Source: Spirochaetia bacterium
Lineage (GTDB): Bacteria; Spirochaetota; Spirochaetia; CADAEX01
Length of the DNA stretch: 64,000 nt
Direction: 5' to 3'
NCBI GenBank assembly: GCA_963662265.2
Contig: CAXXHA010000008.1
Location: 1-64,000 of the forward strand
Part shown: positions 1 through 64,000 of the stretch, piece after piece
Position numbering within the stretch: the first letter of the stretch is position 1
How the letters are laid out: the number at the start of each line of letters is the position of its first letter
Made by a program: the position numbers and the translations under genes
Notes under the pieces: generated by a model
What the model saw: the letters and a program-made list of their open reading frames with translations, nothing else
Databases searched by the model: none
What the model was told of the DNA's origin: nothing

Positions 1-333
1 AAATACAGAGGTTCAAATCCCCGATTTTCGCTTGGAAGCAGGATGGATCTTGAAGATATCAGTTTTAATGTAAACTATACACTAGACCTTACAACACAGG
101 TCGGACTCGACAGGTTCAGCGTGGCATCTTCACTTAACCTGGGAGACAGGGGCAGAAGCATAACAGCTGCTGAAGTGGATGAATACTATATTGAAGGGCT
201 GAAATCCTATGCTGACGGTAACCTTGAAGAGGCAATAGAATACTGGGAAAAAGCACTTGAACTCGACCCCGGCTTTACACCTGCACTGGCAAACCTCATA
301 ACTGCAAAGAAAACACTCCAGCTTATCGGATGA
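1..333 (+). CDS. TPR-containing protein, C-terminal part (5' truncated by window)
   Basis: TPR motif GLKSYADGNLEEAIEYWEKALELDP; the frame appears open to the window edge. Confidence 0.65.
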   Translation, partial: KYRGSNPRFSLGSRMDLEDISFNVNYTLDLTTQVGLDRFSVASSLNLGDRGRSITAAEVDEYYIEGLKSYADGNLEEAIEYWEKALELDPGFTPALANLITAKKTLQLIG

Positions 334-506
334 AATGCAGGCAATCCAGAAAGTGGAATAAGAAAAATATTTATATTTTTTCAGGATATGCACAGGTACC
401 GGTAAAAAAGGGTTTACAATTATAATGATTTAAAAAATGCCTGAATCATATTGAAACAGGCACAAATATCTTCCGGATTTTTTCCAGGTAAAAAAACAAA
501 TAACAA

Positions 507-1302
507 TTAAAGCTTTATTTTAAGCCTGAGATAAATCAGAAACAAAATCAGATCAATTTCACCGTCAAGTTCAAGAAGATTAAGCTCCCTGACCCTGTTC
601 AGGCTGCTGAGACTGTTATCTGCAAGAATCCTGCTTATTGCCTTCTTCTGCTTCGATGTCTGGGTCCTTCCCAGCTCCCCTTCAATATATGAAATCAGCT
701 GGTATCTCTCATCTTCAAACGCATCAGAAAAGAGATTTTCCTTTTCAAGGAAATCTGAAGTAATATAATCAAGATTTTCTTCGACTGTCTGGTTTTTCAT
801 CCTGGATATGAGACTTTCAAGTGATTTCACAAAGTCACTTTCCTGAAATACTATCCTGTCGACGACTCCCCTGTAATGCCCCCTAAGCCGGGAAGCTGGA
901 GCTGATTTCTTGTACCTCTTGCCCATGATTATATAAAACACAACACCGCTGACAAGTCCTGCAGCTACTTCATCCAGCATTGGCAGCGGGGTCCCGGATG
1001 CCGAATGAAAGGAAAAAATAGGTCAGAAGAAAAACAATTGCCGAACCGACAAACCTGGGAATAAACCTGGATTCTGTTATCCAGTTATTCACTGAAGCTT
1101 CAACAATCCTGTAAAGCTTGTTTCTGAATGCTGTGAGACTCTCAATAACAGGCTCTTCCCCGTACTTCCCTTCAACAGAAATGGAGTTGCCTTTTGAAAT
1201 CATCTTTTCAAAATTTTCAAAAGGATGGAGATAGAGACCGCTGTTGTCAGCTTTTCTGATGTGAAAAATAAAAACCTTTTTATCTATAACTGCCATAAAC
1301 AA
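507..1302 (-). pseudogene. Hypothetical membrane protein split by a frameshift (ORFs 970-1302 and 507-980)
   Basis: Hydrophobic segment ...GIRDP continues as LPMLDEVAAG in another frame at a G run near 988-992. Confidence 0.6.
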
Positions 1303-1361
1303 AAAATAATAGCTCTACGTTCAGTTGTCAACTGCATTTATAATAATTATAATCATGGTGC

Positions 1362-2135
1362 ATGAAGAATAAAAATATCAGCTACATGTCCCCGATTTTC
1401 AGAGAAGCTCTTCCATACTACAAAAAGGGGGGCAGCACAGCTGTCCTGATTATACACGGCTACCTGGGATCCCCATATGAAGTCACATACCTTGCAGAAA
1501 AACTATACAGTGAAGGTTATACTGTCTCAGTTCCAAGACTTCCCGGCCATGCAACAGACAGTAATGACTTCCTGGAAACCGGCAAAAGAGACTGGCTGAG
1601 AAGAGTCTTTGACAGTTATATGGAACTGAAAAGCATATGCAGCAGTGTAATAATTGCAGGATTTTCAATGGGAGGCCTTCTTGCAGTACATGCAGCATAC
1701 AGGTTTGAAACTGAAAAACTTATACTCATCGCCCCTGCCCTTACAAACAGGAGAAAGCTGATGCTGCATATGACCCCTTTGCTTAAGTATTTCAAAAAGA
1801 CTCTTAAAAAAGATTGCAGGATAAATACAGAAACTGAGTATGAAGAATATCTTAAAAAGGAATACTGGTCGAATGACTGGATAAGTGCTGCATCAGATAT
1901 TCTATTCATGCAGATAAGGGCAAAAAAACTTCTTAAAAAACTGAAATCAGAAGTGCTGCTCATAATCTCGGAAAATGACAAGGCAGTTCCTGTTACAGTA
2001 TCTGAAATTATCCGAAAAAGGATAAGGTCTGAACATCTTACAGAGAAAAGGCTGCTGAAATCAGACCATATGATTTTTCACAGCAATGAACGGGATGATG
2101 CTGCCGGATATATTATTGAGTGGCTTAACAGCTGA
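1362..2135 (+). CDS. Carboxylesterase / alpha-beta hydrolase
   Basis: HGYLG oxyanion motif, GFSMGG nucleophile, D and H triad positions. Confidence 0.9.
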   Translation: MKNKNISYMSPIFREALPYYKKGGSTAVLIIHGYLGSPYEVTYLAEKLYSEGYTVSVPRLPGHATDSNDFLETGKRDWLRRVFDSYMELKSICSSVIIAGFSMGGLLAVHAAYRFETEKLILIAPALTNRRKLMLHMTPLLKYFKKTLKKDCRINTETEYEEYLKKEYWSNDWISAASDILFMQIRAKKLLKKLKSEVLLIISENDKAVPVTVSEIIRKRIRSEHLTEKRLLKSDHMIFHSNERDDAAGYIIEWLNS

Positions 2136-2461
2136 ATGGATGAATAACTATATGACAAAATAGCTGATTGAGGGTGTGTCACTCAATTTCTGGCTGAATG
2201 GCTATCTGACTGTCTGTGTAACCGGCTGACTGGGGGTATGGATGACTCTGTGTCTGGATGAACAGCTGAACAGCCAATTAACTGACTGGGGAACTAGCTG
2301 ACTGGGGTCTGGCAGAAAAAGGAGTGCATTGGGTCATTACTCTTAAATTTACAACTATATAATCCAGAATATGAGTTTGTTATTATTAATTCAACATCTT
2401 ATTTTACTACTTATTTAATACAAAGGGATTGCTGATTCTGCAGATAATTTCCAGCAGGCTT

Positions 2462-2761
2462 TCAGGGTCTGATTTCCCGCCATTTTTCAATCATCTGCTT
2501 GAAGGATGATTTTTCCTTTTTCAGCTCCTTTGATCCCCTGGTAATCTTACAGAGACTCAAACCGAGGTTTTCGGCAATCTTTCTCTGGCTGATACCATCA
2601 TCAATCTGTTTAACCAGTTCCCATCGGGATGATACTTCGCTGATTTCATTCGGAGTAAGTATACTCTTGAGAAAATCTTCAATAAGATCTTTGTTATCAG
2701 TAGCTGCAAGTGTTGCAGCAAGTTCTTTAATCGCATGTTCGTAATAAGCTTTTTCAACCAT
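2462..2761 (-). CDS. TrpR/YerC-like repressor
   Basis: LTPNE...RW...SQRKIA..LGLSLCKITRGS helix-turn-helix. Confidence 0.85.
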   Translation of the reverse strand: MVEKAYYEHAIKELAATLAATDNKDLIEDFLKSILTPNEISEVSSRWELVKQIDDGISQRKIAENLGLSLCKITRGSKELKKEKSSFKQMIEKWREIRP

Positions 2762-2952
2762 AGTATAAATTTAAACCTCTTACAGATAATGTCAAGCATA
2801 AGTAAATATTTCTTTGCTATAAGGAGCCTTTAAAACAATGTAGATAATTATATCATAAATATGGTATATTATTTACCGGCCTTTTAAAAAGCAGAACAAA
2901 ACATTGTTATACTGCAGGGCTTAACAGAGAAACAATAAAAAAGGATATATAT

Positions 2953-4717
2953 ATGAAACTGGATCCGCTAAAAATGAAGGACTGGGAAATTGCAGATGCA
3001 GCATCTGTAAACATGAAAACAGTCTACCAGCTTGCAGAGGAAATGGAACTTGATAAAATGGAGCTTCTTCCCTACGGACATTATATAGGCAAGCTTGATT
3101 ACATGAGTATTCTTAAAAGACTCGAAAAAAGAAAAAACGGTAAATATATAGAGGTTACAGCAATTACCCCCACCCCCCTTGGTGAAGGGAAAACCACAAC
3201 TACAATGGGTCTTGTACAGGGGCTCGGATCCCTGGGTAAAAAAGTCATCGGTGCAATAAGACAGCCGTCAGGTGGTCCCACATTCAATATAAAGGGATCT
3301 GCAGCAGGTGGAGGGCTTGCCCAGTGCATACCGCTCACAGAATTCAGCCTCGGCCTTACAGGCGATATTGATTCAATTACAAACGCCCACAACCTTGCAA
3401 TGGTGGCGCTTACATCAAGGATGCAGCATGAGTTCAACTATTCAGACGCAGTACTTGAAAAAAAGTCGCTTAAACGGCTTAACCTTGATCCCAGGAATCC
3501 TGCAATGGGATGGGCAATTGACCTTTCAGCCCAGGCACTCAGAGAAATACTGATCGGGATCGGCGGAAAAATGGACGGGTTCATGATGAAAAGCGGGGTT
3601 CCAGATAACTGTTTCCTCAGAACTGATGGCAATCCTTGCTGTAGCGACAAGCCTTGAAGACTTAAGGGAAAGGATAGGAAAAATGGTTATCTGCTATGAC
3701 AGGGGTGGAAACCCGGTAAACGCGGAAGACCTTGAAGTTGCAGGCGCAATGACTGCAATCATGGCAAAGGCAATCAATCCCAACCTTATGCAGACAATAG
3801 AGGGGCAGCCTGTGCTTGTTCATGCAGGGCCTTTTGCAAACATAGCAATCGGGCAGTCATCAATAATTGCGGATCTTATCGGACTGAAACTTGCAGATTA
3901 CCATGTGACAGAAAGCGGCTTCGGTGCAGATATCGGATTTGAGAAATTCTGGAACCTCAAGTCCAGATTTTCAAACCTCACCCCCGACTGCGCAGTACTT
4001 GTATGCACTGTCAGAGCCTTAAAAATGCACGGAGGAGGCCCCAGGGTAGTCCCCGGGAAACCGCTTGACAAGGCATACACTGAGAAAAACACAGACCTTG
4101 TAAGGAAAGGACTCGACAACCTTATGGCGCACCTCGATGCTGTAAAGAAGAGCGGCGTCCCACCTGTTGTATGCATCAATCACTTCGCAACAGATGATGA
4201 AGAAGAACTTGCAATAATAAGAAAAGCAGCAGAGGATAACGGTGCAAGAGTTGCTGTTTCAAGGCACTGGCTCGAAGGTGGCAAGGGTGCCGAGGAACTT
4301 GCAGAAGTGGTGATTGATGCCTGCAAAGAGAAGAATGAGTTTAAATTCCTCTATGATGAAGATGCCCCTTTACGGGAAAAGATATACACAATCGCGACAG
4401 AAGTTTACGGTGCAGACGGAGTCACATACTCGGCCGAAGCACGGAAAAAAGCGGAAAAAATAGAAAATGATCCTGAACTAAAAAGCCTCTCAACCTGCAT
4501 GGTGAAGACGCACCTGAGTCTCTCACACGATCCTGAACTCAAGAACAGGCCGGTTGAATGGACTCTTCCGATACGGGATATCATGGTTTACAGGGGAGCG
4601 GGATTTGTTGTCCCTGTTGCTGGGGAAATCAAGCTTATGCCGGGGACTGCATCAGATCCTGCCTACAGAAGGATTGATATAGATACTAAAACAGGAAAAG
4701 TCAAAGGGCTTTATTAG
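2953..4717 (+). CDS. fhs: Formate--tetrahydrofolate ligase, split by a frameshift near 3595
   Basis: [31 protein letters not shown] and MPG motifs spread over ORFs 2953-3657 and 3626-4717. Confidence 0.95.
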
Positions 4718-4793
4718 AAGCTTTATTCAGACAATCTGATAACCAGCAAATAATAGGGAATAATATTCTAAATTGACTGGGGAGCATGAATAA

Positions 4794-5291
4794 TTGAACC
4801 GTGAACTTTTAAGGGGATACCCGGAACATATTATAGACCAGGTAGAAGAACTATACAGAAACGGTAAACTTAAAACCTACCTTGGCAGCAAATACAGGGA
4901 AAAACACAATATCAGATCTGATAAAGCTCTTTTCGACTATATCCAGGATCTTAAAAAAAGTTATATGAAAAAAGCTCCGCCTGTGCATAAAGTTCTTTAC
5001 GATGACAGGATTGAAACAGCATACAACGCACTGGGACTCCACTCATTTGTAAGCCGTATACAGGGAAGAAAGCTGAAGGCAAAAAGCGAGATAAGAATTT
5101 CATCTGTATTCAGAGATGCGCCTGCAGATTTTCTTGAAATGATTGCAGTTCATGAACTTGCCCACCTGAAGGAAAAGGAACACGGTAAGGATTTTTACAG
5201 GCTCTGCACACATATGCTATCCGATTATGCCCAGCTTGAGTTTGATTTCAGACTTTATCTTATAAGCCTTGATCAGGGGAAGGGAAATTGA
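4794..5291 (+). CDS. YgjP/SprT-like zinc metallopeptidase
   Basis: HELAHLKEKEH..FY motif. Confidence 0.85.
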   Translation: MNRELLRGYPEHIIDQVEELYRNGKLKTYLGSKYREKHNIRSDKALFDYIQDLKKSYMKKAPPVHKVLYDDRIETAYNALGLHSFVSRIQGRKLKAKSEIRISSVFRDAPADFLEMIAVHELAHLKEKEHGKDFYRLCTHMLSDYAQLEFDFRLYLISLDQGKGN

Positions 5292-5956
5292 AAAACTTTA
5301 TAATCCTGTCATCCGTCGCAGCCTGCTCGGCAATGTACGTTATTGAACAGTACATAGGGTGCAGTTATGCATTGAAAACAGCTTTTAAGGCATTGTTTTT
5401 TGCAGGACTTCCGCTGCTTTATGCAAAACTCTACGGAAGCGGGACAATAAGAGAATCGCTGGGAATCGATCATATAAAATTCAATCAACTCAAAACAGGA
5501 TTTATTCTTGGCGGGATTGTTTTCTGTATAATAATATCAGCCTATTTTCTGCTGGGATCACTGGTCGATTTTGACGGGATAAAAAATGAACTTCAGACAA
5601 AACTCATGATATCAGCATCCACATTTATCTTTGTCGGTCTTTATATTACTTTCATCAATTCTCTTATGGAAGAATTTTTTTTCAGGGGATTTATATTTCT
5701 GGAAATATATAAATCAGGAAACAGGAAAACAGCCTATTTCATATCATCAGTCCTGTTCGGCTTATATCACATGGCAATGTTTAAAACATGGTTTCCCCCG
5801 TCCATATCAGTACTTGCTGTAGCAAGCCTGATATTATCAGGTCTTGTCTTTAACCGGCTTAACATAAAGAGCAGACACTTTCTGAATTCATGGATTGTTC
5901 ATATATTTGCTGACTGTGCAATTATAATGATCGGGATAAAGATGTTTTATTTTTAA
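5288..5956 (+). CDS. CPBP (CAAX/Abi) intramembrane protease
   Basis: EEFFFRG, FGLYH and H..AD motifs; hydrophobic. Confidence 0.9.
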   Translation: MKNFIILSSVAACSAMYVIEQYIGCSYALKTAFKALFFAGLPLLYAKLYGSGTIRESLGIDHIKFNQLKTGFILGGIVFCIIISAYFLLGSLVDFDGIKNELQTKLMISASTFIFVGLYITFINSLMEEFFFRGFIFLEIYKSGNRKTAYFISSVLFGLYHMAMFKTWFPPSISVLAVASLILSGLVFNRLNIKSRHFLNSWIVHIFADCAIIMIGIKMFYF

Positions 5957-6897
5957 AGTCCCCTTAGCCAGAACGGCCTGATAAAGGAGTTGCCGGAAAG
6001 TGCTGCCTCAATCCTTTTGATAAGATCATCTTTTGCAGCCGGGAGCGTGCCAGAAAGAGGCAGGGCGTTAGACGCATGATTTGATCTGAAAATAATCCTA
6101 TCTGTTGCCTCAATCCTGCTTATAAGAAGCTTTTCCTCCTCAAGCATTCCTATGTCATCCTGCTCTGTAAAATTCCCGTCAAACCCGGACATGAATCTTT
6201 TTCTGCAGTCAGGCGGTATAATCAGCGAGAGTGTGGAAAGATATTTGGGAGAAGTCCTGTTTATCAGCTGTGCGCTTTTCAGGACATGTTCCTCACTGAA
6301 TTCCCTTCCCCCCATTCCGTTTATAAGGGTGACAGAGACATCAATACCTGCATTTTTGAGCCTGTTTGCAGCATTTACATGATCTTCCTGTTTTACCCCC
6401 TTGCATATTTTCTCAAGGATAAAATCAGATCCTGTTTCGAAACCGAGATAGACTATTGAAAGACCTTCCTCTTTAAGAATATCAAGTTCCTCATCTGATT
6501 TCCCGAGCACATTTCCTGTATTTCCGTATAATGATATTCTCCTGAGGCGGGGAAATGTATTTTTAAGTTTTCTGAATATCCTTATCAGCTTATCTGTTCC
6601 AAGTGCAAGAGCATCTCCATCTCCAAGAAAAACTCTCCTCAAATCACTGTACTTTTTAAGTGATTCTATTTCAGATTCAATATCCTTAAAACTTCTTTCC
6701 CTGTATTTCTTTGATTTGTACATGCTGCAGAATGTACAGCTGTTGTGGCTGCATCCGATTGTTGCCTGCAGTATGAGGCTTTCTGCTTCTGAAGGCGGCC
6801 TGTAAAGCGGTTCATCATATATTATCAAAATTGTACTCCGTTTAAAAAGTAAAGAATATTTCCAGCAAAAATATATCAGAATAAATCTGAATACCAA
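5953..6897 (-). CDS. Radical SAM protein (true start probably ~6830)
   Basis: YRPPSEAESL and CSHNSCTFC cluster motif; FRSNHASN. Confidence 0.9.
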   Translation of the reverse strand: MVFRFILIYFCWKYSLLFKRSTILIIYDEPLYRPPSEAESLILQATIGCSHNSCTFCSMYKSKKYRERSFKDIESEIESLKKYSDLRRVFLGDGDALALGTDKLIRIFRKLKNTFPRLRRISLYGNTGNVLGKSDEELDILKEEGLSIVYLGFETGSDFILEKICKGVKQEDHVNAANRLKNAGIDVSVTLINGMGGREFSEEHVLKSAQLINRTSPKYLSTLSLIIPPDCRKRFMSGFDGNFTEQDDIGMLEEEKLLISRIEATDRIIFRSNHASNALPLSGTLPAAKDDLIKRIEAALSGNSFIRPFWLRGL

Positions 6898-6995
6898 TGA
6901 TTAAGATAATTTCAAATATATTCGGTAAAAACAATTATAACAGATCAAATAAGAAAAACTAAAAAGAACAATTTGTTAAGAAACATATAATAATC

Positions 6996-7967
6996 CTAAA
7001 AATCAAAAAGCTTTTTCTGCATTCCCGGTTCATCTTCTGCTTCCCCGACTTTGAGACTTTTTAAGTTACCACACTCAGTTATTTTTTCACTTCCAGTTAA
7101 AAAGTCGCACAGCATTTCAGAATCAGGGTCATATTTTCTGTAATTACTGAATGCTTCGATTTTATTCATATTTGCATAGCAGTAGATACAGTCATGAATA
7201 CAAGTATTATATGCTCCGATATCTCTGCTTTCAATGCATAGGCATTCCTTTCTCTGGGAGCTGTCTTTATCAGATTTTATTTTATATCCTGCAATCTTTT
7301 CAACCAGTTTGCTGTCAATACAGCTGCCTTTTCTGACTCCGTATCTTTCAAAGTTATCTGAAGATGCACAGCTGAAAAGATCAATATTTCTCTCCCGTGT
7401 AATTAAGGAAAATGAGGAAACAATTCTGTTTCTGGTTTCTGTATCAGGGGGAATAATATTCAGATGACTCATGTTTTTCTGAACTTTTTTATACTGATCC
7501 AGAAAACTGAAAATACATCTTTCTGTATAATTTTCCAACCTCTCTGCAATATATGAAAATTTCCTGAGATGATATTCAGCATCAATCAGTTCAGTCAATA
7601 TTACAGGATCGTATCTCCATACTACCCTGCTCTTTCCAATCCTGTCCGATAGCTTTTTAAATGTATTAATAATTTCAGATTTTTCAGGTACATTGCGTTC
7701 TATTGTTCTGTCATAGGGGTTTAGTGTAAAGAGAAAATAATACCTGTATCCTTCCTCATCCAGAAAATCCAGATACTTCATGAAAGAAGCAGGATCCTTT
7801 GTCCAGAAGACTATACAGTCGATGATACCGGGATTGAGCGGGATTCTTGATACTGAGTTTCTGTTAAAAGGATTCCGCACACAGACATAACCTGATTTAA
7901 GCCGGTTAATAAACCACCTGCCGTAGAAGGCAGGTATATCTGTTCTCCTGCTTGCACTGATAATCAT
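6996..7967 (-). CDS. DUF1848 family protein
   Basis: MIISASRRTDIPAFY start; WRYDP; DIGAYNTCIHDCIYCYA. Confidence 0.9.
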   Translation of the reverse strand: MIISASRRTDIPAFYGRWFINRLKSGYVCVRNPFNRNSVSRIPLNPGIIDCIVFWTKDPASFMKYLDFLDEEGYRYYFLFTLNPYDRTIERNVPEKSEIINTFKKLSDRIGKSRVVWRYDPVILTELIDAEYHLRKFSYIAERLENYTERCIFSFLDQYKKVQKNMSHLNIIPPDTETRNRIVSSFSLITRERNIDLFSCASSDNFERYGVRKGSCIDSKLVEKIAGYKIKSDKDSSQRKECLCIESRDIGAYNTCIHDCIYCYANMNKIEAFSNYRKYDPDSEMLCDFLTGSEKITECGNLKSLKVGEAEDEPGMQKKLFDF

Positions 7968-8017
7968 CAGGTATATTTAACAGTTATTCAGGCTTTTGGT
8001 AAAGCCGCTATACACAC

Positions 8018-8422
8018 CTAGTTGTCATAATAAATAATTGTTCTTGCAGCGCTTTTATCTTCAGGATCATCCCAGCCGGAGGCTATTACATCAATACCAC
8101 CAAAAGATCCGGTGTATGGGAAAGAAATACTATCAGTATGAGATTCCCCTACACTGAGATCAACACCACTTGTCCATTTTTTATTAGCTTCCAGGTAAGT
8201 TGTTCCGGTACCAGTATCTGTATCTACTCCAAACTGTATTTTACAGTTTTCAAGAGTGGACTCCCCGCCGTTTGTCAACTTATAATTAACCGAAACAGAT
8301 GTTGTATTATCTGTATAACTTGTAATTTCAAAACTCAGATATAAATCAGGCGGCGTATCTGTACAGGAACAAACCATAAATACAAGTATCAATATAGAAA
8401 ATATCAAAATATTCTTTTTCAT
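8018..8422 (-). CDS. Putative lipoprotein
   Basis: MKK + hydrophobic stretch + CSC lipobox-like signal. Confidence 0.65.
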   Translation of the reverse strand: MKKNILIFSILILVFMVCSCTDTPPDLYLSFEITSYTDNTTSVSVNYKLTNGGESTLENCKIQFGVDTDTGTGTTYLEANKKWTSGVDLSVGESHTDSISFPYTGSFGGIDVIASGWDDPEDKSAARTIIYYDN

Positions 8423-8736
8423 TTAATCTCCTTAAATCATAGCTTACAGTTTAAATTATAATACAACAGGTAAATGATTTTACAAATAATTTTAAGACTT
8501 TATGTTTTAAACATATACTTTTTTAATACGATACTGTCATATATTTTTACCTGATTTAACTGTAAAACACCACTTCCAAACATTATCTTATGACTCCTGT
8601 ACTGGATCTGTAATATTGTCACGATTTTATGCCCCCAATGGAACTTAAATATAATCATGTATACAGATCATTATAATCCTTACCAGCTCATATAACCTGT
8701 ATTGACTATAAGCAATTAAAGACTTATACAGTATTT

Positions 8737-9219
8737 ATGAAGAAATGCTATTGCGGAAGAAACACAGAATTTGAAAAATGCTGCGCTCCCTATATCAAAA
8801 GAAAGATAAATCCTCCAACAGCTGAAGATCTGATGCGTGCCCGATACTCAGCCTATGTTACAGGGGATATAGATTTTATCGAGTCTACCCACAGTCTTGA
8901 AAGAAGAGATGCAGTTGATGTAGAAGAAACAAGAAAGTGGTCCAGTGAATCTGAATGGCTGGGGCTTGAAATCGTAAGCACAAAGAAAGGCGGAGTGAAT
9001 GATAATGTCGGGACTGTTGAGTTCAAAGCTACATTCAATCAGAACGGAATAACCCACATACATCATGAAATAAGTACCTTTAAAAAGATAGAAGGCAAGT
9101 GGTATTTTGATGATGGAGAAATTATTCCTGCCACTGTTGTAAGGTCAGGAGAAAAAATCGGAAGAAATGATCCCTGCCCATGCGGAAGCGGGAAAAAATA
9201 TAAAAAGTGCTGCGGCTGA
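8737..9219 (+). CDS. YchJ family SEC-C motif protein
   Basis: LMRARYSAY; C-terminal [18 protein letters not shown]. Confidence 0.9.
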
Positions 9220-9365
9220 ATCCAGTTCAACAACTTAAGAAATAATTTTACAAATATGATTTATACTGAGAATAGAAACACCTGTTGTCACTATTCTCAG
9301 ATAATAACTTATTTACAGGAGAAATACTGTCATTTCAATTTTCCATCTAAAAACTATTTGAATAT

Positions 9366-10022
9366 ATGAAAGAAACAGAACTTGATAAACCTATAAGACA
9401 ATGGCTTGAAAAGCAGGGATATTCAGTATCCTGTGAAGTCAAGAATTGTGATATTGTTGCCCGCAAGGGTGATGATCTTCTTATAATTGAACTTAAGACA
9501 AGATTCTCCCTTGATCTTGTATATCAGGCAGTAAACAGGAAAAATCTCTCTGATTCTGTTTATGTCGCTGTTCCTGTTAAACCTGGTAAAAAAACAATCC
9601 CGAAATACAGAGATGTGAAAAAACTCCTCTCCAGACTGGAAGTGGGCCTGATACTTGTACGATTTCTGAAGAGCAAAACCAGGGTTGAAGTAGTTTCTCA
9701 TCCTGTTGAATACAGTCCCAGAAAAGCAAAAAAAAGAACTCTATCCATTATCAGAGAAATTGACGGAAGATATTCTGAATTCAATAAAGCAGGAAGTGCT
9801 GTTGCCGACAGACGCATAAGTGCCTATAAACAGCAGGCGCTTGTTGCCGCTTACCTTCTTAAAGACAAAGAATCTCTTTCCCCATCCCAGATCAGAAAAT
9901 CAGGGGGAGGATCTAAAACTCAGCAGATTCTTTCCGGAAATGTCTATGGTTGGTTTGACCGCATCGGCAGGGGATTGTACCGGCTGAATCCGGGCAGGCA
10001 GGGAGGCTTTGGAAGTGAATAA
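9366..10022 (+). CDS. DUF2161 family putative PD-(D/E)XK protein
   Basis: MKETEL..EVK.CDIVA..IIELK; AYKQQAL; NVYGWFDR. Confidence 0.8.
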   Translation: MKETELDKPIRQWLEKQGYSVSCEVKNCDIVARKGDDLLIIELKTRFSLDLVYQAVNRKNLSDSVYVAVPVKPGKKTIPKYRDVKKLLSRLEVGLILVRFLKSKTRVEVVSHPVEYSPRKAKKRTLSIIREIDGRYSEFNKAGSAVADRRISAYKQQALVAAYLLKDKESLSPSQIRKSGGGSKTQQILSGNVYGWFDRIGRGLYRLNPGRQGGFGSE

Positions 10023-10234
10023 AGATGTTCTGGCAGATTTAGTGGGGAAAATCGCTGAATAATATACCTGCTTGCATTGTGGTTTCTTATTAACTCTATC
10101 AACTTATTGCTTTTACTATTCTCCCCTCTATCAGTTTTTACAACTCTACATCCAGTAAATTAAAATCTTCATCACCCTGGAATAATTTATTCAATTATTT
10201 CTGCAGAACTGTAAGCAACTGATCATGAAAATCC

Positions 10235-10990
10235 TCAGAAACTTACAGTAATACCTGCTGTTATATAATTGAACAAAGCAAAAGTGTAGACGTCACCTCC
10301 TCCGTCTGATCCCCCCTCGAGAATCCTGTATCCAATCCTGAAAACTGTATCAGGTAAATAACGATACAGGAGCGCCAGATTGACGTCCTCAGCGCGTCCA
10401 TATGGAGAAACAAGTGCATCTCCATCAAGAAGAAAGCCTAATTCATCTAAAAAATACCATTCAGCCCTGAAATTTATAAGAGGAACAAAACCGAGGTCAT
10501 CCCGGTGTGCGTATCCAGAGTCGCTCATAAGAGCTATATCTGCACTTCTTATTTTTCCGGTCAAACCGATCCCTAAATCAATATCCTTTTTTTTATGGAA
10601 TGACCATCTATAGGTAAATCGATATGAATCAAAGCGGTAGGTCGATGTAATCTTTGTCCCTTTTGAAAAAACAGTATCCTGAAACAGTATATCCCGGTCT
10701 GCTGAACCGCTTCCCTGAACAGTCAGGGGCGCAATCAAAAAAGAAACAGTGTGACGATCAGCAAATGTGTATCCTGCACGTATACGTACAACAGGTACTG
10801 GAGATAAAGGTGTTTCGCTTGAAAGTGAAAACTTTGTCCCTGTATCAGAGGGAATCCTGACATCGTTATAGCCGGAAAAAGCGGCCCCGCTTTCAACATC
10901 TATAAATGCCTGTGCATCAATTTGATTTCCTGTAAAAACAAGAATTATTAATATTAATAATGTTTGTATATTTTTCATAAGAACCTCCAC
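10235..10990 (-). CDS. Putative outer-membrane beta-barrel protein
   Basis: Signal peptide, alternating beta pattern, C-terminal Phe. Confidence 0.6.
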   Translation of the reverse strand: MEVLMKNIQTLLILIILVFTGNQIDAQAFIDVESGAAFSGYNDVRIPSDTGTKFSLSSETPLSPVPVVRIRAGYTFADRHTVSFLIAPLTVQGSGSADRDILFQDTVFSKGTKITSTYRFDSYRFTYRWSFHKKKDIDLGIGLTGKIRSADIALMSDSGYAHRDDLGFVPLINFRAEWYFLDELGFLLDGDALVSPYGRAEDVNLALLYRYLPDTVFRIGYRILEGGSDGGGDVYTFALFNYITAGITVSF

Positions 10991-11083
10991 TTCATATAAT
11001 TATTATTAACAAACAGGTTTGTAAAAGCAAAATTATTTAAGGGATAATCTTTGAAGATAAACAAAAGTTTTAGCTTTATATAA

Positions 11084-12883
11084 TCATTTAAGAATCAAAC
11101 CAGCTGCAAGCACACCTTTCCCTGTATGTATTCCAACAGTTGAAGATATTTCCATTATATAATCAGCTTTTATCCCGGTTATTGTGTATATGTTTTCAGC
11201 AAATATTTCTGCTTCATCTCTGATACCTGCATGCACAACATTGTAGCAGTCTATTTCATCTTTATATTTATCTAAAATGTCAAATATTTTTTTCTTTGTT
11301 CCTTTTTGTGTAAATGCAGCTCCATATTTAATACTCCTGCCATAACGGTCAAGTGAAACAACAGGCTTCAGATTAAGAATTGCAGCAGCCATACCTTTCA
11401 TTGGACTGACCCTCCCCCCCCTTACCATGTATTTAAGAGTGGGAACACTTACATATATCCTGCTTTTTTTTATCCTTTCCAGCGTGCTGTTTATTATAGA
11501 ATCTGCAGGAACTTTATTTGCCGCATCAAGAGCTGCTTTGACTGCAACAAGTCCCTGTGCTGCCGAATTAAGCCTGCTGTCAATTATATTGATTTTATAC
11601 CCCTTTCCCCTCAGTTCTTTTGCGCAGTTTTCCATTATCTGCCATGTTCCACTCAGCTCTGAAGAGACTGTTATAACTATCACAGATTTGTAAATTGATA
11701 AAAGACTTAAAAACTTTTCCTTTACTTTTAAAGGATCAGGCAGTGATGTTGATAAATTGATTCTTGACTTTTCCATATTTGAATATAATTTTTTGCTATC
11801 AATATTGAGACGATCAATAAATATATTATCATCCCAGATAATATTGAGATTGATAGTATGAATTTGATACTTGTCAATAATATTCAGAGGGATGTCAGCA
11901 ATTGAATCTGTAACAATTGCAGTTTCAGATAAAGGATTACAATTTACATTATACTGCATAAACATATCATCAATTTTACTTTCAATAATTGTTCCATGTT
12001 TAGCAATATTATGAAACAACAGTACAGGATTATTTGTATGTATGTGTATTTTTAGTTTTCTACAGCTGCCAGAAAGAATCAGTGAATCCCCATATTTATT
12101 GAGATCCTCTGATATTTTTTTACTTTTTTGTTTTACATCTTTAATAAGTACTTCGGAGCAGTATCTGTAAATTATTTTTCCATTGCCTGAAAGATAATCA
12201 TTATCATGATCATCAAGAAAAACTGCTTCATTATAATCAGAAAGAAATCTTTTATTATCCGGAATAATTCCTGAAATTATCATATCAACTATACCTTCAA
12301 GAAATGAAACAAATCCAGAAGCCCCAGCATCGACAACATTTGCTTTTTTAAGAACAGGAAGCTGCTCTTTTGTTTTTTCCAGCGCATTATCAACAGCATA
12401 TCTGCTTTGAATAATCAGATCTTTAAAATCATGATACTTGTTGCTGAGTCGAGACATTTCCTCTGACCACACCATGATTACAGTTATAATTGTTCCTTCT
12501 ACAGGTTTATTTACAGCATGATATGTCTGTTCTGCAGCATTTTTGAGAGCTTCAGAAAAATCGTAAGTATTGATAGTTCGTAATTCTGAACAGGACTCTG
12601 AAAGAGAATTTATAAACTGGGATATAATTATTCCGGAATTTCCCCTGGCTCCGGAAAGCAATTTATCTGCAATCCTTTCCAATGTTTTCCCGGCAGAATA
12701 ATATACAGATTCAATCTGGAGCGCTGAAAAAAAAGTCTGAACCATGTTGGTTCCTGTATCCCCGTCCGGGACAGGAAAGAGATTTATGCTGTTAAGATAT
12801 TTCTTTTTCTTTAAAAGTTTGTAATAACCTGAAAGAAAGCAGTTGTATATCATGTACCCATTTAAATTAGTGCTTGGTTTCAT
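11084..12883 (-). CDS. DAK2 domain + DegV fusion (fatty-acid kinase-like)
   Basis: INLFPVPDGDTGTN, GARGNSG, VDAGA; DegV VTDS..D, LSGT, GGR. Confidence 0.9.
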   Translation of the reverse strand: MKPSTNLNGYMIYNCFLSGYYKLLKKKKYLNSINLFPVPDGDTGTNMVQTFFSALQIESVYYSAGKTLERIADKLLSGARGNSGIIISQFINSLSESCSELRTINTYDFSEALKNAAEQTYHAVNKPVEGTIITVIMVWSEEMSRLSNKYHDFKDLIIQSRYAVDNALEKTKEQLPVLKKANVVDAGASGFVSFLEGIVDMIISGIIPDNKRFLSDYNEAVFLDDHDNDYLSGNGKIIYRYCSEVLIKDVKQKSKKISEDLNKYGDSLILSGSCRKLKIHIHTNNPVLLFHNIAKHGTIIESKIDDMFMQYNVNCNPLSETAIVTDSIADIPLNIIDKYQIHTINLNIIWDDNIFIDRLNIDSKKLYSNMEKSRINLSTSLPDPLKVKEKFLSLLSIYKSVIVITVSSELSGTWQIMENCAKELRGKGYKINIIDSRLNSAAQGLVAVKAALDAANKVPADSIINSTLERIKKSRIYVSVPTLKYMVRGGRVSPMKGMAAAILNLKPVVSLDRYGRSIKYGAAFTQKGTKKKIFDILDKYKDEIDCYNVVHAGIRDEAEIFAENIYTITGIKADYIMEISSTVGIHTGKGVLAAGLILK

Positions 12884-13515
12884 AAATCCTTCCTACTAAC
12901 ATTTATATCAGGTTCTTTACCTGTAAAAATCCTGAGCAAGTTGTTTCGATGCCGAATAACTATGAGTATTGGGATAATCAGTGTAAATATTGTTATATAT
13001 AGATCCGGTCTGCTTTTCAGTATGATGTGTAGAATTCTGTAGCTTATCGGGACTGAAAGAGCTGTGATCATAGATGCTAGTGATATTTTTTTCAGAATAA
13101 CAACTGATGAGACAAAGATAAGTATTGATACTGGAAAAAGAGGAAGATATAGAGCAGTAAAAACTCCTGCTGATGCGGCAACACCCTTGCCACCTTTGAA
13201 TTTGAGCCATAAAGGAAAAATATGCCCGATAATAACTGAGCTCCCTGATATAATCATTATAATTGAAGTGTTATCTGGAAAAGGATTAAAAAGCCTGGAT
13301 ATAATGATTAAAGGGATAAATCCTTTAAAAAAATCAAAAATAAGGACAGTTAATCCTGCCTTTTTCCCTAAAACCCGCAAAGTATTTGCAGCTCCGGGAT
13401 TACCGCTGCCAAAATCCCTGATATCAATTGATTTAAGCAATTTTCCTGCAATATATGATGACGGGATAGATCCTGCAATATATGAAACTGAAATAACCAG
13501 TATGATAATGTTCAA
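12880..13515 (-). CDS. plsY: Glycerol-3-phosphate acyltransferase
   Basis: GSGNPGAAN, GHIFP, FKGGKGVA, RHRNN motifs. Confidence 0.93.
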   Translation of the reverse strand: MNIIILVISVSYIAGSIPSSYIAGKLLKSIDIRDFGSGNPGAANTLRVLGKKAGLTVLIFDFFKGFIPLIIISRLFNPFPDNTSIIMIISGSSVIIGHIFPLWLKFKGGKGVAASAGVFTALYLPLFPVSILIFVSSVVILKKISLASMITALSVPISYRILHIILKSRPDLYITIFTLIIPILIVIRHRNNLLRIFTGKEPDINVSRKDL

Positions 13516-14294
13516 TCCTCCAGACCTTTTTTGGGAGGCATTGGTATCAGAATATTTGTCTGTTTTTTATACTGCACAAAACCTGGATCTTTCCCCCATT
13601 TTTCATTCCATGATTTTTCAAGAAGCGGTATTCCGGTCACATAAAGAAGCAGTAAAGTTATAAACAGAGGTGATATGAAATATAAAAAATCGAGTCCATA
13701 AAAATAAGGTATACAAGTTATAGTTATTCCCCACCATACAAGGATTTCGCCAAAATAATTGGGATGTCGTGAATATTTCCATAGTCCTGTTGAAATAAAT
13801 CGCCCCTTGTTTTCAGGATTTTTTTTAAAAAAATATTTCTGGTTGTCAGCAACTGATTCGATGAGTAATCCCTTGAAGAATATTATAGTACCTAATATAA
13901 ACCATATCGTTATTTCTGAAAAAGATTTTTGTGTAAATGTAATTCCGTAAACAGGAAGTAACAGTATCCATACTGTTACAGCCTGCAGAAGCCAGAATGT
14001 TCCGAATTTGATAAAGCTATCCCGTTTATCATCAAACCTGTGATCAGTTTTCATAAATAATATTCGCCTGAAAAGATATATTCCAAGCCGGAGTGACCAT
14101 ATAATTACATAGATGGCAGGTAATATCTGGTAAACTGATATATCAGGATTACTATATAAACAATAAAAAGTAAGAAAGAAAAAACTGAGACTATATGTAA
14201 TATCTGTAAAAACATCAGTCTTCAGGATTGCGGCAAATATGAAAAATATTCCATTAAGAGAGAGGCTAATTATAAGTAATCGAATTAAATCCAT
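13512..14294 (-). CDS. DUF1295 / steroid 5-alpha-reductase-like membrane protein
   Basis: ESVADNQK and GLWKYSRHPNYFGE. Confidence 0.88.
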   Translation of the reverse strand: MDLIRLLIISLSLNGIFFIFAAILKTDVFTDITYSLSFFFLTFYCLYSNPDISVYQILPAIYVIIWSLRLGIYLFRRILFMKTDHRFDDKRDSFIKFGTFWLLQAVTVWILLLPVYGITFTQKSFSEITIWFILGTIIFFKGLLIESVADNQKYFFKKNPENKGRFISTGLWKYSRHPNYFGEILVWWGITITCIPYFYGLDFLYFISPLFITLLLLYVTGIPLLEKSWNEKWGKDPGFVQYKKQTNILIPMPPKKGLED

Positions 14295-14340
14295 TATTAT
14301 AATTATTATTTATCAGAGCTGTTTAGTCAAAAAATATTTC

Positions 14341-14439
14341 TATTGCCCGGTTGAGCTGTTTGACTGCCGCGACAGGGGTGGCGCGTGTTCCTGCACCTGC
14401 AAGAACTGTGACAAAAGGCAAATCTGCTCCAGCTGATTG
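14341..14439 (-). repeat. Terminal degenerate attC, interrupted by IS110/IS1111 (remaining TTA at 16008-16010)
   Basis: GTTGAGCTGTTTGACTG...AAATCTGCTCCAGCTGATTG matches the attC consensus; the TAAC end has decayed to TATT. Confidence 0.85.
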
Positions 14440-14511
14440 ATACTCATTAAGCCCCCTACCCGGGTGCGGTATAATTACCGTATAACAATAATTCACTCTG
14501 GAGGAAGCTTA

Positions 14512-15576
14512 ATGAGATTTTACAATTCTCAACATCAATTTTATGCCGGGATTGATTTGCATGCAAGAAAAATGTATATCTGCATTATCGATAATAACGG
14601 CAATAAGATCTTTCACAAAAACATGGATGCTAATCCAATGAATTTAATTCAGGTGCTCATCCCTTATAAAAACAACATCATAGTCGGAGTCGAATGTGTA
14701 TTTACCTGGTACTGGATTGCTGACTGCTTAGAAGATAACAACATACAATTTGTACTGGGCCATGCCTTATACATGAAAGCTATTCATGGCGGTAAAACTA
14801 AAAACGATAAAATCGATTCATTTAAAATTGCAACAATGATCCGTGGCGGAATGTTCCCTATGGCATATGTATATCCCCGCAAAATGAGAGCTGTAAGAGT
14901 TCTTTTACGGCGAAGGCAATATTTTATTCATCATCAGTCAGCATTACTTGCTCATATCCAGAATACAAATACACAATATAATTTAAGCAGTTTTGAAAAG
15001 AATATTCTGCATGCTTCTAACAGGCAAAATATCCAGAATCGATTTGAAAATACATATACAAGGAAAAGTATAGAGGCTGATATGGAACTTCTGGATTCAT
15101 ATCACAGGATTCTTATTGGCATTGAAGCTGATATTAGAAAGCATGCTGTTCATCATGATCCAGTATCTTATCATCTGTTAAGATCTGTTCATGGCATCGG
15201 ACCAATTCTATCACTGGTTATTCTCTACGAAATAAATGATATTAACAGATTTCCTGGTGTTGGTAATTTTATTTCATATGCAAGACTTGTTAAATGTTCT
15301 CATGAATCTGCAGGAAAAAGAGTAAGAGGCGGACATAATAAAATCGGGAATGCTCATCTTAAATGGGCTTTCAGCGAAGCAGCTGTTCTGTTCTTGCGGA
15401 ACAATGAACCGGCTAAAAAGATGCTGTAGCAGTTAAGTGCCAGATACGGCAAAGGGAAAGCTCTTTCATTAATTGCTCAAAAACTGGCAAGAACTGTTTA
15501 TTTTATACTCAAACGAAAAGAACCTTTTAATGCTGATAGATTTTTTAGGGATAGTGTACATGAGCCTGTCGTATAA
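14512..15576 (+). pseudogene. IS110 DEDD transposase with in-frame TAG at 15427
   Basis: GIDLH, KNDKIDS, GIGP, ESAG motifs; the frame continues ALSLIAQKLARTVY to TAA at 15576. Confidence 0.85.
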
Positions 15577-15990
15577 CTGGATCAATATGTGATGAGGTTG
15601 TTGATGACCTTTATTATTTGCAGCTATGACTGCCTATGGCCATCATACCCGTATATCATGAATCCCGTCTGTTTGATTAGACATGTACACTGATCCTTTT
15701 ACATATAAAAGAGCTGCAGGAAATATTACAGTGATCTGTCCTGTGCTGACCTGCCCAAGTAACTATAGCCGGTAAAACATCCGGACTTATCTTTTTGCAT
15801 CAGGCAGCATTCAGGTACCGAATTAATTCTACGGCATATTAATTATGACCGTCTATATGTGTTTGATACAGATCCACTTCTGTATAATTCTTTGAATCTC
15901 GAATTGGATGGCTTAATATCTCCGGCTCCTCTTTTCTCATCATTGGAAACGATAATTTTCGGGGCCGGATACTATTTTGTTATTGACTTA
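15577..15990 (+). ncRNA. Candidate bridge/seek RNA region of the IS1111-like element
   Basis: Position downstream of the transposase as in IS1111; contains ATATGTGAT, identical to the predicted circle junction. Confidence 0.5.
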
Positions 15991-16021
15991 CCGGGGGCTT
16001 ATATGTGTTATCTTCCTATTT

Positions 16022-17098
16022 TTATTTCTTTAATATTTCATATAACTTCTTGTTTATAAATATTTTTTCTTTTCCAAAAGCCTTTGATTCCAATATTCCT
16101 ATTTTTTCCAGTTGTGTTAAATATTTACTTGCAGTCCTTCTTTCTGCTATTTCATTTTTGACTAAAAAATCAATCTTAGTATATGGTTGCCTAAAAAGCA
16201 GTTCTATCAATTCTTTTGTATAAGTTGTTTTAGGAAGTTTTTCTTTACAAAATTCTATTGTTTCATCCATTAAATCTTTTATTGAACTTACGGTTTCTAA
16301 GGTTTCCAATGATGTCACTTCTATTGCTGTAAGCATAAACATTATCCAGTTTTCCCATTCATTTTTATCCCTTACATTTTGTAAGTATCTATAATAACTA
16401 TCTTTATTTCTTATAATATAACTACTTAAATACAATACAGGAGAATTTAATAATCCTTTTAAAACAAGATACAATACATTTATTATTCTTCCAGTCCTAC
16501 CATTTCCATCATAAAAAGGATGTATTGATTCAAATTGATAATGGATTATTGCTAATTTCATCAATGGATCTACTTCATTATCAATATTTATATATTCTTC
16601 TAAATTTTTTAATAAATCTCTTATAATTTTTTCATCATCCGGAGGAATATATACAACCTCACCGGTTGTATCATTCATCAATTGTGTCCCAGGTAATTTT
16701 CTTATTCCTGCTCTATTTTTCTCAAGACTTTCTTGAATTTCGACAATACTTTTAGTCGTTAAAATATTCTTCTGCAATATTAAATTATACCCTTTCCAAG
16801 TAGCTTCTCTATAATTTAATACTTCTTTTGTTGCAGCATCATATTTATTATCTTTTTTCAGCATTGCTTGATATATTTTATCTTGGGTAGTAATAATATT
16901 TTCTATCTCAGAACTTGCTTTTGCTTCTTTGAGTATGATTGTATCCAAAAGAATATTTTCATTTGGTATTGTAGAACAGTATCCATTCAATTTTGCTAAT
17001 GCTTTGTTAGCTTTTATTGCTTTACGGAGGATTTTTACACTTTCTATATCCTCTTTTGGCGGTAAAAATGGTAAATCATTATTTGCTATTTTAGTCAT
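16022..17098 (-). CDS. Fic family protein (cassette)
   Basis: HPFYDGNGRTGR motif; EAKASSEIEN. Confidence 0.92.
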   Translation of the reverse strand: MTKIANNDLPFLPPKEDIESVKILRKAIKANKALAKLNGYCSTIPNENILLDTIILKEAKASSEIENIITTQDKIYQAMLKKDNKYDAATKEVLNYREATWKGYNLILQKNILTTKSIVEIQESLEKNRAGIRKLPGTQLMNDTTGEVVYIPPDDEKIIRDLLKNLEEYINIDNEVDPLMKLAIIHYQFESIHPFYDGNGRTGRIINVLYLVLKGLLNSPVLYLSSYIIRNKDSYYRYLQNVRDKNEWENWIMFMLTAIEVTSLETLETVSSIKDLMDETIEFCKEKLPKTTYTKELIELLFRQPYTKIDFLVKNEIAERRTASKYLTQLEKIGILESKAFGKEKIFINKKLYEILKK

Positions 17099-17370
17099 AT
17101 ACCTCTCAATATGTACACGTTTTACTAATTATAGCACATATTATTGTTTTAATGTACACGTTTTTCATTTTATTGCACATTAAGTTGTTTTCATGTGCAA
17201 GGCATGTACATGACATTTGGGACTAAATAGCACTTATCCTACCAATATTTAAGGGATTAATTTTCATTTTTTTCTCTTATTATTTCTTTTTTGCAATATT
17301 TCAGTAATTCTAACTGTAAACATACTCCTTGGATTTTTATAAATGTAGCTACTGGATTATATCTTCTGTG

Positions 17371-17470
17371 TAACGCCCAGTTGAGCTGTTTGACTGTCCC
17401 GGAGGGTTGGCGCGTGTTCTTGCTCTGCAAGAACCGTGACAAAAGTCAAATCTGCTCTAACTGATTGTTA
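17371..17470 (-). repeat. attC (standard ~100 bp class)
   Basis: TAAC...GTTA palindrome. Confidence 0.92.
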
Positions 17471-17519
17471 TGTTGAATCATTTATCTAATTTATTATTCA
17501 TTTTGAATATATAAAATGT

Positions 17520-18161
17520 CTAATGATTAGTCTTATCATATATTACCCAACGAACACTATTATTAATATTATCATATTCTTTAATTTTATTAATAATAGA
17601 CTTCCTATGTCCAACACCACACATAAAAATTGCTGATTGGAAAGTATTATCATTGCAATATGACTCAATATTCCTAAGCATAGAATTCTCATAGTTATCA
17701 ATATCATGATCAAATATTTCATCAATTTCTTTATTATTGAGAAATTGGTCACAAATACTTCGTTGTTTTTCTTCTAAATATATAGCTTCATCACTATTTA
17801 ATAAATCAAATCCTTTTTCTATTATTAATTCATTATATCTATCAATGAAATTTTGAATATCTTTATTTGAATCCACTATACTAAATTTATTATTGAAAGA
17901 ATTCATTAAATAAGTATCTAATACTGGATAATATTTAAAATTGTTTGTACGGCTGTATTTTTGAATAGCTTGTATTTCCAATTTTTGATGAGGGATATTG
18001 AACTTATTAAACATCATTTTTTCATAATTAGAATATGTACTTTCTAACGCTTCTAAAAATATTACATCTGGTTTTATACGTTCAATAATATCTAATAATG
18101 CATCTGAATTACATTTTCCCATTTCTTTATGAATTGTACTAATAAAAGAAATCTTATTCAT
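17520..18161 (-). CDS. Hypothetical cassette protein (weak TraB/ChaN-like motifs)
   Basis: KPDVIFLE and MCGVGHR; RBS GGAG. Confidence 0.65.
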   Translation of the reverse strand: MNKISFISTIHKEMGKCNSDALLDIIERIKPDVIFLEALESTYSNYEKMMFNKFNIPHQKLEIQAIQKYSRTNNFKYYPVLDTYLMNSFNNKFSIVDSNKDIQNFIDRYNELIIEKGFDLLNSDEAIYLEEKQRSICDQFLNNKEIDEIFDHDIDNYENSMLRNIESYCNDNTFQSAIFMCGVGHRKSIINKIKEYDNINNSVRWVIYDKTNH

Positions 18162-18214
18162 ATTAATTCTCCATAGAGTATTTAATATATTTCATTCACA
18201 TATGAGTTTTTTTA

Positions 18215-19258
18215 TCATATTTTTTTGTGTGTATTTAAGCTTCTATAAATATTCCACAAATATACTGAATAGCATAACGGGGCATGATTTGATATTTTTA
18301 TTTCTTTCGTTTTCAAAAAGATTCTTTTTAGTTTTTTTAGCAATCTACTAACAGATGTAACAGGTGATAAATGTGTTTTATTATTTATATCGGTTAAATC
18401 AATAATTTTCAAAAACATGCTTTTATCTTTATCAAAAATAATATCTATAATCTTAGAGGTTATTGTTATTGAACTTGTAAATTGATTGTCAGGAAATGTT
18501 ATTTCAGTTACTAATGATTTATGCTTATCAATGAATTTGGTTGTTCCATGATGTACATATTCTTTTTGTATTTTATCGCTAAAAGAAGGGGGAAGAAGTG
18601 TAATTAGATCACCATAATTTACTATTCGATATGTTTTTTGCATAAGACTATTTGCAAAGTCTAAATTTCCAACCATTGGGGCTCCGAATGTATAAAGAGA
18701 ATGAATATTTTTAAATGAAGCTGCTGCCAAACTCGCAACAGCTGCTCCAAGGCTATGGCCTGTAAACCAATATTTCATTTCTGGATTTTTTTCCTGTAAA
18801 TAATATAGATATTCTTTAAATCCAGAATCTACATTCCAAATATCTTTAAAAGCGCTATAAAAACCGTAATGTACTTTCCCTCCCTCACTAAAATCAGTTA
18901 GTTTTATACTTAGATTATCAACTAAATCAATAAATAAATCAGTGCTTTTAGTTGCGGTTCCTCTAAAAGCAACAATTGCAAAATCAGATGTATTTGCAAC
19001 AAAACATTTACACTTATAACTTTCAAAAAACCGAAAAGATTTGATTCCCGCCTGACTTACTTGAGATTTTATGAAATCCGGAGGAGTATATGATAAAAAA
19101 GAACATTCTGCGAGCCACCAAGCATTTACTAAACTAAATTCTTTTTCATTTGCTCGAAAGGGATGTTTTTTACAATTTTCAAAATATTTATATTTCAAAT
19201 TAGGTGAGAAAATATTTCGTTTAGATTTCAGTATAAACTTTCTATTAGCTATTTTCAA
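18215..19258 (-). CDS. Class 3 lipase
   Basis: VAFRGT, VHYGF, TGHSLG, YTFGAP. Confidence 0.9.
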   Translation of the reverse strand: MKIANRKFILKSKRNIFSPNLKYKYFENCKKHPFRANEKEFSLVNAWWLAECSFLSYTPPDFIKSQVSQAGIKSFRFFESYKCKCFVANTSDFAIVAFRGTATKSTDLFIDLVDNLSIKLTDFSEGGKVHYGFYSAFKDIWNVDSGFKEYLYYLQEKNPEMKYWFTGHSLGAAVASLAAASFKNIHSLYTFGAPMVGNLDFANSLMQKTYRIVNYGDLITLLPPSFSDKIQKEYVHHGTTKFIDKHKSLVTEITFPDNQFTSSITITSKIIDIIFDKDKSMFLKIIDLTDINNKTHLSPVTSVSRLLKKLKRIFLKTKEIKISNHAPLCYSVYLWNIYRSLNTHKKI

Positions 19259-20539
19259 TTATTTATTTTTCTCTCCATTATATTTTTATTTTTCTGACTC
19301 TTTAAGGAACAACATAAGCAATTAATCGTACAGCAAAGGACATCACTTTTTTGAGCAATAAAGGACATCGCTTACACTTCTAAAGGGACATCCTTTACAC
19401 TCTCATAACGTAATTATAATCCAGAATATCAGATACTTTAAGCTCTTTTTCATCCAAATAACCAAGAAAAAAGTTCCTGTAATATATCCTGAATATCCCG
19501 TTTCCAAGCTCTTCAAGCCCTATGTTTTTACCCATTAAAGCAGTTGATACAAATATCCAGTTTGCCTTCCCTATCCTGATCGCTCCATTCCTACAGACAT
19601 ATCTCACTTTGTAATCCGCGGGGTAATCCCAGTTTCTGATTACTTCAGGGTACTCTCTTTCTGACACCTCATGCACACTTGCTGCAGTCATTTTTCCAAG
19701 TACCTGATAGGGTCTTACTTCATTATATTCATAGATGAATTTATTAAGTTTTCTCTGCTGTGCCTGAAGGTTTTTCCCTGGCGGTCTTGTTGCTTCACCT
19801 TTCAGTTCCCGGTGCATTCTTTCATGTCTTCCGTTATGTTCCGGATGTCCAGGATCTGAATACACCGGCATTACTCCTATATCCAAAAGCCATACTGCAA
19901 AATTTGTAAGTCTACCGAGAGCATGAATACTACCAAAAGGTGCTCCATTATCTGTATGTAATTGCTCTGGAAGCCCATATTTTCGGAAAGTTTTGATAAA
20001 AACAGGCTTAGATTGCTTTGTATTAGCGTATAAAAGCCCTTTTGCGGCAAGAATATACCTTGAATATGAATCAGCTATTGTTAACGGGTAACAGTACTGA
20101 CCGTTCTTCATTTTAAACTTACCCTTGAAATCAGCACTCCACACTTCATTCGGTGTCTGTGGATCAAAGATCGGTTTCTGCATTTCTATTTTTTTATGCC
20201 GTCTTCTCTTCTTGATTAAATCATTATCTTTCAGGATTCTGTTTCCAGTTGTAGCGCTTGGTAGTTTTTCATAATTTCCTGATTTTTCAAGAATATCAAT
20301 TATTACACCTGCTCCCCATCTGGGATGCTTTTTTCTTAATTCTATTATTGCTTCTTCTATTTCTTTTGGTGTTTTATTCGGATGGTTATGCGGGTTTCTA
20401 GTCTCTTCTTCAAGGCCTTTGTATCCCTGCTTTACAAAGCGCTCCAGGTACTTATAAGCAATAGTCCTGCTTATGTTGGAAATGGCAAGTCATTTTCCCC
20501 ACATTTAGGAAATTAAAAATCCCCCACCTGCAGAAAAAA

Positions 20540-21280
20540 TTATACCCCCTTTTTCTCCTGAATTCTATATGAATCTCCCTCAAGGGAGAAAACATGCGCA
20601 TGATGTAAAAGCCTATCAAGCATTGCTGTTGTCATGATTTCATCACCCATCATTTCAGACCACTGATCAAAACCTTTATTTGAAGTAATTATTACTGACG
20701 ATCTTTCATAGAGTTCGCTGATAAGATTAAAAAAAAGATTGGCCTCTTTTCTGTCGATAGGCGTATAGCCTATTTCATCAATAATTAGTAACGAAGATCT
20801 GAGAATCCTGTTTATTCTGAATGAACTTGATCTCATAGTTTCCATTGTTTTCAACAGTTTTATTAGTGAAGTTATCCTTTCAAAACAGACAGTGTATCCG
20901 GCTTCAATTGCCTTGTACCCGAGAGCAATTGATAGATGTGTTTTCCCAAGGCCGGGAGGTCCAAAGAACATGATATTTTCAGATTTATCTATCCACCTGA
21001 AATCCTTGAGATTATTTAACTGTTCTTCAGTTATCCCTTTTATTCTTGAAAAATTGAATGTCTCAAGTTCCTTAATTACAGGAAAATGGGCACCTGTAAG
21101 ATTTCTATGAAGACGTCTTTCATTTCTGAAATGTACTTCTTCTGTAAGAAGGATGCTTAAAAAATCAAGATGAGATATTTTCTCCTTTGTTGCTTTTTCA
21201 AGTGCCTCATCAAGATTAACAGATATTCCTTTAAGCTTTAGACTATCAAGTATTCCTGTACAGTAATCAAAACAGCTCAT
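20540..21280 (-). CDS. istB: IS21 helper ATPase
   Basis: GPPGLGKTHL, LIIDEIGY, DRLLHH. Confidence 0.95.
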   Translation of the reverse strand: MSCFDYCTGILDSLKLKGISVNLDEALEKATKEKISHLDFLSILLTEEVHFRNERRLHRNLTGAHFPVIKELETFNFSRIKGITEEQLNNLKDFRWIDKSENIMFFGPPGLGKTHLSIALGYKAIEAGYTVCFERITSLIKLLKTMETMRSSSFRINRILRSSLLIIDEIGYTPIDRKEANLFFNLISELYERSSVIITSNKGFDQWSEMMGDEIMTTAMLDRLLHHAHVFSLEGDSYRIQEKKGV

Positions 21281-22839
21281 AAAGCACCTCCTAAAAGACT
21301 TACAAGTGAGGTGTAGTAACTTAAATCCCTTTTCTTTACTTCTATGTTTTTATTCTCATGTTTTACAGCTTTTATTCCTGTAAGAAGCTGTGGCAGAATA
21401 TCCGGATAATTTTCAGTTTCACAGCTTCTTACATAAAGATAAGACTCTTCAAAATTCCTTGCAGATAGTGTTCCGTTTTCAATGCATAAATCTGCAGTTT
21501 TTGCTATTAACTTATCATCAGGATTTGAGTTTATGAAAGCATAAAGCTCGCGCTGCTGATCTCTGTAATACCTGCTGTATTTTTTGTAATTCTGATCAAC
21601 ATATTGTTTCCATGAGTTACTGCTAAATCTGTTCTTTAATTTTTTGATAACTTCATCGGGCTTGGAATCATAATTCCTGAAATGATTATGTTTGGTTATT
21701 TTTTTCCCCTTTATCGGTGAGATTTTGTGCCTGGCAATCTCTTCTCCATCTATTTTGTCATAGATAAAAAGGTCTGTATCTGTTTGGTAAATCCAGACAG
21801 TTTTTTTTCTGAACCTGTTAGGGACAGAGTAAAATGAAGATGAAACACTTATCAATGATTTACTATTTACTTCCCTTGATTCTTTATTTATGATGCTTTC
21901 CCTTCTGAAAATAGACGGCTTTAATTTTTTAAAATGTGGAATCTCTTTAAGCAAAGCTTCTTGAGGAATTATTCCAGTTGCCTGGCATATTTTACCGTTA
22001 GCTCTTCTTGAAAGCCAATTATTTAATGCCTCCTGTATTTGATCAAAGGATGTGAAATGTCTTGCTGAAAAGAAACTGCTTTTGATGAATTTCACAAAGT
22101 TTTCGACTTTACCTTTGCTCTCAGGGTCTGCTTTTCTGCAGACATACATCTTAAACCCCTGCTCATCCTTGAAGGCTTTAAATTCTTTTGTATACTTAAT
22201 ATCTCCGCTGTTTTCTTTAACAACCATGACTTTGTCCTGATCAATCACGATTTCTTCAGGTACCCCTCCTATTATTTCAAAGGTATCAAGTAAATGATTT
22301 ATCACATCTATGGATTTAAACGGCCTCTTCTGTACTGCTGCATACTTGAATCTGCTTACAGATAGAATGACTCCAAAGATATATACTTTCTCACCGGTTT
22401 CTATTTCAGTTTCTCCGAAATCAAGCTGTAGTTGTTTTCCATGTGGAAGTTCTTCAACCGGTGTATAGATTCTCTTGTATTCGTAATTATCTACTTCTCC
22501 TGTTTTCTTTAAGAAAATGAGATAATTTCTCAAAGTCCTTTCAGTGCCGGGAAGTTCTCCATATTTTTCTTCAAGAACATCATAGATTGATGAAGTGTAT
22601 ATTTTATTGTTATTTAAATTAAAAATATTCAGTATTTCATCTTTGAAAGGAGCAAAAATCTTTTCCTTTTCTACACTGTTTATCTGGTATTCAAGATACT
22701 CTGCTTCCGACATTTCAAAGTATTTTCTAACTGTTTTTCTGTCGATTTTTAATTCTCTGGATATTTTCCTTTTTGAATATCCTCTATTCTTGAAAACTCT
22801 TATTTTTTGGTACATATTCATAGTAATCATTTGAGTCAT
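21277..22839 (-). CDS. istA: IS21 transposase
   Basis: N-terminal HTH, QLDFG, GGVPEEIVIDQ, KGKVEN. Confidence 0.95.
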   Translation of the reverse strand: MTQMITMNMYQKIRVFKNRGYSKRKISRELKIDRKTVRKYFEMSEAEYLEYQINSVEKEKIFAPFKDEILNIFNLNNNKIYTSSIYDVLEEKYGELPGTERTLRNYLIFLKKTGEVDNYEYKRIYTPVEELPHGKQLQLDFGETEIETGEKVYIFGVILSVSRFKYAAVQKRPFKSIDVINHLLDTFEIIGGVPEEIVIDQDKVMVVKENSGDIKYTKEFKAFKDEQGFKMYVCRKADPESKGKVENFVKFIKSSFFSARHFTSFDQIQEALNNWLSRRANGKICQATGIIPQEALLKEIPHFKKLKPSIFRRESIINKESREVNSKSLISVSSSFYSVPNRFRKKTVWIYQTDTDLFIYDKIDGEEIARHKISPIKGKKITKHNHFRNYDSKPDEVIKKLKNRFSSNSWKQYVDQNYKKYSRYYRDQQRELYAFINSNPDDKLIAKTADLCIENGTLSARNFEESYLYVRSCETENYPDILPQLLTGIKAVKHENKNIEVKKRDLSYYTSLVSLLGGAL

Positions 22840-23151
22840 TCCTGGTAGTTTTTGTCGTGATTACATACTAAGGTTTGACTCTTTTTTTTCCTATAGGGTG
22901 GGGAATTTTATTTTCCATCCTATGGGGATTTCATGTTACCATTTCCATTATGTTGAACATCTCACTTAACTCAGTTACTGAGAACTGCTGGCTCTTCCAA
23001 AGGATAATAAATTCCTTCTTTTGGTCCATCGCATTTATCTCCCTCCAAGGCATCAGATCCCCCTTTTCGTAAGGATTTTTCTGCCTTTAAGTGTAAGCGA
23101 TGTGCCTTAAGTTTTGTAAGCGATGTCCCTTTAGTGTACCTTTTGTATGCT

Positions 23152-23253
23152 TAACGCCAAGTTGAGCTGTTTGACTGCCCCGCCAGGGTTGGCGCGTGTT
23201 CTTGCAACAGCAAGAACCGTGACAAAAGTCAAATCTGCTCCAACTTATTGTTA
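23152..23253 (-). repeat. attC (standard)
   Basis: TAAC...GTTA palindrome. Confidence 0.92.
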
Positions 23254-23271
23254 AACGCTAAATTTCAATAC

Positions 23272-24096
23272 TTAATTCAGATTATATCCGAATTCTCTGG
23301 TTTTCATAATATTTTTCCAATGTGCTTCTCTTCTAATTATTATTTCATCATCAGTAATTGACGATCTTACTTCAAGTATTGAAAATTGATAATTATTTGC
23401 ATATTCAATTCCATTTTTTTCAATTACTTTTTTTAGATCAATATTATTTCCATGTCCATTTTTTGAATAATTTTTCCATCTATCCCAAAAAGCATTTTCC
23501 CCATATGCTGAACCAACATATAATTTTCCGTTTGTTTTATCAGTAATTAAATATACACCTTTTGTACTTGATAATGCACTTTTCCAAGATGCTTCTTCTT
23601 CATTAATTACTTCTTGTAATTCTTCATAGTTCAATAATAAATTTTCATATCCGGGAAAGGGTTCAATTTTATACGGTTTTTCAAGTAATTCGCTAATTTC
23701 AAAATTATTGATGTGTTTTTCTAGTAATAGATATGAAGCTCGAAAATCTTTATTAAATTTAATTATTAGTCGACCAATTAAATCTTTTTGTAACTCTGTT
23801 AAATTTGTCTTATATGAAAAATATTCTTTTTCTTTTGATTTATCATATTTTTTAGTTACATCCAATTTTTCATAAATACCGCCGTAGATCCAATAATTTG
23901 GTTTATAATAAATAAGTGATATAATATATTTTCTTTCAAAATTTTTATTATTCTGATATTCTTGCCATTCTTTGAATTCATTTCTTATTAATTTATATAA
24001 TGGTTCTTTTTTATTTAATCGACCTATAGCCATGTGGAGTTTGTATTCATCGGTTTTTTCTATTATTTCTGGGAAAATATGTTCGAATTTAACCAT
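23272..24096 (-). CDS. GIY-YIG nuclease cassette, copy 1
   Basis: GVYLITD..GKLYVGSA..R..E..N motifs. Confidence 0.9.
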   Translation of the reverse strand: MVKFEHIFPEIIEKTDEYKLHMAIGRLNKKEPLYKLIRNEFKEWQEYQNNKNFERKYIISLIYYKPNYWIYGGIYEKLDVTKKYDKSKEKEYFSYKTNLTELQKDLIGRLIIKFNKDFRASYLLLEKHINNFEISELLEKPYKIEPFPGYENLLLNYEELQEVINEEEASWKSALSSTKGVYLITDKTNGKLYVGSAYGENAFWDRWKNYSKNGHGNNIDLKKVIEKNGIEYANNYQFSILEVRSSITDDEIIIRREAHWKNIMKTREFGYNLN

Positions 24097-24233
24097 TATT
24101 TTTCCTTATTTAAATTTTTTCTCTATCTTACATAATTATTGCTATTCAATATTTATTCATTTTTTATCAAAATTTAAGTAATTTTTTATGCAAAAATATT
24201 CTTTTGAGTTACAATAATAACTATGATGCCGTT

Positions 24234-24334
24234 TAACACCCAGTTGAGCTGTTTGGCTGCCCCGCCAGGGTTGGCACGTGTTCTTGCTCTGCAAGAACCG
24301 TGACAAAAGGCAAATCTGCTCCAACTGATTGTTA
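24234..24334 (-). repeat. attC (standard)
   Basis: TAAC...GTTA palindrome. Confidence 0.92.
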
Positions 24335-24341
24335 TAAAGTA

Positions 24342-25077
24342 TTATTTCTTAGCCCATTTTGACAAATACTTTTCTAGAATATTAGTATTATCTATATGAT
24401 ATTTTAGAAAAAAAGATTTTTCTTCTTTTGGTAATATTTGTGTAGAAATTATAAATGCACGTTTTTGCCATGGATCTAAATTGTTAAAATTTTCTTTTAA
24501 TTCTCTTAGCCAATCATAACAATTATTAACATATGCAGTTAATACAATTTCTCTTTTCAATACTGGATCTTCACGTTGATATTTTCGTAATATTTTTTGA
24601 TGATGATTAATAATTGGCTTTTTGTTGAATAATGAAAATAATATTAACAAATAATAAATATTTTCTTCAATTAGTTCATTATCTATAAACTGTAAAGCAT
24701 CTTCTCCTATTGTAGTCCAATTCTCAAAATTAATATTTTGAACACTACTTATATATCTAAAAATATCATTTAGAGCGGGAAGCATATGTTCTTTATTTTT
24801 TATTAAATAATTCAAAGCTGATGGATGTCCGACCTGCGATAAACGTCTTAAAAACCACCTTAATCTAATAAAATTTGGTTCTTCCTTTATTAAATATTCA
24901 TCTATTACCGCTTTAATTGATTCTTCTGAAAATTCCCGTATCTCATCATCTGTTAAATCATTTAACATAATAGCTGAATAAGGATTATCTGAATGTTTCA
25001 TAATGATTTTTAGAATCTTTTCCTCTTTATTATTTATAGGTCGATCTTCTATATTTTCATCACACAGTTTTCTAAAT
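24342..25077 (-). pseudogene. 5'-truncated helical-repeat protein, possibly the C-terminus of a reverse transcriptase
   Basis: The ORF start lies inside the IS3 end; WLRELKE...W.KRAF...LP.EE..FFL recalls helical tails of defence-type RTs (from memory). Confidence 0.5.
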
Positions 25078-26306
25078 TGGCATTCCCCCAAAACTGTAGA
25101 CACTTGATATACTTAGAAACTAAGGAGTATTAAAGTGCCAAAGAGTCCCTACACAGAAGAATTTAAAGACGAAATATTAAAGCAAATAATGGAAGAAGAA
25201 CACAGTGTTCTTGAAGTATCAAAAGCAACAGGAATAAGTGACGTTACTCTTTATAACTGGCTTAGAAAGGCCGGGTGGAAATCCGGGGAGTCTCGAGAAA
25301 AGAAAAAATTAACAGAAGCAGAAAAGGAAAACAGAGAATTAAAAGCAGAGATCAGAAAGCTTAAGATGGAGCGTGATATCTTAAAAAAGGCCGCAGCGTA
25401 CTTTGCGAAGGAGTCCCAGTAAAGTACGCTTTTATTCGGGACAACAGAAAAGCGTTTCCAATTCGCCCTATGTGCAGGATATTAAAAGTTAATCCATCAG
25501 GATTTTATCGGTGGTTAAAAACACCAGAATCTCCTAGAACAATAGAAAATAAAAAAGTGACAGAACTAATCCGTTTTTACTGGGAAGAAAGCGGTCAAGT
25601 ATATGGAAGTCCAAATATACATGAGGATCTAAAAGAAGCAGGTTATAGCTACGGTGTTAATCGGGTTGCTCGTTTGATGAGAGTAGCTGGAATAAAAGGT
25701 GCTTACAGACGGAAACGGCATCATGTACCTTGGGTTCCTGGAGAAATTTACCAGAAGAATACTTTGAATAGAGAATTTTCTGTTGCTGAGCCAAATCAAG
25801 CTTGGTGTACTGATATAACATATATCCGAACTTATGAAGGCTGGTTATATCTGGCAGTAGTAATTGATCTATTTAACAGAGGAGTTGTTGGCTGGTCGAT
25901 GAAGAATCATCAGAAAGCAATTATTGTTATGGATGCTTTGTTTATGGCAGTAAAAAGAAGAAGACCTACAAAGTCTGTTCTTATCCATTCTGATCAAGGG
26001 TGTCAGTTTACAAGTAAGGATTGGGAGGATTTTTGTGAGGCCCACTCTTTGGAAATTAGCATGAGTAGAAGAGGTAATTGTTGGGATAATTCTGTAGTTG
26101 AATCATTCTTTTCAAATCTTAAAAGAGAAAGAATCAGGAATAAAATTTATAAAACCAGAGAGGAGGCAAGAAAAGATATTTTTAATTATATTGAAATGTT
26201 TTACAATACAAAAAGACGGCATGGTCATTTAGGAAAGCGAAGCCCTGCTGATTTTGAAGATAAGTTTTCATCAGATTAAAGTGTCTACAGAATCAGGGGA
26301 ATGCCA
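25078..26306 (+). mobile_element. IS3 family element A, copy 1 (no TSD)
   Basis: IR TGGCATTCCCC...GGGGAATGCCA; orfA 25135-25422, orfB to 26279; A6G frameshift motif near 25383. Confidence 0.93.
25135..26279 (+). CDS. IS3 transposase OrfAB (-1 programmed frameshift)
   Basis: HTH OrfA; WCTDITY, HSDQG, DNSVVESFF. Confidence 0.92.
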
Positions 26307-26431
26307 GAATATTCAAATCATTAATAGGTAATTCTTTTTTTACAATATGATTAAGAAGGTTTATTGCTTTTTCATTATAATTTTTTATTGCTTCTTTATG
26401 AATCATTATTACCTCTTGTTTAAATTACGGA

Positions 26432-26531
26432 TAACGCCAAGTTGAGCTGTTTGGCTGCCCCAAAGGGTTGGCGTGTAAATTGCGTAAGCAATTTGCATGA
26501 CAAAAGCCAAATCTGCTCCAACTTTTTGTTA
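26432..26531 (-). repeat. attC (standard)
   Basis: TAAC...GTTA palindrome. Confidence 0.92.
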
Positions 26532-26581
26532 TATGGCTATTTTAATATTTATTCAAATATTTACGTTTTAATTTTTCATTA

Positions 26582-27328
26582 TTAATTTTCAAGTTCTAAC
26601 AACATATGCAATAACTTCTTCCGATGATTTTCATCTATTAATAATATTCCATTTACCCATATATCTGTTGATTTCTTATCACTATGTTCTTTTGAATTAT
26701 TCCATCTTTGTTCTTTTGAATGTATATCATTTATTTCTATTTTGAAGTATTCGTTTAAATTGGTATTTTCTTTTAGATGTGATTTTGGCAACCAACCATT
26801 TATTTTAAATTTTTGGAAATCATCACTTCTTTTATAGATATTCAGCCAATATTGAGTTTCATTTTTCCCATTCATTTTTGTAAAAATAAAATCATCTGAA
26901 TTTATCGTAACCATTCTATTTGTACTTTTCAAGAAATACCAAACAACATCTACATATATTCTGCATACATTCATTTTTGGGGGTTTAGCATCGTTATGTT
27001 CTATTTCATTTCTAATTTGCATCAGCTCCTTTAATAATAGAGGCCTAACTATTCCAAGTGATTCCAATAATTCTAAATACCCTTTCGGCTTATCAGGAAA
27101 ATCGATTTTTTTTAGGTTATAACACTTTTCAATAAGCTTTAATCTATGGTTAATTGCTCTCTTTAGAGTAACAATAGCATCTGCCCTCGAATCATTATCA
27201 TCATTAAAATTCAAATGATTTTCAGCTCTGAAGAGTAATTCTATTGATCTTTTTTTCTCATCTGGATTAATTTCACTCCATGATTGAATATCAACATTCC
27301 AATTTAAAAAACTATCTTTTATATACAC
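26582..27328 (-). CDS. Hypothetical cassette protein (possible HEPN-like RNEIEH)
   Basis: 248 aa ORF between attC sites; R-X4-H motif. Confidence 0.65.
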   Translation of the reverse strand: MYIKDSFLNWNVDIQSWSEINPDEKKRSIELLFRAENHLNFNDDNDSRADAIVTLKRAINHRLKLIEKCYNLKKIDFPDKPKGYLELLESLGIVRPLLLKELMQIRNEIEHNDAKPPKMNVCRIYVDVVWYFLKSTNRMVTINSDDFIFTKMNGKNETQYWLNIYKRSDDFQKFKINGWLPKSHLKENTNLNEYFKIEINDIHSKEQRWNNSKEHSDKKSTDIWVNGILLIDENHRKKLLHMLLELEN

Positions 27329-27461
27329 ACTAAAATACCTTTTGTATTAAACAGTACTCCCTTCACAAATATTAAAGGGATTAATTTACATATTTTTCTT
27401 AAATTCTATATTATTTTACTATATTTATTCGCTAGTCACTGGACTGCTCATTTCTGCCATA

Positions 27462-27650
27462 TAACGCCAAGTTGAGCTGCTCCGGCGGTGCCTGAGCGAA
27501 GCGAAGGATTGGCATGTGTTTTTGCAGTTATTCTTTGCTTTTAGAATAATATTTAAAATAAGTATTTCTTAGCTGCAAATCTTTAATAATTCTACTTTTT
27601 TTCCTGCAAAAAACCATGTCAAAGCCGGGGTCTGCTCCAACTTATTGTTA
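27462..27650 (-). repeat. Long attC (189 bp)
   Basis: attC ends with CCTGAGCGAAGCGAAGG arm and long AT-rich loop. Confidence 0.88.
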
Positions 27651-28048
27651 CATTCTAAATCCTCGTAAGATCAATTAGCAAGTTCTTTTTATCCATTTTT
27701 CAACCCAAATATATCCTGCAGATCTTAATTATTTTGCATTTTTTATGCAGGGAGTATACCAAAACATAATCCTTGGATTACCGTCACAATATTTTTCAGC
27801 TCGTTCTTTTTCGGCTGAAAAGCGCTTAGCTGTTTTCATTAAACAGTAATTTCTTTTATATTCGATAATAAAAGGCTAGCTACACAAAACTATACTTTAC
27901 CCTCTTTTGAAACGGGATTGAATCAAAACAAAATCGCTTTTCTGCCGAGTGGGTCTCAAGATGATGCATACAATCCTAAAAATATCTTTTTTATCACTTC
28001 TACCACAATATCGCCAGTTTTTACTGTTTCCAATAACTTTTGTGTATG
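27651..28048 (-). other. Gene-less cassette, family A
   Basis: No credible ORF; homologous to 28237, 32800 and 45465. Confidence 0.85.
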
Positions 28049-28236
28049 TAACGCCAAGTTGAGCTGCTCCGGCGGTGCCTGAGCGAAGCGAAGGATTGGC
28101 ATGTGTTTTTGCATTTATACTTTGCTGTTAGAAAAATATGTAAAATAAGTGTTTTTTAGCTGCATATTTTTAATAATTCTACTTTTTTTCCTGCAAAAAC
28201 CATGTCAAAGCCGGGGTCTGCTCCAACTTATTGTTA
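28049..28236 (-). repeat. Long attC (188 bp)
   Basis: Same architecture as 27462. Confidence 0.88.
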
Positions 28237-28638
28237 CATTCTAAATCCTCGTAAGATCAATTAGCAAGTTCTTTTTATCCATTTTTTAACCCAAATATAT
28301 CCTGCAGATCTTAATTATTTTGCATTTTTTATGCAGGGAGTATACCAAAACATAATCCTTGGATAACCGTCACAATATTTTTTCGGCTCGCTCTTTTTCG
28401 GCTGAAAAGCGCTTAGCTGTTTTTTCATTAAACAGTTATATCTTTTATTTTCGATTGTAAAAGGCTGTCCACACAAAACTATACTCTAACCTCTTTTTGA
28501 ATCTGGATTGAATCAAAACAAAATCGCTTTTCTGCCGAGTGGGTCTCAAGATGATGCATACAATCCTAAAAATATCTTTTTTATCACTTCTACCACAATA
28601 TCGCCAGTTTTTACTGTTTCCAATAACTTTTGTGTATG
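28237..28638 (-). other. Gene-less cassette, family A
   Basis: Near-identical to 45465-45866. Confidence 0.85.
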
Positions 28639-28738
28639 TAACGCCCAGTTGAGCTGTTTGACTGTCCCGGTGGGTTGGCGTGTAAATTGCGGAAGCAATT
28701 TGCATGACAAAAGGCAAATCTGCTCCAACTGATTGTTA
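28639..28738 (-). repeat. attC (standard)
   Basis: TAAC...GTTA palindrome. Confidence 0.92.
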
Positions 28739-28763
28739 TATGGATTTTTTCTTTTTATAAATA

Positions 28764-29291
28764 TTAGATATTCCTTTGAATATATTCTTCAAGTTCTTTA
28801 TAAATTAAATTAGGTTTTTCTTTTTTAGCCCATATTAATTCATCTATATTATAACCATATCGTCTATATTTTTTCTTATCATCTGGTGCAAATATATCAA
28901 TCCATGAATTATCTCTATTATAAGTAATACCAACATTTATCTCTTCATCTTCATTCTTTAATAAAATTAAAATAAAATTTCCTCTCACAGAATATCCATT
29001 ATTTATAATAGTCTTATTAATCTCACTCGCTTCTGAAAAATCAATACATTCTTTATATAAAGTTAAAAGATGCTTACACATTCTTCTTATATCATTTTTT
29101 CTATAATTATCATGTTGATACTTAATATATTCTGGACATTCACATGTCTTTTTAATTAAATTTGTTTTGTATCGGTTCTTAAGCTTTAAATCTTTTACTT
29201 TTACACCATCCTTTAAATTATTTTTAACATCAGGTAGTATTAATTCTTCTGGTAATGAAAATAATTTTTTGATCCTCTCAATTACACTCAC
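28764..29291 (-). CDS. SWIM-type zinc-finger protein
   Basis: CECP...CKH motif; RBS GGAGG. Confidence 0.65.
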   Translation of the reverse strand: MSVIERIKKLFSLPEELILPDVKNNLKDGVKVKDLKLKNRYKTNLIKKTCECPEYIKYQHDNYRKNDIRRMCKHLLTLYKECIDFSEASEINKTIINNGYSVRGNFILILLKNEDEEINVGITYNRDNSWIDIFAPDDKKKYRRYGYNIDELIWAKKEKPNLIYKELEEYIQRNI

Positions 29292-29539
29292 TATAACCTC
29301 CTGTTTTGAGATACATTACTTATTGTAAATATACACTAAGATATTTAATATAATTCACTATTTGCATTCATTTTCAATATTTCTCTTTAAATATATTAAC
29401 CATTCTATAAACTTATAATTATAATCAACTTCCTTGTCTTTCCTCCAATATTTATATGATAACAAATATAATTTTCTATTGCAGGTCTTGAACATTCACA
29501 TATATAAATGTCTACACTATAGTTAGATTATTTTTCATC

Positions 29540-29845
29540 TTAATCACAATAAAATTGTAAAATTGAGAATACTGAACCTATTGCCATAATTATTGAAAGT
29601 ATTATAAGTAAAATATTTGTAAGTTTTTGCTTTTTTATAGTATTTAACTGTTGAAGATCAAGTCTTTTTATTAAATGTTTTATAATATCTATGTTTTCTT
29701 CTACTGACAAATATTGACTTGGTATTGAATTTGATTCTCGAATTATATCTATTGCCATATTTTCAATTGTTTTATTTAATTCAATCTTTGCTTCTTTTTT
29801 AATTTCTTTTTCATTCAAAACCATACTCCTGATTTTTATTAACAT
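29540..29845 (-). CDS. Small hypothetical membrane protein, possibly 5'-truncated by the IS
   Basis: C-terminal TM helix; start abuts the IS end. Confidence 0.5.
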   Translation of the reverse strand: MLIKIRSMVLNEKEIKKEAKIELNKTIENMAIDIIRESNSIPSQYLSVEENIDIIKHLIKRLDLQQLNTIKKQKLTNILLIILSIIMAIGSVFSILQFYCD

Positions 29846-31112
29846 TGGTGTGCCCCATGAAAAGTAGACAACCTAACTATGCAGCTATTGCTGTTTGCTT
29901 TTCATATTCAGCCGGGCTTATATACCCAATTGCTGAATGTTTTCTTTTCCTGTTATAGAATATCTCGATGTATTCAAAAACACCAGCTTTTAATTCTTCA
30001 ACGCTCTGATAGTTATTCGGATAAATTAATTCTACTTTCAGTCTGCTGAAAAATGATTCCATTGGGGCATTATCCCAGCAGTTTCCTCTTCTACTCATAC
30101 TTAGCAGACAACCTTTTGATTGTGCAAAATCTATATATTTTTGAGCACGGTACTGTACTCCCCGATCTGAATGAAGTATTAATCCTTCAGAAAATCCTCT
30201 TCTTCCGAATGCTATCGATAATGCTTCAATTACAAGATTTTCCGTCATACTTGTATCTAATGCCCAGCCAACTATTTTTCTTGAATATAGATCCATAACT
30301 GTGGCCAAATACATCCACTTGTTTCTTACCCAAATATATGTAATATCTGTAGTCCATTTTTTATTAGGATTATCTGCAGTAAAATCTCTCCACAATATGT
30401 TATCTGATACATTATTCATTGACTGGCTTTTCCGGCTATACTTAAACCCCTTACCATTCAAAGCCTTTATATCATTCTCTTGCATAATTTTAGCTATGAA
30501 GTTTGTTGAACATTTCCAGCCAAGTGAATTTAATTCTTCTGCTATTCTCCTTGAACCATAACGGGCTTTAAATGCCTCATAAGTATTTTTAATCAGTTCT
30601 TCTATTTTCTCTTTATATTGATGTCTCTTTCCTGGTTTTCTATTTATCCACTTATAATATCCGGATCTGGAAACTCCCAGGACTCTACACATCAGTGATA
30701 TTTCATATTGACCTGTAAATTGATGCATTAATGCGTACTTCACTTCTGGTCGTTCGCAAAGTACGCAGCAGCTTTTTTTAAGAATTCTATTTCATCTTTT
30801 AATTTCTTATTTTCTCTGCGTAGTTTTCTTACTTCTTCACTTTCATTTTTTGAATAATCAACTCCATTTAAGGAATTAAATTGTTTATCGCTTAGCCTGT
30901 TAAATTGACGCTTCCAGTTATAAATTTGCTGGGCGCTTATCCCCAGTTCTTCTGCTACTTTAGCTGCAGAACTACCCTCTTTTTCTGATCGTTTTACAGC
31001 TTCTCTTCTAAACTCTTCGGTATACGCCTGTACCTTTTTTCTTGCCATTTGACACTCCCCTTATAATTATAATCTAACTATAGTTGGTGTCCACTTTTTG
31101 TGGGGCAGTCCG
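29846..31112 (-). mobile_element. IS3 family element B (no TSD)
   Basis: Imperfect IR TGGTGTGCCCCA / TGGGGCAGTCCG; orfA 30740-31048, orfB 29877-30743. Confidence 0.9.
29877..31048 (-). CDS. IS3 transposase OrfAB
   Basis: WTTDITY, HSDRG, DNAPMESFF; A7G slippery site. Confidence 0.92.
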
Positions 31113-31525
31113 CTGTTTATAATTTTTTCTAAAAAAGAAAATATAACCAAAATAATTAAATCTAAAATATCAAATACCCCTGGAACTATATTAAATAACT
31201 GAAGTATTTTGGATAAAAAAGATATTATACAAAAAAATATTATATATATTCTCTGGTATATTATTTCTTCCCACCAAATAACCTTAATAATCAATATTCC
31301 AGAGAATAGCCATAAACCATTTGGGATACTATAAATTACAATTTTAGGAATAATTTTTTCAAAATCAGTAACTATTAACCTATAAGATTGAAGATTAGAA
31401 AGAAGATTTATGGAATCTAACCATTTAAACATATATAAATCAGTACTACGGAATAATAAGTATATTATTCCACCTATTAATAGTGAAATTATTGAAGTTG
31501 CTAAATATATTTTTTTAATTTTCAT
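31113..31525 (-). CDS. Membrane protein, 3' end runs into the IS
   Basis: Several TM segments; YSIPNGLW and PGVFD.LD. Confidence 0.65.
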
Positions 31526-31584
31526 TTTTATTTCATAATATTATATATTTACTTATTAAGTCTTTCAAGCTTATTTTTGACGCA

Positions 31585-31685
31585 TAACGCCCAGTTGAGC
31601 TGTTTGACTGCCCCGCCAGGGTTGGCGCGTGTTCTTGCTCCGCAAGAACCGTGACAAAAGTCAAATCTGCTCCAACTTATTGTTA
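31585..31685 (-). repeat. attC (standard)
   Basis: TAAC...GTTA palindrome. Confidence 0.92.
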
Positions 31686-31695
31686 TGTAAAATAT

Positions 31696-32121
31696 TTAAT
31701 TATTAAGTTCATCACGAGTTGTATGCAATTTTATATTAATATACTTTTTATAGTTTTCAAAATCTTTATCTGTTGTAAAAATACTTATTTCATTGTTTAT
31801 TGAAGCAGCACATATTAAAAAGTCTATGTGAGATCCTTGAACTCCATTTTTTCTGCAAGTATTAAATATTTCTGCTGCTTTTTCATAATCATCTATTTTC
31901 AATGGTAAATCTTCAAAAGCTTTTAATTTATCCTTAAGATTCATGAATTTTTTATCATCTGAAATACCTGACAATAATTCCTGTCTAACAGGTCCTATAA
32001 ACACTACCCTTAATTCATAAATCAATTCTTTTAATTCTTTAACAATATTCTTCTCATCTTCAGTAAGAGACTTTTTTCTTAATGCTAATGACCAAACAGA
32101 TGTATCTACGAGTATTTTCAC
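31696..32121 (-). CDS. vapC: VapC PIN-domain toxin
   Basis: ILVDTSVW, QELLSG, IDFLICA, TTDKDF. Confidence 0.92.
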   Translation of the reverse strand: MKILVDTSVWSLALRKKSLTEDEKNIVKELKELIYELRVVFIGPVRQELLSGISDDKKFMNLKDKLKAFEDLPLKIDDYEKAAEIFNTCRKNGVQGSHIDFLICAASINNEISIFTTDKDFENYKKYINIKLHTTRDELNN

Positions 32122-32333
32122 TTTCTGTTTCTCATTAATTTATAATCATAATCATCATCGTATTCAACATTTCCGAAAAGGTTTATAATCTCTTCCTGTT
32201 TTCTTCTTTGGATAAATTCTTTTAATGCCTGGTTTACTGTATCTTTTTTCGTCTTAAAACCAGCTATATTTTGAGCTAAAATTAATAGATTATCATCAAT
32301 TGCAAGATTTGTAGCCATAATATAAACCTCCAA
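32118..32333 (-). CDS. vapB: VapB antitoxin
   Basis: MATNLAIDD..TKKDTVN.AL; overlaps the toxin start. Confidence 0.88.
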   Translation of the reverse strand: MEVYIMATNLAIDDNLLILAQNIAGFKTKKDTVNQALKEFIQRRKQEEIINLFGNVEYDDDYDYKLMRNRK

Positions 32334-32348
32334 TCAGTTTATGTGTAT

Positions 32349-32377
32349 ATTTTAACACAATATATTGTGTAGGTCAA
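32349..32377 (-). promoter_or_regulatory. vapBC promoter with operator palindrome
   Basis: TTGACC-17 bp-TAAAAT; the spacer contains the perfect palindrome ACACAATATATTGTGT (32355-32370). Confidence 0.75.
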
Positions 32378-32615
32378 TTTTCTTCTTGAATCCAGACAAA
32401 TTCCCAATATCTTTCTACCTTTGTCTGGATTCAGGCATAATTCTCAAATATTTGAGTATTTTTAATCTATATTAGTAATACACTGGGAAAATTCATTCAT
32501 AATTCTTGAATATATTAATAAATAAAGTCCAGACAAATTCCAATATTTTCCTACTTCTATGGTCTGGACTAGGGTTTTGATAAAAAACGTCATTCACTCC
32601 CCCCGAAGGGGTACA

Positions 32616-32799
32616 TAACTCCCAAGTTGAGCTGCTCCGGTGGTTCCTGAAGCGAAGCTGAAGGATTGGCATGTGTTTTTGCTTATCATTCTGCATTAAA
32701 ACAAACGATTTGTATCAAATAATTGCTGCATTTTTTAATAATTTAACTTCTTCCTGCAAAAACCATGACAAAACCGGGGTCTGCTCCAACTTATTGTTA
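32616..32799 (-). repeat. Long attC (184 bp)
   Basis: Long class, arm CCTGAAGCGAAGCTGAAGG. Confidence 0.88.
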
Positions 32800-33204
32800 C
32801 ATACTAAATCCACTCAAGATCAATTAGCAAGTTCTTTTTCTACATTTTCCAACCAGAAAATATCCTGCAGATCTTTATAAATTCGCCATTTTTCAGCCTG
32901 GAGGATACCAAAACATAATTCTTGGATTATCGTCACATTATATTTTCGGCTCGCTCCAAATCGGCTGAAAAGCGCCTATTTTCTTTACTTCATTGGACAG
33001 TTTTATTTTTCATATTCGAGTGTCAAAGTGGCAGGCCACACTAACTATCCTCTACCCTCTTTTTGAATCGGGTTTTTTCAAGTACAACATATAAGCTTTT
33101 CTGCCGGGCGGGCCTCAAGATGATGCATACAATCCCAAATATTTTTTTCTTTACTCCACCAACTTTTTGTCAGTTTTACCGGTTTCCAATAACTTTTGTG
33201 TATG
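32800..33204 (-). other. Gene-less cassette, family A (diverged)
   Basis: Homologous to 27651; reading frames not conserved. Confidence 0.85.
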
Positions 33205-33305
33205 TAACACCCAGTTGAGCTGTTTGACTGACCCGCCAGGGTTGGCGCGTGTTCTTGCTCTGCAAGAACCGTGACAAAAGTCAAATCTGCTCCAACTGAT
33301 TGTTA
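33205..33305 (-). repeat. attC (standard)
   Basis: TAAC...GTTA palindrome. Confidence 0.92.
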
Positions 33306-33310
33306 TCTTT

Positions 33311-33919
33311 TTAATTTATATATTTATAACTATTAAAAATGCATATTTCCAAAACTCTTAAATCAGAAACTTCATATCCAATCTTCTTTATTACTTTTTG
33401 TTTTATTTTTTCAAATTCACTTTCATTCGAAGCAATAGTTTTTAATGTGTCTAAATATTTTAAATAGTCATGTATATCATTAATATTTTTATAATTAAGT
33501 CTTTTTGCTATCCTACTATCCCATATGGCATAATTTTTAGGATTTACGAAATGGAGGAGTTTACTAGTTCCTGTTAATGAGTTGTTTATTACATTTTTTA
33601 ATTCTTCTATTTCTTTTAAATTGATTTGCTTTCCATTTTTGACTTTTTTCAAAATATTTAAAATATTATCAATTTTTGGTGTTTTTTTGATTTTTAAAAT
33701 TGTAGGCATCCAGCTGTAAACAATTCCAATTGCTGCCCAAAAATCACTTTCACATTCAAAATTAAACTGGTTTATTGTATTTAAATAATTATTATAGGTT
33801 CTAATATAAGTTCTTTCTAATTGTTCTGGTTGTTTTAATTCCTCATATTTTATTTCTTCATTATTATAATCAGGTATTTTTTTCTCATCTTTTTTTAATT
33901 CAGCAATATTATAGACCAT
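33311..33919 (-). CDS. Hypothetical protein (SKLLHF..P....IWDSR family)
   Basis: 202 aa ORF with RBS, second gene of a two-gene cassette. Confidence 0.7.
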   Translation of the reverse strand: MVYNIAELKKDEKKIPDYNNEEIKYEELKQPEQLERTYIRTYNNYLNTINQFNFECESDFWAAIGIVYSWMPTILKIKKTPKIDNILNILKKVKNGKQINLKEIEELKNVINNSLTGTSKLLHFVNPKNYAIWDSRIAKRLNYKNINDIHDYLKYLDTLKTIASNESEFEKIKQKVIKKIGYEVSDLRVLEICIFNSYKYIN

Positions 33920-33930
33920 GACATTCCTCT

Positions 33931-34302
33931 TTATATAATTTTTTTAATTTCTTGCATTTCTAAAGTATAATATGGTTCGCCATCATCACCATCTGGTATT
34001 TTATCCATTAATACGAATCGGTCTTTTGGCAAATCATCAGATGTTAATATTTCTAATTCTTTTTCGTCTTCTACTTTTATTTTTCCGATTTTTACATAAT
34101 CATAATTCTCGGGATTATTTCCTAAATCATCAGTAATTCTATATTTTTCTTGATTTGTTATTAGACATATTTTCTTGTAGTTTTCTTCATTATATCCAAC
34201 AATTGATGGTTTTTTAGTAAATTCGCTTACAAAATTAACATATGCAGTATTTAAATCATTATACCAATTATTTAATTTATTATGGGAATATTCCTTTATC
34301 AT
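33931..34302 (-). CDS. Hypothetical protein
   Basis: 123 aa ORF with GGAG RBS just after attC. Confidence 0.7.
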   Translation of the reverse strand: MIKEYSHNKLNNWYNDLNTAYVNFVSEFTKKPSIVGYNEENYKKICLITNQEKYRITDDLGNNPENYDYVKIGKIKVEDEKELEILTSDDLPKDRFVLMDKIPDGDDGEPYYTLEMQEIKKII

Positions 34303-34328
34303 TATAAATCTCCATTTTTAAATAAAGA

Positions 34329-34421
34329 TAACGCCAAGTTGAGCTGTTTGGCGTCAAGTGGCGCGTATTCTTGCGCATGCAAGAATCGTGACATAGCCAA
34401 ATCTGCTCTAACTTTTTGTTA
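34329..34421 (-). repeat. attC (93 bp variant)
   Basis: TAAC...GTTA palindrome. Confidence 0.9.
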
Positions 34422-34431
34422 TCTTCCGATT

Positions 34432-35610
34432 TTAAATTTCATCCAGTAGATATAATTTTTTAACCGAATCTATTACTAACTTTTTTTCTGCTTTGTAATT
34501 GTCAAATAGTTTTTTTTGTTTCTCATTCAATTCTGCATTATATTTTGATTCTATTAATATTTTATCTGAAGTAAAAAAATCTATTTCATTTCCTTCTTCA
34601 TACAAATAAAATAATTCTTTTTTATTTCTGAGCTTTAAATAAAGGTAATTCTCAAAATAGCTTCCTAAATCTCTATCTCCCATGAATAGATGTTTTATTC
34701 CTAAATCACATGCATATATTTTCTTCGGTGATAGTAATTTTTCATTTGTTTTTCCCCATCTTGGTAAGAGGTGAATTAAAAAGGTTTCTTCAAAATAATT
34801 TAGATATCTTCGTGCTGTATCAGGGGATATTTTTAATATATTAGCAATTTTGTTAATACTTAGCTGCTTTCCGCTTCTTTCCATTAAGAGAGTAAAATAA
34901 TCTCTCATTAGCTGATGATTTTTTAATCCATGATGTGCGGTTATATCTTTTTGAATTATATCATCTATAAGATTCATTAAATATTCTCTATTTGGATTTA
35001 AGACATTTTCAGGTAACCCACCCTCTTTCATGTAATCCTTAAAATATGATTCATTTAAAATATCATCGCGTTTTTTTACTTCTATATTTTTGAATAATTT
35101 ATATTCTTCAAAATCCAATGGTTTTACTTCTAGAGTTATTGATCTACCTGTTAAAAATGCTTTTTTGTCTCTTAATAATGAACTTGAAGATGAAGTAGCA
35201 AAAACTTTTATATTATATTTATCATATAAATTTTTAAGTTGTTGGTGATAATCGGCCTGATATGTTATTTCATCGAAGAAAACATATATTTTTTCTTCAA
35301 CTTTGATTTTGTTAATTTTTTTATATTCATCTAAAATATCAAATAAATTTTTATTATGAAGCAGATAATCATCAACACTTACATATAGTATATTTTTCTT
35401 ATCTACTTGCTGATTAAGTAGTTCTTTAATGATAATTTTCATCAAAGTTGTTTTTCCAACTCTTCTTAATCCTGTTAAAAAGATAATATGCTTATTTTCA
35501 ATATTATCTTTGAGAAAGTTTATATATTGTGACCGTTCAATTATATGTTCTAATGTGTATTCTTCTTCCCACCAGGGATTATATTGATATAATAATTCTT
35601 CCATAACCAT
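34432..35610 (-). CDS. AAA_14/DUF4143 ATPase
   Basis: GLRRVGKTT, FFDEI, GGLPE, EIDF. Confidence 0.9.
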   Translation of the reverse strand: MVMEELLYQYNPWWEEEYTLEHIIERSQYINFLKDNIENKHIIFLTGLRRVGKTTLMKIIIKELLNQQVDKKNILYVSVDDYLLHNKNLFDILDEYKKINKIKVEEKIYVFFDEITYQADYHQQLKNLYDKYNIKVFATSSSSSLLRDKKAFLTGRSITLEVKPLDFEEYKLFKNIEVKKRDDILNESYFKDYMKEGGLPENVLNPNREYLMNLIDDIIQKDITAHHGLKNHQLMRDYFTLLMERSGKQLSINKIANILKISPDTARRYLNYFEETFLIHLLPRWGKTNEKLLSPKKIYACDLGIKHLFMGDRDLGSYFENYLYLKLRNKKELFYLYEEGNEIDFFTSDKILIESKYNAELNEKQKKLFDNYKAEKKLVIDSVKKLYLLDEI

Positions 35611-35680
35611 ATTATACGTTTAAATCATATATTTTTCAAGATTTTTATACGATACGTATGTAATAAAACTTTAGTGAAGA

Positions 35681-35782
35681 TAACGCCAAGTTGAGTAGCT
35701 TGTATGATCCCGAAGGGTTGGCGCGTGTTCTTGCTTCTGCAAGAACCGTGACAAAATACAAGTCTACTCCAACTTTTTGTTA
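35681..35782 (-). repeat. attC (standard, covariant stem)
   Basis: GAGTAG.TTGTAT pairs with ATACAA..CTACTC. Confidence 0.9.
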
Positions 35783-35783
35783 T

Positions 35784-36695
35784 CTATTTCATTTTATCTT
35801 CATCATAAATAACTTTAAACTGTTCAAATATAACTATTATATCCTCATTGAATTCTTTCCCCATTTCTTCATATTCAAGCTGGAAAAAATATCTATGAGC
35901 ATCCTGCCAATATTTTAATGAAAGATCTCCCTCACCTTCTAATCTTGCTTCTTCTTCAGTTATTTCTCTAAATTTCTTATGTTTTATTTTTTCTGTTTTC
36001 AGTATACATCCTGGCAGCCCATTTCCGTAAGTTATTATTGAAATATCGCCTTCTTCCAGTATTTTTTCATCAATTTCAGCTGTTTCAAATATATCTAAAG
36101 CTGATGATGTTGCTGTCTTTTTTCCTTCTTTTACTAATTTAAGCAATTTATTGGGAAGATATTCTCCATAACAGAAATTCCAAACTTCATATTCTTTATT
36201 TTCATATTCAGGATTATTATTAATAAATCTTTGCCAGTATTCTTTAATAATTTCTGTTAATTCATTTTCTTCATATATTTTATATTTTAATAATAACTGA
36301 TCGTTTTCATTAACCTGAAGTATATTTGATTTATTCTTATTCGATTCAATGATAAATCCGCAGCTTTTCAGGATTTCTAATAATTCTGTATTGTCTTCAT
36401 AAATTTTAATTAATATTACATGTTTTTTGTTATTCTTAGAATATTCAATAATCTCTTCTAATAATTTTATTTCTATTCTTTCTTCTGAATATTTATTTTC
36501 TGCAGCCAATATAACAATTTCAGATATTCCACTATTTTCTTTTAATCCTATAATTCCAATATTATCCTTATCAGATAATACTTCCCAGAAAGATGCTATT
36601 TTCTTATATTTTTCCAGTTGAGTTTTATCTTCTTCAGACAGGTAGTTATATTTTTCCGATTTTATTTCATTTTTAATTTTATTTATTGAAATCAT
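35784..36695 (-). CDS. GNAT-like + ASCH domain fusion
   Basis: C-terminal GKKTATSS...EGEGDLSLKYW ASCH motif; N-terminal degenerate GNAT pattern. Confidence 0.8.
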   Translation of the reverse strand: MISINKIKNEIKSEKYNYLSEEDKTQLEKYKKIASFWEVLSDKDNIGIIGLKENSGISEIVILAAENKYSEERIEIKLLEEIIEYSKNNKKHVILIKIYEDNTELLEILKSCGFIIESNKNKSNILQVNENDQLLLKYKIYEENELTEIIKEYWQRFINNNPEYENKEYEVWNFCYGEYLPNKLLKLVKEGKKTATSSALDIFETAEIDEKILEEGDISIITYGNGLPGCILKTEKIKHKKFREITEEEARLEGEGDLSLKYWQDAHRYFFQLEYEEMGKEFNEDIIVIFEQFKVIYDEDKMK

Positions 36696-36771
36696 TTTTA
36701 GATCCTTATTTATAATCTAAAATTATATCATGTTTTTCTTTTTTTCTCTAAAATGCCCCCGAAGGGGTAGA

Positions 36772-36872
36772 TAACGCCAAGTTGAGCTGTTTGGCTGTCC
36801 CGAAGGGTTGGCTGCGTGTTCTTACTCTGCAAGAACCGTGACAAAAGTCAAATCTGCTCCAACTTTTTGTTA
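36772..36872 (-). repeat. attC (standard)
   Basis: TAAC...GTTA palindrome. Confidence 0.9.
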
Positions 36873-36884
36873 TCTATTAATTTA

Positions 36885-37991
36885 TTAATTGACTTCCCAT
36901 TTTCTCTTTAGATAATCTACAGTAAATATCCACTTTGAATTTCCTGGTCTACATACAGTATTTTGGTTACCAAAAAATCCCAGTTCTTTTGTTGCAAATT
37001 TAGTTTCAAATGTTTTTATCCAGTTTACTTTTACAATATATTCTGCATTATCTTCATCTTCTTTTTTTTCAGCTAAATAATTACCATTTAAATCTAATTC
37101 AAAAAGATTTTTTTCCTGACCATCTATTTCAAATGTTGTATCTTTTGCCATTTGAACTGTATCAGAAACAATACCTACCCCAACATAACCAGTATGAGGG
37201 ATGTTCACCCATATTCTATCATCAATATTTAGTTGACCAAGAGTTCTACTGTACCAGGGCTTTCCGCCTCCAGAAATGAAACCATATTTCATTGCATCAT
37301 TCCAGTTTCTCGTTTTTCCTTCTCCGAATGAAACATAATATTCACCATTCCATGCAACTGCATTCTTTTCATTTATTTTAATATTTGAGGCTTTTTCATC
37401 AGTATCTGCTGGATCGCTGAGCCATGCTCGACTTATTATTCTATTTCCATTAATGTTTAAAACTTTAAAGAATACTATATTGATTGGGATTTCAGAATCT
37501 GATAAATAATTAACAATTCTTTCTGTATGATTATCTAATTCCGAAGCTACTATGATTATTTGATGTGATTTATTAATTTCATCTTCTTGAAATTCCATAT
37601 TAAATTTATTATTTAATCCGGTACTCAAAGATAATATTTCAGAATTTTCTAAATATTTTATTTGATAGTTTTTATAGATATTTTCAATATCTGATGTTGA
37701 TAATTTCTTTACCCATGATGCATAATCTAATCCTTGGGCTACAACATCTCTTGTAGTTTTATTTTTCTTTAATTCTATAATTACAAGATCACCAGCATTA
37801 TCTATAGCTAATAAATCAATTCTTTTGTTATAATCTGTTATAACTTGTCTACCAATAATTAACCAGTTTGGGTTTAAAATATCAATTTTTCGTTCAATTA
37901 TTTCTTCTAATTCATTTTCTGAATTTAATATTGATTCTTCTATTTTGTTTATTGAATCATTTATTTCCCAAAACTCTTGATTTATTGGCAT
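36885..37991 (-). CDS. NucS/DUF91-like PD-(D/E)XK endonuclease
   Basis: E..LE, RIDLLA, IIELKK, VVAQGLDY. Confidence 0.85.
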   Translation of the reverse strand: MPINQEFWEINDSINKIEESILNSENELEEIIERKIDILNPNWLIIGRQVITDYNKRIDLLAIDNAGDLVIIELKKNKTTRDVVAQGLDYASWVKKLSTSDIENIYKNYQIKYLENSEILSLSTGLNNKFNMEFQEDEINKSHQIIIVASELDNHTERIVNYLSDSEIPINIVFFKVLNINGNRIISRAWLSDPADTDEKASNIKINEKNAVAWNGEYYVSFGEGKTRNWNDAMKYGFISGGGKPWYSRTLGQLNIDDRIWVNIPHTGYVGVGIVSDTVQMAKDTTFEIDGQEKNLFELDLNGNYLAEKKEDEDNAEYIVKVNWIKTFETKFATKELGFFGNQNTVCRPGNSKWIFTVDYLKRKWEVN

Positions 37992-38051
37992 TTTAACTTC
38001 TCCATGTTTTTAATACTTCATTTTTATATATTCACCCCCCGAAGGGGTAGA

Positions 38052-38151
38052 TAACGCCCAGTTGAGCTGTTTGACTGCCCCGGAGGGTTGGCGTGTAAAT
38101 TGCGAATGCAATTTGCATGACAAAAGACAAATCTGCTCAAACTGATTGTTA
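38052..38151 (-). repeat. attC (standard)
   Basis: TAAC...GTTA palindrome. Confidence 0.92.
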
Positions 38152-38189
38152 TGTTTTTTAACATTTTTTACAACTGAACAATAATATTA

Positions 38190-39629
38190 TTATTTAGTAA
38201 ATCTTCTTGTTATTGTTATAGTTAAAAAAGAAACAAAAATAACTCCCAATAAACCTTCGCTACCTGCAATTAATCTAAATATTGAATTATTATTTGGAAC
38301 TATATCACCATAACCAATTGTAACAAATGTTATTATACTAAAATATATTGAATCAGCTAATAGACTTAAAACTTCAGGAAACTCAATTAAACCTCCATTT
38401 ATCAAGCTTAACATTGATAAATGATAATTTTTTGTATTCGGATGTGTTATTCCATCTGGAAATAAAAAGTAAATTATAGAATAACTCAATATTATTAAAA
38501 TAATGCTTCTTAACATTACCTCCCATTTACAAAAATATCCAATTGATGTTTCTATAATTTTTTCTATCATTTTTAATGGAATACATAGTAATTTCATAAA
38601 TCCTTTTTTTACATTCCATCTATTTAGACGCTGATATTTCTTTATTAAATATTCTGTATGAAGTTCAACTTTTTTATTTTTACATTTTTCAGCGATATCA
38701 TTTAAATTAATAAAATTCTCAATTTCTTCAATATAATTATTTGTATTTCTTGATAATAAACACTGATATTTATTATTTTCGATAGCCCTAAAATCGATTT
38801 TTGTATTACTGAAATCTGTGTTTTTTAATTGTATTTTTCCTAATATCTCTTTTATTCCTATATCTCCATATCCTCGAATTATAAATTTATCAAATGATAA
38901 ATTACCATTATCATTTATTATAATGTCTTGCATTATGATACTATTTTCTATTATAACATCAATAACTGTTACCCAACTAATTATTGAATCAATTATCTGT
39001 ATCTTCCCAATCCTTACTCCTTGAATAATTGACCTTATTATTCCACCCTGTATCAAAATTGATTCAATTGTTTTACATCTAATATTAACTGAACCACTAT
39101 TTTTAAAAATAGTATTATTAATTTCAACAAAATCAACTTCACCAGATATTTCAAATCTATCATTGCAAATCGACTCTTCTAAATGTAAACCTAATTTTTT
39201 TGTTTTAGAAGTATTTGTAATTGAAACTAACTTTCTAAAAATACAATTATGAAATAATAAATATTCTACATCCCGAAAAACAAGTTCCAAAAAAATAATA
39301 TTATAAATATTATGAACTATATTAAAAAGTTTATTATCTTTTTCTATTTTAAAAGCCACAACAGCCTTGCGCTTTGGATATTTCCATGCAATCCCACCTG
39401 CTGCTTGCATTTTAATTATTTGATCTGATTCGAATTTTACTGTATATGAAAGGAAAAGCTCCAATTCACTAATATTTCTAATGATTTCATACTCTTCTTC
39501 AACTGAATTATTTATTAAAGTAATATTTTTTTTATTTTTTATAATATCACTAATTTCGTCATCTTTTTTTGAGATAAACTCTGATATTTCCAAATTATTA
39601 CTCCATATTATATTTTTTACTAAAACCAT
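38190..39629 (-). CDS. Potassium-channel (Ion_trans_2) domain protein with a long beta-rich N-terminus
   Basis: YFSIITFVTIGYGD pore motif at the C-terminus. Confidence 0.85.
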   Translation of the reverse strand: MVLVKNIIWSNNLEISEFISKKDDEISDIIKNKKNITLINNSVEEEYEIIRNISELELFLSYTVKFESDQIIKMQAAGGIAWKYPKRKAVVAFKIEKDNKLFNIVHNIYNIIFLELVFRDVEYLLFHNCIFRKLVSITNTSKTKKLGLHLEESICNDRFEISGEVDFVEINNTIFKNSGSVNIRCKTIESILIQGGIIRSIIQGVRIGKIQIIDSIISWVTVIDVIIENSIIMQDIIINDNGNLSFDKFIIRGYGDIGIKEILGKIQLKNTDFSNTKIDFRAIENNKYQCLLSRNTNNYIEEIENFINLNDIAEKCKNKKVELHTEYLIKKYQRLNRWNVKKGFMKLLCIPLKMIEKIIETSIGYFCKWEVMLRSIILIILSYSIIYFLFPDGITHPNTKNYHLSMLSLINGGLIEFPEVLSLLADSIYFSIITFVTIGYGDIVPNNNSIFRLIAGSEGLLGVIFVSFLTITITRRFTK

Positions 39630-39722
39630 TTATACTTATCATGGCATTTCTATATTTCACAACAATTGGATACTTTAATAATAAACATTTACTACAGTTA
39701 TCCGCTATTTCCTAAATGAACA

Positions 39723-39822
39723 TAACGCCCAGTTGAGCTGTTTAACTGTTCCGAAGGATTGGCGTGCAAATTGCGAATGCAATTTGCATGACAAAAGTTA
39801 AATCTGCTCAAACTGTTTGTTA
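39723..39822 (-). repeat. attC (standard)
   Basis: TAAC...GTTA palindrome. Confidence 0.9.
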
Positions 39823-39835
39823 TGCAAATAATTTT

Positions 39836-40885
39836 TTACATACTATTTGGATATTTTTCATATAATATTTTAATAATTTTACTATGGTCTATTACAAATG
39901 ATAAACGTAATATACTATTTTCATCTTTATAATTTTCTTTAAAAGAATAAAATAAAGTCATTTCATCTAATGAATTTGTTATTTCTTCATTATTATAATT
40001 TCTCATTAAAAAATCTTTATTTATTTGATTATTTATTTTTATATATTCAGGTTTACCATATTGTTTTATCAATGTACTTAAACTGTCATTAATTGTAACA
40101 TCATTATATGTTTTAATTTTTTCGGTATGGATCTCTAGTTTATGGATTTTCTTTTCTTCATTTTTTTTATATATATAATCATTATTTATCATCACTTCAT
40201 AAGTAATATCTGTTTCATAATCCCATTTTTTATAATTATATAATTCATTTATATTAAATAACTGTAAAAAATCGTATTTCTCATCATCAATTAATATAAT
40301 ATGAGCATAACTACTTTTTTCATTAGCTTTTATTTCTTCAGCAGGTTTTAAAGATAATATACTATTTTTTACTTCTTCAATTGTTTTATTTTTATAAAAA
40401 TCTTGTTTAAGATTTATTACAATCTCAGGATCAATATTAATACCATTTATTAAAACTTCATAATGTAAATGTGCTCCATTTGTTAATCCAGTTTTTCCCA
40501 TTAATCCTATTAACATATATTTTGAAACTTCTTGATTCTTTTTTACTAGTATTTTATCTAGATGATTATATATTGTTTTAAAACCATTTCTATGATTTAT
40601 TTCAACATATTTACCTCTTCCTAATTCTTCATTTCCTATTTCTTCTATAAATCCATCTGCCGGAGCTATTATTTTTGTACCTCTTGCTTTTACAATATCC
40701 AATCCTTTATGGAAGTATGTTTCTCGAGTATATGCATGTATATTTTTTCCATAACTTTGTGAATAAAATATTTTATTATCATCTACAGGGTTTATATTTG
40801 GGATATCATTTGCATATATATTACCAATATTTATGACCAATACTAATATTACTACAATAATATTTTTATTCATTTTTTTATCCAT
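39836..40885 (-). CDS. Secreted M23 family peptidase
   Basis: HKGLD, YNHL, HLHYEV; signal peptide. Confidence 0.9.
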   Translation of the reverse strand: MDKKMNKNIIVVILVLVINIGNIYANDIPNINPVDDNKIFYSQSYGKNIHAYTRETYFHKGLDIVKARGTKIIAPADGFIEEIGNEELGRGKYVEINHRNGFKTIYNHLDKILVKKNQEVSKYMLIGLMGKTGLTNGAHLHYEVLINGINIDPEIVINLKQDFYKNKTIEEVKNSILSLKPAEEIKANEKSSYAHIILIDDEKYDFLQLFNINELYNYKKWDYETDITYEVMINNDYIYKKNEEKKIHKLEIHTEKIKTYNDVTINDSLSTLIKQYGKPEYIKINNQINKDFLMRNYNNEEITNSLDEMTLFYSFKENYKDENSILRLSFVIDHSKIIKILYEKYPNSM

Positions 40886-40932
40886 TTTATATTATATTTT
40901 CCTTTTTTCTTAAATTGCCCTAAAAGGGTGCA

Positions 40933-41034
40933 TAACGCCAAGTTGAGCTGTTTGACTGCCCCGCCAGGGTTGGCGCGTGTTCTTGCAACAGCAAGAACCG
41001 TGACAAAAGTCAAATCTGCTCCAACTTATTGTTA
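40933..41034 (-). repeat. attC (standard; identical to 23152)
   Basis: TAAC...GTTA palindrome. Confidence 0.92.
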
Positions 41035-41052
41035 AACGCTAAATTTCAATAC

Positions 41053-41877
41053 TTAATTCAGATTATATCCGAATTCTCTGGTTTTCATAATATTTTTCCA
41101 ATGTGCTTCTCTTCTAATTATTATTTCATCATCAGTAATTGACGATCTTACTTCAAGTATTGAAAATTGATAATTATTTGCATATTCAATTCCATTTTTT
41201 TCAATTACTTTTTTTAGATCAATATTATTTCCATGTCCATTTTTTGAATAATTTTTCCATCTATCCCAAAAAGCATTTTCCCCATATGCTGAACCAACAT
41301 ATAATTTTCCGTTTGTTTTATCAGTAATTAAATATACACCTTTTGTACTTGATAATGCACTTTTCCAAGATGCTTCTTCTTCATTAATTACTTCTTGTAA
41401 TTCTTCATAGTTCAATAATAAATTTTCATATCCGGGAAAGGGTTCAATTTTATACGGTTTTTCAAGTAATTCGCTAATTTCAAAATTATTGATGTGTTTT
41501 TCTAGTAATAGATATGAAGCTCGAAAATCTTTATTAAATTTAATTATTAGTCGACCAATTAAATCTTTTTGTAACTCTGTTAAATTTGTCTTATATGAAA
41601 AATATTCTTTTTCTTTTGATTTATCATATTTTTTAGTTACATCCAATTTTTCATAAATACCGCCGTAGATCCAATAATTTGGTTTATAATAAATAAGTGA
41701 TATAATATATTTTCTTTCAAAATTTTTATTATTCTGATATTCTTGCCATTCTTTGAATTCATTTCTTATTAATTTATATAATGGTTCTTTTTTATTTAAT
41801 CGACCTATAGCCATGTGGAGTTTGTATTCATCGGTTTTTTCTATTATTTCTGGGAAAATATGTTCGAATTTAACCAT
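41053..41877 (-). CDS. GIY-YIG nuclease cassette, copy 2
   Basis: Protein identical to 23272-24096. Confidence 0.9.
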   Translation of the reverse strand: MVKFEHIFPEIIEKTDEYKLHMAIGRLNKKEPLYKLIRNEFKEWQEYQNNKNFERKYIISLIYYKPNYWIYGGIYEKLDVTKKYDKSKEKEYFSYKTNLTELQKDLIGRLIIKFNKDFRASYLLLEKHINNFEISELLEKPYKIEPFPGYENLLLNYEELQEVINEEEASWKSALSSTKGVYLITDKTNGKLYVGSAYGENAFWDRWKNYSKNGHGNNIDLKKVIEKNGIEYANNYQFSILEVRSSITDDEIIIRREAHWKNIMKTREFGYNLN

Positions 41878-42014
41878 TATTTTTCCTTATTTAAATTTTT
41901 TCTCTATCTTACATAATTATTGCTATTCAATATTTATTCATTTTTTATCAAAATTTAAGTAATTTTTTATGCAAAAATATTCTTTTGAGTTACAATAATA
42001 ACTATGATGCCGTT

Positions 42015-42119
42015 TAACGCCAAGTTGAGCAGCTTCGCAGTATCAAAAACCCATACTTCTTTGCTGTTAAAATAATCCTGAAAGTCAAAAGTCGCGAAGT
42101 CTGTTCCAACTTATTGTTA
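42015..42119 (-). repeat. attC (open-loop CTTCGC...GCGAAG class)
   Basis: attC ends with a different core; shared with 45867. Confidence 0.85.
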
Positions 42120-42134
42120 AAAACTAAATTCTTA

Positions 42135-43346
42135 TTAATACAGAAATCCAAATAAATACAACGGTATTTCATTTTTATTTCCATACAATATATCATCTTT
42201 AACAAGGTAAGCGTTTTCTTTTATTCCTTTCAGCTGTTTCCAATCTTTATTCTTCCCACCAATTTCAAAGATATTTCCTTCAACTTCAAAATCGCCAGTT
42301 TTGCTATAAAATATTTTATTCCCGGAATTTTTAATCATCTTTATAAAAAATATTTCTCTTATTGTTCCTATCTTTGATTCAAATCCTATTTCTTCAATAA
42401 TTGCGTTATATAAATCTGGATTATCCAAATACATTTTTTCTGTATGTCTTAATAAATTGCTTCCTGATTTATTTTCTGATAATAATTCAATCAATCCTGT
42501 TTCATTCAAAATATTTAAATAATTCTGTATTGTTTTATTATCTAATCCTATATTCTTTGAAATGCTGTTTCTATTTAATTCTCCAGGAGGAATTGTAGCC
42601 AGATAAGATATTACTTTTTTGAAATATGCTAAATTTTCTGTTTTTAGTTTATAGAAATTGGAAATATCTTCATAAACTGTTTTTTCAATTATTCTTAATA
42701 TTTTCTGATGATATGTATTTTCATCTTCCATAAAAAAAGGATAGTATCCTTTTCCAATATAATCCTTAAAGTATCCTTTAATTTTTTTTATTCCTGAAAC
42801 CTTTTCTTCAAAATCTGATCGGTTATTTATTAATTCCTTGAGTGAAATTGTTTCTATATCAACAATATCATTGAATAAAAGATATTCTCTGAATGACATT
42901 CCATTAATTCTATACAAAACTCCCCTTCTGGATAAATCATATGTTCCTTTTATAAGATCTATACTTGAGCTGCCGGAAAATACTAGTTTTATATCAGGGT
43001 ATGAATCATATATATTTTTAAGTTCCTGATTCCAGTTTGGGTATTTATGTATTTCGTCAAAGAAAAAATATCTTATTCCATAATCTTCATATAATTCATT
43101 TACAAAATCTATTAATAGATTTTTGGAAAAATATATATTATCTATCGATGCATATATGCATTCATCCTTATCTTCTATTTTTTCCTTGATGTATTGAAGT
43201 AATAATGTGGTTTTTCCTGTTCCTCGCGGACCAATTAATCCAGTTAAACGGTTATTTGTATTAAAATCATCGTAAATATATCTATGATGCTTATATTTTG
43301 TACTTTGGAGAAGGCGTTTATAGGTTGTAATAAAATTATTTATCAC
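42135..43346 (-). CDS. AAA_14 family ATPase
   Basis: GPRGTGKTT, FFDEIHKY, DLSRR, GYYPF, FEIGGK. Confidence 0.9.
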   Translation of the reverse strand: MINNFITTYKRLLQSTKYKHHRYIYDDFNTNNRLTGLIGPRGTGKTTLLLQYIKEKIEDKDECIYASIDNIYFSKNLLIDFVNELYEDYGIRYFFFDEIHKYPNWNQELKNIYDSYPDIKLVFSGSSSIDLIKGTYDLSRRGVLYRINGMSFREYLLFNDIVDIETISLKELINNRSDFEEKVSGIKKIKGYFKDYIGKGYYPFFMEDENTYHQKILRIIEKTVYEDISNFYKLKTENLAYFKKVISYLATIPPGELNRNSISKNIGLDNKTIQNYLNILNETGLIELLSENKSGSNLLRHTEKMYLDNPDLYNAIIEEIGFESKIGTIREIFFIKMIKNSGNKIFYSKTGDFEVEGNIFEIGGKNKDWKQLKGIKENAYLVKDDILYGNKNEIPLYLFGFLY

Positions 43347-43417
43347 TTGATCATACTCCTATATTATTTTCTTATAATTAGAGTATACTCTTATTTTTAT
43401 ATTTTTAAAAGTGTTTT

Positions 43418-43510
43418 TAACGCCCAGTTGAGCTGTTTGGCGTCAAATGGCGCGTATTCTTGCGTATGCAAGAATTGTGACATAGCCAAATCTGCTCCAA
43501 CTTTTTGTTA
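43418..43510 (-). repeat. attC (93 bp variant)
   Basis: Similar to 34329. Confidence 0.9.
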
Positions 43511-43515
43511 TGTGT

Positions 43516-44679
43516 TTAATACTTATTATTATATTCTTCAACATATTTTTCTAAAAAATCTACCATATCTATTAATTCTTTAATTTCATATTCTTTAATT
43601 AACTCTATTGCTTTTTCCATATTTTCAAACTCTGACTTATCAAAAAAATTAATTCTACTTTCTTTATTTATAAATCCAGAATTTAGAATGTAATTAAATT
43701 TTTCTTTATACTCATTATTTAATTCTTCAATTTGATTTTCAGTCAATACATCTGAAAAATATGTTGATATCAATGTTAATAAATGAATAGCTTGTAGAAC
43801 AACTCTTAAAAGACTATTTGGATGTGATAATGTTCCATCATATCTAATTTCGCCATTATTGTTTTGGGCACTTGATATTCCTAGTAATAAACTATATGTC
43901 TTTATTGAATTTAGACATATTATTGAATTAGATTTAATTGTTTCTGAATAAGATTTTAAACCTCTGTATTCTCTATATTCTTTAGTATCAGGAGTATTTT
44001 TAATCATTGAACTATAAATCCATGTTACTGCAACCAAATCTGCAATTATTTCTAATGCACAAGATTTTGCAGGATTAGTAAGATTTTTTATATTACTAAT
44101 CGTATATACATGTGCAATTTCATGATAAGCTAAATGCATTGACATTAAATCGTAATCATTACCATATTCATTCATATCAAATACATCATGATGAAAATAA
44201 TTATAACTTGTTCTTATAGCATGTGCTAATCCTTTGTCGTTATATTCCTTAACAGCTAAATTAGCGCCATTAATAAAATATTTTATTTTTTCATATAATT
44301 GATTATCATTTAAATGTTTGACATAATTATTCTTTTTAAAGAAATAATTACCTACATATGATGTATATAAATATAAGAGTGTTGGTAACATTTCAGGTAT
44401 AATTATATCATAAGATTTTGGGCAACCATCATTATCATGATTAATTTTTATACAAGCATTTATAGCCCATGGGCTCATATTACATTTGTAACGATTATAA
44501 ATAACATTTAATTTTTCAGGTAATTCCTTGCTGTTTAAAACTTCTATACCAATTCTTAATATATTATATGACAATCTTTCAAAAGGAAAGATTTCATCTT
44601 TTTCTAAAGAAAACACAGAAGCAGGGATTTCAATTTTTGATATGTAATCTGATTCTATTGGTTTTCTTCTATTACACAT
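43516..44679 (-). CDS. HEXXH zinc metalloprotease-like protein (Lit/U49-like)
   Basis: YHEIAH...LEIIAD...SHP....R. Confidence 0.65.
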   Translation of the reverse strand: MCNRRKPIESDYISKIEIPASVFSLEKDEIFPFERLSYNILRIGIEVLNSKELPEKLNVIYNRYKCNMSPWAINACIKINHDNDGCPKSYDIIIPEMLPTLLYLYTSYVGNYFFKKNNYVKHLNDNQLYEKIKYFINGANLAVKEYNDKGLAHAIRTSYNYFHHDVFDMNEYGNDYDLMSMHLAYHEIAHVYTISNIKNLTNPAKSCALEIIADLVAVTWIYSSMIKNTPDTKEYREYRGLKSYSETIKSNSIICLNSIKTYSLLLGISSAQNNNGEIRYDGTLSHPNSLLRVVLQAIHLLTLISTYFSDVLTENQIEELNNEYKEKFNYILNSGFINKESRINFFDKSEFENMEKAIELIKEYEIKELIDMVDFLEKYVEEYNNKY

Positions 44680-44737
44680 ATTTATTTTCCTATTATTTTA
44701 TTATTTCAACACACATTAAATAATTTTTATTAACACA

Positions 44738-44922
44738 TAACGCCAAGTTGAGCTGCACCGGTATGCCTGAGCGAAGCGAAGGATTGGCATGTGTTTTTGC
44801 TTAATTTCTCTGCTTTAAAAACAGATCTGGAAGTAGTAAATAATTGCTGCAATTTTCGATAATTCTACTTTTTTTCCTGCAAAAAACATGACAAAACCGG
44901 GGTCTGCTCCAACTTTTTGTTA
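44738..44922 (-). repeat. Long attC (185 bp)
   Basis: Long class. Confidence 0.88.
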
Positions 44923-45276
44923 TATTCTAAATTCTCTTTTGTTTTTTTAACAACGCCAAAATAGTTCAAGTATCCAGACTTTCACAATTATATCATAAAC
45001 CTTTACGTGTTTCACTTTCAGAAACAAAAGGCCATTATTTTCTTCCTGCGCGGGCTCAGCGTGGGGAGTTGGCCCCATTTCCACGAATCGCGTGGGCAAT
45101 TATCGCCAAACTTCACCACCCTCTATCCCTGCCAGGGTCGTGGAAATGTCTACCCTAGATTGGACTGTCAGGGATCGCCAGGTAGCCAGGACACCAATAA
45201 TCCGGTCTGAACCAATTCCATCCAACTTTTCCCAAATTCAGCTACGTTTTACAGCTCCTCAAATTTTGGTGGAATA
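44923..45276 (-). other. Gene-less cassette, family B
   Basis: Appears identical to 61934-62287; related to 45972. Confidence 0.85.
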
Positions 45277-45464
45277 TAACGCCAAGTTGAGCTGCTCCGG
45301 CGGTGCCTGAGCGAAGCGAAGGATTGGCATGTGTTTTTGCATTTATACTTTGCTGTTAGAAAAATATGTAAAATAAGTGTTTTTTAGCTGCATATTTTTA
45401 ATAATTCTACTTTTTTTCCTGCAAAAACCATGTCAAAGCCGGGGTCTGCTCCAACTTATTGTTA
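45277..45464 (-). repeat. Long attC (188 bp)
   Basis: Matches 28049-28236. Confidence 0.88.
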
Positions 45465-45866
45465 CATTCTAAATCCTCGTAAGATCAATTAGCAAGTTCT
45501 TTTTATCCATTTTTTAACCCAAATATATCCTGCAGATCTTAATTATTTTGCATTTTTTATGCAGGGAGTATACCAAAACATAATCCTTGGATAACCGTCA
45601 CAATATTTTTTCGGCTCGCTCTTTTTCGGCTGAAAAGCGCTTAGCTGTTTTTTCATTAAACAGTTATATCTTTTATTTTCGATTGTAAAAGGCTGTCCAC
45701 ACAAAACTATACTCTAACCTCTTTTTGAATCTGGATTGAATCAAAACAAAATCGCTTTTCTGCCGAGAGGGTCTCAAGATGATGCATACAATCCTAAAAA
45801 TATCTTTTTTATCACTTCTACCACAATATCGCCAGTTTTTACTGTTTCCAATAACTTTTGTGTATG
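45465..45866 (-). other. Gene-less cassette, family A
   Basis: Near-identical to 28237-28638. Confidence 0.85.
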
Positions 45867-45971
45867 TAACGCCAAGTTGAGCTGCTTCGCAGTACCAAAA
45901 AGACATACTTCTTTGCAGCTGAAATAATCCTGAAAGTAAAAAGTCGCGAAGTCTGCTCCAACTTATTGTTA
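45867..45971 (-). repeat. attC (open-loop class)
   Basis: Similar to 42015. Confidence 0.85.
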
Positions 45972-46332
45972 TATTCGAAATTCTTTTTCAGTTTTCAAAA
46001 CAACACCAAAATAGATCAAGGATCAGGATTCTTCCAATTATATCATAATCCTATACGCGGTTCACTTACCGAAACAAATGGCCAGTTTTTTTCTTCCGGG
46101 TGGGCGAATGCAGGGCCGAGTTGGCCATTCCATTTCCACAAATCGCGCAGGCATTTATCGCCCAACTTCACAACCCTCTATCCCTGCCAGGCCTTGTGGA
46201 TATGTCTACCCAAGCTTGGACTGTCAGGGATCGCCAGGCAGCCAGGACACCAATATTCCGGTTTGAACCAACTTTATCCACTTTTTCCAGAATTCAGCTA
46301 CGTTTTACAGCTCCCCAAATTTTGGTGGAATA
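45972..46332 (-). other. Gene-less cassette, family B (diverged)
   Basis: Homologous to 44923 (GGACTGTCAGGGATCGCCAGG..GCCAGGACACCAAT). Confidence 0.82.
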
Positions 46333-46432
46333 TAACGCCCAGTTGAGCTGTTTGACTGTCCCGCAGGGTTGGCACGTGTTCTTGCTCTGCAAGAACCGTG
46401 ACAAAAGTCAAATCTGCTCCAACTTTTTGTTA
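46333..46432 (-). repeat. attC (standard)
   Basis: TAAC...GTTA palindrome. Confidence 0.92.
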
Positions 46433-46436
46433 TGTT

Positions 46437-47244
46437 CTAAAATTCTATACCCAATTGTATTATTTCATCAATTAATTCTATTTTCTTAATGTCAGTTTCT
46501 GTATTTTCCAGGAGACTAATACCTATTATTTTCTTTTGATTTTTTACTTCTTTGATTATTTCTATAACTTCTTCTATTTTCAAACCATTTTTACTCGGAC
46601 ATTTTACATTTTTATATATTGCTGGATCTAAAACATCTAAATCTATATGTATATAAACATATTCATTTTTATTATTTAATAATTCTGAAATATTTAAATT
46701 ATTTTTAATTTTTATATTTTCTTTAATAATGAATTCTTCTTCCGGTTTATCTAAATCTCTCGTACCTATTAATACAACGTCTTGCGGATTAATCTTATTG
46801 AATTTATATGAAATATCATTATTTGGTATTTCTTCGAGTAAAAATCTCAAAGACATACCATGAATATTTTTACTTGGAGAACTTTCAGGCGTATTTAAAT
46901 CTCCATGTGCATCAAACCATAATACATCTAACGTTTTATATTTATCTGAAAAATATGATACTATTGGGATTTCAATTCCACATCCCCCACCAACAGTAAG
47001 AATTTTATCTGGTTTTTCTTCATGTAATTTTTGAGATATTTTATTTAATTGGTTTTTTAATTGTTCTATAACCAAGAATATTTTTTTCTTTCAATAATTC
47101 AATATTCTGAGATATTTCAATTCTTTCAAAAACAACATTTGAATTTTCAATATATTCTTTTAAGGCACAAGCTCCACCATATAATTCTTTTAAAGCTCCT
47201 GAGACTTGCCATTGTGGAACAAATAGATTTAATTTTTTATTCAT
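46437..47244 (-). pseudogene. Arginase family protein, frameshifted near 47065
   Basis: PQWQ N-terminus in one frame; DAHGDLN and HIDLDVLDP in another. Confidence 0.82.
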
Positions 47245-47245
47245 A

Positions 47246-47593
47246 CTATCCCCAAAAACATCCATACTTATCTTCATCAATAATACTTAAAAAATCAGAT
47301 AGATCATCTACTTCTGGATTTGGTTCATATCCATGCCATTTCAAGTCAGATCGCATCCAAAATATTTTCCATATATCTTGAGTTCTTACATATGTTGCTT
47401 TTGCAATTTCAATATTTAGAATATTTTTTGGATTATCATATTGTGGTCTGATTTCATATATTTCTACACTCTGATTAGTTATTTTGTATGAAATATCTAA
47501 TTCCTTTCGAATGTTTTCTAGAGGTCTAATTTTTTCAATAAATTTATCTAATATTTGCTGATATTTTCTTAATTCGAACTCATTAAACGCCAT
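47246..47593 (-). CDS. DUF3024 family protein
   Basis: IAKATY...WKIFWMRSDLKWH.Y...DEDKYGCFWG. Confidence 0.85.
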   Translation of the reverse strand: MAFNEFELRKYQQILDKFIEKIRPLENIRKELDISYKITNQSVEIYEIRPQYDNPKNILNIEIAKATYVRTQDIWKIFWMRSDLKWHGYEPNPEVDDLSDFLSIIDEDKYGCFWG

Positions 47594-47679
47594 ATTTTCC
47601 TCTTAAATTCTCTATATTTTAATATGTATTTATTGATATTTCAATTTTTTTAACCATGCAATCCTACTCTAGTGGAACA

Positions 47680-47866
47680 TAACACCAAGTTGAGCTGCTC
47701 CGGTGTGCCTGAGCGAAGCGAAGGATTGGCATGTGTTTTTGCATTCTTTTCTTTGCTTTAAAGTAAAAACTGTAAGTTTCAAGTAACTGCTGTAATTCTT
47801 TTTTATTTCTACTTTTTTCCTGCAAAAAACCATGACAAAACCGGGGTCTGCTCCAACTTTTTGTTA
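47680..47866 (-). repeat. Long attC (187 bp)
   Basis: Long class. Confidence 0.88.
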
Positions 47867-47897
47867 TATTCTAAATCCTCGCAATGTCAAATAGCAA
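47863..47897 (-). promoter_or_regulatory. Putative sigma70 promoter(s) at the 3' end of a gene-less cassette
   Basis: Minus strand TTGACA-16-TATAAC overlapping TTGCTA-18-TAGAAT; conserved in sister cassettes. Confidence 0.6.
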
Positions 47898-48300
47898 GTT
47901 CTTTTTCCCCATTTTCCAACCCGAAGATATCATACAGATCTTCAATATTTCTATTCAAAACTGCCAGGCGATCATTTCGGCAGGGCTCACCGCCCAGACT
48001 TTTGCACCCCAATCGTTCGGCGATCCTCGGTAATGATCAAGCCCGTAAATTCCTACCCTATATTGGATGGCATCGGCGCTGGCCATTTCGCCAAAAAGAA
48101 GATCAATAATCCAATTGCTTTTCATAAATGAAGCAATAAGTGCGAAATGCCCCCGCCCAAAATTTCTTTCCCTAAATTGGCAGGCTCTGGAGGATGGCGG
48201 GCCTCAAAATGCTGCAAGCCATTTCCCAAAAATCCTTAATTTTTTAAGCGTTTACCAGTTTATTGGCAGTTTTTAAGGTTTCCGCTAACTTGTGTGAATA
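47867..48300 (-). other. Gene-less cassette, family C
   Basis: Shares both ends with family A; related to 59576. Confidence 0.82.
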
Positions 48301-48364
48301 TAACATCCATTTGAGTTGCGCCATCGCAGCAAAGCGAGAAGGCGTCAACTCCAAATGTTTGTTA
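48301..48364 (-). repeat. Short attC (64 bp)
   Basis: TAAC-CATTTGAGTTGCGCC...GGCGTCAACTCCAAATG-GTTA. Confidence 0.88.
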
Positions 48365-50053
48365 TCTATATTTTTCTAAACATTTTTTTACAAATTCTTT
48401 CGATTTTGATATTTCATTATCATTTAAATCATATTTTAATGAATCAATTTTTTTTGTTACATTTTTTATATTTTCAATTATCTTTTTTTCATCTTTCAAA
48501 ATATCATATATTTTTTGACAATACTTTGTGGATTTTTTTGATTCAAATGAAGGACATTTTGAATTATCAATTTCATGCCTTACCATCGTTAATAAATGAT
48601 ATTTTATTTTTTTATATTTTTTATCTATTCTTTTATTTTTAAATAATGATTCAATTTTAAATATTGAATACGAAGCAACATAATAAGGAAACATTTCGTG
48701 ATTATCTATAAATAATTTATCTCCGAATTCTGAAAAAAGAGTACCGAAATATCTTGTTGCCATATCCGGCTTATCATAATATAGACTTGCAATTGCTTTG
48801 ATTTGAGTAGTTTTATCAATAATTCTTTTTCTCTCAACACCTTTGTTATTATACTGTTTTGAACGTCTTTCATAATATAAACGTTCTTCACCTGAAAAAG
48901 TAGTATAATAATCTTCTAACCTTTTTTGAAAATTCGAGAAAGCAATAAGATCTTGCTCTTTTACTTCTGTTTGTCTATTTGTTGATCTGATAACTCTTGA
49001 TGTAACTTCTTCATTCCCACTAATAATAAGCTTGATAGGTACTTTTACACTTGTATTTATGAGTTCTTTATTTTCAAAAAGTACATGTGATGTCTGGCAG
49101 CCATTAATAATTTGGTAGTTTGTAATTGTAAAAGTATCTCTAGTCGTCCGTAGATCTTCAGCAACAATTGTTATTCCATTATTCAAAATAGCAAAAGAAT
49201 CTTTATTACTTGAATTTATAGTTTCAGCTATTTCGCCATTAACTTTATTTACACCTTGAAAATCTCTTACATTATCATAAAAAACATTGGATAAAAGAGA
49301 TCCATCTTCATCTGTCATTATTTTTATAATTGATGAAGCATCAAGCACACCTATATATGCCTCTTTAACATTTTGTATTTCTGGTAAAGTAACTCTTCGT
49401 GTAAAATCAAAAGACTTTTCAACTGCTTGTCCAATTTTTTTATAACGATGTTGTAAATCAGCGGCATCAATTAAATCAAAATTTATTTTAGAAAAAATAT
49501 TTTCATCTGCTATATTTTTTTTAACACCTTCTTTAACTGCTAAAACATTTTGATCATTTTCATCATTACCCAAAGTTATATAATATAAACTACAAACAGG
49601 ATTTTCTTTTAATTCTGATATTCTATTAACAAAACAATTAAATAATTCAATTTTTTCTAGAGCAAGATCTGACCATTTCAATGTTTGTTTTTCAGCAATA
49701 AAATCATTTACAGCAAAACCAAAATTCCCAATTTCTTTTGAATCGAACTTAGCAGATGTTTTGGATTGAACAAATACTATTTCAGCAGAACATTTTTTAT
49801 GCTGCTCCAAAAAATCCTCGAGTTCATCCTTTGAATCAATTAATTGTTTATTTAATAATAATGCAAAACCATCTATACCAATAGTACCATTAGTTCCAAT
49901 ATTAATTCTTTCGATATCAAAACGATATTCTGTTTTTGTTTCAATCACTGTATAATTTGAAAAATGTTCAAATAATAAAGATTCATCATCAATAGTTTCG
50001 AATCCAAAGCTTTTTTTAAAATCAGTTACAAAACTTTTAGTTACCCTATCCAT
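48362..50053 (-). CDS. AIPR family protein
   Basis: FYDNVRDFQG, LNNGITIV, QIINGCQT, TNRQT, YYERR. Confidence 0.92.
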   Translation of the reverse strand: MDRVTKSFVTDFKKSFGFETIDDESLLFEHFSNYTVIETKTEYRFDIERINIGTNGTIGIDGFALLLNKQLIDSKDELEDFLEQHKKCSAEIVFVQSKTSAKFDSKEIGNFGFAVNDFIAEKQTLKWSDLALEKIELFNCFVNRISELKENPVCSLYYITLGNDENDQNVLAVKEGVKKNIADENIFSKINFDLIDAADLQHRYKKIGQAVEKSFDFTRRVTLPEIQNVKEAYIGVLDASSIIKIMTDEDGSLLSNVFYDNVRDFQGVNKVNGEIAETINSSNKDSFAILNNGITIVAEDLRTTRDTFTITNYQIINGCQTSHVLFENKELINTSVKVPIKLIISGNEEVTSRVIRSTNRQTEVKEQDLIAFSNFQKRLEDYYTTFSGEERLYYERRSKQYNNKGVERKRIIDKTTQIKAIASLYYDKPDMATRYFGTLFSEFGDKLFIDNHEMFPYYVASYSIFKIESLFKNKRIDKKYKKIKYHLLTMVRHEIDNSKCPSFESKKSTKYCQKIYDILKDEKKIIENIKNVTKKIDSLKYDLNDNEISKSKEFVKKCLEKYR

Positions 50054-50159
50054 TTTTTCTCCATAATTCTTAATTATTTAATGATTATTTTATAGTAAAT
50101 GCTTTTAAAAATCATTATAAATATATAATTTTTATTACTCTCTCCCCCAAGGGGGTAGA

Positions 50160-50259
50160 TAACACCCAGTTGAGCTGTTTGACTGTCCCGTAGGGTTGGC
50201 ACGTGTTCTTGCGCTGCAAGAACCGTGACAAAAGTCAAATCTGCTCCAACTTATTGTTA
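50160..50259 (-). repeat. attC (standard)
   Basis: TAAC...GTTA palindrome. Confidence 0.92.
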
Positions 50260-50276
50260 CACGTAGAATTTTTTAT

Positions 50277-50549
50277 TTAATATACTTCGTCATGTTTTCC
50301 AATATTTATTGGAATTATTTCATTATCCTGAATTATAAAATCTATAGTAATTCTATATGTCATATTTATTGAAACACTGTAATAATCAGATAATCTTCCT
50401 TCTAATTTATGAAGTCTTAATGATGGATGGGATGGATTTAATTCCATTAGCTGAAGTGTCTTTTTATACTGTTTAAGTAAATCTGGATGTTTCTTAGCAA
50501 ATTTCACTGCCCTTTTTACATAACTCTCAGTGAAGATAATCTTATACAC
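50277..50549 (-). CDS. RelE/YafQ-like toxin
   Basis: HPSLRLHKLEG, YRI, IGKHDEVY. Confidence 0.88.
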   Translation of the reverse strand: MYKIIFTESYVKRAVKFAKKHPDLLKQYKKTLQLMELNPSHPSLRLHKLEGRLSDYYSVSINMTYRITIDFIIQDNEIIPINIGKHDEVY

Positions 50550-50802
50550 CGGATATTCTCTTCATGTGATCATCTATTGATTCATCATATACTTTTCCAG
50601 CTTTTATATCATTTAAGGATTCATTTATTGCTGCTTCTAATTCATATTCCCTTAGATGATTGTATTCCTCAATTGATAAAACAACAAATTTATTCTTACC
50701 ACGAACTGTAATAATTGCTTCACTATCTTGATTTGTTATTTCTTCTATAACTGAAACACCTTTGGTTTTTAATTCATTTGCGGTGATTATATTATTCATC
50801 AC
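50542..50802 (-). CDS. Phd/YefM antitoxin
   Basis: TANELK, IITVRGK..VVLSIEEY; overlaps the toxin start. Confidence 0.88.
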   Translation of the reverse strand: MMNNIITANELKTKGVSVIEEITNQDSEAIITVRGKNKFVVLSIEEYNHLREYELEAAINESLNDIKAGKVYDESIDDHMKRISGV

Positions 50803-50822
50803 ATTTACCTCTCTATTAATAA

Positions 50823-50836
50823 TACTATTAATAGTA
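50823..50836. promoter_or_regulatory. Putative TA operator palindrome
   Basis: Perfect palindrome TACTATTAATAGTA just upstream of the antitoxin. Confidence 0.55.
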
Positions 50837-51123
50837 CGTTAAAACAACTTTTTAAATACTCATTTTAAGTATATTTTCTGGTATTTCTATCGTCGAAGAC
50901 GATTTTCCTTATATTTTTTTCCCTAATTTGTTCTACCACTGGGGTTTTTAAGTGTTCAATTTATTTGTTTAATTTCTTCATTTTAACTAAAATTATTAGT
51001 TTTTTCTAAAATCCGCCTGAAAGGCCGTGTAACGCCCAGTTGAGCTGTTTGACTGCCCCGTGGAAATGGCAAGTCATTTTCCCCACATTTAGGAAATTAA
51101 AAATCCCCCACCTGCAGAAAAAA

Positions 51124-51864
51124 TTATACCCCCTTTTTCTCCTGAATTCTATATGAATCTCCCTCAAGGGAGAAAACATGCGCATGATGTAAAAGCCTAT
51201 CAAGCATTGCTGTTGTCATGATTTCATCACCCATCATTTCAGACCACTGATCAAAACCTTTATTTGAAGTAATTATTACTGACGATCTTTCATAGAGTTC
51301 GCTGATAAGATTAAAAAAAAGATTGGCCTCTTTTCTGTCGATAGGCGTATAGCCTATTTCATCAATAATTAGTAACGAAGATCTGAGAATCCTGTTTATT
51401 CTGAATGAACTTGATCTCATAGTTTCCATTGTTTTCAACAGTTTTATTAGTGAAGTTATCCTTTCAAAACAGACAGTGTATCCGGCTTCAATTGCCTTGT
51501 ACCCGAGAGCAATTGATAGATGTGTTTTCCCAAGGCCGGGAGGTCCAAAGAACATGATATTTTCAGATTTATCTATCCACCTGAAATCCTTGAGATTATT
51601 TAACTGTTCTTCAGTTATCCCTTTTATTCTTGAAAAATTGAATGTCTCAAGTTCCTTAATTACAGGAAAATGGGCACCTGTAAGATTTCTATGAAGACGT
51701 CTTTCATTTCTGAAATGTACTTCTTCTGTAAGAAGGATGCTTAAAAAATCAAGATGAGATATTTTCTCCTTTGTTGCTTTTTCAAGTGCCTCATCAAGAT
51801 TAACAGATATTCCTTTAAGCTTTAGACTATCAAGTATTCCTGTACAGTAATCAAAACAGCTCAT
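51124..51864 (-). CDS. istB: IS21 helper ATPase
   Basis: Identical to 20540-21280. Confidence 0.95.
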   Translation of the reverse strand: MSCFDYCTGILDSLKLKGISVNLDEALEKATKEKISHLDFLSILLTEEVHFRNERRLHRNLTGAHFPVIKELETFNFSRIKGITEEQLNNLKDFRWIDKSENIMFFGPPGLGKTHLSIALGYKAIEAGYTVCFERITSLIKLLKTMETMRSSSFRINRILRSSLLIIDEIGYTPIDRKEANLFFNLISELYERSSVIITSNKGFDQWSEMMGDEIMTTAMLDRLLHHAHVFSLEGDSYRIQEKKGV

Positions 51865-53423
51865 AAAGCACCTCCTAAAAGACTTACAAGTGAGGTGTAG
51901 TAACTTAAATCCCTTTTCTTTACTTCTATGTTTTTATTCTCATGTTTTACAGCTTTTATTCCTGTAAGAAGCTGTGGCAGAATATCCGGATAATTTTCAG
52001 TTTCACAGCTTCTTACATAAAGATAAGACTCTTCAAAATTCCTTGCAGATAGTGTTCCGTTTTCAATGCATAAATCTGCAGTTTTTGCTATTAACTTATC
52101 ATCAGGATTTGAGTTTATGAAAGCATAAAGCTCGCGCTGCTGATCTCTGTAATACCTGCTGTATTTTTTGTAATTCTGATCAACATATTGTTTCCATGAG
52201 TTACTGCTAAATCTGTTCTTTAATTTTTTGATAACTTCATCGGGCTTGGAATCATAATTCCTGAAATGATTATGTTTGGTTATTTTTTTCCCCTTTATCG
52301 GTGAGATTTTGTGCCTGGCAATCTCTTCTCCATCTATTTTGTCATAGATAAAAAGGTCTGTATCTGTTTGGTAAATCCAGACAGTTTTTTTTCTGAACCT
52401 GTTAGGGACAGAGTAAAATGAAGATGAAACACTTATCAATGATTTACTATTTACTTCCCTTGATTCTTTATTTATGATGCTTTCCCTTCTGAAAATAGAC
52501 GGCTTTAATTTTTTAAAATGTGGAATCTCTTTAAGCAAAGCTTCTTGAGGAATTATTCCAGTTGCCTGGCATATTTTACCGTTAGCTCTTCTTGAAAGCC
52601 AATTATTTAATGCCTCCTGTATTTGATCAAAGGATGTGAAATGTCTTGCTGAAAAGAAACTGCTTTTGATGAATTTCACAAAGTTTTCGACTTTACCTTT
52701 GCTCTCAGGGTCTGCTTTTCTGCAGACATACATCTTAAACCCCTGCTCATCCTTGAAGGCTTTAAATTCTTTTGTATACTTAATATCTCCGCTGTTTTCT
52801 TTAACAACCATGACTTTGTCCTGATCAATCACGATTTCTTCAGGTACCCCTCCTATTATTTCAAAGGTATCAAGTAAATGATTTATCACATCTATGGATT
52901 TAAACGGCCTCTTCTGTACTGCTGCATACTTGAATCTGCTTACAGATAGAATGACTCCAAAGATATATACTTTCTCACCGGTTTCTATTTCAGTTTCTCC
53001 GAAATCAAGCTGTAGTTGTTTTCCATGTGGAAGTTCTTCAACCGGTGTATAGATTCTCTTGTATTCGTAATTATCTACTTCTCCTGTTTTCTTTAAGAAA
53101 ATGAGATAATTTCTCAAAGTCCTTTCAGTGCCGGGAAGTTCTCCATATTTTTCTTCAAGAACATCATAGATTGATGAAGTGTATATTTTATTGTTATTTA
53201 AATTAAAAATATTCAGTATTTCATCTTTGAAAGGAGCAAAAATCTTTTCCTTTTCTACACTGTTTATCTGGTATTCAAGATACTCTGCTTCCGACATTTC
53301 AAAGTATTTTCTAACTGTTTTTCTGTCGATTTTTAATTCTCTGGATATTTTCCTTTTTGAATATCCTCTATTCTTGAAAACTCTTATTTTTTGGTACATA
53401 TTCATAGTAATCATTTGAGTCAT
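51861..53423 (-). CDS. istA: IS21 transposase
   Basis: Identical to 21277-22839. Confidence 0.95.
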   Translation of the reverse strand: MTQMITMNMYQKIRVFKNRGYSKRKISRELKIDRKTVRKYFEMSEAEYLEYQINSVEKEKIFAPFKDEILNIFNLNNNKIYTSSIYDVLEEKYGELPGTERTLRNYLIFLKKTGEVDNYEYKRIYTPVEELPHGKQLQLDFGETEIETGEKVYIFGVILSVSRFKYAAVQKRPFKSIDVINHLLDTFEIIGGVPEEIVIDQDKVMVVKENSGDIKYTKEFKAFKDEQGFKMYVCRKADPESKGKVENFVKFIKSSFFSARHFTSFDQIQEALNNWLSRRANGKICQATGIIPQEALLKEIPHFKKLKPSIFRRESIINKESREVNSKSLISVSSSFYSVPNRFRKKTVWIYQTDTDLFIYDKIDGEEIARHKISPIKGKKITKHNHFRNYDSKPDEVIKKLKNRFSSNSWKQYVDQNYKKYSRYYRDQQRELYAFINSNPDDKLIAKTADLCIENGTLSARNFEESYLYVRSCETENYPDILPQLLTGIKAVKHENKNIEVKKRDLSYYTSLVSLLGGAL

Positions 53424-53626
53424 TCCTGGTAGTTTTTGTCGTGATTACATACTAAGGTTTGACTCTTTTTTTTTCCTATAGGGTGGGGAATTTTATTTTC
53501 CATCCTATGGGGATTTCATGTTACCATTTCCACCCCGCTAGGGTTGGCGTGTAAATTGCGTATGCAATTTGCATGACAAAAGGCAAAATCTGCTCCAACT
53601 GTTTGTTAAACGCTAAATTGCTGTTC

Positions 53627-54452
53627 TTAATTCATATTATATCCAAATTCTCGCGTTTTCATAATATTTTTCCAATGTGCTTCTCTTCGAATTATAATTT
53701 CATCATCAGTAATTGATGATCTTACTTCAAGAATTGAAAATTGATAATTATTTGCATATTCAATTCCTTTTTTTTCAATTACTTTTTTTAGATCAATATT
53801 ATTTCCATGTCCATTTTTTTGAGTAATTTTTCCATCTATCCCAAAAAGCATTTTCCCCATATGCTGAACCAACATATAATTTACCGTTTGTTTTATCAGT
53901 AATTAAATATACACCTTTTGTACTTGATAATGCACTTTTCCAAGATGCTTCTTCTTCATTAATTACTTCTTGTAATTCTTCATAGTTCAATAATAAATTT
54001 TCATATCCGGGAAAGGGTTCAATTTTATACGGTTTTTCAAGTAATTCGCTAATTTCAAAATTATTGATGTGTTTTTCTAACAATAGATATGAAGCACGAA
54101 AATCTTTATTAAATTTAATTATTAGTCGACCAATTAAATCTTTTTGTAATTCTGTTAAAATAGTCTTATATGAAAAATATTCTTTTTCTTTCGATTTATC
54201 ATATTTTTTAGTTACATCCAATTTTTCATAAATACCACCGTAGATCCAATAATTCGGTTTATAATAAATAAGCGATATAATATATTTTCTTTCAAAATTT
54301 TTATTATTCTGATATTCTTGCCATTCTTTAAATTCATTTCTAATTAATTTATATAATGGTTCTTTTTTATTAAATCGACCTATAGCCATATGGAGTTTGC
54401 ATTCATCGGCTTTATTAATTATTTCTGGGAAAATATTTTCGAATTTAATCAT
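53627..54452 (-). pseudogene. GIY-YIG nuclease, diverged allele with frameshift
   Basis: T7 at 53814-53820 versus T6 in the intact copies. Confidence 0.85.
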
Positions 54453-54589
54453 TATTTTTCCTTATTTAAATATTTTTTCTATCATATTTAATTACTGCTA
54501 TTCTATATTTATTAATTTTTCATCAAAATTTAAGTAATTTTTTATGCAAAAATACTCCTTTGAGGTTAAAAAATATCTATAATGCCGTT

Positions 54590-54690
54590 TAACGCCGATT
54601 TGAGCTGCAAAACTGTGCCGAAGGCTTGGCATGTATTCTTGCATCAGCAAGAATCATGACAAAAGATTTGTCTGCTCCAAATCATTGTTA
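54590..54690 (-). repeat. attC (variant with covariant L stem)
   Basis: GATTTGAGC pairs with GCTCCAAATC. Confidence 0.88.
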
Positions 54691-55881
54691 TATCTTAATT
54701 TGTTATTTGCAAATTTAATAATTTTTTTTCGATACAAATATTCATTTTTATTTAAATTTAAATCTTCTTCGATTTCACTTATTATCTTCTTTCTAATATC
54801 TGTAAAGATAGAAAAACTCACATCATCTTGTGGTGTTTTATTTAAATTTATAAATTCTTCTTTCATTTTTTTTAACAATTTCATCACTTAAACTATTATA
54901 AAATGTAGGATTCATGTACCAATTATCTGTTCCATATATCATCCATGATTCTATTGCAGAAATGATATTCAAATGACAATTCATATTTTTTTCAATATAG
55001 TATTTTGCTAATTTTTCATAAGTTGTAAGAGTCGTTAATGTTATTACAGTACCTTTCTTATGTGGTAAAATTGAACAGAGTAAAAAAAATCTATAGACCT
55101 TATCAAGTTCTTCAATATATAGCGGTATCAAAGAAAATCCCGATAAAGTGATTGGAAGAAAAAGATCTGTGTCTATATTAATATGAAATAATTCGCTATC
55201 CTCTTCTTTTAATATTTTTTCAGAATTCCTTATTAATATTTATCAATAAGGACAGTACTTCATTGTTATCATTTATTAATTTCTCAAAGTTCCTAGTAAT
55301 ATAGTCTTCGTAACCAGTAAGTTTTATAGGACTAATATCATAATATTTATTAGCAGTTTTACTATATTCATCTAATTGGTCATTAAAATATTCAGATAGT
55401 TTTTCTTGCCAGATATCTCCAGTTATAGTCCTATTAACAATTTCTCTACTTAATGTTCTAAAATTTTGTAATATAATCATATTATTTAAATAATCATTAT
55501 TTTTTTCAAAAACTAGAAATATTTTTCATGTTTTTCACAAAATCCTGGAAATGTTGATGCATTTTCAATACCTATTTCAACAAAATCAATATTTGTTATA
55601 GAATTTTGTGGTTGAGGATATATTAATTTCCCTTTCTCAGCTATTTCCCGTAGAGGCCCTTGTTTTTGGATTGAATGACTTTTTTTTATTGTTTTATTCT
55701 CGCACGCAGGAAATACACATATTTTTCTCTTTCTTTTTTCTTTATGAATTTTATTTATTTGTTCAAAATACTTGTTTCTAAAATATTCTTGATCATATTT
55801 ATTAAGCAGATGATAATCATTGAATTCATTATTTTTTTCCATTTCTTTTTGTATTTTTATTATTTTCTCAACATTTTCCAT
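54691..55881 (-). pseudogene. Fragmented cassette gene (Cys/His-motif hypothetical)
   Basis: C....C...SHSIQK...ASTFPGFCEKH N-terminus followed by several short co-oriented ORFs. Confidence 0.6.
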
Positions 55882-55937
55882 AATATACTCAATATTTAAA
55901 ATATTATTAGCGTTTAACGCTATTTACAATGTAGATA

Positions 55938-56037
55938 TAACACCCAGTTGAGCTGTTTGTCTGTCCCGAAGGGTTGGCGCGTGTTCTTGCTCTGCAAGAA
56001 CCGTGACAAAAGACAAATCTGCTCCAACTTTTTGTTA
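55938..56037 (-). repeat. attC (standard)
   Basis: TAAC...GTTA palindrome. Confidence 0.92.
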
Positions 56038-56244
56038 CACGATTTATTCTTCAATATTTGAATATATAGTATAAATAATCATTCTTAAGTAATCCCTGAT
56101 ATATTATGTAAATAATTTTAAGCCTGGATAACACATCCCCAACCATTATATTCTACATCAAATAATTTACTAATACATACAAATAAAGCTGAAATTGAAC
56201 ATAATATATTTTGTTGAATAGGCATATCAATAAAAACATTTAAT

Positions 56245-57473
56245 TGGCATTCCCCCAAAACTGTAGACACTTGATATACTTAGAAACTAAGGAGTATTAA
56301 AGTGCCAAAGAGTCCCTACACAGAAGAATTTAAAGACGAAATATTAAAGCAAATAATGGAAGAAGAACACAGTGTTCTTGAAGTATCAAAAGCAACAGGA
56401 ATAAGTGACGTTACTCTTTATAACTGGCTTAGAAAGGCCGGGTGGAAATCCGGGGAGTCTCGAGAAAAGAAAAAATTAACAGAAGCAGAAAAGGAAAACA
56501 GAGAATTAAAAGCAGAGATCAGAAAGCTTAAGATGGAGCGTGATATCTTAAAAAAGGCCGCAGCGTACTTTGCGAAGGAGTCCCAGTAAAGTACGCTTTT
56601 ATTCGGGACAACAGAAAAGCGTTTCCAATTCGCCCTATGTGCAGGATATTAAAAGTTAATCCATCAGGATTTTATCGGTGGTTAAAAACACCAGAATCTC
56701 CTAGAACAATAGAAAATAAAAAAGTGACAGAACTAATCCGTTTTTACTGGGAAGAAAGCGGTCAAGTATATGGAAGTCCAAATATACATGAGGATCTAAA
56801 AGAAGCAGGTTATAGCTACGGTGTTAATCGGGTTGCTCGTTTGATGAGAGTAGCTGGAATAAAAGGTGCTTACAGACGGAAACGGCATCATGTACCTTGG
56901 GTTCCTGGAGAAATTTACCAGAAGAATACTTTGAATAGAGAATTTTCTGTTGCTGAGCCAAATCAAGCTTGGTGTACTGATATAACATATATCCGAACTT
57001 ATGAAGGCTGGTTATATCTGGCAGTAGTAATTGATCTATTTAACAGAGGAGTTGTTGGCTGGTCGATGAAGAATCATCAGAAAGCAATTATTGTTATGGA
57101 TGCTTTGTTTATGGCAGTAAAAAGAAGAAGACCTACAAAGTCTGTTCTTATCCATTCTGATCAAGGGTGTCAGTTTACAAGTAAGGATTGGGAGGATTTT
57201 TGTGAGGCCCACTCTTTGGAAATTAGCATGAGTAGAAGAGGTAATTGTTGGGATAATTCTGTAGTTGAATCATTCTTTTCAAATCTTAAAAGAGAAAGAA
57301 TCAGGAATAAAATTTATAAAACCAGAGAGGAGGCAAGAAAAGATATTTTTAATTATATTGAAATGTTTTACAATACAAAAAGACGGCATGGTCATTTAGG
57401 AAAGCGAAGCCCTGCTGATTTTGAAGATAAGTTTTCATCAGATTAAAGTGTCTACAGAATCAGGGGAATGCCA
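56245..57473 (+). mobile_element. IS3 family element A, copy 2
   Basis: Same as 25078-26306; 3-bp TSD AAT. Confidence 0.93.
56302..57446 (+). CDS. IS3 transposase OrfAB
   Basis: Identical to copy 1. Confidence 0.92.
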
Positions 57474-57677
57474 AATCTATAATCATTTTCATCAATATAC
57501 TGTATTTCCGTTTTCCCATAATTATTATCTGTAATAAAATCTGCTACAATATTTAGTTTATCATTATCCTCAGAAGAAAATGTAAAATCTACAGTTCTTG
57601 ATTTATTAAAATCATCTCCTTTTTTATCCAAGCTAAATAGAGTTTTTGTATCTTCCTCTGATATTTCTAATAATTCT

Positions 57678-57959
57678 TCAACTAATTTCATTTTTAGTCC
57701 TATATTTATTTTTTATTAATATTTTTAATCTTAAAATTAATAAGCATGATAATAAAATAAATAATAATGCAAGATAAAGTATTAAAATTAATCCTGACAT
57801 TATTATTAACATTATTGAATATTTCACTGCAAGTTTGTTAGTAATTGTATATACTTTATAAAAAGCATAAATTGAAATAGATTTATTTTTTATACCATTT
57901 AAACCTTTAATCAAATTATAAAGTATTAAAGTAATAAAAATTAGGCCTAATAAAAACAT
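57678..57959 (-). CDS. Small hydrophobic protein
   Basis: Two TM-like segments. Confidence 0.45.
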   Translation of the reverse strand: MFLLGLIFITLILYNLIKGLNGIKNKSISIYAFYKVYTITNKLAVKYSIMLIIMSGLILILYLALLFILLSCLLILRLKILIKNKYRTKNEIS

Positions 57960-58096
57960 ATTTATAGTATTCCTATTAAAAAATACTTTTTACAATTGAT
58001 ACTATTATATAGTATTTTTTAGATATTTATATCTTTATTTTGACAATCATATAAATAATATTCTTTGTTTTATCTAAAAAGCCCTGTAAGGGCGTG

Positions 58097-58198
58097 TAAC
58101 GCCGTTTTGAGCTGCAAAAGCTGTGCCGTAGGCTTGGCATGTATTCTTGCATAAGCAAGAATCATGTCAAAAGATTTGTCTGCTCCAAAACTTTGTTA
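58097..58198 (-). repeat. attC (variant like 54590)
   Basis: GTTTTGAGC pairs with GCTCCAAAAC. Confidence 0.88.
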
Positions 58199-58249
58199 TA
58201 TTTTAATTCATTAACTTGAACAATCTTTTCAATTAATTCTAAATAGTAT

Positions 58250-59293
58250 TCATAAAAATTCAACCAATTTATTGTCTTGTTTATTCTTAGATTCTCTAAT
58301 TTCGATGTATGATTCATCAAAAGATATATAAAGATTTAAAAGAATATCAAATATTTCATTATTACTTTGATGCTTCAAATTATCAATAAAATCATTAAAT
58401 GTTGTATAACTATAACTATTAACAATATTATATTTTACTGATAATATTGTTATTATTTCATCGATTTGTTCTATGAATAATTTTATATAAATAGTTTGAT
58501 CTATTTTTGATATTTCTGATAAAACACCATTTTTCCATTTTGCTTTAAAAATAGGGATATTATATTTTTTTGCTATTATACTTATTGGAATAGTACTTTC
58601 ATTAGATACTTTATAACCAACAATAATTCCAAACAAACAATCACTTATATCAATATAGGTTTCTTCACATTTATTATCTTCAACAAGTATTCTGAATTCT
58701 GATTCACTTTGCCAATCTTTATTTTTTAAATAAAATATTTCATACTTGTTTAATCTAATATATTTCTTATACTCATTACTAATAATTTTATTATCTTTTA
58801 TATGATTTTTTTGTATTGTAAGATATTGTTCAATTGTATTTAAAGAATATTTAATTTTATCACAACGGCAAAAATCTCTATATTTATTTTTCATTTTTTG
58901 AATTATTTTATCTTTTTTAAATAATAAACAAGCTCCAGAATGGCTATCACCATATTGTTCCCACATCCTGGGTAAATTATACGGTTCATTATTTTCGGTA
59001 TTACAAAAGCAACTTATTTTAATATTTTCTTTTAAAATATCACTAATCTCACTATTTAGTGATTTCTTAAAATTATCATATATTATCTGCGGCCATTCAA
59101 TTTCTGTATTATTATTATTTTCAGTTAAATATTTATGTGGTAGTTTAAAATGATATTTATGATTTTCAAATGGATCATTACTTTTATATATATTATTCAA
59201 TAATATCTGTTTTTGTTTCAATATTAAATTAAAGCATTTATCCAAACTTGTATAATGTGCAATTATTTCAATATCATCTTCATTTCCTATCAT
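58250..59293 (-). CDS. DUF2971 family protein
   Basis: HYTS, NDPFE, CF, MWEQYG..HSGACL, K..DW..ESEFR. Confidence 0.85.
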   Translation of the reverse strand: MIGNEDDIEIIAHYTSLDKCFNLILKQKQILLNNIYKSNDPFENHKYHFKLPHKYLTENNNNTEIEWPQIIYDNFKKSLNSEISDILKENIKISCFCNTENNEPYNLPRMWEQYGDSHSGACLLFKKDKIIQKMKNKYRDFCRCDKIKYSLNTIEQYLTIQKNHIKDNKIISNEYKKYIRLNKYEIFYLKNKDWQSESEFRILVEDNKCEETYIDISDCLFGIIVGYKVSNESTIPISIIAKKYNIPIFKAKWKNGVLSEISKIDQTIYIKLFIEQIDEIITILSVKYNIVNSYSYTTFNDFIDNLKHQSNNEIFDILLNLYISFDESYIEIRESKNKQDNKLVEFL

Positions 59294-59384
59294 AATACTA
59301 CCTTTTTAATTATCAATATTATAACTTTTAAAATCTACATGTAAATATCTTTTACATCGTTATCCGCTATTTTTATTATAAATA

Positions 59385-59575
59385 TAACGCCCAGTTGAGC
59401 TGCTCCGGTGTGCCTGAAGCGAAGCTGAAGGATTGGCATGTCTTTTTGCATTTATATGTTTGCTTTTAAAACATCAACTTAAGGATTCAAATAACTGCTA
59501 CAATTTTTTTTATAACTCTTACTTTTTCTATGCAAAAAGCATGACTAAACCGGGGTCTGCTCCAACTGATTGTTA
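59385..59575 (-). repeat. Long attC (191 bp)
   Basis: Long class. Confidence 0.88.
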
Positions 59576-59948
59576 TATTCTAAACCCTCGCAAGGTCAAT
59601 TAGCAAGGCAAGATTTATCTCTTAACGACCCGCCTATACGCAGTTGCTCTTTCAATAATTCGAAACAAAACAGCCAGGAGATCATTTCCTGACAGGCCAT
59701 ACCTCCCCAATTTTTTTGACCCTAACTCGAGGGGCATATCTTGGAAATGATCAAGCCCAAGATTTTACTATTCATGAGTGGGCAGGCATTGTCAGGCCCA
59801 TTTCACACCCCAGATTTTCTTTCCCTAATGGTCGGCTGCGCAGGATGAAGGGGCTTAAGACGCTGCAAACAATCCCCAAAAAAATCTTTTTCAAACTGTT
59901 TACCCGTTTATTGAGTGTTTTAATGGTTTCCACTAACTTTTGTGAATA
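59576..59948 (-). other. Gene-less cassette, family C
   Basis: Shares AATGATCAAGCCC and both ends with 47867. Confidence 0.82.
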
Positions 59949-60018
59949 TAACGCCCATTTGAGTTGCGCCATCGCAGAAGCGAAGCGCCGAGAAGGCGTC
60001 AACTCCAAATGATTGTTA
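59949..60018 (-). repeat. Short attC (70 bp)
   Basis: Short class. Confidence 0.88.
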
Positions 60019-60591
60019 TGAAGTCTCTTTTAATTTTTCTTCCAAGGATTCATAGAATGCTTTTTTATACCATTCTGTTAATGATCCTTCTAACTCTTCA
60101 TGTTCTTCAATTATTTTATCAAATTGATTATCTAATATTTTTCCAGTATAAACTAAATGTCCTAGTAAAATTGGACTAGTATTAATATCTACCAAATCTA
60201 ATAATTTGGCGGCTAATTTTCTTGCACCTTGATCGTCTGTAATAAATGATTGCCGTGTTTTTTTTGCAAAAATTATGGATGTAAGTTCTCCTTTCGATTG
60301 TCTTTTACTGTTTTTAAGAACATCAGCACTTTGTAAATCCTCTATCGAAATTGTATAATCTCTAAACTGAGCTCCGGTTCTTTCCTTCTCAAATCTTTTA
60401 ATTAATTCAATTTGTTTATTATCAATTTTTTTTCTCTCTTTATGTAAACATTCATAGAGTACAAAACTTGTAATACTAAAAGTAAAACCTTCATTAATTA
60501 CGGTTTTATAAAACAACTTTGAAGAAATAAGATTCCAAATTGAGCATGTATCAATAACTGAATATTTTTTTATTTCTTTATATTTACTCAT
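60016..60591 (-). CDS. PIN-like domain protein
   Basis: VIDTCS, VLYE, GELTSI, FITDD..ARK. Confidence 0.75.
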   Translation of the reverse strand: MSKYKEIKKYSVIDTCSIWNLISSKLFYKTVINEGFTFSITSFVLYECLHKERKKIDNKQIELIKRFEKERTGAQFRDYTISIEDLQSADVLKNSKRQSKGELTSIIFAKKTRQSFITDDQGARKLAAKLLDLVDINTSPILLGHLVYTGKILDNQFDKIIEEHEELEGSLTEWYKKAFYESLEEKLKETS

Positions 60592-61730
60592 TTCGATATA
60601 ATCTCTTGTTGAATATCTTAAATATTTCTAATAATTCATTATGTTGAAGAAATAATATCTCCATCATTCTATTAAAAGTTATCAAATCATTTTCATAGGC
60701 CATGAAGCATTTATTCAAATAAATCATTGACAATCCATTTTCAAGTATATGAGAGATTCTTTCATAACTTTTTGTATTGATATATGAAGTTAATTCTGGA
60801 TCAACTTTTTCACTTTTATTGATCCAAGTTTTTTCTAATTCTTTATATTTTGAAGAATCAATTTTGTTGTTATTATTTAGGGCAATTAATAATGTTTTTG
60901 GATTTGCAAGTATTTTTTTTGACCAAAATATTAATTTTTCCCTTGTCCAGACTTTATTTTCGGGGATGCTTTCAATTATATCAGTTGGACACAAATAATA
61001 AGATGAAAAAGTATTTGCTCTTATCTCTTTTAAATCACTCTTATCCCATTTTAGAAAAACTAATATTAATATCATCTTTCTTATCAAATATTGCATGACC
61101 AGCTTCATGTGCAGCTGTAAATCTTTGTCGATAAACATCTTCTGTATAATTTACAATTATACAATCACCAGCAATAGGATGATTAATGTAAATTCCAGAT
61201 ATTTTACTGTTTTCTAACTTTTTTCGATAAATCTTTATACCAATTTTTCTAAAATCTTGATAAACATTTAAACTCAATTCATTTCTTTTATAATTGAAAT
61301 GTTTTCTTAGTGACTCTGCGGCTTTTATCCCATGTTCTTTAAAATAAGTACCTTGAGGAAGAAATTCATATTTAGATTGTTTAATACCTAGTCTTTCATC
61401 TAAATAGTGTTCACATTCAGCTGTATATAAAACTTCTTGTATTGTCCATTTATCAATTTTGCTTAATTCACCTTCAAATTTTCTAAATAATTTATCAGTT
61501 TGCTCAAAAACTGATTTTTTTTGATTAGATATAAAATAATTATAGTCACATTTAAAAAAGTCAGCAATTATTAATATTTCATCTCCTGAAGGCTCTAATT
61601 TGCCATTTTCTATTTGTTTTAGTCTTTCTATTTCAATTCCAGTATTTTGTGATAAATCTTGTTCCGATACGGAAAATAAATTACGGTATTGAGTTATTTT
61701 ATTCCCTAAGGTTTTTAATTCAATTGCCAC
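60584..61730 (-). pseudogene. XRE HTH + ImmA/IrrE metallopeptidase, frameshifted near 61048
   Basis: N-terminal HTH, RQRFTAAHEAGH, then EIRANTFS in another frame. Confidence 0.85.
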
Positions 61731-61748
61731 AAAATCTCCTTATCTTCA

Positions 61749-61933
61749 TAACGCCAAGTTGAGCTGCACCGGTATGCCTGAGCGAAGCGAAGGATTGGCA
61801 TGTGTTTTTGCTTAATTTCTCTGCTTTAAAAACAGATCTGGAAGTAGTAAATAATTGCTGCAATTTTCGATAATTCTACTTTTTTTCCTGCAAAAAACAT
61901 GACAAAACCGGGGTCTGCTCCAACTTTTTGTTA
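61749..61933 (-). repeat. Long attC (185 bp)
   Basis: Matches 44738-44922. Confidence 0.88.
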
Positions 61934-62287
61934 TATTCTAAATTCTCTTTTGTTTTTTTAACAACGCCAAAATAGTTCAAGTATCCAGACTTTCACAATT
62001 ATATCATAAACCTTTACGTGTTTCACTTTCAGAAACAAAAGGCCATTATTTTCTTCCTGCGCGGGCTCAGCGTGGGGAGTTGGCCCCATTTCCACGAATC
62101 GCGTGGGCAATTATCGCCAAACTTCACCACCCTCTATCCCTGCCAGGGTCGTGGAAATGTCTACCCTAGATTGGACTGTCAGGGATCGCCAGGTAGCCAG
62201 GACACCAATAATCCGGTCTGAACCAATTCCATCCAACTTTTCCCAAATTCAGCTACGTTTTACAGCTCCTCAAATTTTGGTGGAATA
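61934..62287 (-). other. Gene-less cassette, family B
   Basis: Duplicate of 44923-45276. Confidence 0.85.
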
Positions 62288-62389
62288 TAACGCCAAGTTG
62301 AGCTGTTTGACTGCCCCGCCAGGGTTGGCGCGTGTTCTTGCAACAGCAAGAACCGTGACAAAAGTCAAATCTGCTCCAACTTATTGTTA
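62288..62389 (-). repeat. attC (standard; identical to 23152)
   Basis: TAAC...GTTA palindrome. Confidence 0.92.
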
Positions 62390-62407
62390 AACGCTAAATT
62401 TCAATAC

Positions 62408-63232
62408 TTAATTCAGATTATATCCGAATTCTCTGGTTTTCATAATATTTTTCCAATGTGCTTCTCTTCTAATTATTATTTCATCATCAGTAATTGACGA
62501 TCTTACTTCAAGTATTGAAAATTGATAATTATTTGCATATTCAATTCCATTTTTTTCAATTACTTTTTTTAGATCAATATTATTTCCATGTCCATTTTTT
62601 GAATAATTTTTCCATCTATCCCAAAAAGCATTTTCCCCATATGCTGAACCAACATATAATTTTCCGTTTGTTTTATCAGTAATTAAATATACACCTTTTG
62701 TACTTGATAATGCACTTTTCCAAGATGCTTCTTCTTCATTAATTACTTCTTGTAATTCTTCATAGTTCAATAATAAATTTTCATATCCGGGAAAGGGTTC
62801 AATTTTATACGGTTTTTCAAGTAATTCGCTAATTTCAAAATTATTGATGTGTTTTTCTAGTAATAGATATGAAGCTCGAAAATCTTTATTAAATTTAATT
62901 ATTAGTCGACCAATTAAATCTTTTTGTAACTCTGTTAAATTTGTCTTATATGAAAAATATTCTTTTTCTTTTGATTTATCATATTTTTTAGTTACATCCA
63001 ATTTTTCATAAATACCGCCGTAGATCCAATAATTTGGTTTATAATAAATAAGTGATATAATATATTTTCTTTCAAAATTTTTATTATTCTGATATTCTTG
63101 CCATTCTTTGAATTCATTTCTTATTAATTTATATAATGGTTCTTTTTTATTTAATCGACCTATAGCCATGTGGAGTTTGTATTCATCGGTTTTTTCTATT
63201 ATTTCTGGGAAAATATGTTCGAATTTAACCAT
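62408..63232 (-). CDS. GIY-YIG nuclease cassette, copy 3
   Basis: Protein identical to 23272-24096. Confidence 0.9.
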   Translation of the reverse strand: MVKFEHIFPEIIEKTDEYKLHMAIGRLNKKEPLYKLIRNEFKEWQEYQNNKNFERKYIISLIYYKPNYWIYGGIYEKLDVTKKYDKSKEKEYFSYKTNLTELQKDLIGRLIIKFNKDFRASYLLLEKHINNFEISELLEKPYKIEPFPGYENLLLNYEELQEVINEEEASWKSALSSTKGVYLITDKTNGKLYVGSAYGENAFWDRWKNYSKNGHGNNIDLKKVIEKNGIEYANNYQFSILEVRSSITDDEIIIRREAHWKNIMKTREFGYNLN

Positions 63233-63369
63233 TATTTTTCCTTATTTAAATTTTTTCTCTATCTTACATAATTATTGCTATTCAATATTTATTCATTTTT
63301 TATCAAAATTTAAGTAATTTTTTATGCAAAAATATTCTTTTGAGTTACAATAATAACTATGATGCCGTT

Positions 63370-63435
63370 TAACGCCCATTTGAGTTGCGCCATCGCTGGC
63401 GCAGCCGAGAAGGCGTCAACTCCAAATGATTGTTA
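63370..63435 (-). repeat. Short attC (66 bp)
   Basis: Short class. Confidence 0.88.
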
Positions 63436-63443
63436 TATTGTCA

Positions 63444-64000
63444 TTATGATAAAGCTATTTCTCTAAATCGTTCCTGTAATAAATTCTCGGAGAATTCAAT
63501 TCCTTTTTCTTCATAATTCATGAGCATACTAATAAGATCATCGTCAACTAAAGGAATTATCAATCCTCTTTCATCTTTATAAGTATCTCTGCAACGTTTA
63601 ATAAATTTATTCATATTATCAATTTTGCGACACAAAATAATACCAAATTTTCCACGGTTAGGACTAAATCTACCGGATATTTGATCTAACTCTGGATTAT
63701 TAACATCTCTTGAATAATTTTTGCATTCAACAAAAATAAATGGCGAAGGAATTTGATAAGTATTTGGTAATCTATAAAAAAATCCTCTTTCAGCTGCATT
63801 ATCGAAAGAAATATCAATTCTTTTTCTTCCATCGTGGATTTCTTTTTCTATCTGAGGAGATGTTAACTGAGGATAAAAAACTAATTCCAATATTCCTATA
63901 CAAAGCCTATGATATTTAGTTGCATCATCATTTCCAGGTTTTATTTCATCAATCAACTTTATTAAATAATCTATAATTTGTTTCAATAAATCAGGAGTTA
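63444..64000 (-). CDS. Restriction endonuclease-like PD-(D/E)XK protein, C-terminal part
   Basis: RIDISF...FVECKNY; the frame appears open to the window end. Confidence 0.7.
   Translation of the reverse strand, partial: TPDLLKQIIDYLIKLIDEIKPGNDDATKYHRLCIGILELVFYPQLTSPQIEKEIHDGRKRIDISFDNAAERGFFYRLPNTYQIPSPFIFVECKNYSRDVNNPELDQISGRFSPNRGKFGIILCRKIDNMNKFIKRCRDTYKDERGLIIPLVDDDLISMLMNYEEKGIEFSENLLQERFREIALS

Follow-up and report, generated by a model that had tools for sequence, protein, structure and literature searches.

A decayed IS1111-like element in the last attC of a Spirochaetia integron array, with putative target and donor guides at and beyond the 3' end of its transposase gene

An insertion sequence of the IS110/IS1111 family lies in an attC of a Spirochaetia bacterium and, on the evidence of its sequence and that of its relatives, is very probably a decayed RNA-guided (bridge/seekRNA) element, inserted antisense in the inverse-core end of the last attC of an integron array and carrying guides as proposed below (Table 1). 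The analysis concerned a 64,000-nt stretch of DNA (contig CAXXHA010000008.1, positions 1 to 64,000; hereafter the window). The family assignment and the attC location, both made by the original prediction from the bare sequence, were confirmed by the Pfam domains, the flanks and the restored right arm of the attC. Its suggestion of an RNA guide held in kind, as an RNA from the 3' non-coding region best explains the specificity, but the 9-nt junction match put forward as its main evidence did not.

Table 1. Features of the element and its insertion site, with positions in the window
Feature	Position	Strand	Basis
Left (larger) part of the terminal attC	14341-14439	-	Repeat family D14, attC families, occupied versus empty sites
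TG core, left copy	14438-14439	+	Same as 16006-16007
IS110/IS1111-family insertion sequence (ISMahy12-like clade), 1568 bp	14440-16007	+	Relatives' copies, flanks
Left subterminal inverted repeat TAAGCCCCC, 8 nt inside the element's left end	14448-14456	+	
Transposase gene, 354 codons (start codon 14512, TAA stop 15574-15576)	14512-15576	+	Pfam
Outer stem P0, 5' strand GGGAT.GTGTACAT, inside the transposase frame	15548-15561	+	Pairing, covariation
Putative right-target guide (block A) TATAAC, complementary to top-strand G|TTATA	15572-15577	+	Covariation
ATATGTGAT, part of the inner hairpin between the target guides, not a guide	15585-15593	+	
Putative left-target guide (block B) GTCTGTTTG	15667-15677	+	Covariation with left flank
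Outer stem P0, 3' strand ATGTACAC.TG.ATCCT	15683-15697	+	
5' strands of P2 (GATCTGT) and P3 (CCTG), closing the donor module	15733-15743	+	
Third internal loop: AGTAAC (block D, 5' strand) and ATCTTTTTG (block E, 3' strand) around a small hairpin	15758-15797	+	
Block F GAATTAATTC, donor-loop 5' strand, candidate right-donor guide	15820-15829	+	By eye
Hairpin Hc (ACGGCAT ... ATGACCGT) inside the donor loop	15831-15852	+	
Putative left-donor guide (block C) TATATGTG, then TT	15854-15863	+	Covariation with right end
P2, 3' strand ACAGATC	15868-15874	+	
TTGACT, -35-like box near the right end	15983-15988	+	
Right subterminal inverted repeat GGGGGCTTA, then TATGTG	15993-16001	+	
Right flank TTATCT, remainder of the attC inverse-core end	16008-16013	+	

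Element boundaries, integron context and target

The transposase possessed PF01548 (E 1.7e-16) and PF02371 (E 1.4e-18), both past the curated cut-offs, and its nearest solved structures were the IS621 transposase (E 2.1e-12) and ISCro4. Nine copies in a related genome could be aligned to the element over its whole length (blastn, query 1-1568, 90.5% identity), which places its ends to within the 2-bp TG; since the same TG stands at both junctions, the cut position is ambiguous inside it. Ten insertions of the window lineage were all at ...TTG|TTAY with only the TG ambiguous, and in homologues L017 and L024 only the G was common to flank and element. The insertion showed no target duplication and a short core common to element and target, as in the family. 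In-silico excision restored ...CAGCTGATTG|TTATC, matching the right arm CTCCAAnTnnTTGTTA of the window's attC family, of which 30 unoccupied copies were present, all on the plus strand. The left end GATACTCATTRAGGCC was conserved among homologues. The subterminal repeats formed a perfect 9-bp match, extending to 12-13 bp only if a bulge is allowed, with terminal extensions of 8 and 6 nt (10 and 4 by the other TG assignment). IS1111 members are described with repeats of 11-13 bp and with 7 (or 6) and 3 bp beyond them (PMC11187229). Non-coding DNA covered 72 bp 5' of the start codon and 431 bp 3' of the stop codon (15577-16007), the longer part being downstream of the transposase gene as in the IS1111 group; the original estimate of about 410 bp for the 3' region was right as to its presence but short in length.

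The element interrupted the last attC of a chromosomal integron array of about 63 kb, a terminal location absent from the original prediction. The integron integrase was found on the same contig (77912-78853; 383.6 bits, cut-off 265), on the strand opposite to the cassettes. The three ORFs adjoining the IS were on the minus strand, which is also the cassette-sense strand of the terminal attC, and the orientation of the element, judged by the cassette ORFs and by where the integrase lies, was antisense to the cassettes. The insertion lay in the cassette-proximal (5', inverse-core) end of the attC, the far end of which (14341-14350) deviated from the family consensus ATAACGCCCAG. The right flank was separated by 8 nt from the stop codon (16022-24) of a Fic cassette gene on the minus strand. 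In the related genome, eight of the nine copies occupied sites of this attC family, with position and orientation unchanged, 6-48 kb from that genome's integron integrase, and the ninth was located outside any attC, at the look-alike sequence CTATTG|TTATG. The window copy and these eight share the insertion mode of the IS1111-attC group, with one attC position and one orientation.

The homologue set comprised the best 80 of 417 metagenomic relatives, and 69 homologous elements with both ends gave 64 distinct sites, all sharing G|TT. The left-flank consensus over the clade was nnGTCnGCTCCAnCGnnTTG, and the right flank began with TTR in 54 of 59 cases. A strict GTTRRRY rule was met by only 14 of the 59 right flanks, so the target is written as G|TTR. 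A TG/G|TTA insertion position, as originally claimed, was thus recovered in the excised site, the relative's copies and the clade sites. The ISMahy12-like clade was distributed over many phyla and its targets were nearly always attC-like ends, rather than the unrelated non-attC targets that the original prediction had named as evidence against itself. A duplex-energy test for attC-like palindromy of the reconstructed empty sites (12 of 52 sites below -2) proved insensitive and was discarded because the known attC of the window itself scored z = +0.9.

Guide segments and closing helices

Covariation of blocks A, B and C with their DNA was evaluated over 48-52 lineages and 10,000 shuffles; as the shuffles ignore the kinship of lineages, the z-scores overstate independence. 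Two mismatched guide/DNA controls gave z of about 0.5. Each of the three blocks falls in an internal loop whose closing helices show compensatory changes. As RNAalifold over the whole tail returned implausible long-range pairs, the modules were folded separately.

Blocks A and B formed the two strands of one loop closed by P0. Block A, which overlaps the TAA stop codon and reaches only the G of the core, matched the right flank at 2.04 of 3 variable bases, compared to 1.44 in shuffles (z = 5.9; 0 of 10,000). Block B, which includes the word CTGTTTG (15669-15675), runs in the sense of the left flank, TG core included, and continues with AT, the element's first two bases; it matched the left flank at 3.63 of 7 positions, compared to 2.36 in shuffles (z = 8.4; 0 of 10,000), and the core dinucleotide covaried with it (TG versus GG; 1 of 10,000 shuffles). 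The left-flank fit was poor in several lineages, e.g. L061-L063, which are three insertions of one element at ...GAYAGG. P0 comprised 13 pairs, with 93.4% of cells paired and 12 of the 13 pairs changed on both sides, and its cognate duplexes reached -27.1 kcal/mol, compared to -17.7 kcal/mol for non-cognate ones. It replaced a shorter helix between GGATC after block A and GATCC after block B, the 3' part of P0 using the same GATCC. Overall, 89.5% of target-loop cells were paired (66.4% in shuffles), and the covariation score was 0.705, compared to 0.265 in shuffles and 0.09-0.15 in slid controls. The inner stem was weak (70% paired, two of four pairs mostly unpaired). Both the segment at the stop codon and the start of P0 inside the transposase gene are additions to the original prediction.

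In the donor module, P2 was 90.9% paired with six of seven pairs changed on both sides, and P3 was 96.0% paired; the P2 3' strand can also form an alternative local hairpin with 15882-15887. Hc (7 pairs, 86.0% paired) had both-side changes in all pairs. Block C has the same sense as the element's right end, including the core, and is followed by TT, the right flank's first two bases. It matched the right end at 5.08 of 6 positions, compared to 4.26 in shuffles (z = 10.4; 0 of 10,000), with forms such as ATACGTG (L064), TATATATG (L067), ATAGATG (L111) and ACATGTG (L030). The module was 84.4% paired (69.8% in shuffles), with a covariation score of 0.399 (0.166 in shuffles; 0.055-0.099 when slid). 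Compared by eye, block F was complementary to the left end in some lineages (8/9 in L079; GAUGAG, 6/6, in L030), and in the window's subfamily it is a palindrome instead. In the window lineage, neither block F nor an AUGAGU-like linker motif matched the left end well as a right-donor guide.

The third loop, enclosed by helix P4 (71.3% paired), behaved differently. Block D showed a weak relation to the right flank (z = 4.1) and was rejected as a right-donor guide, as by eye it did not track left-end variants. Block E was rejected as a second left-target guide (z = 2.0; 244 of 10,000 shuffles); its 7/7 matches to three of the relative's targets are best put down to its U-rich make-up.

A search of the whole window against 4227 Rfam families gave no match at gathering thresholds, and none of the listed sequencing runs that contain this stretch was recorded as RNA. 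A simple scan of 14300-16100 found no terminator, after which a GC stem with a T-run at 15945-15980 was dropped as a terminator candidate, and promoter-like sites in the same interval showed no excess over shuffles (9, with 7.5 expected). TTGAC was conserved at its right-end position among homologues; in a circle, 18 nt would separate TTGACT from TGtGATACT, a sequence created at the junction, and by analogy with ISEc11 (PMC11187229) the two may constitute a promoter.

Proposed mechanism and competing explanations

In intact relatives, a segment that opens about 25 nt upstream of the stop codon and closes about 135 nt short of the right end would yield an RNA with internal loops. On the 5' side of the first loop, the right-target guide would be complementary to top-strand G|TTRnn; on its 3' side, the left-target guide, with the sense of the 7-9 nt left flank plus core, would pair with the bottom strand; and in a later loop a left-donor guide would copy the element's last 8 nt. 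Directly after each same-sense guide comes a dinucleotide from the partner DNA (AT or TT). From the element ends, target, guide-DNA covariation and helices observed here, we infer that the RNA would be made, bind the DEDD recombinase and bring the excised circle to the attC end. In IS621, the bottom strand is bound by LTG and LDG and the top strand by RTG, the pairing extending over the core (PMC11208160). For IS1111-type seekRNAs, the RNA begins near the stop codon, and its match to the top strand precedes, on the 5' side, the one to the bottom strand (PMC11187229). The strand logic and guide order proposed here agree with this published work.

A competing version takes as guide segments two other words of the tail named by the original prediction: ATATGTGAT, an unbroken 9-nt match to the circle junction, and the attC-like TTTTGTTA at 15975. 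All four words named by the original prediction do occur where it placed them (ATATGTGAT at 15585, TATATGTGTT at 15854, CTGTTTGA within 15669-15676 and TTTTGTTA), and the 9-mer is also exact in the relative's nine active copies. It was exact in only 2 of 50 aligned lineages, however, and lineages with the same junction (L054, L055, L057-L061, L009, L012) kept 4-7 of its 9 bases; its GUGAUG was base-paired when the subfamily consensus was folded, and L057 carried a compensatory change there; and LDG and RDG of IS621 pair without a contiguous same-strand junction copy (PMC11208160). The match is not beyond chance, because at least 9 nt of the 20-nt circle junction were matched, on either strand, in 455 of 5000 dinucleotide shuffles of 15578-15984 (9%), in keeping with the caution, voiced with the claim, that such short matches can arise by chance. 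TTTTGTTA, which adjoins the -35-like TTGACT, was replaced by TTTTGTCA in nine active copies of the relative targeting the same attC family. That these two words are the guides is therefore extremely improbable. The other two words fared better, on covariation and not on word length: TATATGTGTT, proposed to match the right junction, lies in a conserved internal loop and covaries with the element end, and the attC-like CTGTTTGA, likewise in a conserved internal loop, covaries with the left flank. The homologue, folding and covariation check that had been suggested thus supported three putative guides, but the 9-mer did not behave as one. We also consider it very unlikely that the protein itself recognises attC shape or sequence, e.g. 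as a folded single strand, with the short matches as by-products of ancestry or composition. The structured nature of attC sites, the use of the same kind of site by all lineages, the G|TT position and left-flank consensus kept across the clade, and the inflation of shuffle tests by relatedness would fit such a protein reader. Yet guide and DNA switched together within subfamilies, both for block A (ATAAC, CTAAC, CCAAC and TTAAC with GTTAT, GTTAG, GTTGG and GTTAA) and for block B (GCGGCGTGG with flank ATGGCGTGG, TTGCTCTTG with ATGCTCTTG, ATCGCCATG with AGCGCCATG); the mismatched guide/DNA controls lost the signal; one relative copy went to a look-alike outside any attC; and RNA dependence was shown experimentally for the attC-targeting ISKpn4 and ISPst6 (PMC11187229).

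The RNA-guided reading of the lineage is separate from the state of the window copy, which most likely is immobile on its own, because its transposase gene carries a nonsense codon and it is the sole copy in its genome despite at least 30 free targets. The in-frame stop of the original prediction was verified as a TAG at 15427-15429 (codon 306), after which the frame runs on to the TAA. A relative (L003, 94% identical) has Q at codon 306 and is open for 354 aa. The nonsense codon removes the last 49 residues and leaves a 305-residue protein, in which both Pfam domains and the Ser-containing ESAGK motif are retained. Together with ends, guides and helices that are intact and nearly identical to those of the active relative, this would suit a copy still mobile through TAG readthrough, sufficiency of the 305-residue protein or a protein supplied in trans. 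Such mobility is nevertheless improbable: nine copies exist in the relative, whose gene is intact, compared to one here beside the 30 free targets of the window alone; TAG is an ordinary stop in this window, as it closes 7 of 43 long frames; a DNA-level search of the genome found no second transposase of the clade; and contigs of a second sample covering 15294-16100 have the same insertion with one difference (15326) and none listed at the TAG codon. As such, the window copy is an ordinary, decayed dead end at the array terminus.

Comparison with known attC-targeting and RNA-guided elements

Integron arrays are a main store of adaptive genes, and attC-homing elements can freeze or reshape them. 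To our knowledge, the RNA-guided attC-targeting elements in print until now form a narrow, Pseudomonas-centred group. In the IS1111-attC group of Tetu and Holmes, the ISPa21 and ISPst6 transposases are reportedly 74-90% identical to each other and that of ISPa25 46% identical, and decayed copies at array ends are said to have been described by these authors in 2008.

Attention to seekRNA elements targeting attC is not new, as ISKpn4 and ISPst6 are already published (PMC11187229). The IS1111-attC group (ISPa21, ISPst6, ISKpn4; also ISPa25) inserts into attC near its 5' end, antisense to cassette transcription (PMC3001079). The window element is likewise antisense near the attC 5' end, with a long non-coding region after the transposase gene, and IS1111-attC seekRNAs also start by the stop codon with the top-strand match first, the matches overlapping in the target (PMC11187229). 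Several features set it apart. Its transposase is very distant: the closest named one, compared by eye, is that of ISMahy12 (ISfinder; source data of PMC11187229), with which it shares long identical runs, e.g. GHALYMKAIHGGKTKND and NKIGNAHLKWAFSEAAVL, and ESAGK instead of the usual SG. Used as a proxy, ISMahy12 is 16.83% identical to ISKpn4 (published matrix, column count) and stands beside ISGsu4/5, ISShfr7 and ISShwo5, at the opposite extreme to the IS1111 cluster. The 60 best of 1210 plasmid records included no Pseudomonas or Klebsiella element borne by an integron, and the best Pseudomonas match reached 31.6%. The proxy and the plasmid records point to a window transposase outside the IS1111-attC clade, a distance that the original prediction had not noted. 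The conserved region predicted to give the RNA is also longer, at about 330 nt with three internal loops, compared to published seekRNAs of 82-96 nt (long form 154 nt), and the elements come from environmental Spirochaetia and a range of further phyla instead of Pseudomonas and clinical class 1 integrons. No description of the target or RNA of ISMahy12 was found in the literature searched.

It is possible, though we hold it only tentatively, that the third loop (AGUAAC / AUCUUUUUG), shaped like the target loop, serves to read targets a second time with less variation, so that one element could address different attC variants within a host's array, and that the ISMahy12-like clade is a second attC-specific RNA-guided recombinase lineage, evolutionarily separate from the IS1111-attC group, spread across many phyla and previously undescribed as such. 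If the RNA-guided reading is true for Spirochaetia, Planctomycetota, Desulfuromonadales, Calditrichia and others, bridge recombinases would be widespread parasites of attC sites, a habit either old or convergent. The roughly 50 natural sets of guide, target and donor also allow guide order, use of the core and the two-base extensions to be compared across the IS1111-type layout.

With IS621, of the IS110 group, the element shares a DEDD recombinase with the same two domains, the nearest solved structure and guides in internal loops, left guides addressing the bottom strand and right guides the top strand with the core included (PMC11208160). It differs from IS621 in having its RNA region at the right end rather than the left, a reversed guide order within the loop, long subterminal repeats and one extra loop, and in protein identity (about 27%, by tblastn to IS621-annotated plasmid genes). 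In ISEc11, of the IS1111 family, an RNA from the non-coding region is required for excision and insertion, and the circle junction builds a promoter with the -35 in the right end and the -10 in the left end (PMC11187229); its target is a short linear sequence rather than an attC, and the corresponding junction promoter of the window element (TTGACT, 18-nt spacer, TGtGATACT) is, unlike that of ISEc11, only presumed. Group IIC-attC introns also home to the attC 5' end, antisense and often in the last attC (PMC3001079), but they are retroelements with a ribozyme and a reverse transcriptase and have no sequence or mechanistic relation to the window element.

Element, attC site and decay of the window copy

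The insertion sequence was 1568 bp long and possessed a single transposase gene. With its in-frame TAG read as X, this gene encoded a 354-residue product containing the Pfam domains DEDD_Tnp_IS110 (E 1.7e-16) and Transposase_20 (E 1.4e-18), the closest solved proteins being the transposases of IS621 (E 2.1e-12) and ISCro4. A DNA search of its own genome (41 contigs, 3.77 Mb) recovered the element once only. A related genome possessed nine copies (protein 94% identical), all aligning over element bases 1 to 1568 at ~90.5% identity; this end-to-end alignment sets both element ends, except for the ambiguity of a TG present ahead of the left end (14438-39) and again as the final two bases (16006-07).

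Features of the element, its predicted RNA and the surrounding integron array (window coordinates; the integrase lies on the same contig)
Feature	Position	Strand	Sequence	Remark
Insertion sequence	14440-16007
Left end			ATACTCAT then TAAGCCCCC
Right end			GGGGGCTTA then TATGTG
Transposase gene	14512-15576	+		in-frame TAG at 15427-15429
Outer stem P0, 5' strand	15548-15561		GGGAT.GTGTACAT	target loop
Outer stem P0, 3' strand	15683-15697		ATGTACAC.TG.ATCCT	target loop
Block A (right-target guide)	15572-15577		TATAAC	overlaps TAA stop; complements top strand G/TTnnn of right flank
Block B (left-target guide)	15667-15675		GTCTGTTTG	same sense as left flank and core; then AT
Block D (third internal loop)	15758		AGTAAC	target-loop-like form
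Block E (third internal loop)	15789		ATCTTTTTG	target-loop-like form
Block F (5' strand of donor loop)	15820-15829
Block C (left-donor guide)	15854-15861		TATATGTG	same sense as the element's final eight bases; then TT
P2, 3' strand	15868-15874		ACAGATC
Three ORFs adjoining the element		minus		Fic protein, unassigned ORF, class 3 lipase
Far end of terminal attC	14341-14352		TCTATTGCCCGG
Repeated ~600-bp stretch	23148-23758, 40929-41539, 53503-54114, 62284-62894			four copies within the array
Integron integrase	77912-78853	+		TIGR02249, 383.6 bits (cut-off 265); intact-looking

Given the position of the integrase and the ordinary genes left of 14300 (including one for a DUF1295 protein), the array extends leftwards from the integrase for ~63 kb, so the element occupies the attC of the last cassette. 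Read in the cassette sense (minus strand), the insertion fell within the attC's inverse-core end, 8 nt past the Fic stop codon, and its transposase gene was oriented antisense to the cassettes; the same attC place and orientation are reported for ISPa21 and ISPst6 (PMC3001079). Nine of the ten insertions in the window and the relative had the form ...CTCCAnCTnnTTG / element / TTAY..., and eight of the relative's copies lay 6-48 kb from its integrase. The window also contained 30 free sites matching CTCCAAnTnnTTGTTA, every one on the + strand, which were the right arms of its repeat families.

The tenth insertion (L002:2400-4000, in the relative) was 2.73 Mb distant from the integron, at CTGTCTATTG/TTATG, outside any attC and with a left flank lacking an attC arm; it represents off-target integration into a sequence mimicking the bases matched by the guides. 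The array itself, which is chromosomal and runs from window 14300-64000 on to the integrase (G000:C8:77912-78853), is represented in the window by at least 30 attC right arms that all share an orientation. Its four ~600-bp copies were 98-100% identical over 300-nt blocks, apart from one copy at 78% in its first half, and are probably duplicated cassettes. The terminal attC reads TCTATTGCCCGG at its crossover end in place of the family's ATAACGCCCAG, so that this end looks degenerate.

The relative had Gln at the window's TAG codon, in an open frame of 354 codons. Contigs from a second sample had the same left junction with zero differences, and their agreement over 15294-16100, save for a single difference at 15326, shows that the stop codon does not stem from an error in a single assembly. 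TAG terminates seven of the window's 43 long frames and so serves there as an ordinary stop. That the element stands alone in its genome despite 30 free targets, when the relative has nine copies, is consistent with a loss of autonomous movement, and the window copy is most likely a dead member at the end of the array. Elsewhere in the genome, two integrase-like stretches (G000:C10:162743-163531 and C11:30516-31125) were each broken by one TAG and are likely pseudogenes, TAG being a normal stop in the window. A third sample (run X7, over window 14388-16013) harbored an element copy with ~94% identity (86 differences plus 13 gaps in 1578 bases) whose left flank was another attC arm than the window's, together with a contig crossing a site of matching form that lacks the element.

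Predicted guide blocks and their covariation with target and donor DNA

Pattern scans provided 50 genome loci, to which the best 80 of 417 metagenomic relatives were added; 64 elements paired by end-profile searches plus six by hand, less one with an odd right end (L034), resulted in 69 elements, which represent 64 different insertion sites and 54 different non-coding tails. The genome records belonged to Spirochaetota, Planctomycetota, Geobacteraceae, Calditrichia, Gemmatimonadota, Candidatus Aegiribacteria, Eisenbacteria and others. The consensus of the left flanks was nnGTCnGCTCCAnCGnnTTG, and TTR started 54 of the 59 right flanks (strict TTRRRY in 14/59). For the window and the close relative, the flanks are shown directly to be attC ends; those of the other homologues are read as such from the shared consensus and their likeness to attC arms. 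Both of two further host genomes searched had integron integrases above the cut-off, on contigs other than the element's.

One homologue (L030:2230-2420) had two right-end copies spaced by ~148 bp, with TTTGG after the first and TTAGCC after the second. Another (L135:1068-3544), 56% identical and on a conjugative plasmid of a cultured Vibrio campbellii, adjoined another IS110-family gene and an IS4, with flanks ...CTTGAACAGATTG/TTATGTG.

Conserved blocks emerged from the alignment of the non-coding tails. Their correspondence with DNA was compared with shuffled lineage-to-DNA assignments, using the 54 tails minus L130 and L081 (ends uncertain) and, for right flanks, 48 lineages, four flanks being too short. 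Under shuffles that ignore lineage kinship, matches exceeded expectation for block A and the right flank (2.04 of 3 variable bases observed, 1.44 shuffled; z 5.9; 0/10,000), block B and the left flank (3.63 of 7 bases, 2.36 shuffled; z 8.4; 0/10,000), the core within B and the flank core (z 4.6; 1/10,000 shuffles reaching the observed value), and block C and the right end (5.08 of 6 bases, 4.26 shuffled; z 10.4; 0/10,000). The control pairings gave z 0.6 (C with left flank) and z 0.5 (B with right end).

Individual lineages followed the same correspondence. Block A switched between ATAAC, CTAAC, CCAAC and TTAAC with GTTAT, GTTAG, GTTGG and GTTAA, respectively; block B was TTGCTCTTG with flank ATGCTCTTG in L079 and ATCGCCATG with AGCGCCATG in L089; and block C equalled the right-end word in L064 (ATACGTG), L067 (TATATATG), L111 (ATAGATG) and L030 (ACATGTG). 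The fit of block B to the left flank was poor in L061-L063, L012, L054, L055, L082 and L017.

Two of the words singled out in the original prediction, TATATGTGTT and CTGTTTGA, coincide with blocks C and B and covary with the right end and left flank, respectively. Its principal candidate, a 9-nt circle-junction match (ATATGTGAT, 15585-15593), did not hold up as a junction guide: it was exact in 2/50, the window and its close relative only, lineages with the same junction retained 4-7 of the 9 bases, its GUGAUG part is paired in the subfamily fold, and a match of at least 9 nt arose in 455/5000 shuffles. The proposed attC-like word TTTTGTTA (15975), which adjoins TTGACT, is not the same in the relative.

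Predicted RNA structure

The structure alignment comprised 50 lineages; of the 52, L082 and L096 were omitted because they nearly duplicate L081 and L087. Blocks A and B formed the two strands of a loop closed by P0, a stem of 13 pairs with 93.4% of cells paired and 12 pairs changed on both sides. Duplexes of the P0 strands averaged -27.1 kcal/mol for cognate and -17.7 kcal/mol for non-cognate strands. The whole tested target-loop structure had a covariation score of 0.705, against 0.265 shuffled and 0.09-0.15 with the partner slid; a proposed inner 4-bp stem was weak (70% paired). The donor module scored 0.399 (0.166 shuffled, 0.055-0.099 slid), with pairing of 90.9% in P2, 96.0% in P3, 86.0% in Hc and 71.3% in P4, and block C was located between Hc and P2. 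In the third internal loop, block D tracked the right flank weakly (z 4.1) and block E hardly (z 2.0).

By eye, block F complemented the left end in L079 (8/9), L030 (6/6) and L023 (6/7), and the linker motif AUGAGU fitted it in other lineages. In the window's subfamily, both of these candidate right-donor guides fitted the left end poorly. Block F was there (L002, L009, L054-L060) palindromic (GAAUYRAUUC), without mismatch in L009; it is unable to fold back on itself and could pair between two RNAs. An alternative for the 3' strand of P2 is a local hairpin (TACAGA/TCTGTA) within 15868-15887, and the retention of both options in homologues (e.g. GGTGCGAA/TTCGCACC in L058) hints at alternative folds.

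Circle junction and comparison with known systems

TTGAC was conserved in homologues 19-20 nt from the right end. Once the ends are joined, TTGACT would precede TGtGATACT by an 18-nt spacer to form a putative junction promoter, an order resembling ISEc11, for which a promoter built at the circle junction is described (PMC11187229).

The guides follow the same strand logic as in IS621, where bottom-strand pairing falls to the left guides and top-strand pairing to the right guides, core included (PMC11208160). The top-strand match coming first and the RNA start by the stop codon liken the predicted RNA to IS1111-type seekRNAs (PMC11187229); bridge RNAs are reported as predicted for 93% of IS1111 entries (PMC11208160). 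Among the best 60 of 1210 plasmid records, the closest were 48-56% identical (Candidatus Manganitrophus, Vibrio campbellii, Pseudoalteromonas, Alteromonas), and IS621-annotated plasmid genes were 27% identical to the window's transposase.

In the literature searched, ISMahy12, ISShfr7, ISShwo5 and ISSsu15 were not named in any paper, and 'bridge RNA' and 'attC' occurred together only in PMC11208160, with attC in a reference title. A Shewanella integron survey reports IS110-family elements in arrays, none of them in attC sites (PMC9229058). IS1111 elements targeting attC are already known, with published seekRNAs for ISKpn4, ISPst6 and ISPa25 (PMC11187229); judged by sequence, the window's transposase is instead a homologue of ISMahy12 (sequence in the source data of PMC11187229), which shares 16.83% identity with ISKpn4 by column count in the matrix of that paper.

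Follow-up and report, generated by a model that had tools for sequence, protein, structure and literature searches.

An ORF-less cassette superfamily with promoter-like ends, hairpin modules and long attC sites in a spirochaete integron

The window, i.e., the entire 64,000-nucleotide stretch of DNA analyzed here (contig C8, positions 1-64000), lies within a chromosomal integron and contains nine cassettes that lack a credible ORF. On balance, we consider it probable that these cassettes form a genus-restricted superfamily of non-coding regulatory integron cassettes that act in cis on the expression of the array. The absence of a gene, the hairpin units, the promoter-like ends and the long attC site together suggest that they probably regulate neighboring cassettes and do not encode proteins.

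The ORF-less cassettes and their integron

The approximately 50 cassettes of the array are on the minus strand. The array continues to position 77478, and the integron integrase, located at contig position 77.6-78.9 kb, is oriented divergently from the cassettes. With 382.6 bits against TIGR02249, this integrase is well above the cut-off of 265, and its named relatives are from Spirochaetales and Marispirochaeta. Cassette boundaries were defined by a mismatch-tolerant scan for both attC ends, and the sister species G001 and G002 served as comparison genomes. The nine cassettes are as follows:

27462..28048, minus strand: cassette c27, family A; attC 27462-27650 (189 bp), ORF-less body 27651-28048
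28049..28638, minus strand: cassette c28, family A; attC 28049-28236 (188 bp), body 28237-28638; 99.8% identity to c45a
32617..33204, minus strand: cassette c32, diverged family A; attC 32617-32799 (183 bp), body 32800-33204
44738..45276, minus strand: cassette c44, family B; attC 44738-44922 (185 bp), body 44923-45276; 100% identity to c61
45277..45866, minus strand: cassette c45a, family A; attC 45277-45464 (188 bp), body 45465-45866
45867..46332, minus strand: cassette c45b, family B variant; attC 45867-45971 (105 bp), body 45972-46332
47680..48300, minus strand: cassette c47, family C; attC 47680-47866 (187 bp), body 47867-48300
59385..59948, minus strand: cassette c59, family D; attC 59385-59575 (191 bp), body 59576-59948
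61749..62287, minus strand: cassette c61, family B; attC 61749-61933 (185 bp), body 61934-62287

A sequence-only reading of this DNA had proposed a gene-less cassette family, and the scan returned the same nine cassettes, with identical body starts (27651, 28237, 32800, 44923, 45465, 45972, 47867, 59576 and 61934), body lengths of 354-434 bp, and coordinates, attC classes and copies as claimed. Family A comprises the bodies at 27651, 28237 and 45465 (95-100% identity) and the one at 32800 (~80%), for which the R' end of the attC is atypical, with an alternative placement at 32612. Family B consists of the identical bodies at 44923 and 61934 (100%) and that at 45972 (84%), whereas 47867 and 59576 represent families C and D, respectively. 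The earlier count of three families is a fair one, since C and D have common ends. Further members of the superfamily, families E and F, are found in the sister species. The two recent duplications that had been noticed, 28049/45277 (99.8%) and 44738/61749 (100%), are real, and a third identical copy of each is present outside the window. The bodies of B, C and D are indeed GC-richer (0.42-0.47) than single-gene cassettes (mostly 0.20-0.28), and family A has values of 0.33-0.37. Motifs specific to the cassettes have 8 and 6 occurrences in the window and none in 100 shuffles, which excludes chance. The estimate that these cassettes make up about a quarter of the array holds by count, with 9 of ~30 cassettes in the examined interval and 15 of ~50 (~30%, about a third) in the whole array, but by length they account for ~15% of the interval.

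Long attC sites

Eight of the nine window cassettes have a long attC (183-191 bp), and the ninth, at 45972, has one of 105 bp, as had been read. Five further long sites, all on ORF-less bodies, are located beyond the window (69497, 70937, 71527, 72066 and 76858), as is one additional ORF-less body with a 106 bp attC (73743). Throughout the array, long sites are on ORF-less bodies in 13 of 13 cases and none is on a cassette with a long ORF, so that the remainder of the array also has zero long sites on coding cassettes. The claimed exclusivity is, however, one-way. A long attC predicts an ORF-less body in all 15 cases across the three species, but the ORF-less B copies at 45972 and 73849, as well as at least eight family F cassettes of G002, use the 105-108 bp class that is also found on coding cassettes.

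The long attC, which families A, C, D and E share with one lineage of B, has the predicted fold of an ordinary site in which the apical loop has expanded to 72-81 unpaired, AT-rich nucleotides, for a total length of 183-194 bp. When 10 long sites were folded jointly, the consensus contained 40 pairs, of which 5 show compensatory changes, and ~90 alignment columns at the apex stayed unpaired. The notion that the cassettes co-evolve with a specialized recombination site was not borne out, given this normal fold, the one-way exclusivity, an in-silico folding propensity equal to that of other sites (median 0.54 for 13 long and 0.54 for 32 shorter attC), and a metagenome contig on which a coding cassette carries the long-attC backbone, capped there by an apical loop of just a few nucleotides. 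The association could be accounted for without functional coupling if A, C, D and E descend from a common ancestor and B acquired its long attC in a single swap.

Recombination is central to an alternative that we regard as unlikely, namely that these are selfish, cargo-free cassettes multiplying via efficient excision and re-insertion, with their blocks and hairpins acting on single-stranded DNA. In line with such behavior, 8 of the 15 ORF-less cassettes recur elsewhere in the array at 99.8-100% identity, the cassette in first position, adjoining attI, is ORF-less, and matches to the hairpin covariance model within ~300 bp of the integrase gene of G002 suggest likewise. Recent transfer is indicated by cassette c32, which matches its G001 copy at 96.3% identity although identity between the integrases is just 71%. 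As judged from the alignment, an excised circle would place conserved blocks on both sides of attC, and cassette length can, under certain conditions, influence how fast excision proceeds (Loot et al. 2017, mBio, PMC5371416). However, coding cassettes are duplicated too, a 980 bp GIY-YIG cassette being present in three identical copies, and they do not need the flanking blocks. Long and short attC fold equally well in silico, and the 7 G-T versus 2 A-C cells of the hairpin modules weakly favor folding of the sense, or top, strand; at attC sites it is the bottom strand that recombines.

Promoter-like ends

At the attC-proximal 3' end of the cassettes, a sigma-70-like motif was identified, and the family B copies have an extended -10 in addition:

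27652..27681, minus strand: TTGCTA-N18-TAGAAT, c27; stops 1 nt short of the attC R'' box
28238..28267, minus strand: TTGCTA-N18-TAGAAT, c28
32801..32830, minus strand: TTGCTA-N18-TAGTAT, c32
44924..44953, minus strand: TTGTTA-N18-TAGAAT, c44
45466..45495, minus strand: TTGCTA-N18-TAGAAT, c45a
45973..46003, minus strand: degenerate TTGTTT-N19-TCGAAT, c45b; lacks the key A of the -10
47868..47897, minus strand: TTGCTA-N18-TAGAAT, c47
59577..59606, minus strand: TTGCTA-N18-TAGAAT, c59
61935..61964, minus strand: TTGTTA-N18-TAGAAT, c61
44987..44995, minus strand: extended -10 TGATATAAT, family B, c44
46037..46045, minus strand: extended -10 TGATATAAT, c45b
61998..62006, minus strand: extended -10 TGATATAAT, c61

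Eight of the nine window cassettes carry the motif, six with TTGCTA and two with TTGTTA, as do 5 of 6 family F variants. In the form TTGCTA/TTGTTA-N17/18-TAG(A/T)AT it adjoins attC in every family, the B copies with a 105 bp attC excepted; families A, C, D, E and F show no variation in TTG or TA...T, and a single nucleotide separates the -10-like hexamer from the R'' box in this genome. Three copies of family B, though only 84-88% identical overall, share an unchanged 14-nt block, TTATGATATAATTG. Genome promoters are of the canonical sigma-70 type, with TTGAC[A/C/T]-N17/18-TAnnnT upstream of 17 of 40 tRNA genes; the putative -35 of the cassettes matches at 4 of 6 positions, and its spacer is 18 nt versus 17 in the strong promoters of the genome. 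Promoter-like hexamers are about as frequent in cassette regions as in shuffles (16 versus 14.3, 7 versus 4.8 and 6 versus 2.2), and in-silico promoter calls in gene-less Vibrio cassettes failed to predict activity (Blanco et al. 2024, NAR, PMC11014356). Part of the TAGAAT conservation could stem from pairing with the first bases of the cassette (GAATATAAC/GTTATATTC in B, C and D). The 3' ends are putative promoters.

The opposite end bears a 5' block that is conserved in families A, C, D and E:

48263..48291, plus strand: conserved 5' block, c47; TTGGCA-N17-TAACTT, directed out of the cassette
28011-28039, 28601-28629, 33167-33195, 45829-45857 and 59911-59939: further copies of the conserved 5' block

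Hairpin modules

The cores of most of these cassettes contain a hairpin module of 66-77 nt, in which a closing helix with the core ATTTC/GAAAT encloses 47-57 nt. There is no copy in family A, which accounts for four of the nine window cassettes, one in B and D, two in C and E, and three in F.

45071..45153, minus strand: hairpin module, c44; closing helix CATTTCCACGA/TCGTGGAAATG, 51 nt interior; z -2.2
62082..62164, minus strand: hairpin module, c61; identical to the c44 module
46126..46209, minus strand: hairpin module, c45b; compensatory change CCACAA/TTGTGG versus c44
48079..48154, minus strand: hairpin module C1, c47; CATTTCGC/GCGAAATG; z -2.3
47968..48040, minus strand: hairpin module C2, c47; GATCATT.C/GAAATGATC; z -1.4
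59678..59754, minus strand: hairpin module, c59; GATCATTTCC/GGAAATGATC; z -2.8
59693-59673, minus strand: terminator-like hairpin plus T-run, c59; overlaps the 3' arm of the c59 module

Of 7 representative bodies, 5 have an ATTTC-containing stem of 8 bp or more around a loop of 40-70 nt, versus a mean of 0.09 and a maximum of 2 in 300 dinucleotide-preserving shuffles. Across the 15 module instances, pairing extends to 78.2% of cells versus 67.6 +/- 2.1 in shuffles (0 of 500 reach 78.2%), 10 of the 15 pairs change on both sides (matched in 2 of 500 shuffles) and the covariation score is 0.212 versus 0.103 (0 of 500), but these covariation statistics are inflated by the paralogy of the modules and by the derivation of the helix from the same sequences. 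Slid controls gave 31-49% pairing. Eight of nine modules fold with a z of -2.0 or lower, whereas whole bodies are not unusually stable (-0.6 to -1.5), and RNAalifold on C, D and E returned a positive covariation term (+5.68). The modules are found only inside integron arrays of the genus: all covariance-model matches (13 in this genome, 27 in G002) are inside the arrays on the cassette strand, with no match elsewhere in either 3.8 Mb genome. The modules may act as RNA.

That these cassettes are carriers of small-RNA genes, with the modules as the product, a trans-acting or protein-sequestering RNA, is a somewhat more doubtful proposition than selfish spread. It would agree with the covariation of modules repeated one to three times per cassette, with the terminator-like hairpin and T-run that follow the family D module, and with the precedent of an ORF-less cassette encoding a trans-acting sRNA (sRNA-Xcc1, cited in PMC6557892). 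However, visual inspection of the alignments revealed no convincing sense promoter 5' of the modules, the terminator-like feature is not kept in C or E, Rfam gave no match at gathering or relaxed thresholds, and family A keeps the conserved ends without any module. Invasion of the cassettes by miniature inverted-repeat or REP-like transposable elements is very improbable: the 66-77 nt units do have 8-13 bp complementary ends that could be terminal inverted repeats, and they are immediately preceded by a G-rich, GGGTAGA-like motif reminiscent of the GTAG at the start of REP elements, but matches are confined to the arrays, module alignments show no target-site duplications by eye, and the arms are 50 nt apart, unlike those of REP hairpins.

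Coding potential

The ORF-less cassettes are non-coding, as the sequence-only reading had maintained. Stops interrupt nearly every frame of every copy, and paralogues keep nucleotide blocks but not reading frames: open frames shift between them, because of 1-2 nt indels such as those among the B copies, and no frame is conserved. In 10 within-family pairs, the synonymous share is mostly 15-35% in all six frames, with a few higher values in small-count frames; it is near random, and substitutions lack a codon pattern. None of 14 candidate ORFs reached the Pfam cut-off, a protein-database search with the 124-aa ORF of family C returned no relative, and the 126-aa ORF of family B matched nothing among 1.84 billion representatives apart from a near-identical copy of itself (96%) and one spurious entry. 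Decayed or unrecognized protein-coding cassettes, i.e., pseudogenes or small proteins on either strand, are hence a far-fetched alternative; the antisense open frames of 72-141 codons in B and C copies begin and end within attC sites, and for the similar peptide that A, C, D and E give in one frame over their first ~18 codons, the cassette itself supplies no start codon.

A model of cis-acting cassettes

We return to the preferred reading of cis-acting regulatory cassettes. On the minus strand, each consists of the conserved 5' block (A, C, D and E), a GC-rich core of hairpin-module copies (none in A), an AT-rich 3' block ending in the sigma-70-like motif, and the attC, which is of the long type in A, C, D, E and part of B. 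Within the array, IntI would relocate and duplicate the cassettes. Transcription from the 3' promoter, initiating inside attC or shortly ahead of it, would serve the cassette that follows, and the modules may be structured elements of the sense transcript, such as stabilizers, insulators or attenuators. Of the earlier proposal of a lineage of regulatory DNA and/or ncRNA, the non-coding part stands, and a regulatory or RNA role is plausible because of the conserved promoter-like ends and the covarying hairpin module. An effect on neighboring cassettes is predicted from these sequence features.

Comparison with known systems

An RNA payload on an ORF-less integron cassette has been described for Xanthomonas sRNA-Xcc1 (Chen et al. 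2011, cited in PMC6557892). The present cassettes differ in having no Rfam match, and an RNA product is only a candidate here. We know of no sequence or structural likeness between the two.

As to the recombination site, Vibrio cholerae repeats (VCRs) resemble the long attC in their R''/R' and L''/L' stems, unpaired features and mainly apical length variation (PMC5371416). However, the range quoted there for attC is 57-141 bp (VCRs, 120-129 bp) versus 183-194 bp here, and VCR apices are branched, whereas those studied here are largely unpaired, AT-rich and restricted to non-coding cassettes.

ORF-less Treponema cassettes from an oral metagenome, also from a spirochaete-type integron, had measured promoter activity (Tansirichaiya et al. 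2019, Sci Rep, PMC6557892). Their share is ~20% versus ~30% here, and both systems have an ORF-less cassette in first position, the Treponema example with promoter activity on both strands. The T. denticola integrase has the same orientation as its cassettes, whereas that of the present integron is divergent. Set against the present cassettes by description, those of Treponema come with no mention of a long attC or hairpin module in the account drawn on here.

The closest counterparts are the promoter cassettes of the Vibrio superintegron (PMC11014356), which are likewise attC-bounded, ~0.5-0.65 kb in length, without credible ORF and scattered in a large sedentary chromosomal integron, with a predicted sense promoter facing attC and the downstream cassette. 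Their activity was measured, with a transcription start inside an attC, whereas here it is predicted from sequence. Their attC sites are shorter (101-127 versus 183-194 bp), and the published description, as far as it was available to us, contains no common architecture, repeated hairpin module or families. The superfamily appears akin to known promoter cassettes, and the hairpin module is the new result.

The integron array and its gene-less cassettes

The array belongs to an assembly of 3.77 Mb with a GC content of about 0.38-0.39, in which the window corresponds to C8:1-64000 and the cassettes continue past its end. They occupy the minus strand between 77478 and about 14.3 kb and diverge from the integrase gene, which starts at 77642; the array is unbroken up to 77478. 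The integrase was identified with the integron-integrase model TIGR02249 (cut-off 265), and a scan that looked for both conserved attC ends, with mismatches allowed, yielded 46 complete attC sites and a few unpaired ends. The features referred to in this section are the following.

C8:77642-78862, plus strand: integron integrase, a 406-aa tyrosine recombinase (TIGR02249, 382.6 bits)
Window 45867-45971 and 42015-42119, C8 67143-67247 and 73743-73848: attC sites of the 105-106 bp class, from their loop and the attC scan
Window 23254-24233, 41035-42014 and 62390-63369: three identical copies of a 980 bp coding cassette for a 274-aa protein with a GIY-YIG nuclease domain
Window 51124-53423, minus strand, with a second copy within 17471-23151: IS21-family element, from the repeat and its domains
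Window 56637-57446 and 25470-26279, plus strand (opposite to the cassettes): IS3-like element with a 269-aa transposase (HTH_21, rve, rve_2, rve_3)

Named relatives of the integrase are assigned to Spirochaetales, Spirochaetia and Marispirochaeta, and public contigs hold integrase relatives of 61-70% identity. In the protein atlas, the integrase was placed in Pseudomonadota, Thermodesulfobacteriota and Verrucomicrobiota, and the sigma factor described below in Spirochaetota or Bacteroidota. For the integrase, Spirochaetota is indicated by the names of its relatives alone.

The attC-end scan confirmed all coordinates of the sequence-only reading, which had described nine cassettes without a credible open reading frame (ORF) in the window. 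Their bodies, that is, the cassettes without their attC, measure 354-434 bp; eight carry a long attC (183-191 bp) and the ninth, at 45972, one of 105 bp. Past the window, five further long attC sites were found at 69497, 70937, 71527, 72066 and 76858, every one on an ORF-less body, and an additional ORF-less body carries the 106 bp attC at 73743. ORF-less cassettes thus represent 15 of the approximately 50 cassettes of the whole array, including the attI-proximal first cassette (76858-77478). They fall into four families, two further families being present in the sister species G002.

Table. Families of ORF-less cassettes (A to D, this genome; E and F, G002)
Family; members and identity; body GC; hairpin modules per cassette
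A; c27, c28, c45a and c70 (95-100%) and c32 (about 80%); 0.33-0.37; 0
B; c44, c61 and c71 (identical) and c45b and c73 (84-88%, short attC); 0.42-0.47; 1
C; c47, c69 and c76 (93-96%); 0.42-0.47; 2
D; c59 and c72 (99.8%); 0.42-0.47; 1
E; one cassette with a long attC; -; 2
F; at least 8 copies, bodies of 469-472 bp, attC of 107-108 bp; 0.41-0.42; 3

Body GC also bore out the earlier remark that families B and C are richer in GC than coding cassettes, since single-gene cassettes mostly have values of 0.20-0.28. Families A, C, D and E have common ends, and the short motifs AGGGTAG, GAAATGG and GCCTGCC, present in at least 4 families against an expectation of 0.025, tie even family B to the others.

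Identical cassette copies occur at differing array positions with differing neighbors. The GIY-YIG coding cassette has also been multiplied, with a fourth, diverged copy (94.6%) near 53.5-54.5 kb, and duplication in the array is therefore not confined to ORF-less cassettes. Adjacent pairs of ORF-less cassettes number 6, against about 4.3 expected by hand arithmetic, so clustering is not notable. Two mobile elements reside inside the array: the IS21-family element is a 2.47 kb repeat with two copies of 99.96% identity, encoding two proteins, one of 520 aa with rve and Mu-transposase C-terminal domains and one of 246 aa of the IstB_IS21 type (255 bits), and the second, IS3-like by appearance, is a 1.24 kb repeat with two copies of 99.9% identity.

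Coding potential

A protein-coding function was considered and rejected, given that no frame is conserved among paralogues and that there is no excess of synonymous change. Stop codons interrupt nearly every frame of every copy, the only stop-free frames being antisense frames of the family B variants c45b and c73. Open frames, where present, span 72-141 codons, are mostly antisense, and start and finish within attC sites; they are in differing registers between paralogues because the copies differ by indels of 1-2 nt. Blanco et al. (PMC11014356) give as a criterion for gene-less cassettes that no ORF exceed 70 codons; several of the present copies have antisense frames that reach into the attC sites and are 72-126 codons long, so that not all of them fall under this rule in its strict form. 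In 10 within-family pairs compared in six frames, the synonymous share of single-base codon differences was mostly about 15-35%, as in random change.

Searches with the candidate ORFs gave the same picture. None of 14 matched Pfam at the cut-off, three having sub-threshold rows with E values of 0.055-0.1, and the 124-aa antisense ORF of family C had no relative in an index of 5.8 billion proteins. The 126-aa antisense ORF of c45b had two matches among 1.84 billion representatives: a 148-aa protein of 96% identity, which is essentially itself, and a 1738-aa protein (33% identity, E value 8e-6, in eight stretches), which is read as spurious. The conclusion that the ORF-less cassettes are non-coding is well supported.

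Long attC sites and their link to gene-less bodies

The rest of the array was checked for long attC sites on coding cassettes and none was found, all 13 being on ORF-less bodies; across three species of the genus the figure is 15 of 15. In the sister species G001, one long attC (184 bp) belongs to an ORF-less family A body that is 96.3% identical to c32. In G002 one such site (194 bp), located by BLAST and by eye, is on the ORF-less family E body, within an attC cluster that is separated from the integrase by 1.9 Mb. Since the attC scan of G002 had missed this site, the attC counts for that genome are lower bounds. The exclusive link claimed by the sequence-only reading holds in one direction: every long attC is on an ORF-less body, but the ORF-less family B variants c45b and c73, as well as family F, use the short class, and the coding cassettes at 42015 and 67143 carry the class found on c45b and c73 (105-106 bp).

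Homology among the family B copies ends about 20 nt into the attC, as would be expected from a swap within the conserved attC start. Taken together, the common ends of families A, C, D and E and this break in family B mean that descent plus one swap explains the pattern, and the notion of a specialized recombination site that co-evolves with the cassettes is not needed to account for the data.

Other observations concern the sister species. The 96.3% identical family A cassette extends over G001 L009 1170-1760 and window 32612-33204, in genomes whose integrases share only 71% identity. With 4 terminal overhang columns set aside, the copies differ at 18 positions, 13 of them within the first 165 nt. 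The comparison as a whole suggests a recent exchange or a recombination breakpoint inside the cassette. The second cluster of G002, on contig 1 at about 931-947 kb (loci L152 and L153) and thus about 1.9 Mb away from the integrase, comprises at least 12 attC sites and holds several family F cassettes together with that of family E.

The long sites have the architecture of attC. The inverse core sites R'' (RYYYAAC-like) and R' (GTTRRRY-like) pair as TAAC...GTTA at the hairpin base in all 10 distinct long sites, taken from three species, whose alignment gave a canonical attC hairpin, and the same ends are found on every attC site of the array. In the consensus fold, 40 pairs are predicted, among them the TAAC/GTTA base, and 5 show compensatory changes; the imperfect L''/L' stem is interrupted by unpaired columns, and about 90 alignment columns at the apex are without consensus pairing. 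In the five copies measured, the apical loop is AT-rich and 72-81 nt long. Reported attC sites usually span 57-141 bp, with variation in the apical structure (PMC5371416), a range exceeded by the 183-191 bp of this genome and the 184 and 194 bp of the sister species. As the excess length is all in the apical loop, it is no argument against attC function, and with DNA parameters the hairpin base forms with the same median probability, 0.54, in the 13 long sites and in 32 shorter ones. The long attC is longer than usual but the same in kind. Inspection by eye of its loop revealed no promoter conserved in register.

In the 105-106 bp attC class the loop, of about 50 nt, is mostly unpaired. The motif GCAAAGAA and a TTATTT stretch are common to this loop and that of the long attC, and from these motifs the two loops may be related. 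In an unrelated metagenome contig (L133, about 2500-2700), a coding cassette is followed by the long-attC backbone with an apical loop of a few nt. A 22-23-mer scan of metagenomes gave three stretches, of which this one alone is a true relative, the other two being one unrelated GC-rich sequence. Of at least 115 stretches of genome contigs matched by a 17-mer from the long attC, a filter flagged 2, neither of them an attC; this pattern is too short, so the scan of genome contigs is silent on distribution.

A recurring hairpin module

A search for long-range stems revealed one design common to families B, C, D, E and F, namely a module of 66-77 nt whose 8-13 bp helix is built on an ATTTC/GAAAT core and encloses 47-57 nt. 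Beyond the core, the helix extensions vary yet stay complementary, as in CATTTC-GC/GC-GAAATG, CATTTC-ACAC/GTGT-GAAATG, CATTTC-CACGA/TCGTG-GAAATG, GATTTC-CACAATT/AATTGTG-GAAATC and GATC-ATTTCC/GGAAAT-GATC, and a compensatory change links CCACG/CGTGG of c44 to CCACAA/TTGTGG of c45b.

The module stem is present in 5 of 7 representative bodies, as compared with a mean of 0.09 and a maximum of 2 in 300 dinucleotide-preserving shuffles, none of which had more than 3 bodies with a common stem-arm 5-mer. Over 15 module instances, 78.2% of cells were paired against 67.6 +/- 2.1 in shuffles (0 of 500 reached this value), both-side changes were seen in 10 of 15 pairs (reached by 2 of 500 shuffles) and the covariation score was 0.212 against 0.103 +/- 0.020 (0 of 500), statistics that are generous because the helix was read from the same sequences and the instances are paralogous. 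Sliding the partner by 1-3 columns lowers pairing to 31-49%, and three flanking helix pairs are never broken, each with two to four pair types. When each of the 9 modules was folded alone, in a window selected by way of the helix, the minimum-energy structure always retained the closing helix; z scores ranged from -1.4 to -4.4, with 8 of the 9 at -2.0 or below. The cells of the helix include 7 G-T and 2 A-C combinations, which weakly favors the sense strand as the putative folding strand.

In this genome a covariance model of the module matched 13 places, every one of them within the array on the cassette strand; they include duplicate copies left out of the building alignment. G002 had 27 places, all in its two attC arrays, among them the first cassettes next to the integrase; there were none in G001 or in 150 other genomes of the same class. 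BLAST of the bodies among 41 and 401 genomes gave matches within the genus only, except for one genome outside it in the larger set, with two short matches to attC parts only. In this genome, body and attC-loop sequences were found nowhere outside the array. Rfam 15 had no match at gathering thresholds over the window, and relaxed scans gave nothing credible (best 12-21 bits versus cut-offs of 35-92).

A single large structured RNA spanning the body was dropped as an explanation in view of weak whole-body folding (z scores of -0.6 to -1.5) and of RNAalifold results on families C, D and E without net covariation; the local module alone survived. Dispersed palindromic repeats or miniature transposable elements were also rejected, as all BLAST and model matches lie in integron arrays, and inspection by eye revealed no target-site duplications at the modules.

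Promoter-like ends

In eight of the nine window cassettes, the final 30 nt of the body form a sigma-70-like motif of conserved position, TTGCTA-N18-TAG(A/T)AT in six and TTGTTA-N18-TAGAAT in two, the -10-like hexamer ending one base ahead of the attC R'' box. The end of c45b is degenerate (TTGTTT-N19-TCGAAT), that of family E is TTGCTT-N17-TAAAAT, and 5 of 6 family F variants have TTGCTA-N17-TAGTAT. Across families A, C, D, E and F, TTG and TA...T are invariant and the remaining positions vary. Family B has an extended -10 sequence, TGATATAAT, about 65 nt upstream of the attC, within a block of 14 nt that shows no difference among three copies of only 84-88% overall identity. On the opposite strand, the 5' block of families A, C, D and E carries TTGGCA, TTGTCA, TTGAGT or TCGCCA followed by N17-TAACTT and points out of the cassette. 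At the first array position this block would point at the integrase gene, which is only a pattern. Promoter-like matches were no commoner here than in shuffles, and Blanco et al. found that such predictions did not match measured activity (PMC11014356). Part of TAGAAT may have been kept for pairing with the cassette start. RNAduplex gave no partner for the 5' block conserved across families.

As a reference for the genome, canonical sigma-70 promoters of the form TTGAC[A/C/T]-N17/18-TAnnnT were found upstream of 17 of 40 tRNA genes, with a spacer of 17 nt in 15 of the 17. The only sigma factor with region 1.2 in the assembly is a short one, located at two contig ends.

G000 contig C4:104-988 and the end of contig C14: 294-aa sigma factor, the C14 copy in two frames of 171 and 163 codons

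A long RpoD-type protein was not found in the assembly, which is 90.6% complete; the tRNA promoters are nonetheless canonical.

Possible function and comparison with known systems

The most likely function of the ORF-less cassettes, judged from their sequence, would be cis-regulation of the array through a putative promoter and a structured element. A more far-reaching proposal, which we hold to be rather unlikely, is that the module represents a new integron-only class of cis-acting structured RNA that, together with an outward promoter and a long transcribed attC leader, would make these units "relay" cassettes that end or insulate incoming transcription and then restart it. If so, the 60 kb array would be expressed in segments, and at the first position the outward 5' block could feed integrase transcription, tying cassette shuffling to the integrase level.

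These cassettes bear on the expression of distal parts of very long integron arrays and on the reason why 10-30% of cassettes are gene-less. To our knowledge, the module is the first candidate structured element with covariation support in ORF-less cassettes, and attC length is extended well past the usual 141 bp. The superfamily has a defined architecture whose parts (promoter-like end, hairpin module and oversized attC loop) could be mutated one at a time. A non-exhaustive literature search on structured RNAs in integron cassettes found no such module described, and a survey of 224 motifs mentions integrons solely for possible attC-like motifs.

Promoter activity has been measured for ORF-less cassettes of Vibrio superintegrons, where 29 cassettes, 491-666 bp long and with an attC of 101-127 bp, are described as having mostly sense activity, one start site being inside an attC (PMC11014356). 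It has also been measured in Treponema integrons from an oral metagenome, in which 13 of 63 cassettes are reported as ORF-less and one first-position ORF-less cassette as active on both strands (PMC6557892). The present cassettes, with a promoter predicted from sequence, fit this kind of ORF-less promoter cassette, to which they add the organization of about 30% of an array into one modular superfamily, an over-length attC and a covarying hairpin module.

Follow-up and report, generated by a model that had tools for sequence, protein, structure and literature searches.

Eight gene-less cassettes in the 64,000-nucleotide stretch of Spirochaetia DNA that we analyzed (the window) close in long attC sites of about 190 bp, and in each of them the same sigma70-like motif lies on the minus strand at a single fixed offset from the R'' box. 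We put the probability that this motif is a working promoter reading through the attC into the next cassette at roughly 45%; RNA polymerase binding, the start position, and the read-through are what we infer from the letters of the DNA.

Chromosomal Integron Array and Its Long attC Sites

A minus-strand cassette array of a chromosomal integron spans the window from at least position 64,000 down to about 14,340, with 35 attC sites recovered by pattern search. Its sites have an R'' of the form RYYYAAC and an R' of the form GTTRRRY, and the first bases of each cassette are complementary to its own R''. Of 34 comparisons, 29 show an R'' whose reverse complement is identical to the R' of the attC before it (30 if a 1-nt offset is allowed), and the match holds for all eight long sites. 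Because this complementarity is the signature of cassettes cut at G|TT, it fixes both cassette orientation and borders. Among the four leftover mismatches, three pairs enclose insertion-sequence genes and the other is the degenerate last site. The array is a sedentary chromosomal integron. Its head lies beyond position 64,000, and none of the 75 ORFs scanned in the window gave a Pfam match to an IntI-type tyrosine recombinase. Housekeeping genes (plsY-like, fakA/degV-like, fhs, and trpR) occupy the region below 14,300. Many of the cassette genes are candidate anti-phage genes.

The attC sites fall into size classes of about 70, 106, and 190 bp. Nine of the 34 cassettes are without a gene (no minus-strand ORF of at least 60 aa); eight of these nine close in an attC of the 190-bp class, which within this array occurs on gene-less cassettes only. 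The long sites are as follows.

47677..47869, minus strand: long attC, 193 bp, from R'' ATATAAC to R' GTTATGT
61746..61936, minus strand: long attC, 191 bp
59382..59578, minus strand: long attC, 197 bp
45274..45467, minus strand: long attC, 194 bp
44735..44925, minus strand: long attC, 191 bp
32614..32802, minus strand: long attC, 189 bp, with a 1-nt indel in the R' region
28046..28239, minus strand: long attC, 194 bp
27459..27653, minus strand: long attC, 195 bp

Their architecture is that of the array's 106-bp sites with the apical loop grown to about 80 nt; the site at 47677..47869 also has a side hairpin on its 3' arm. The arms are near-invariant among copies. The consensus fold is an imperfect hairpin of 42 pairs, three of them with compensatory changes, and the bottom strand folds as DNA with −27.9 kcal/mol (z −2.8). 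Because identical family B copies with exact borders sit between different neighbors, we regard the long attC as recombination-competent. In their R''/R' and L''/L' stems, unpaired bases, hairpin, and G|TT borders, these sites resemble canonical attC sites with a large variable terminal structure, such as the Vibrio cholerae repeats, but they differ from them in total length, in loop size, and in forming a class confined to gene-less cassettes. The range commonly quoted for attC sites in general is 57–141 bp. For Treponema, sites of 63–132 bp are given in the relevant passage of Wu et al. (PMC3607928).

A Promoter-like Motif at a Fixed Distance from R''

An earlier note on this DNA had described paired hexamers directly before the attC of the gene-less cassettes. 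The sequences it named occur where it had placed them, every one on the minus strand.

47863..47897, minus strand: TTGCTA-18-TAGAAT (match 47868-47897) overlapping TTGACA-16-TATAAC, cassette c48299
59572..59606, minus strand: TTGCTA-18-TAGAAT (match 59577-59606) with TTGACC-16-TATAAC, cassette c59947
45461..45495, minus strand: motif, family A copy (match 45466-45495), cassette 45865-45276
28233..28267, minus strand: motif, family A copy (match 28238-28267), cassette 28637-28048
27647..27681, minus strand: motif, family A copy (match 27652-27681), cassette 28047-27461
32796..32830, minus strand: variant TTGCTA-18-TAGTAT, cassette 33203-32616; also present in L001, from another Spirochaetia genome
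44919..44953, minus strand: family B, TTGTTA-18-TAGAAT with an A-rich spacer, cassette 45275-44737
61930..61964, minus strand: family B, TTGTTA-18-TAGAAT, second copy, cassette 62286-61748, body 100% identical to the first

The strict pattern TTGCTA-N18-TAGAAT has five exact matches, all on the minus strand, against 0.03 expected. The wider pattern TTGYTA-N18-TAGWAT-RTAAC adds the two family B copies (44919-44953 and 61930-61964) and the TAGTAT variant (32796-32830); its eight minus-strand matches coincide exactly with the eight long attC sites and compare with none in 100 shuffles, an excess that mostly reflects repetition rather than eight independent events, since the copies are paralogues of one cassette group. 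In all eight, the −10-like hexamer ends 2 nt ahead of the AAC of R''. Within the last 60 nt of the cassette, the motif is the best-scoring promoter-like site in six of the eight long-attC cassettes. The 16-spaced alternative, TTGAC(A/C)-N16-TATAAC, has two matches (47863-47890 and 59572-59599), and its "−10" TATAAC is the R'' box itself.

A weaker copy near 45972 was likewise borne out; it reads TTGTTT-19-TCGAAT and belongs to c46331, the gene-less cassette with a normal attC, in which both hexamers are lost. Outside the window, a scan of genome contigs with the 5' arm of the long attC as query returned one locus, L001 (Spirochaetia, contig OY764868.1), and this sole related copy in another genome also carries the motif. 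This locus and the published Treponema integrons agree with a probable spirochaete host. Two cassettes used as queries found no match in a plasmid collection.

Two other interpretations of the region were set aside by eye. A sigma54 reading of the GG...TTGC upstream of the −35 has a spacing of 13–15 rather than 12, and cassette 33203 has no GG. An extension of pairing between the −10 region and the start of the cassette reaches 9 bp in c48299 and fails in family A.

Promoter Grade, Hexamer Conservation, and the attC Flank

Judged by score, the motif is ordinary. TTGCTA (4/6) and TAGAAT (5/6) give 9/12, with a suboptimal 18-nt spacer that lies within the 17 ± 1 nt of sigma70 promoters. Sites of at least this grade number 137 per 20 kb versus 116 ± 12 in shuffled sequence, and in a second comparison 136 versus 131 ± 12. 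Nor does the score set the gene-less cassettes apart under the comparison that the earlier note had named as a refuting one: within the last 60 nt, 8 of 27 other cassette ends reach at least 9/12 and two reach 10. Promoter-like sites right before genes of the array score higher, at 10–11/12 with 16–17 nt spacing, for example, before the ORFs starting at 35610, 31525, 59293, and 47593.

As a conserved element, the motif stands out in part. The claim that the hexamers persist while the spacer changes is confirmed across five lineages aligned from R'' without gaps. Their hexamers are invariant at 10 of 12 columns, their spacers at 5 of 18, and the stretch upstream of the motif at 1 of 38 (p = 0.008 by Fisher's test, calculated post hoc). 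Between family B and the others, the −35 and −10 hexamers keep 5/6 and 5–6/6 positions, the spacer 7–10/18, and the upstream stretch 5–9/38. Among the four lineages other than family B, 11/12 hexamer and 11/18 spacer columns are invariant by eye. The contrast, tested post hoc, rests mainly on one deep split, that between family B and the rest. The positions retained include the TTG of the −35 and T1, A2, and T6 of the −10, also in the TAGTAT variant. This selective retention is what a promoter should show.

Half of the "−10" can be put down to the attC, and part of its conservation is possibly linked to that site instead: TAGAAT shares its final two bases with the start of R'', and TTTAG recurs at normal sites. 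The flank 5' of R'' in 22 non-redundant normal attC sites is A-rich and then reads ATT(T/A)A(G/A). Three of these 22, at unrelated coding cassettes (62388, 46431, and 42118), have an exact TTTAG at the matching offset, where about 0.04 would be expected. TAGA may thus be a generic feature of the attC flank that becomes TAGAAT only where R'' starts with AT.

These observations bear on a different account, in which the motif is not a promoter at all: it would be conserved within a recently shared, recombining block composed of the cassette end and the long attC, partly as generic R'' flank, and its sigma70 likeness would be a chance product of AT-rich DNA. Sites of equal grade that are as common as in shuffles and present at other cassette ends, the flank consensus and TTTAG at normal sites, and the final AT borrowed from R'' all suit such a block, as do the near-invariant attC arms that adjoin the motif. 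Six of the eight window copies (the three of family A, 33203, 48299, and 59947) form one group with L001 in which the spacer is largely conserved too, and conservation is found at both cassette ends rather than at the 3' end alone. Against this account, the −35 forms an island of identity (5/6) past a poorly kept half of the spacer (4/11, by eye) and beside upstream sequence that cannot be aligned (5–9/38), which counts against a simple decay of homology away from the attC. The flanks of normal attC sites show no conservation at the −35 distance. On balance, we consider this explanation somewhat unlikely.

As a separate observation on normal sites, positions −9 to −1 before R'' tend toward AAATT(T/A)A(G/A)N (e.g., at 58197, 54689, 36871, and 33304), with A in 18 of 22 at two positions; in the cases checked, this flank is not the stop codon of an ORF.

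Content of the Gene-less Cassettes

The eight cassettes that close in long attC sites measure 539–621 bp and have no minus-strand ORF of at least 60 aa. By blastn, cassette bodies fall into two groups with no mutual similarity. One, whose members are mosaics of each other, comprises the three family A copies together with 33203, 48299, and 59947; the other comprises family B (two copies) and 46331. Despite this lack of similarity, family B retains TTGTTA and TAGAAT at an unchanged spacing. Both groups have similar first ~35 nt and similar last ~36 nt before R''. Two cassettes illustrate the mosaic and the normal-attC forms.

47679..48299, minus strand: gene-less cassette c48299, 621 bp, a mosaic whose 5' 144 nt resemble c59947 and whose 3' 79 nt resemble family A
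45866..46331, minus strand: gene-less cassette c46331, 84% identical to family B, with a normal 105-bp attC and the decayed motif

Copying is precise at the level of whole cassettes. The two family B bodies are identical throughout (100%) and a pair of family A copies nearly so (99.7%), which indicates that the cassettes are still mobilized in their present form. Conserved blocks at the 5' end (35–140 nt) and the 3' end (~80–100 nt) surround a divergent center, and a promoter at the 3' end leaves the conserved 5' 35–140 nt unexplained.

Those blocks would fit a different noncoding role, for instance as a protein-binding site or an RNA (small or antisense), with the 3' block as one part of the element. 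The center of family B is GC-rich within an AT-rich array, the plus strand of the cassette bodies folds slightly better than shuffles (z −1.61 and −2.04), and three family A copies have a terminator-like hairpin on the plus strand. That hairpin, however, is by eye seemingly not conserved in the 33203 lineage, folds of the cassette strand are unremarkable (z −0.47 and −0.50), and the copies differ by indels with no obvious compensatory pattern. Rfam gave no match at the gathering score over the whole window, and a search of 44700-48400 at relaxed E-value returned only two subthreshold hits at chance level, to snoRNA and miRNA models. No tRNA or tmRNA was found. We consider such a role improbable.

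That the cassettes are decayed protein-coding cassettes with their conserved ends as leftovers is very improbable. Open stretches do exist (c48299 has one of 82 aa, and c46331 has one of 157 aa on its plus strand), and some copies share a short peptide-like similarity by eye in the first 100 nt. A six-frame comparison, however, found no open frame shared among copies: c48299 and c59947 are separated by 2 + 2 nt indels, and a 64-aa frame that crosses the attC of c48299 is interrupted in the remaining copies. When 20 open frames of at least 45 aa, taken from six of the nine gene-less cassettes, were compared with Pfam, none matched at E < 0.01. In the candidate peptide, every difference seen by eye that separates family A from 33203 is non-synonymous, and near-identical copy pairs are present.

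Gene-less cassettes also occur side by side. Three in tandem (45866-46331, 45276-45865, and 44737-45275) lie directly upstream of a 387-aa gene, and a second tandem, a pair, occupies 28637-27461. The conserved 5' block (…GTTTCC(A/G)NTAACTTTTGTG…) lies at 48239-48331, 59887-59979, and 27987-28079. On the plus strand, the block also contains a weak outward promoter-like site (TTGnnn-17-TAACTT, in two copies) that faces the upstream attC; it illustrates the ease with which promoter-like motifs are found in this array.

Downstream Genes and the Proposed Read-Through

If the motif is a promoter, RNA polymerase would begin inside R'' or immediately after it, copy the entire long attC into a structured 5' leader, and continue into the following cassette. 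Such continuation is proposed because the two downstream stretches inspected show no terminator after the attC. For the same reason, a transcript started at the motif would be a leader rather than a discrete small RNA; the small-RNA variant offered in the earlier note finds no backing in this, in the lack of an Rfam match, or in the unremarkable fold z-scores. In c59947, but by eye in none of the other copies, a terminator lies just upstream of the motif. The effect of the motif would be greatest for neighbors that have no promoter of their own, namely, the first two of the following features.

61041..61730, minus strand: ImmA/RmrA-like gene (HTH + M78 peptidase) in a promoterless cassette, with start GTG 61730 and ribosome-binding site AAGGAG
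43516..44679, minus strand: 387-aa gene with start ATG 44679, ~58 nt after the long attC; weak local Lit match
61998..62026, minus strand: stronger promoter-like site of family B, GTGAAA-17-TATAAT, with a TGn extended −10, 10/12; also at 44987-45015

The start assigned to the ImmA-like gene proved right, together with its ribosome-binding site, and lies ~19 nt into the cassette. For the gene that had been called Lit-like, the start position relative to the attC holds, and the identity does not: its score of 24 bits compares with a cut-off of 274, so that it is not a Lit member. Of six coding cassettes placed after a long attC, only these two fit the note's further point that some have little room for a promoter. 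Three of the six have a site of their own of at least 10/12. The 5' gaps after the long attC are 17, 57, 85, 90, 132, and 282 nt and are no shorter than at other cassettes. With n = 6, gene-less cassettes show no visible preference for positions before promoterless cassettes.

Four cassettes that follow gene-less cassettes match PADLOC models of anti-phage defense: 47246-47593, PDC-S43 (E 1.8e-50); 58250-59293, PDC-S31 (1e-14); 61041-61730, RmrA-like HTH + M78 peptidase (2.4e-18); and 43516-44679, a weak Lit-motif match.

Both promoterless neighbors follow family B. There, the TGnTATAAT site lies ~65 nt upstream of the motif and is kept in all three members of the lineage, with a GTGAAC version in c46331 at 46037-46065. 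Judging from these letters, the main promoter of family B may be this upstream site instead of the motif.

A bolder version of the promoter reading, which we regard as distinctly improbable, treats the 30-nt motif and the ~190-bp attC as one mobile unit, a recombination site with a built-in promoter from which transcription would start inside R''. The long hairpin would then be the 5' leader of any cassette that lands downstream, a portable and possibly structure-regulated restart point. In excised circles or tandem copies, transcription from this promoter would cross the attC and enter the conserved 5' block of the cassette itself. Such read-through could explain both the conservation of the two ends and the greatest amplification in the array (eight copies and a related ninth, of 34 cassettes).

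Comparison with Known Systems

Insertion sequences have outward-facing promoters at their edges that activate adjoining DNA. The cassettes proposed here would likewise be mobile units with an edge promoter; they differ in that they move by IntI/attC recombination rather than transposition and form no hybrid promoter.

The closest precedents are gene-less cassettes of other integrons. In oral Treponema, ORF-less cassettes have promoter activity in gusA/lacZ reporter assays in E. coli, with MMB37 active on the sense strand and TMB4 on both, and the sections of that report describing them propose that they drive neighboring cassettes as a "genetic clutch" (Tansirichaiya, Mullany, and Roberts 2019, PMC6557892). 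On that description, the two systems are alike in being spirochaete-type chromosomal integrons with ORF-less cassettes to which the same role is ascribed; the Treponema cassettes are reporter-active, whereas the motif described here is known from sequence alone. The BPROM boxes in Supplementary Table S1 of PMC6557892 contain neither TAGAAT nor TTGCTA, which marks them as a different sequence family, and its Results and Discussion give no description of a long attC or of a motif abutting R''.

In Vibrionaceae, most of 29 gene-less cassettes were sense-active (8/10, 3/4, and 11/13, plus all from V. fischeri) according to the relevant passages of Blanco et al. (2024, PMC11014356). A promoter set upstream of an attC drove GFP 295-fold in that work, and one transcription start fell inside an attC. 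The superintegron cassettes described there are similar in having no ORF and in size (491–666 bp there, 539–621 bp here), and their sense promoters read through their own attC into the next cassette, as may happen here. The host phylum differs, as does the length of the attC sites, which are 101–127 bp in those passages and ~190 bp here. Their transcription starts are scattered and unpredictable from sequence, whereas one motif recurs here at a single R'' offset in eight copies. Predictions by BPROM and De Novo DNA disagreed with the measured cassette activity, and spotting promoter cassettes from sequence was found impossible, on the account given in the same passages (PMC11014356).

The idea of promoter cassettes is thus already in print. 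What is particular to this array is a fixed motif at one R'' offset and an attC of ~190 bp, found on gene-less cassettes only and in eight copies. The earlier note's picture of mobile promoter cassettes stands as regards the lack of a conserved ORF, the precise copying, and the published sense activity of gene-less cassettes; its identification of this motif as the promoter goes further than these points carry it.

In a large chromosomal integron, dozens of genes lack a promoter of their own and sit at a distance from the one on the platform; the expression of the distal ones is under active study. If the motif works as a promoter, this array would be an unusually clean case, with a sequence-defined promoter tied to a recognizable attC class and copied eight times, so that promoter cassettes of this kind could be recognized from sequence. 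If it is inactive, it would be a warning that the attC core and its flank can create promoter-like hexamers.

Additional Features of the Array

The third attC class, of ~70 bp with arms CATTTGGAGTTGA / CAACTCAAATGG, is found at 63369-63434, 59948-60017, and 48300-48363; two of these three sites lie directly before the gene-less cassettes c59947 and c48299.

An IS110-family transposase gene (Pfam DEDD_Tnp_IS110 + Transposase_20) at 14340-15429 of the window abuts an attC with a disrupted R'' and marks the distal end of the array. A near-identical IS110/attC junction (…GGGGGCTTAATGAGTATCAATCAG…) occurs at 1348-2585 of L001, in the other Spirochaetia genome. The arrangement is like that of the IS1111 group, whose members target attC sites. 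An IS21-type element (IstA-like, 520 aa, and IstB, 246 aa) is present twice, at 51029-53607 and 20540-22839, and one copy interrupts an attC, with R'' at 53607 and R' at 51029.

A cassette encoding a 274-aa GIY-YIG protein is present three times (62408-63232, 41053-41877, and 23272-24096), with a diverged remnant near 53506-54452. In PADLOC, the protein has a full-length match to the UzuA model (E 3e-64), and GAAATTTAGC stands immediately 5' of R'' at the attC of each copy. Outside the array, formate-tetrahydrofolate ligase is split into two overlapping ORFs, 2953-3657 and 3626-4717 (Pfam FTHFS 2-193 and 203-555), which reflects either a frameshifted gene or a sequence error.
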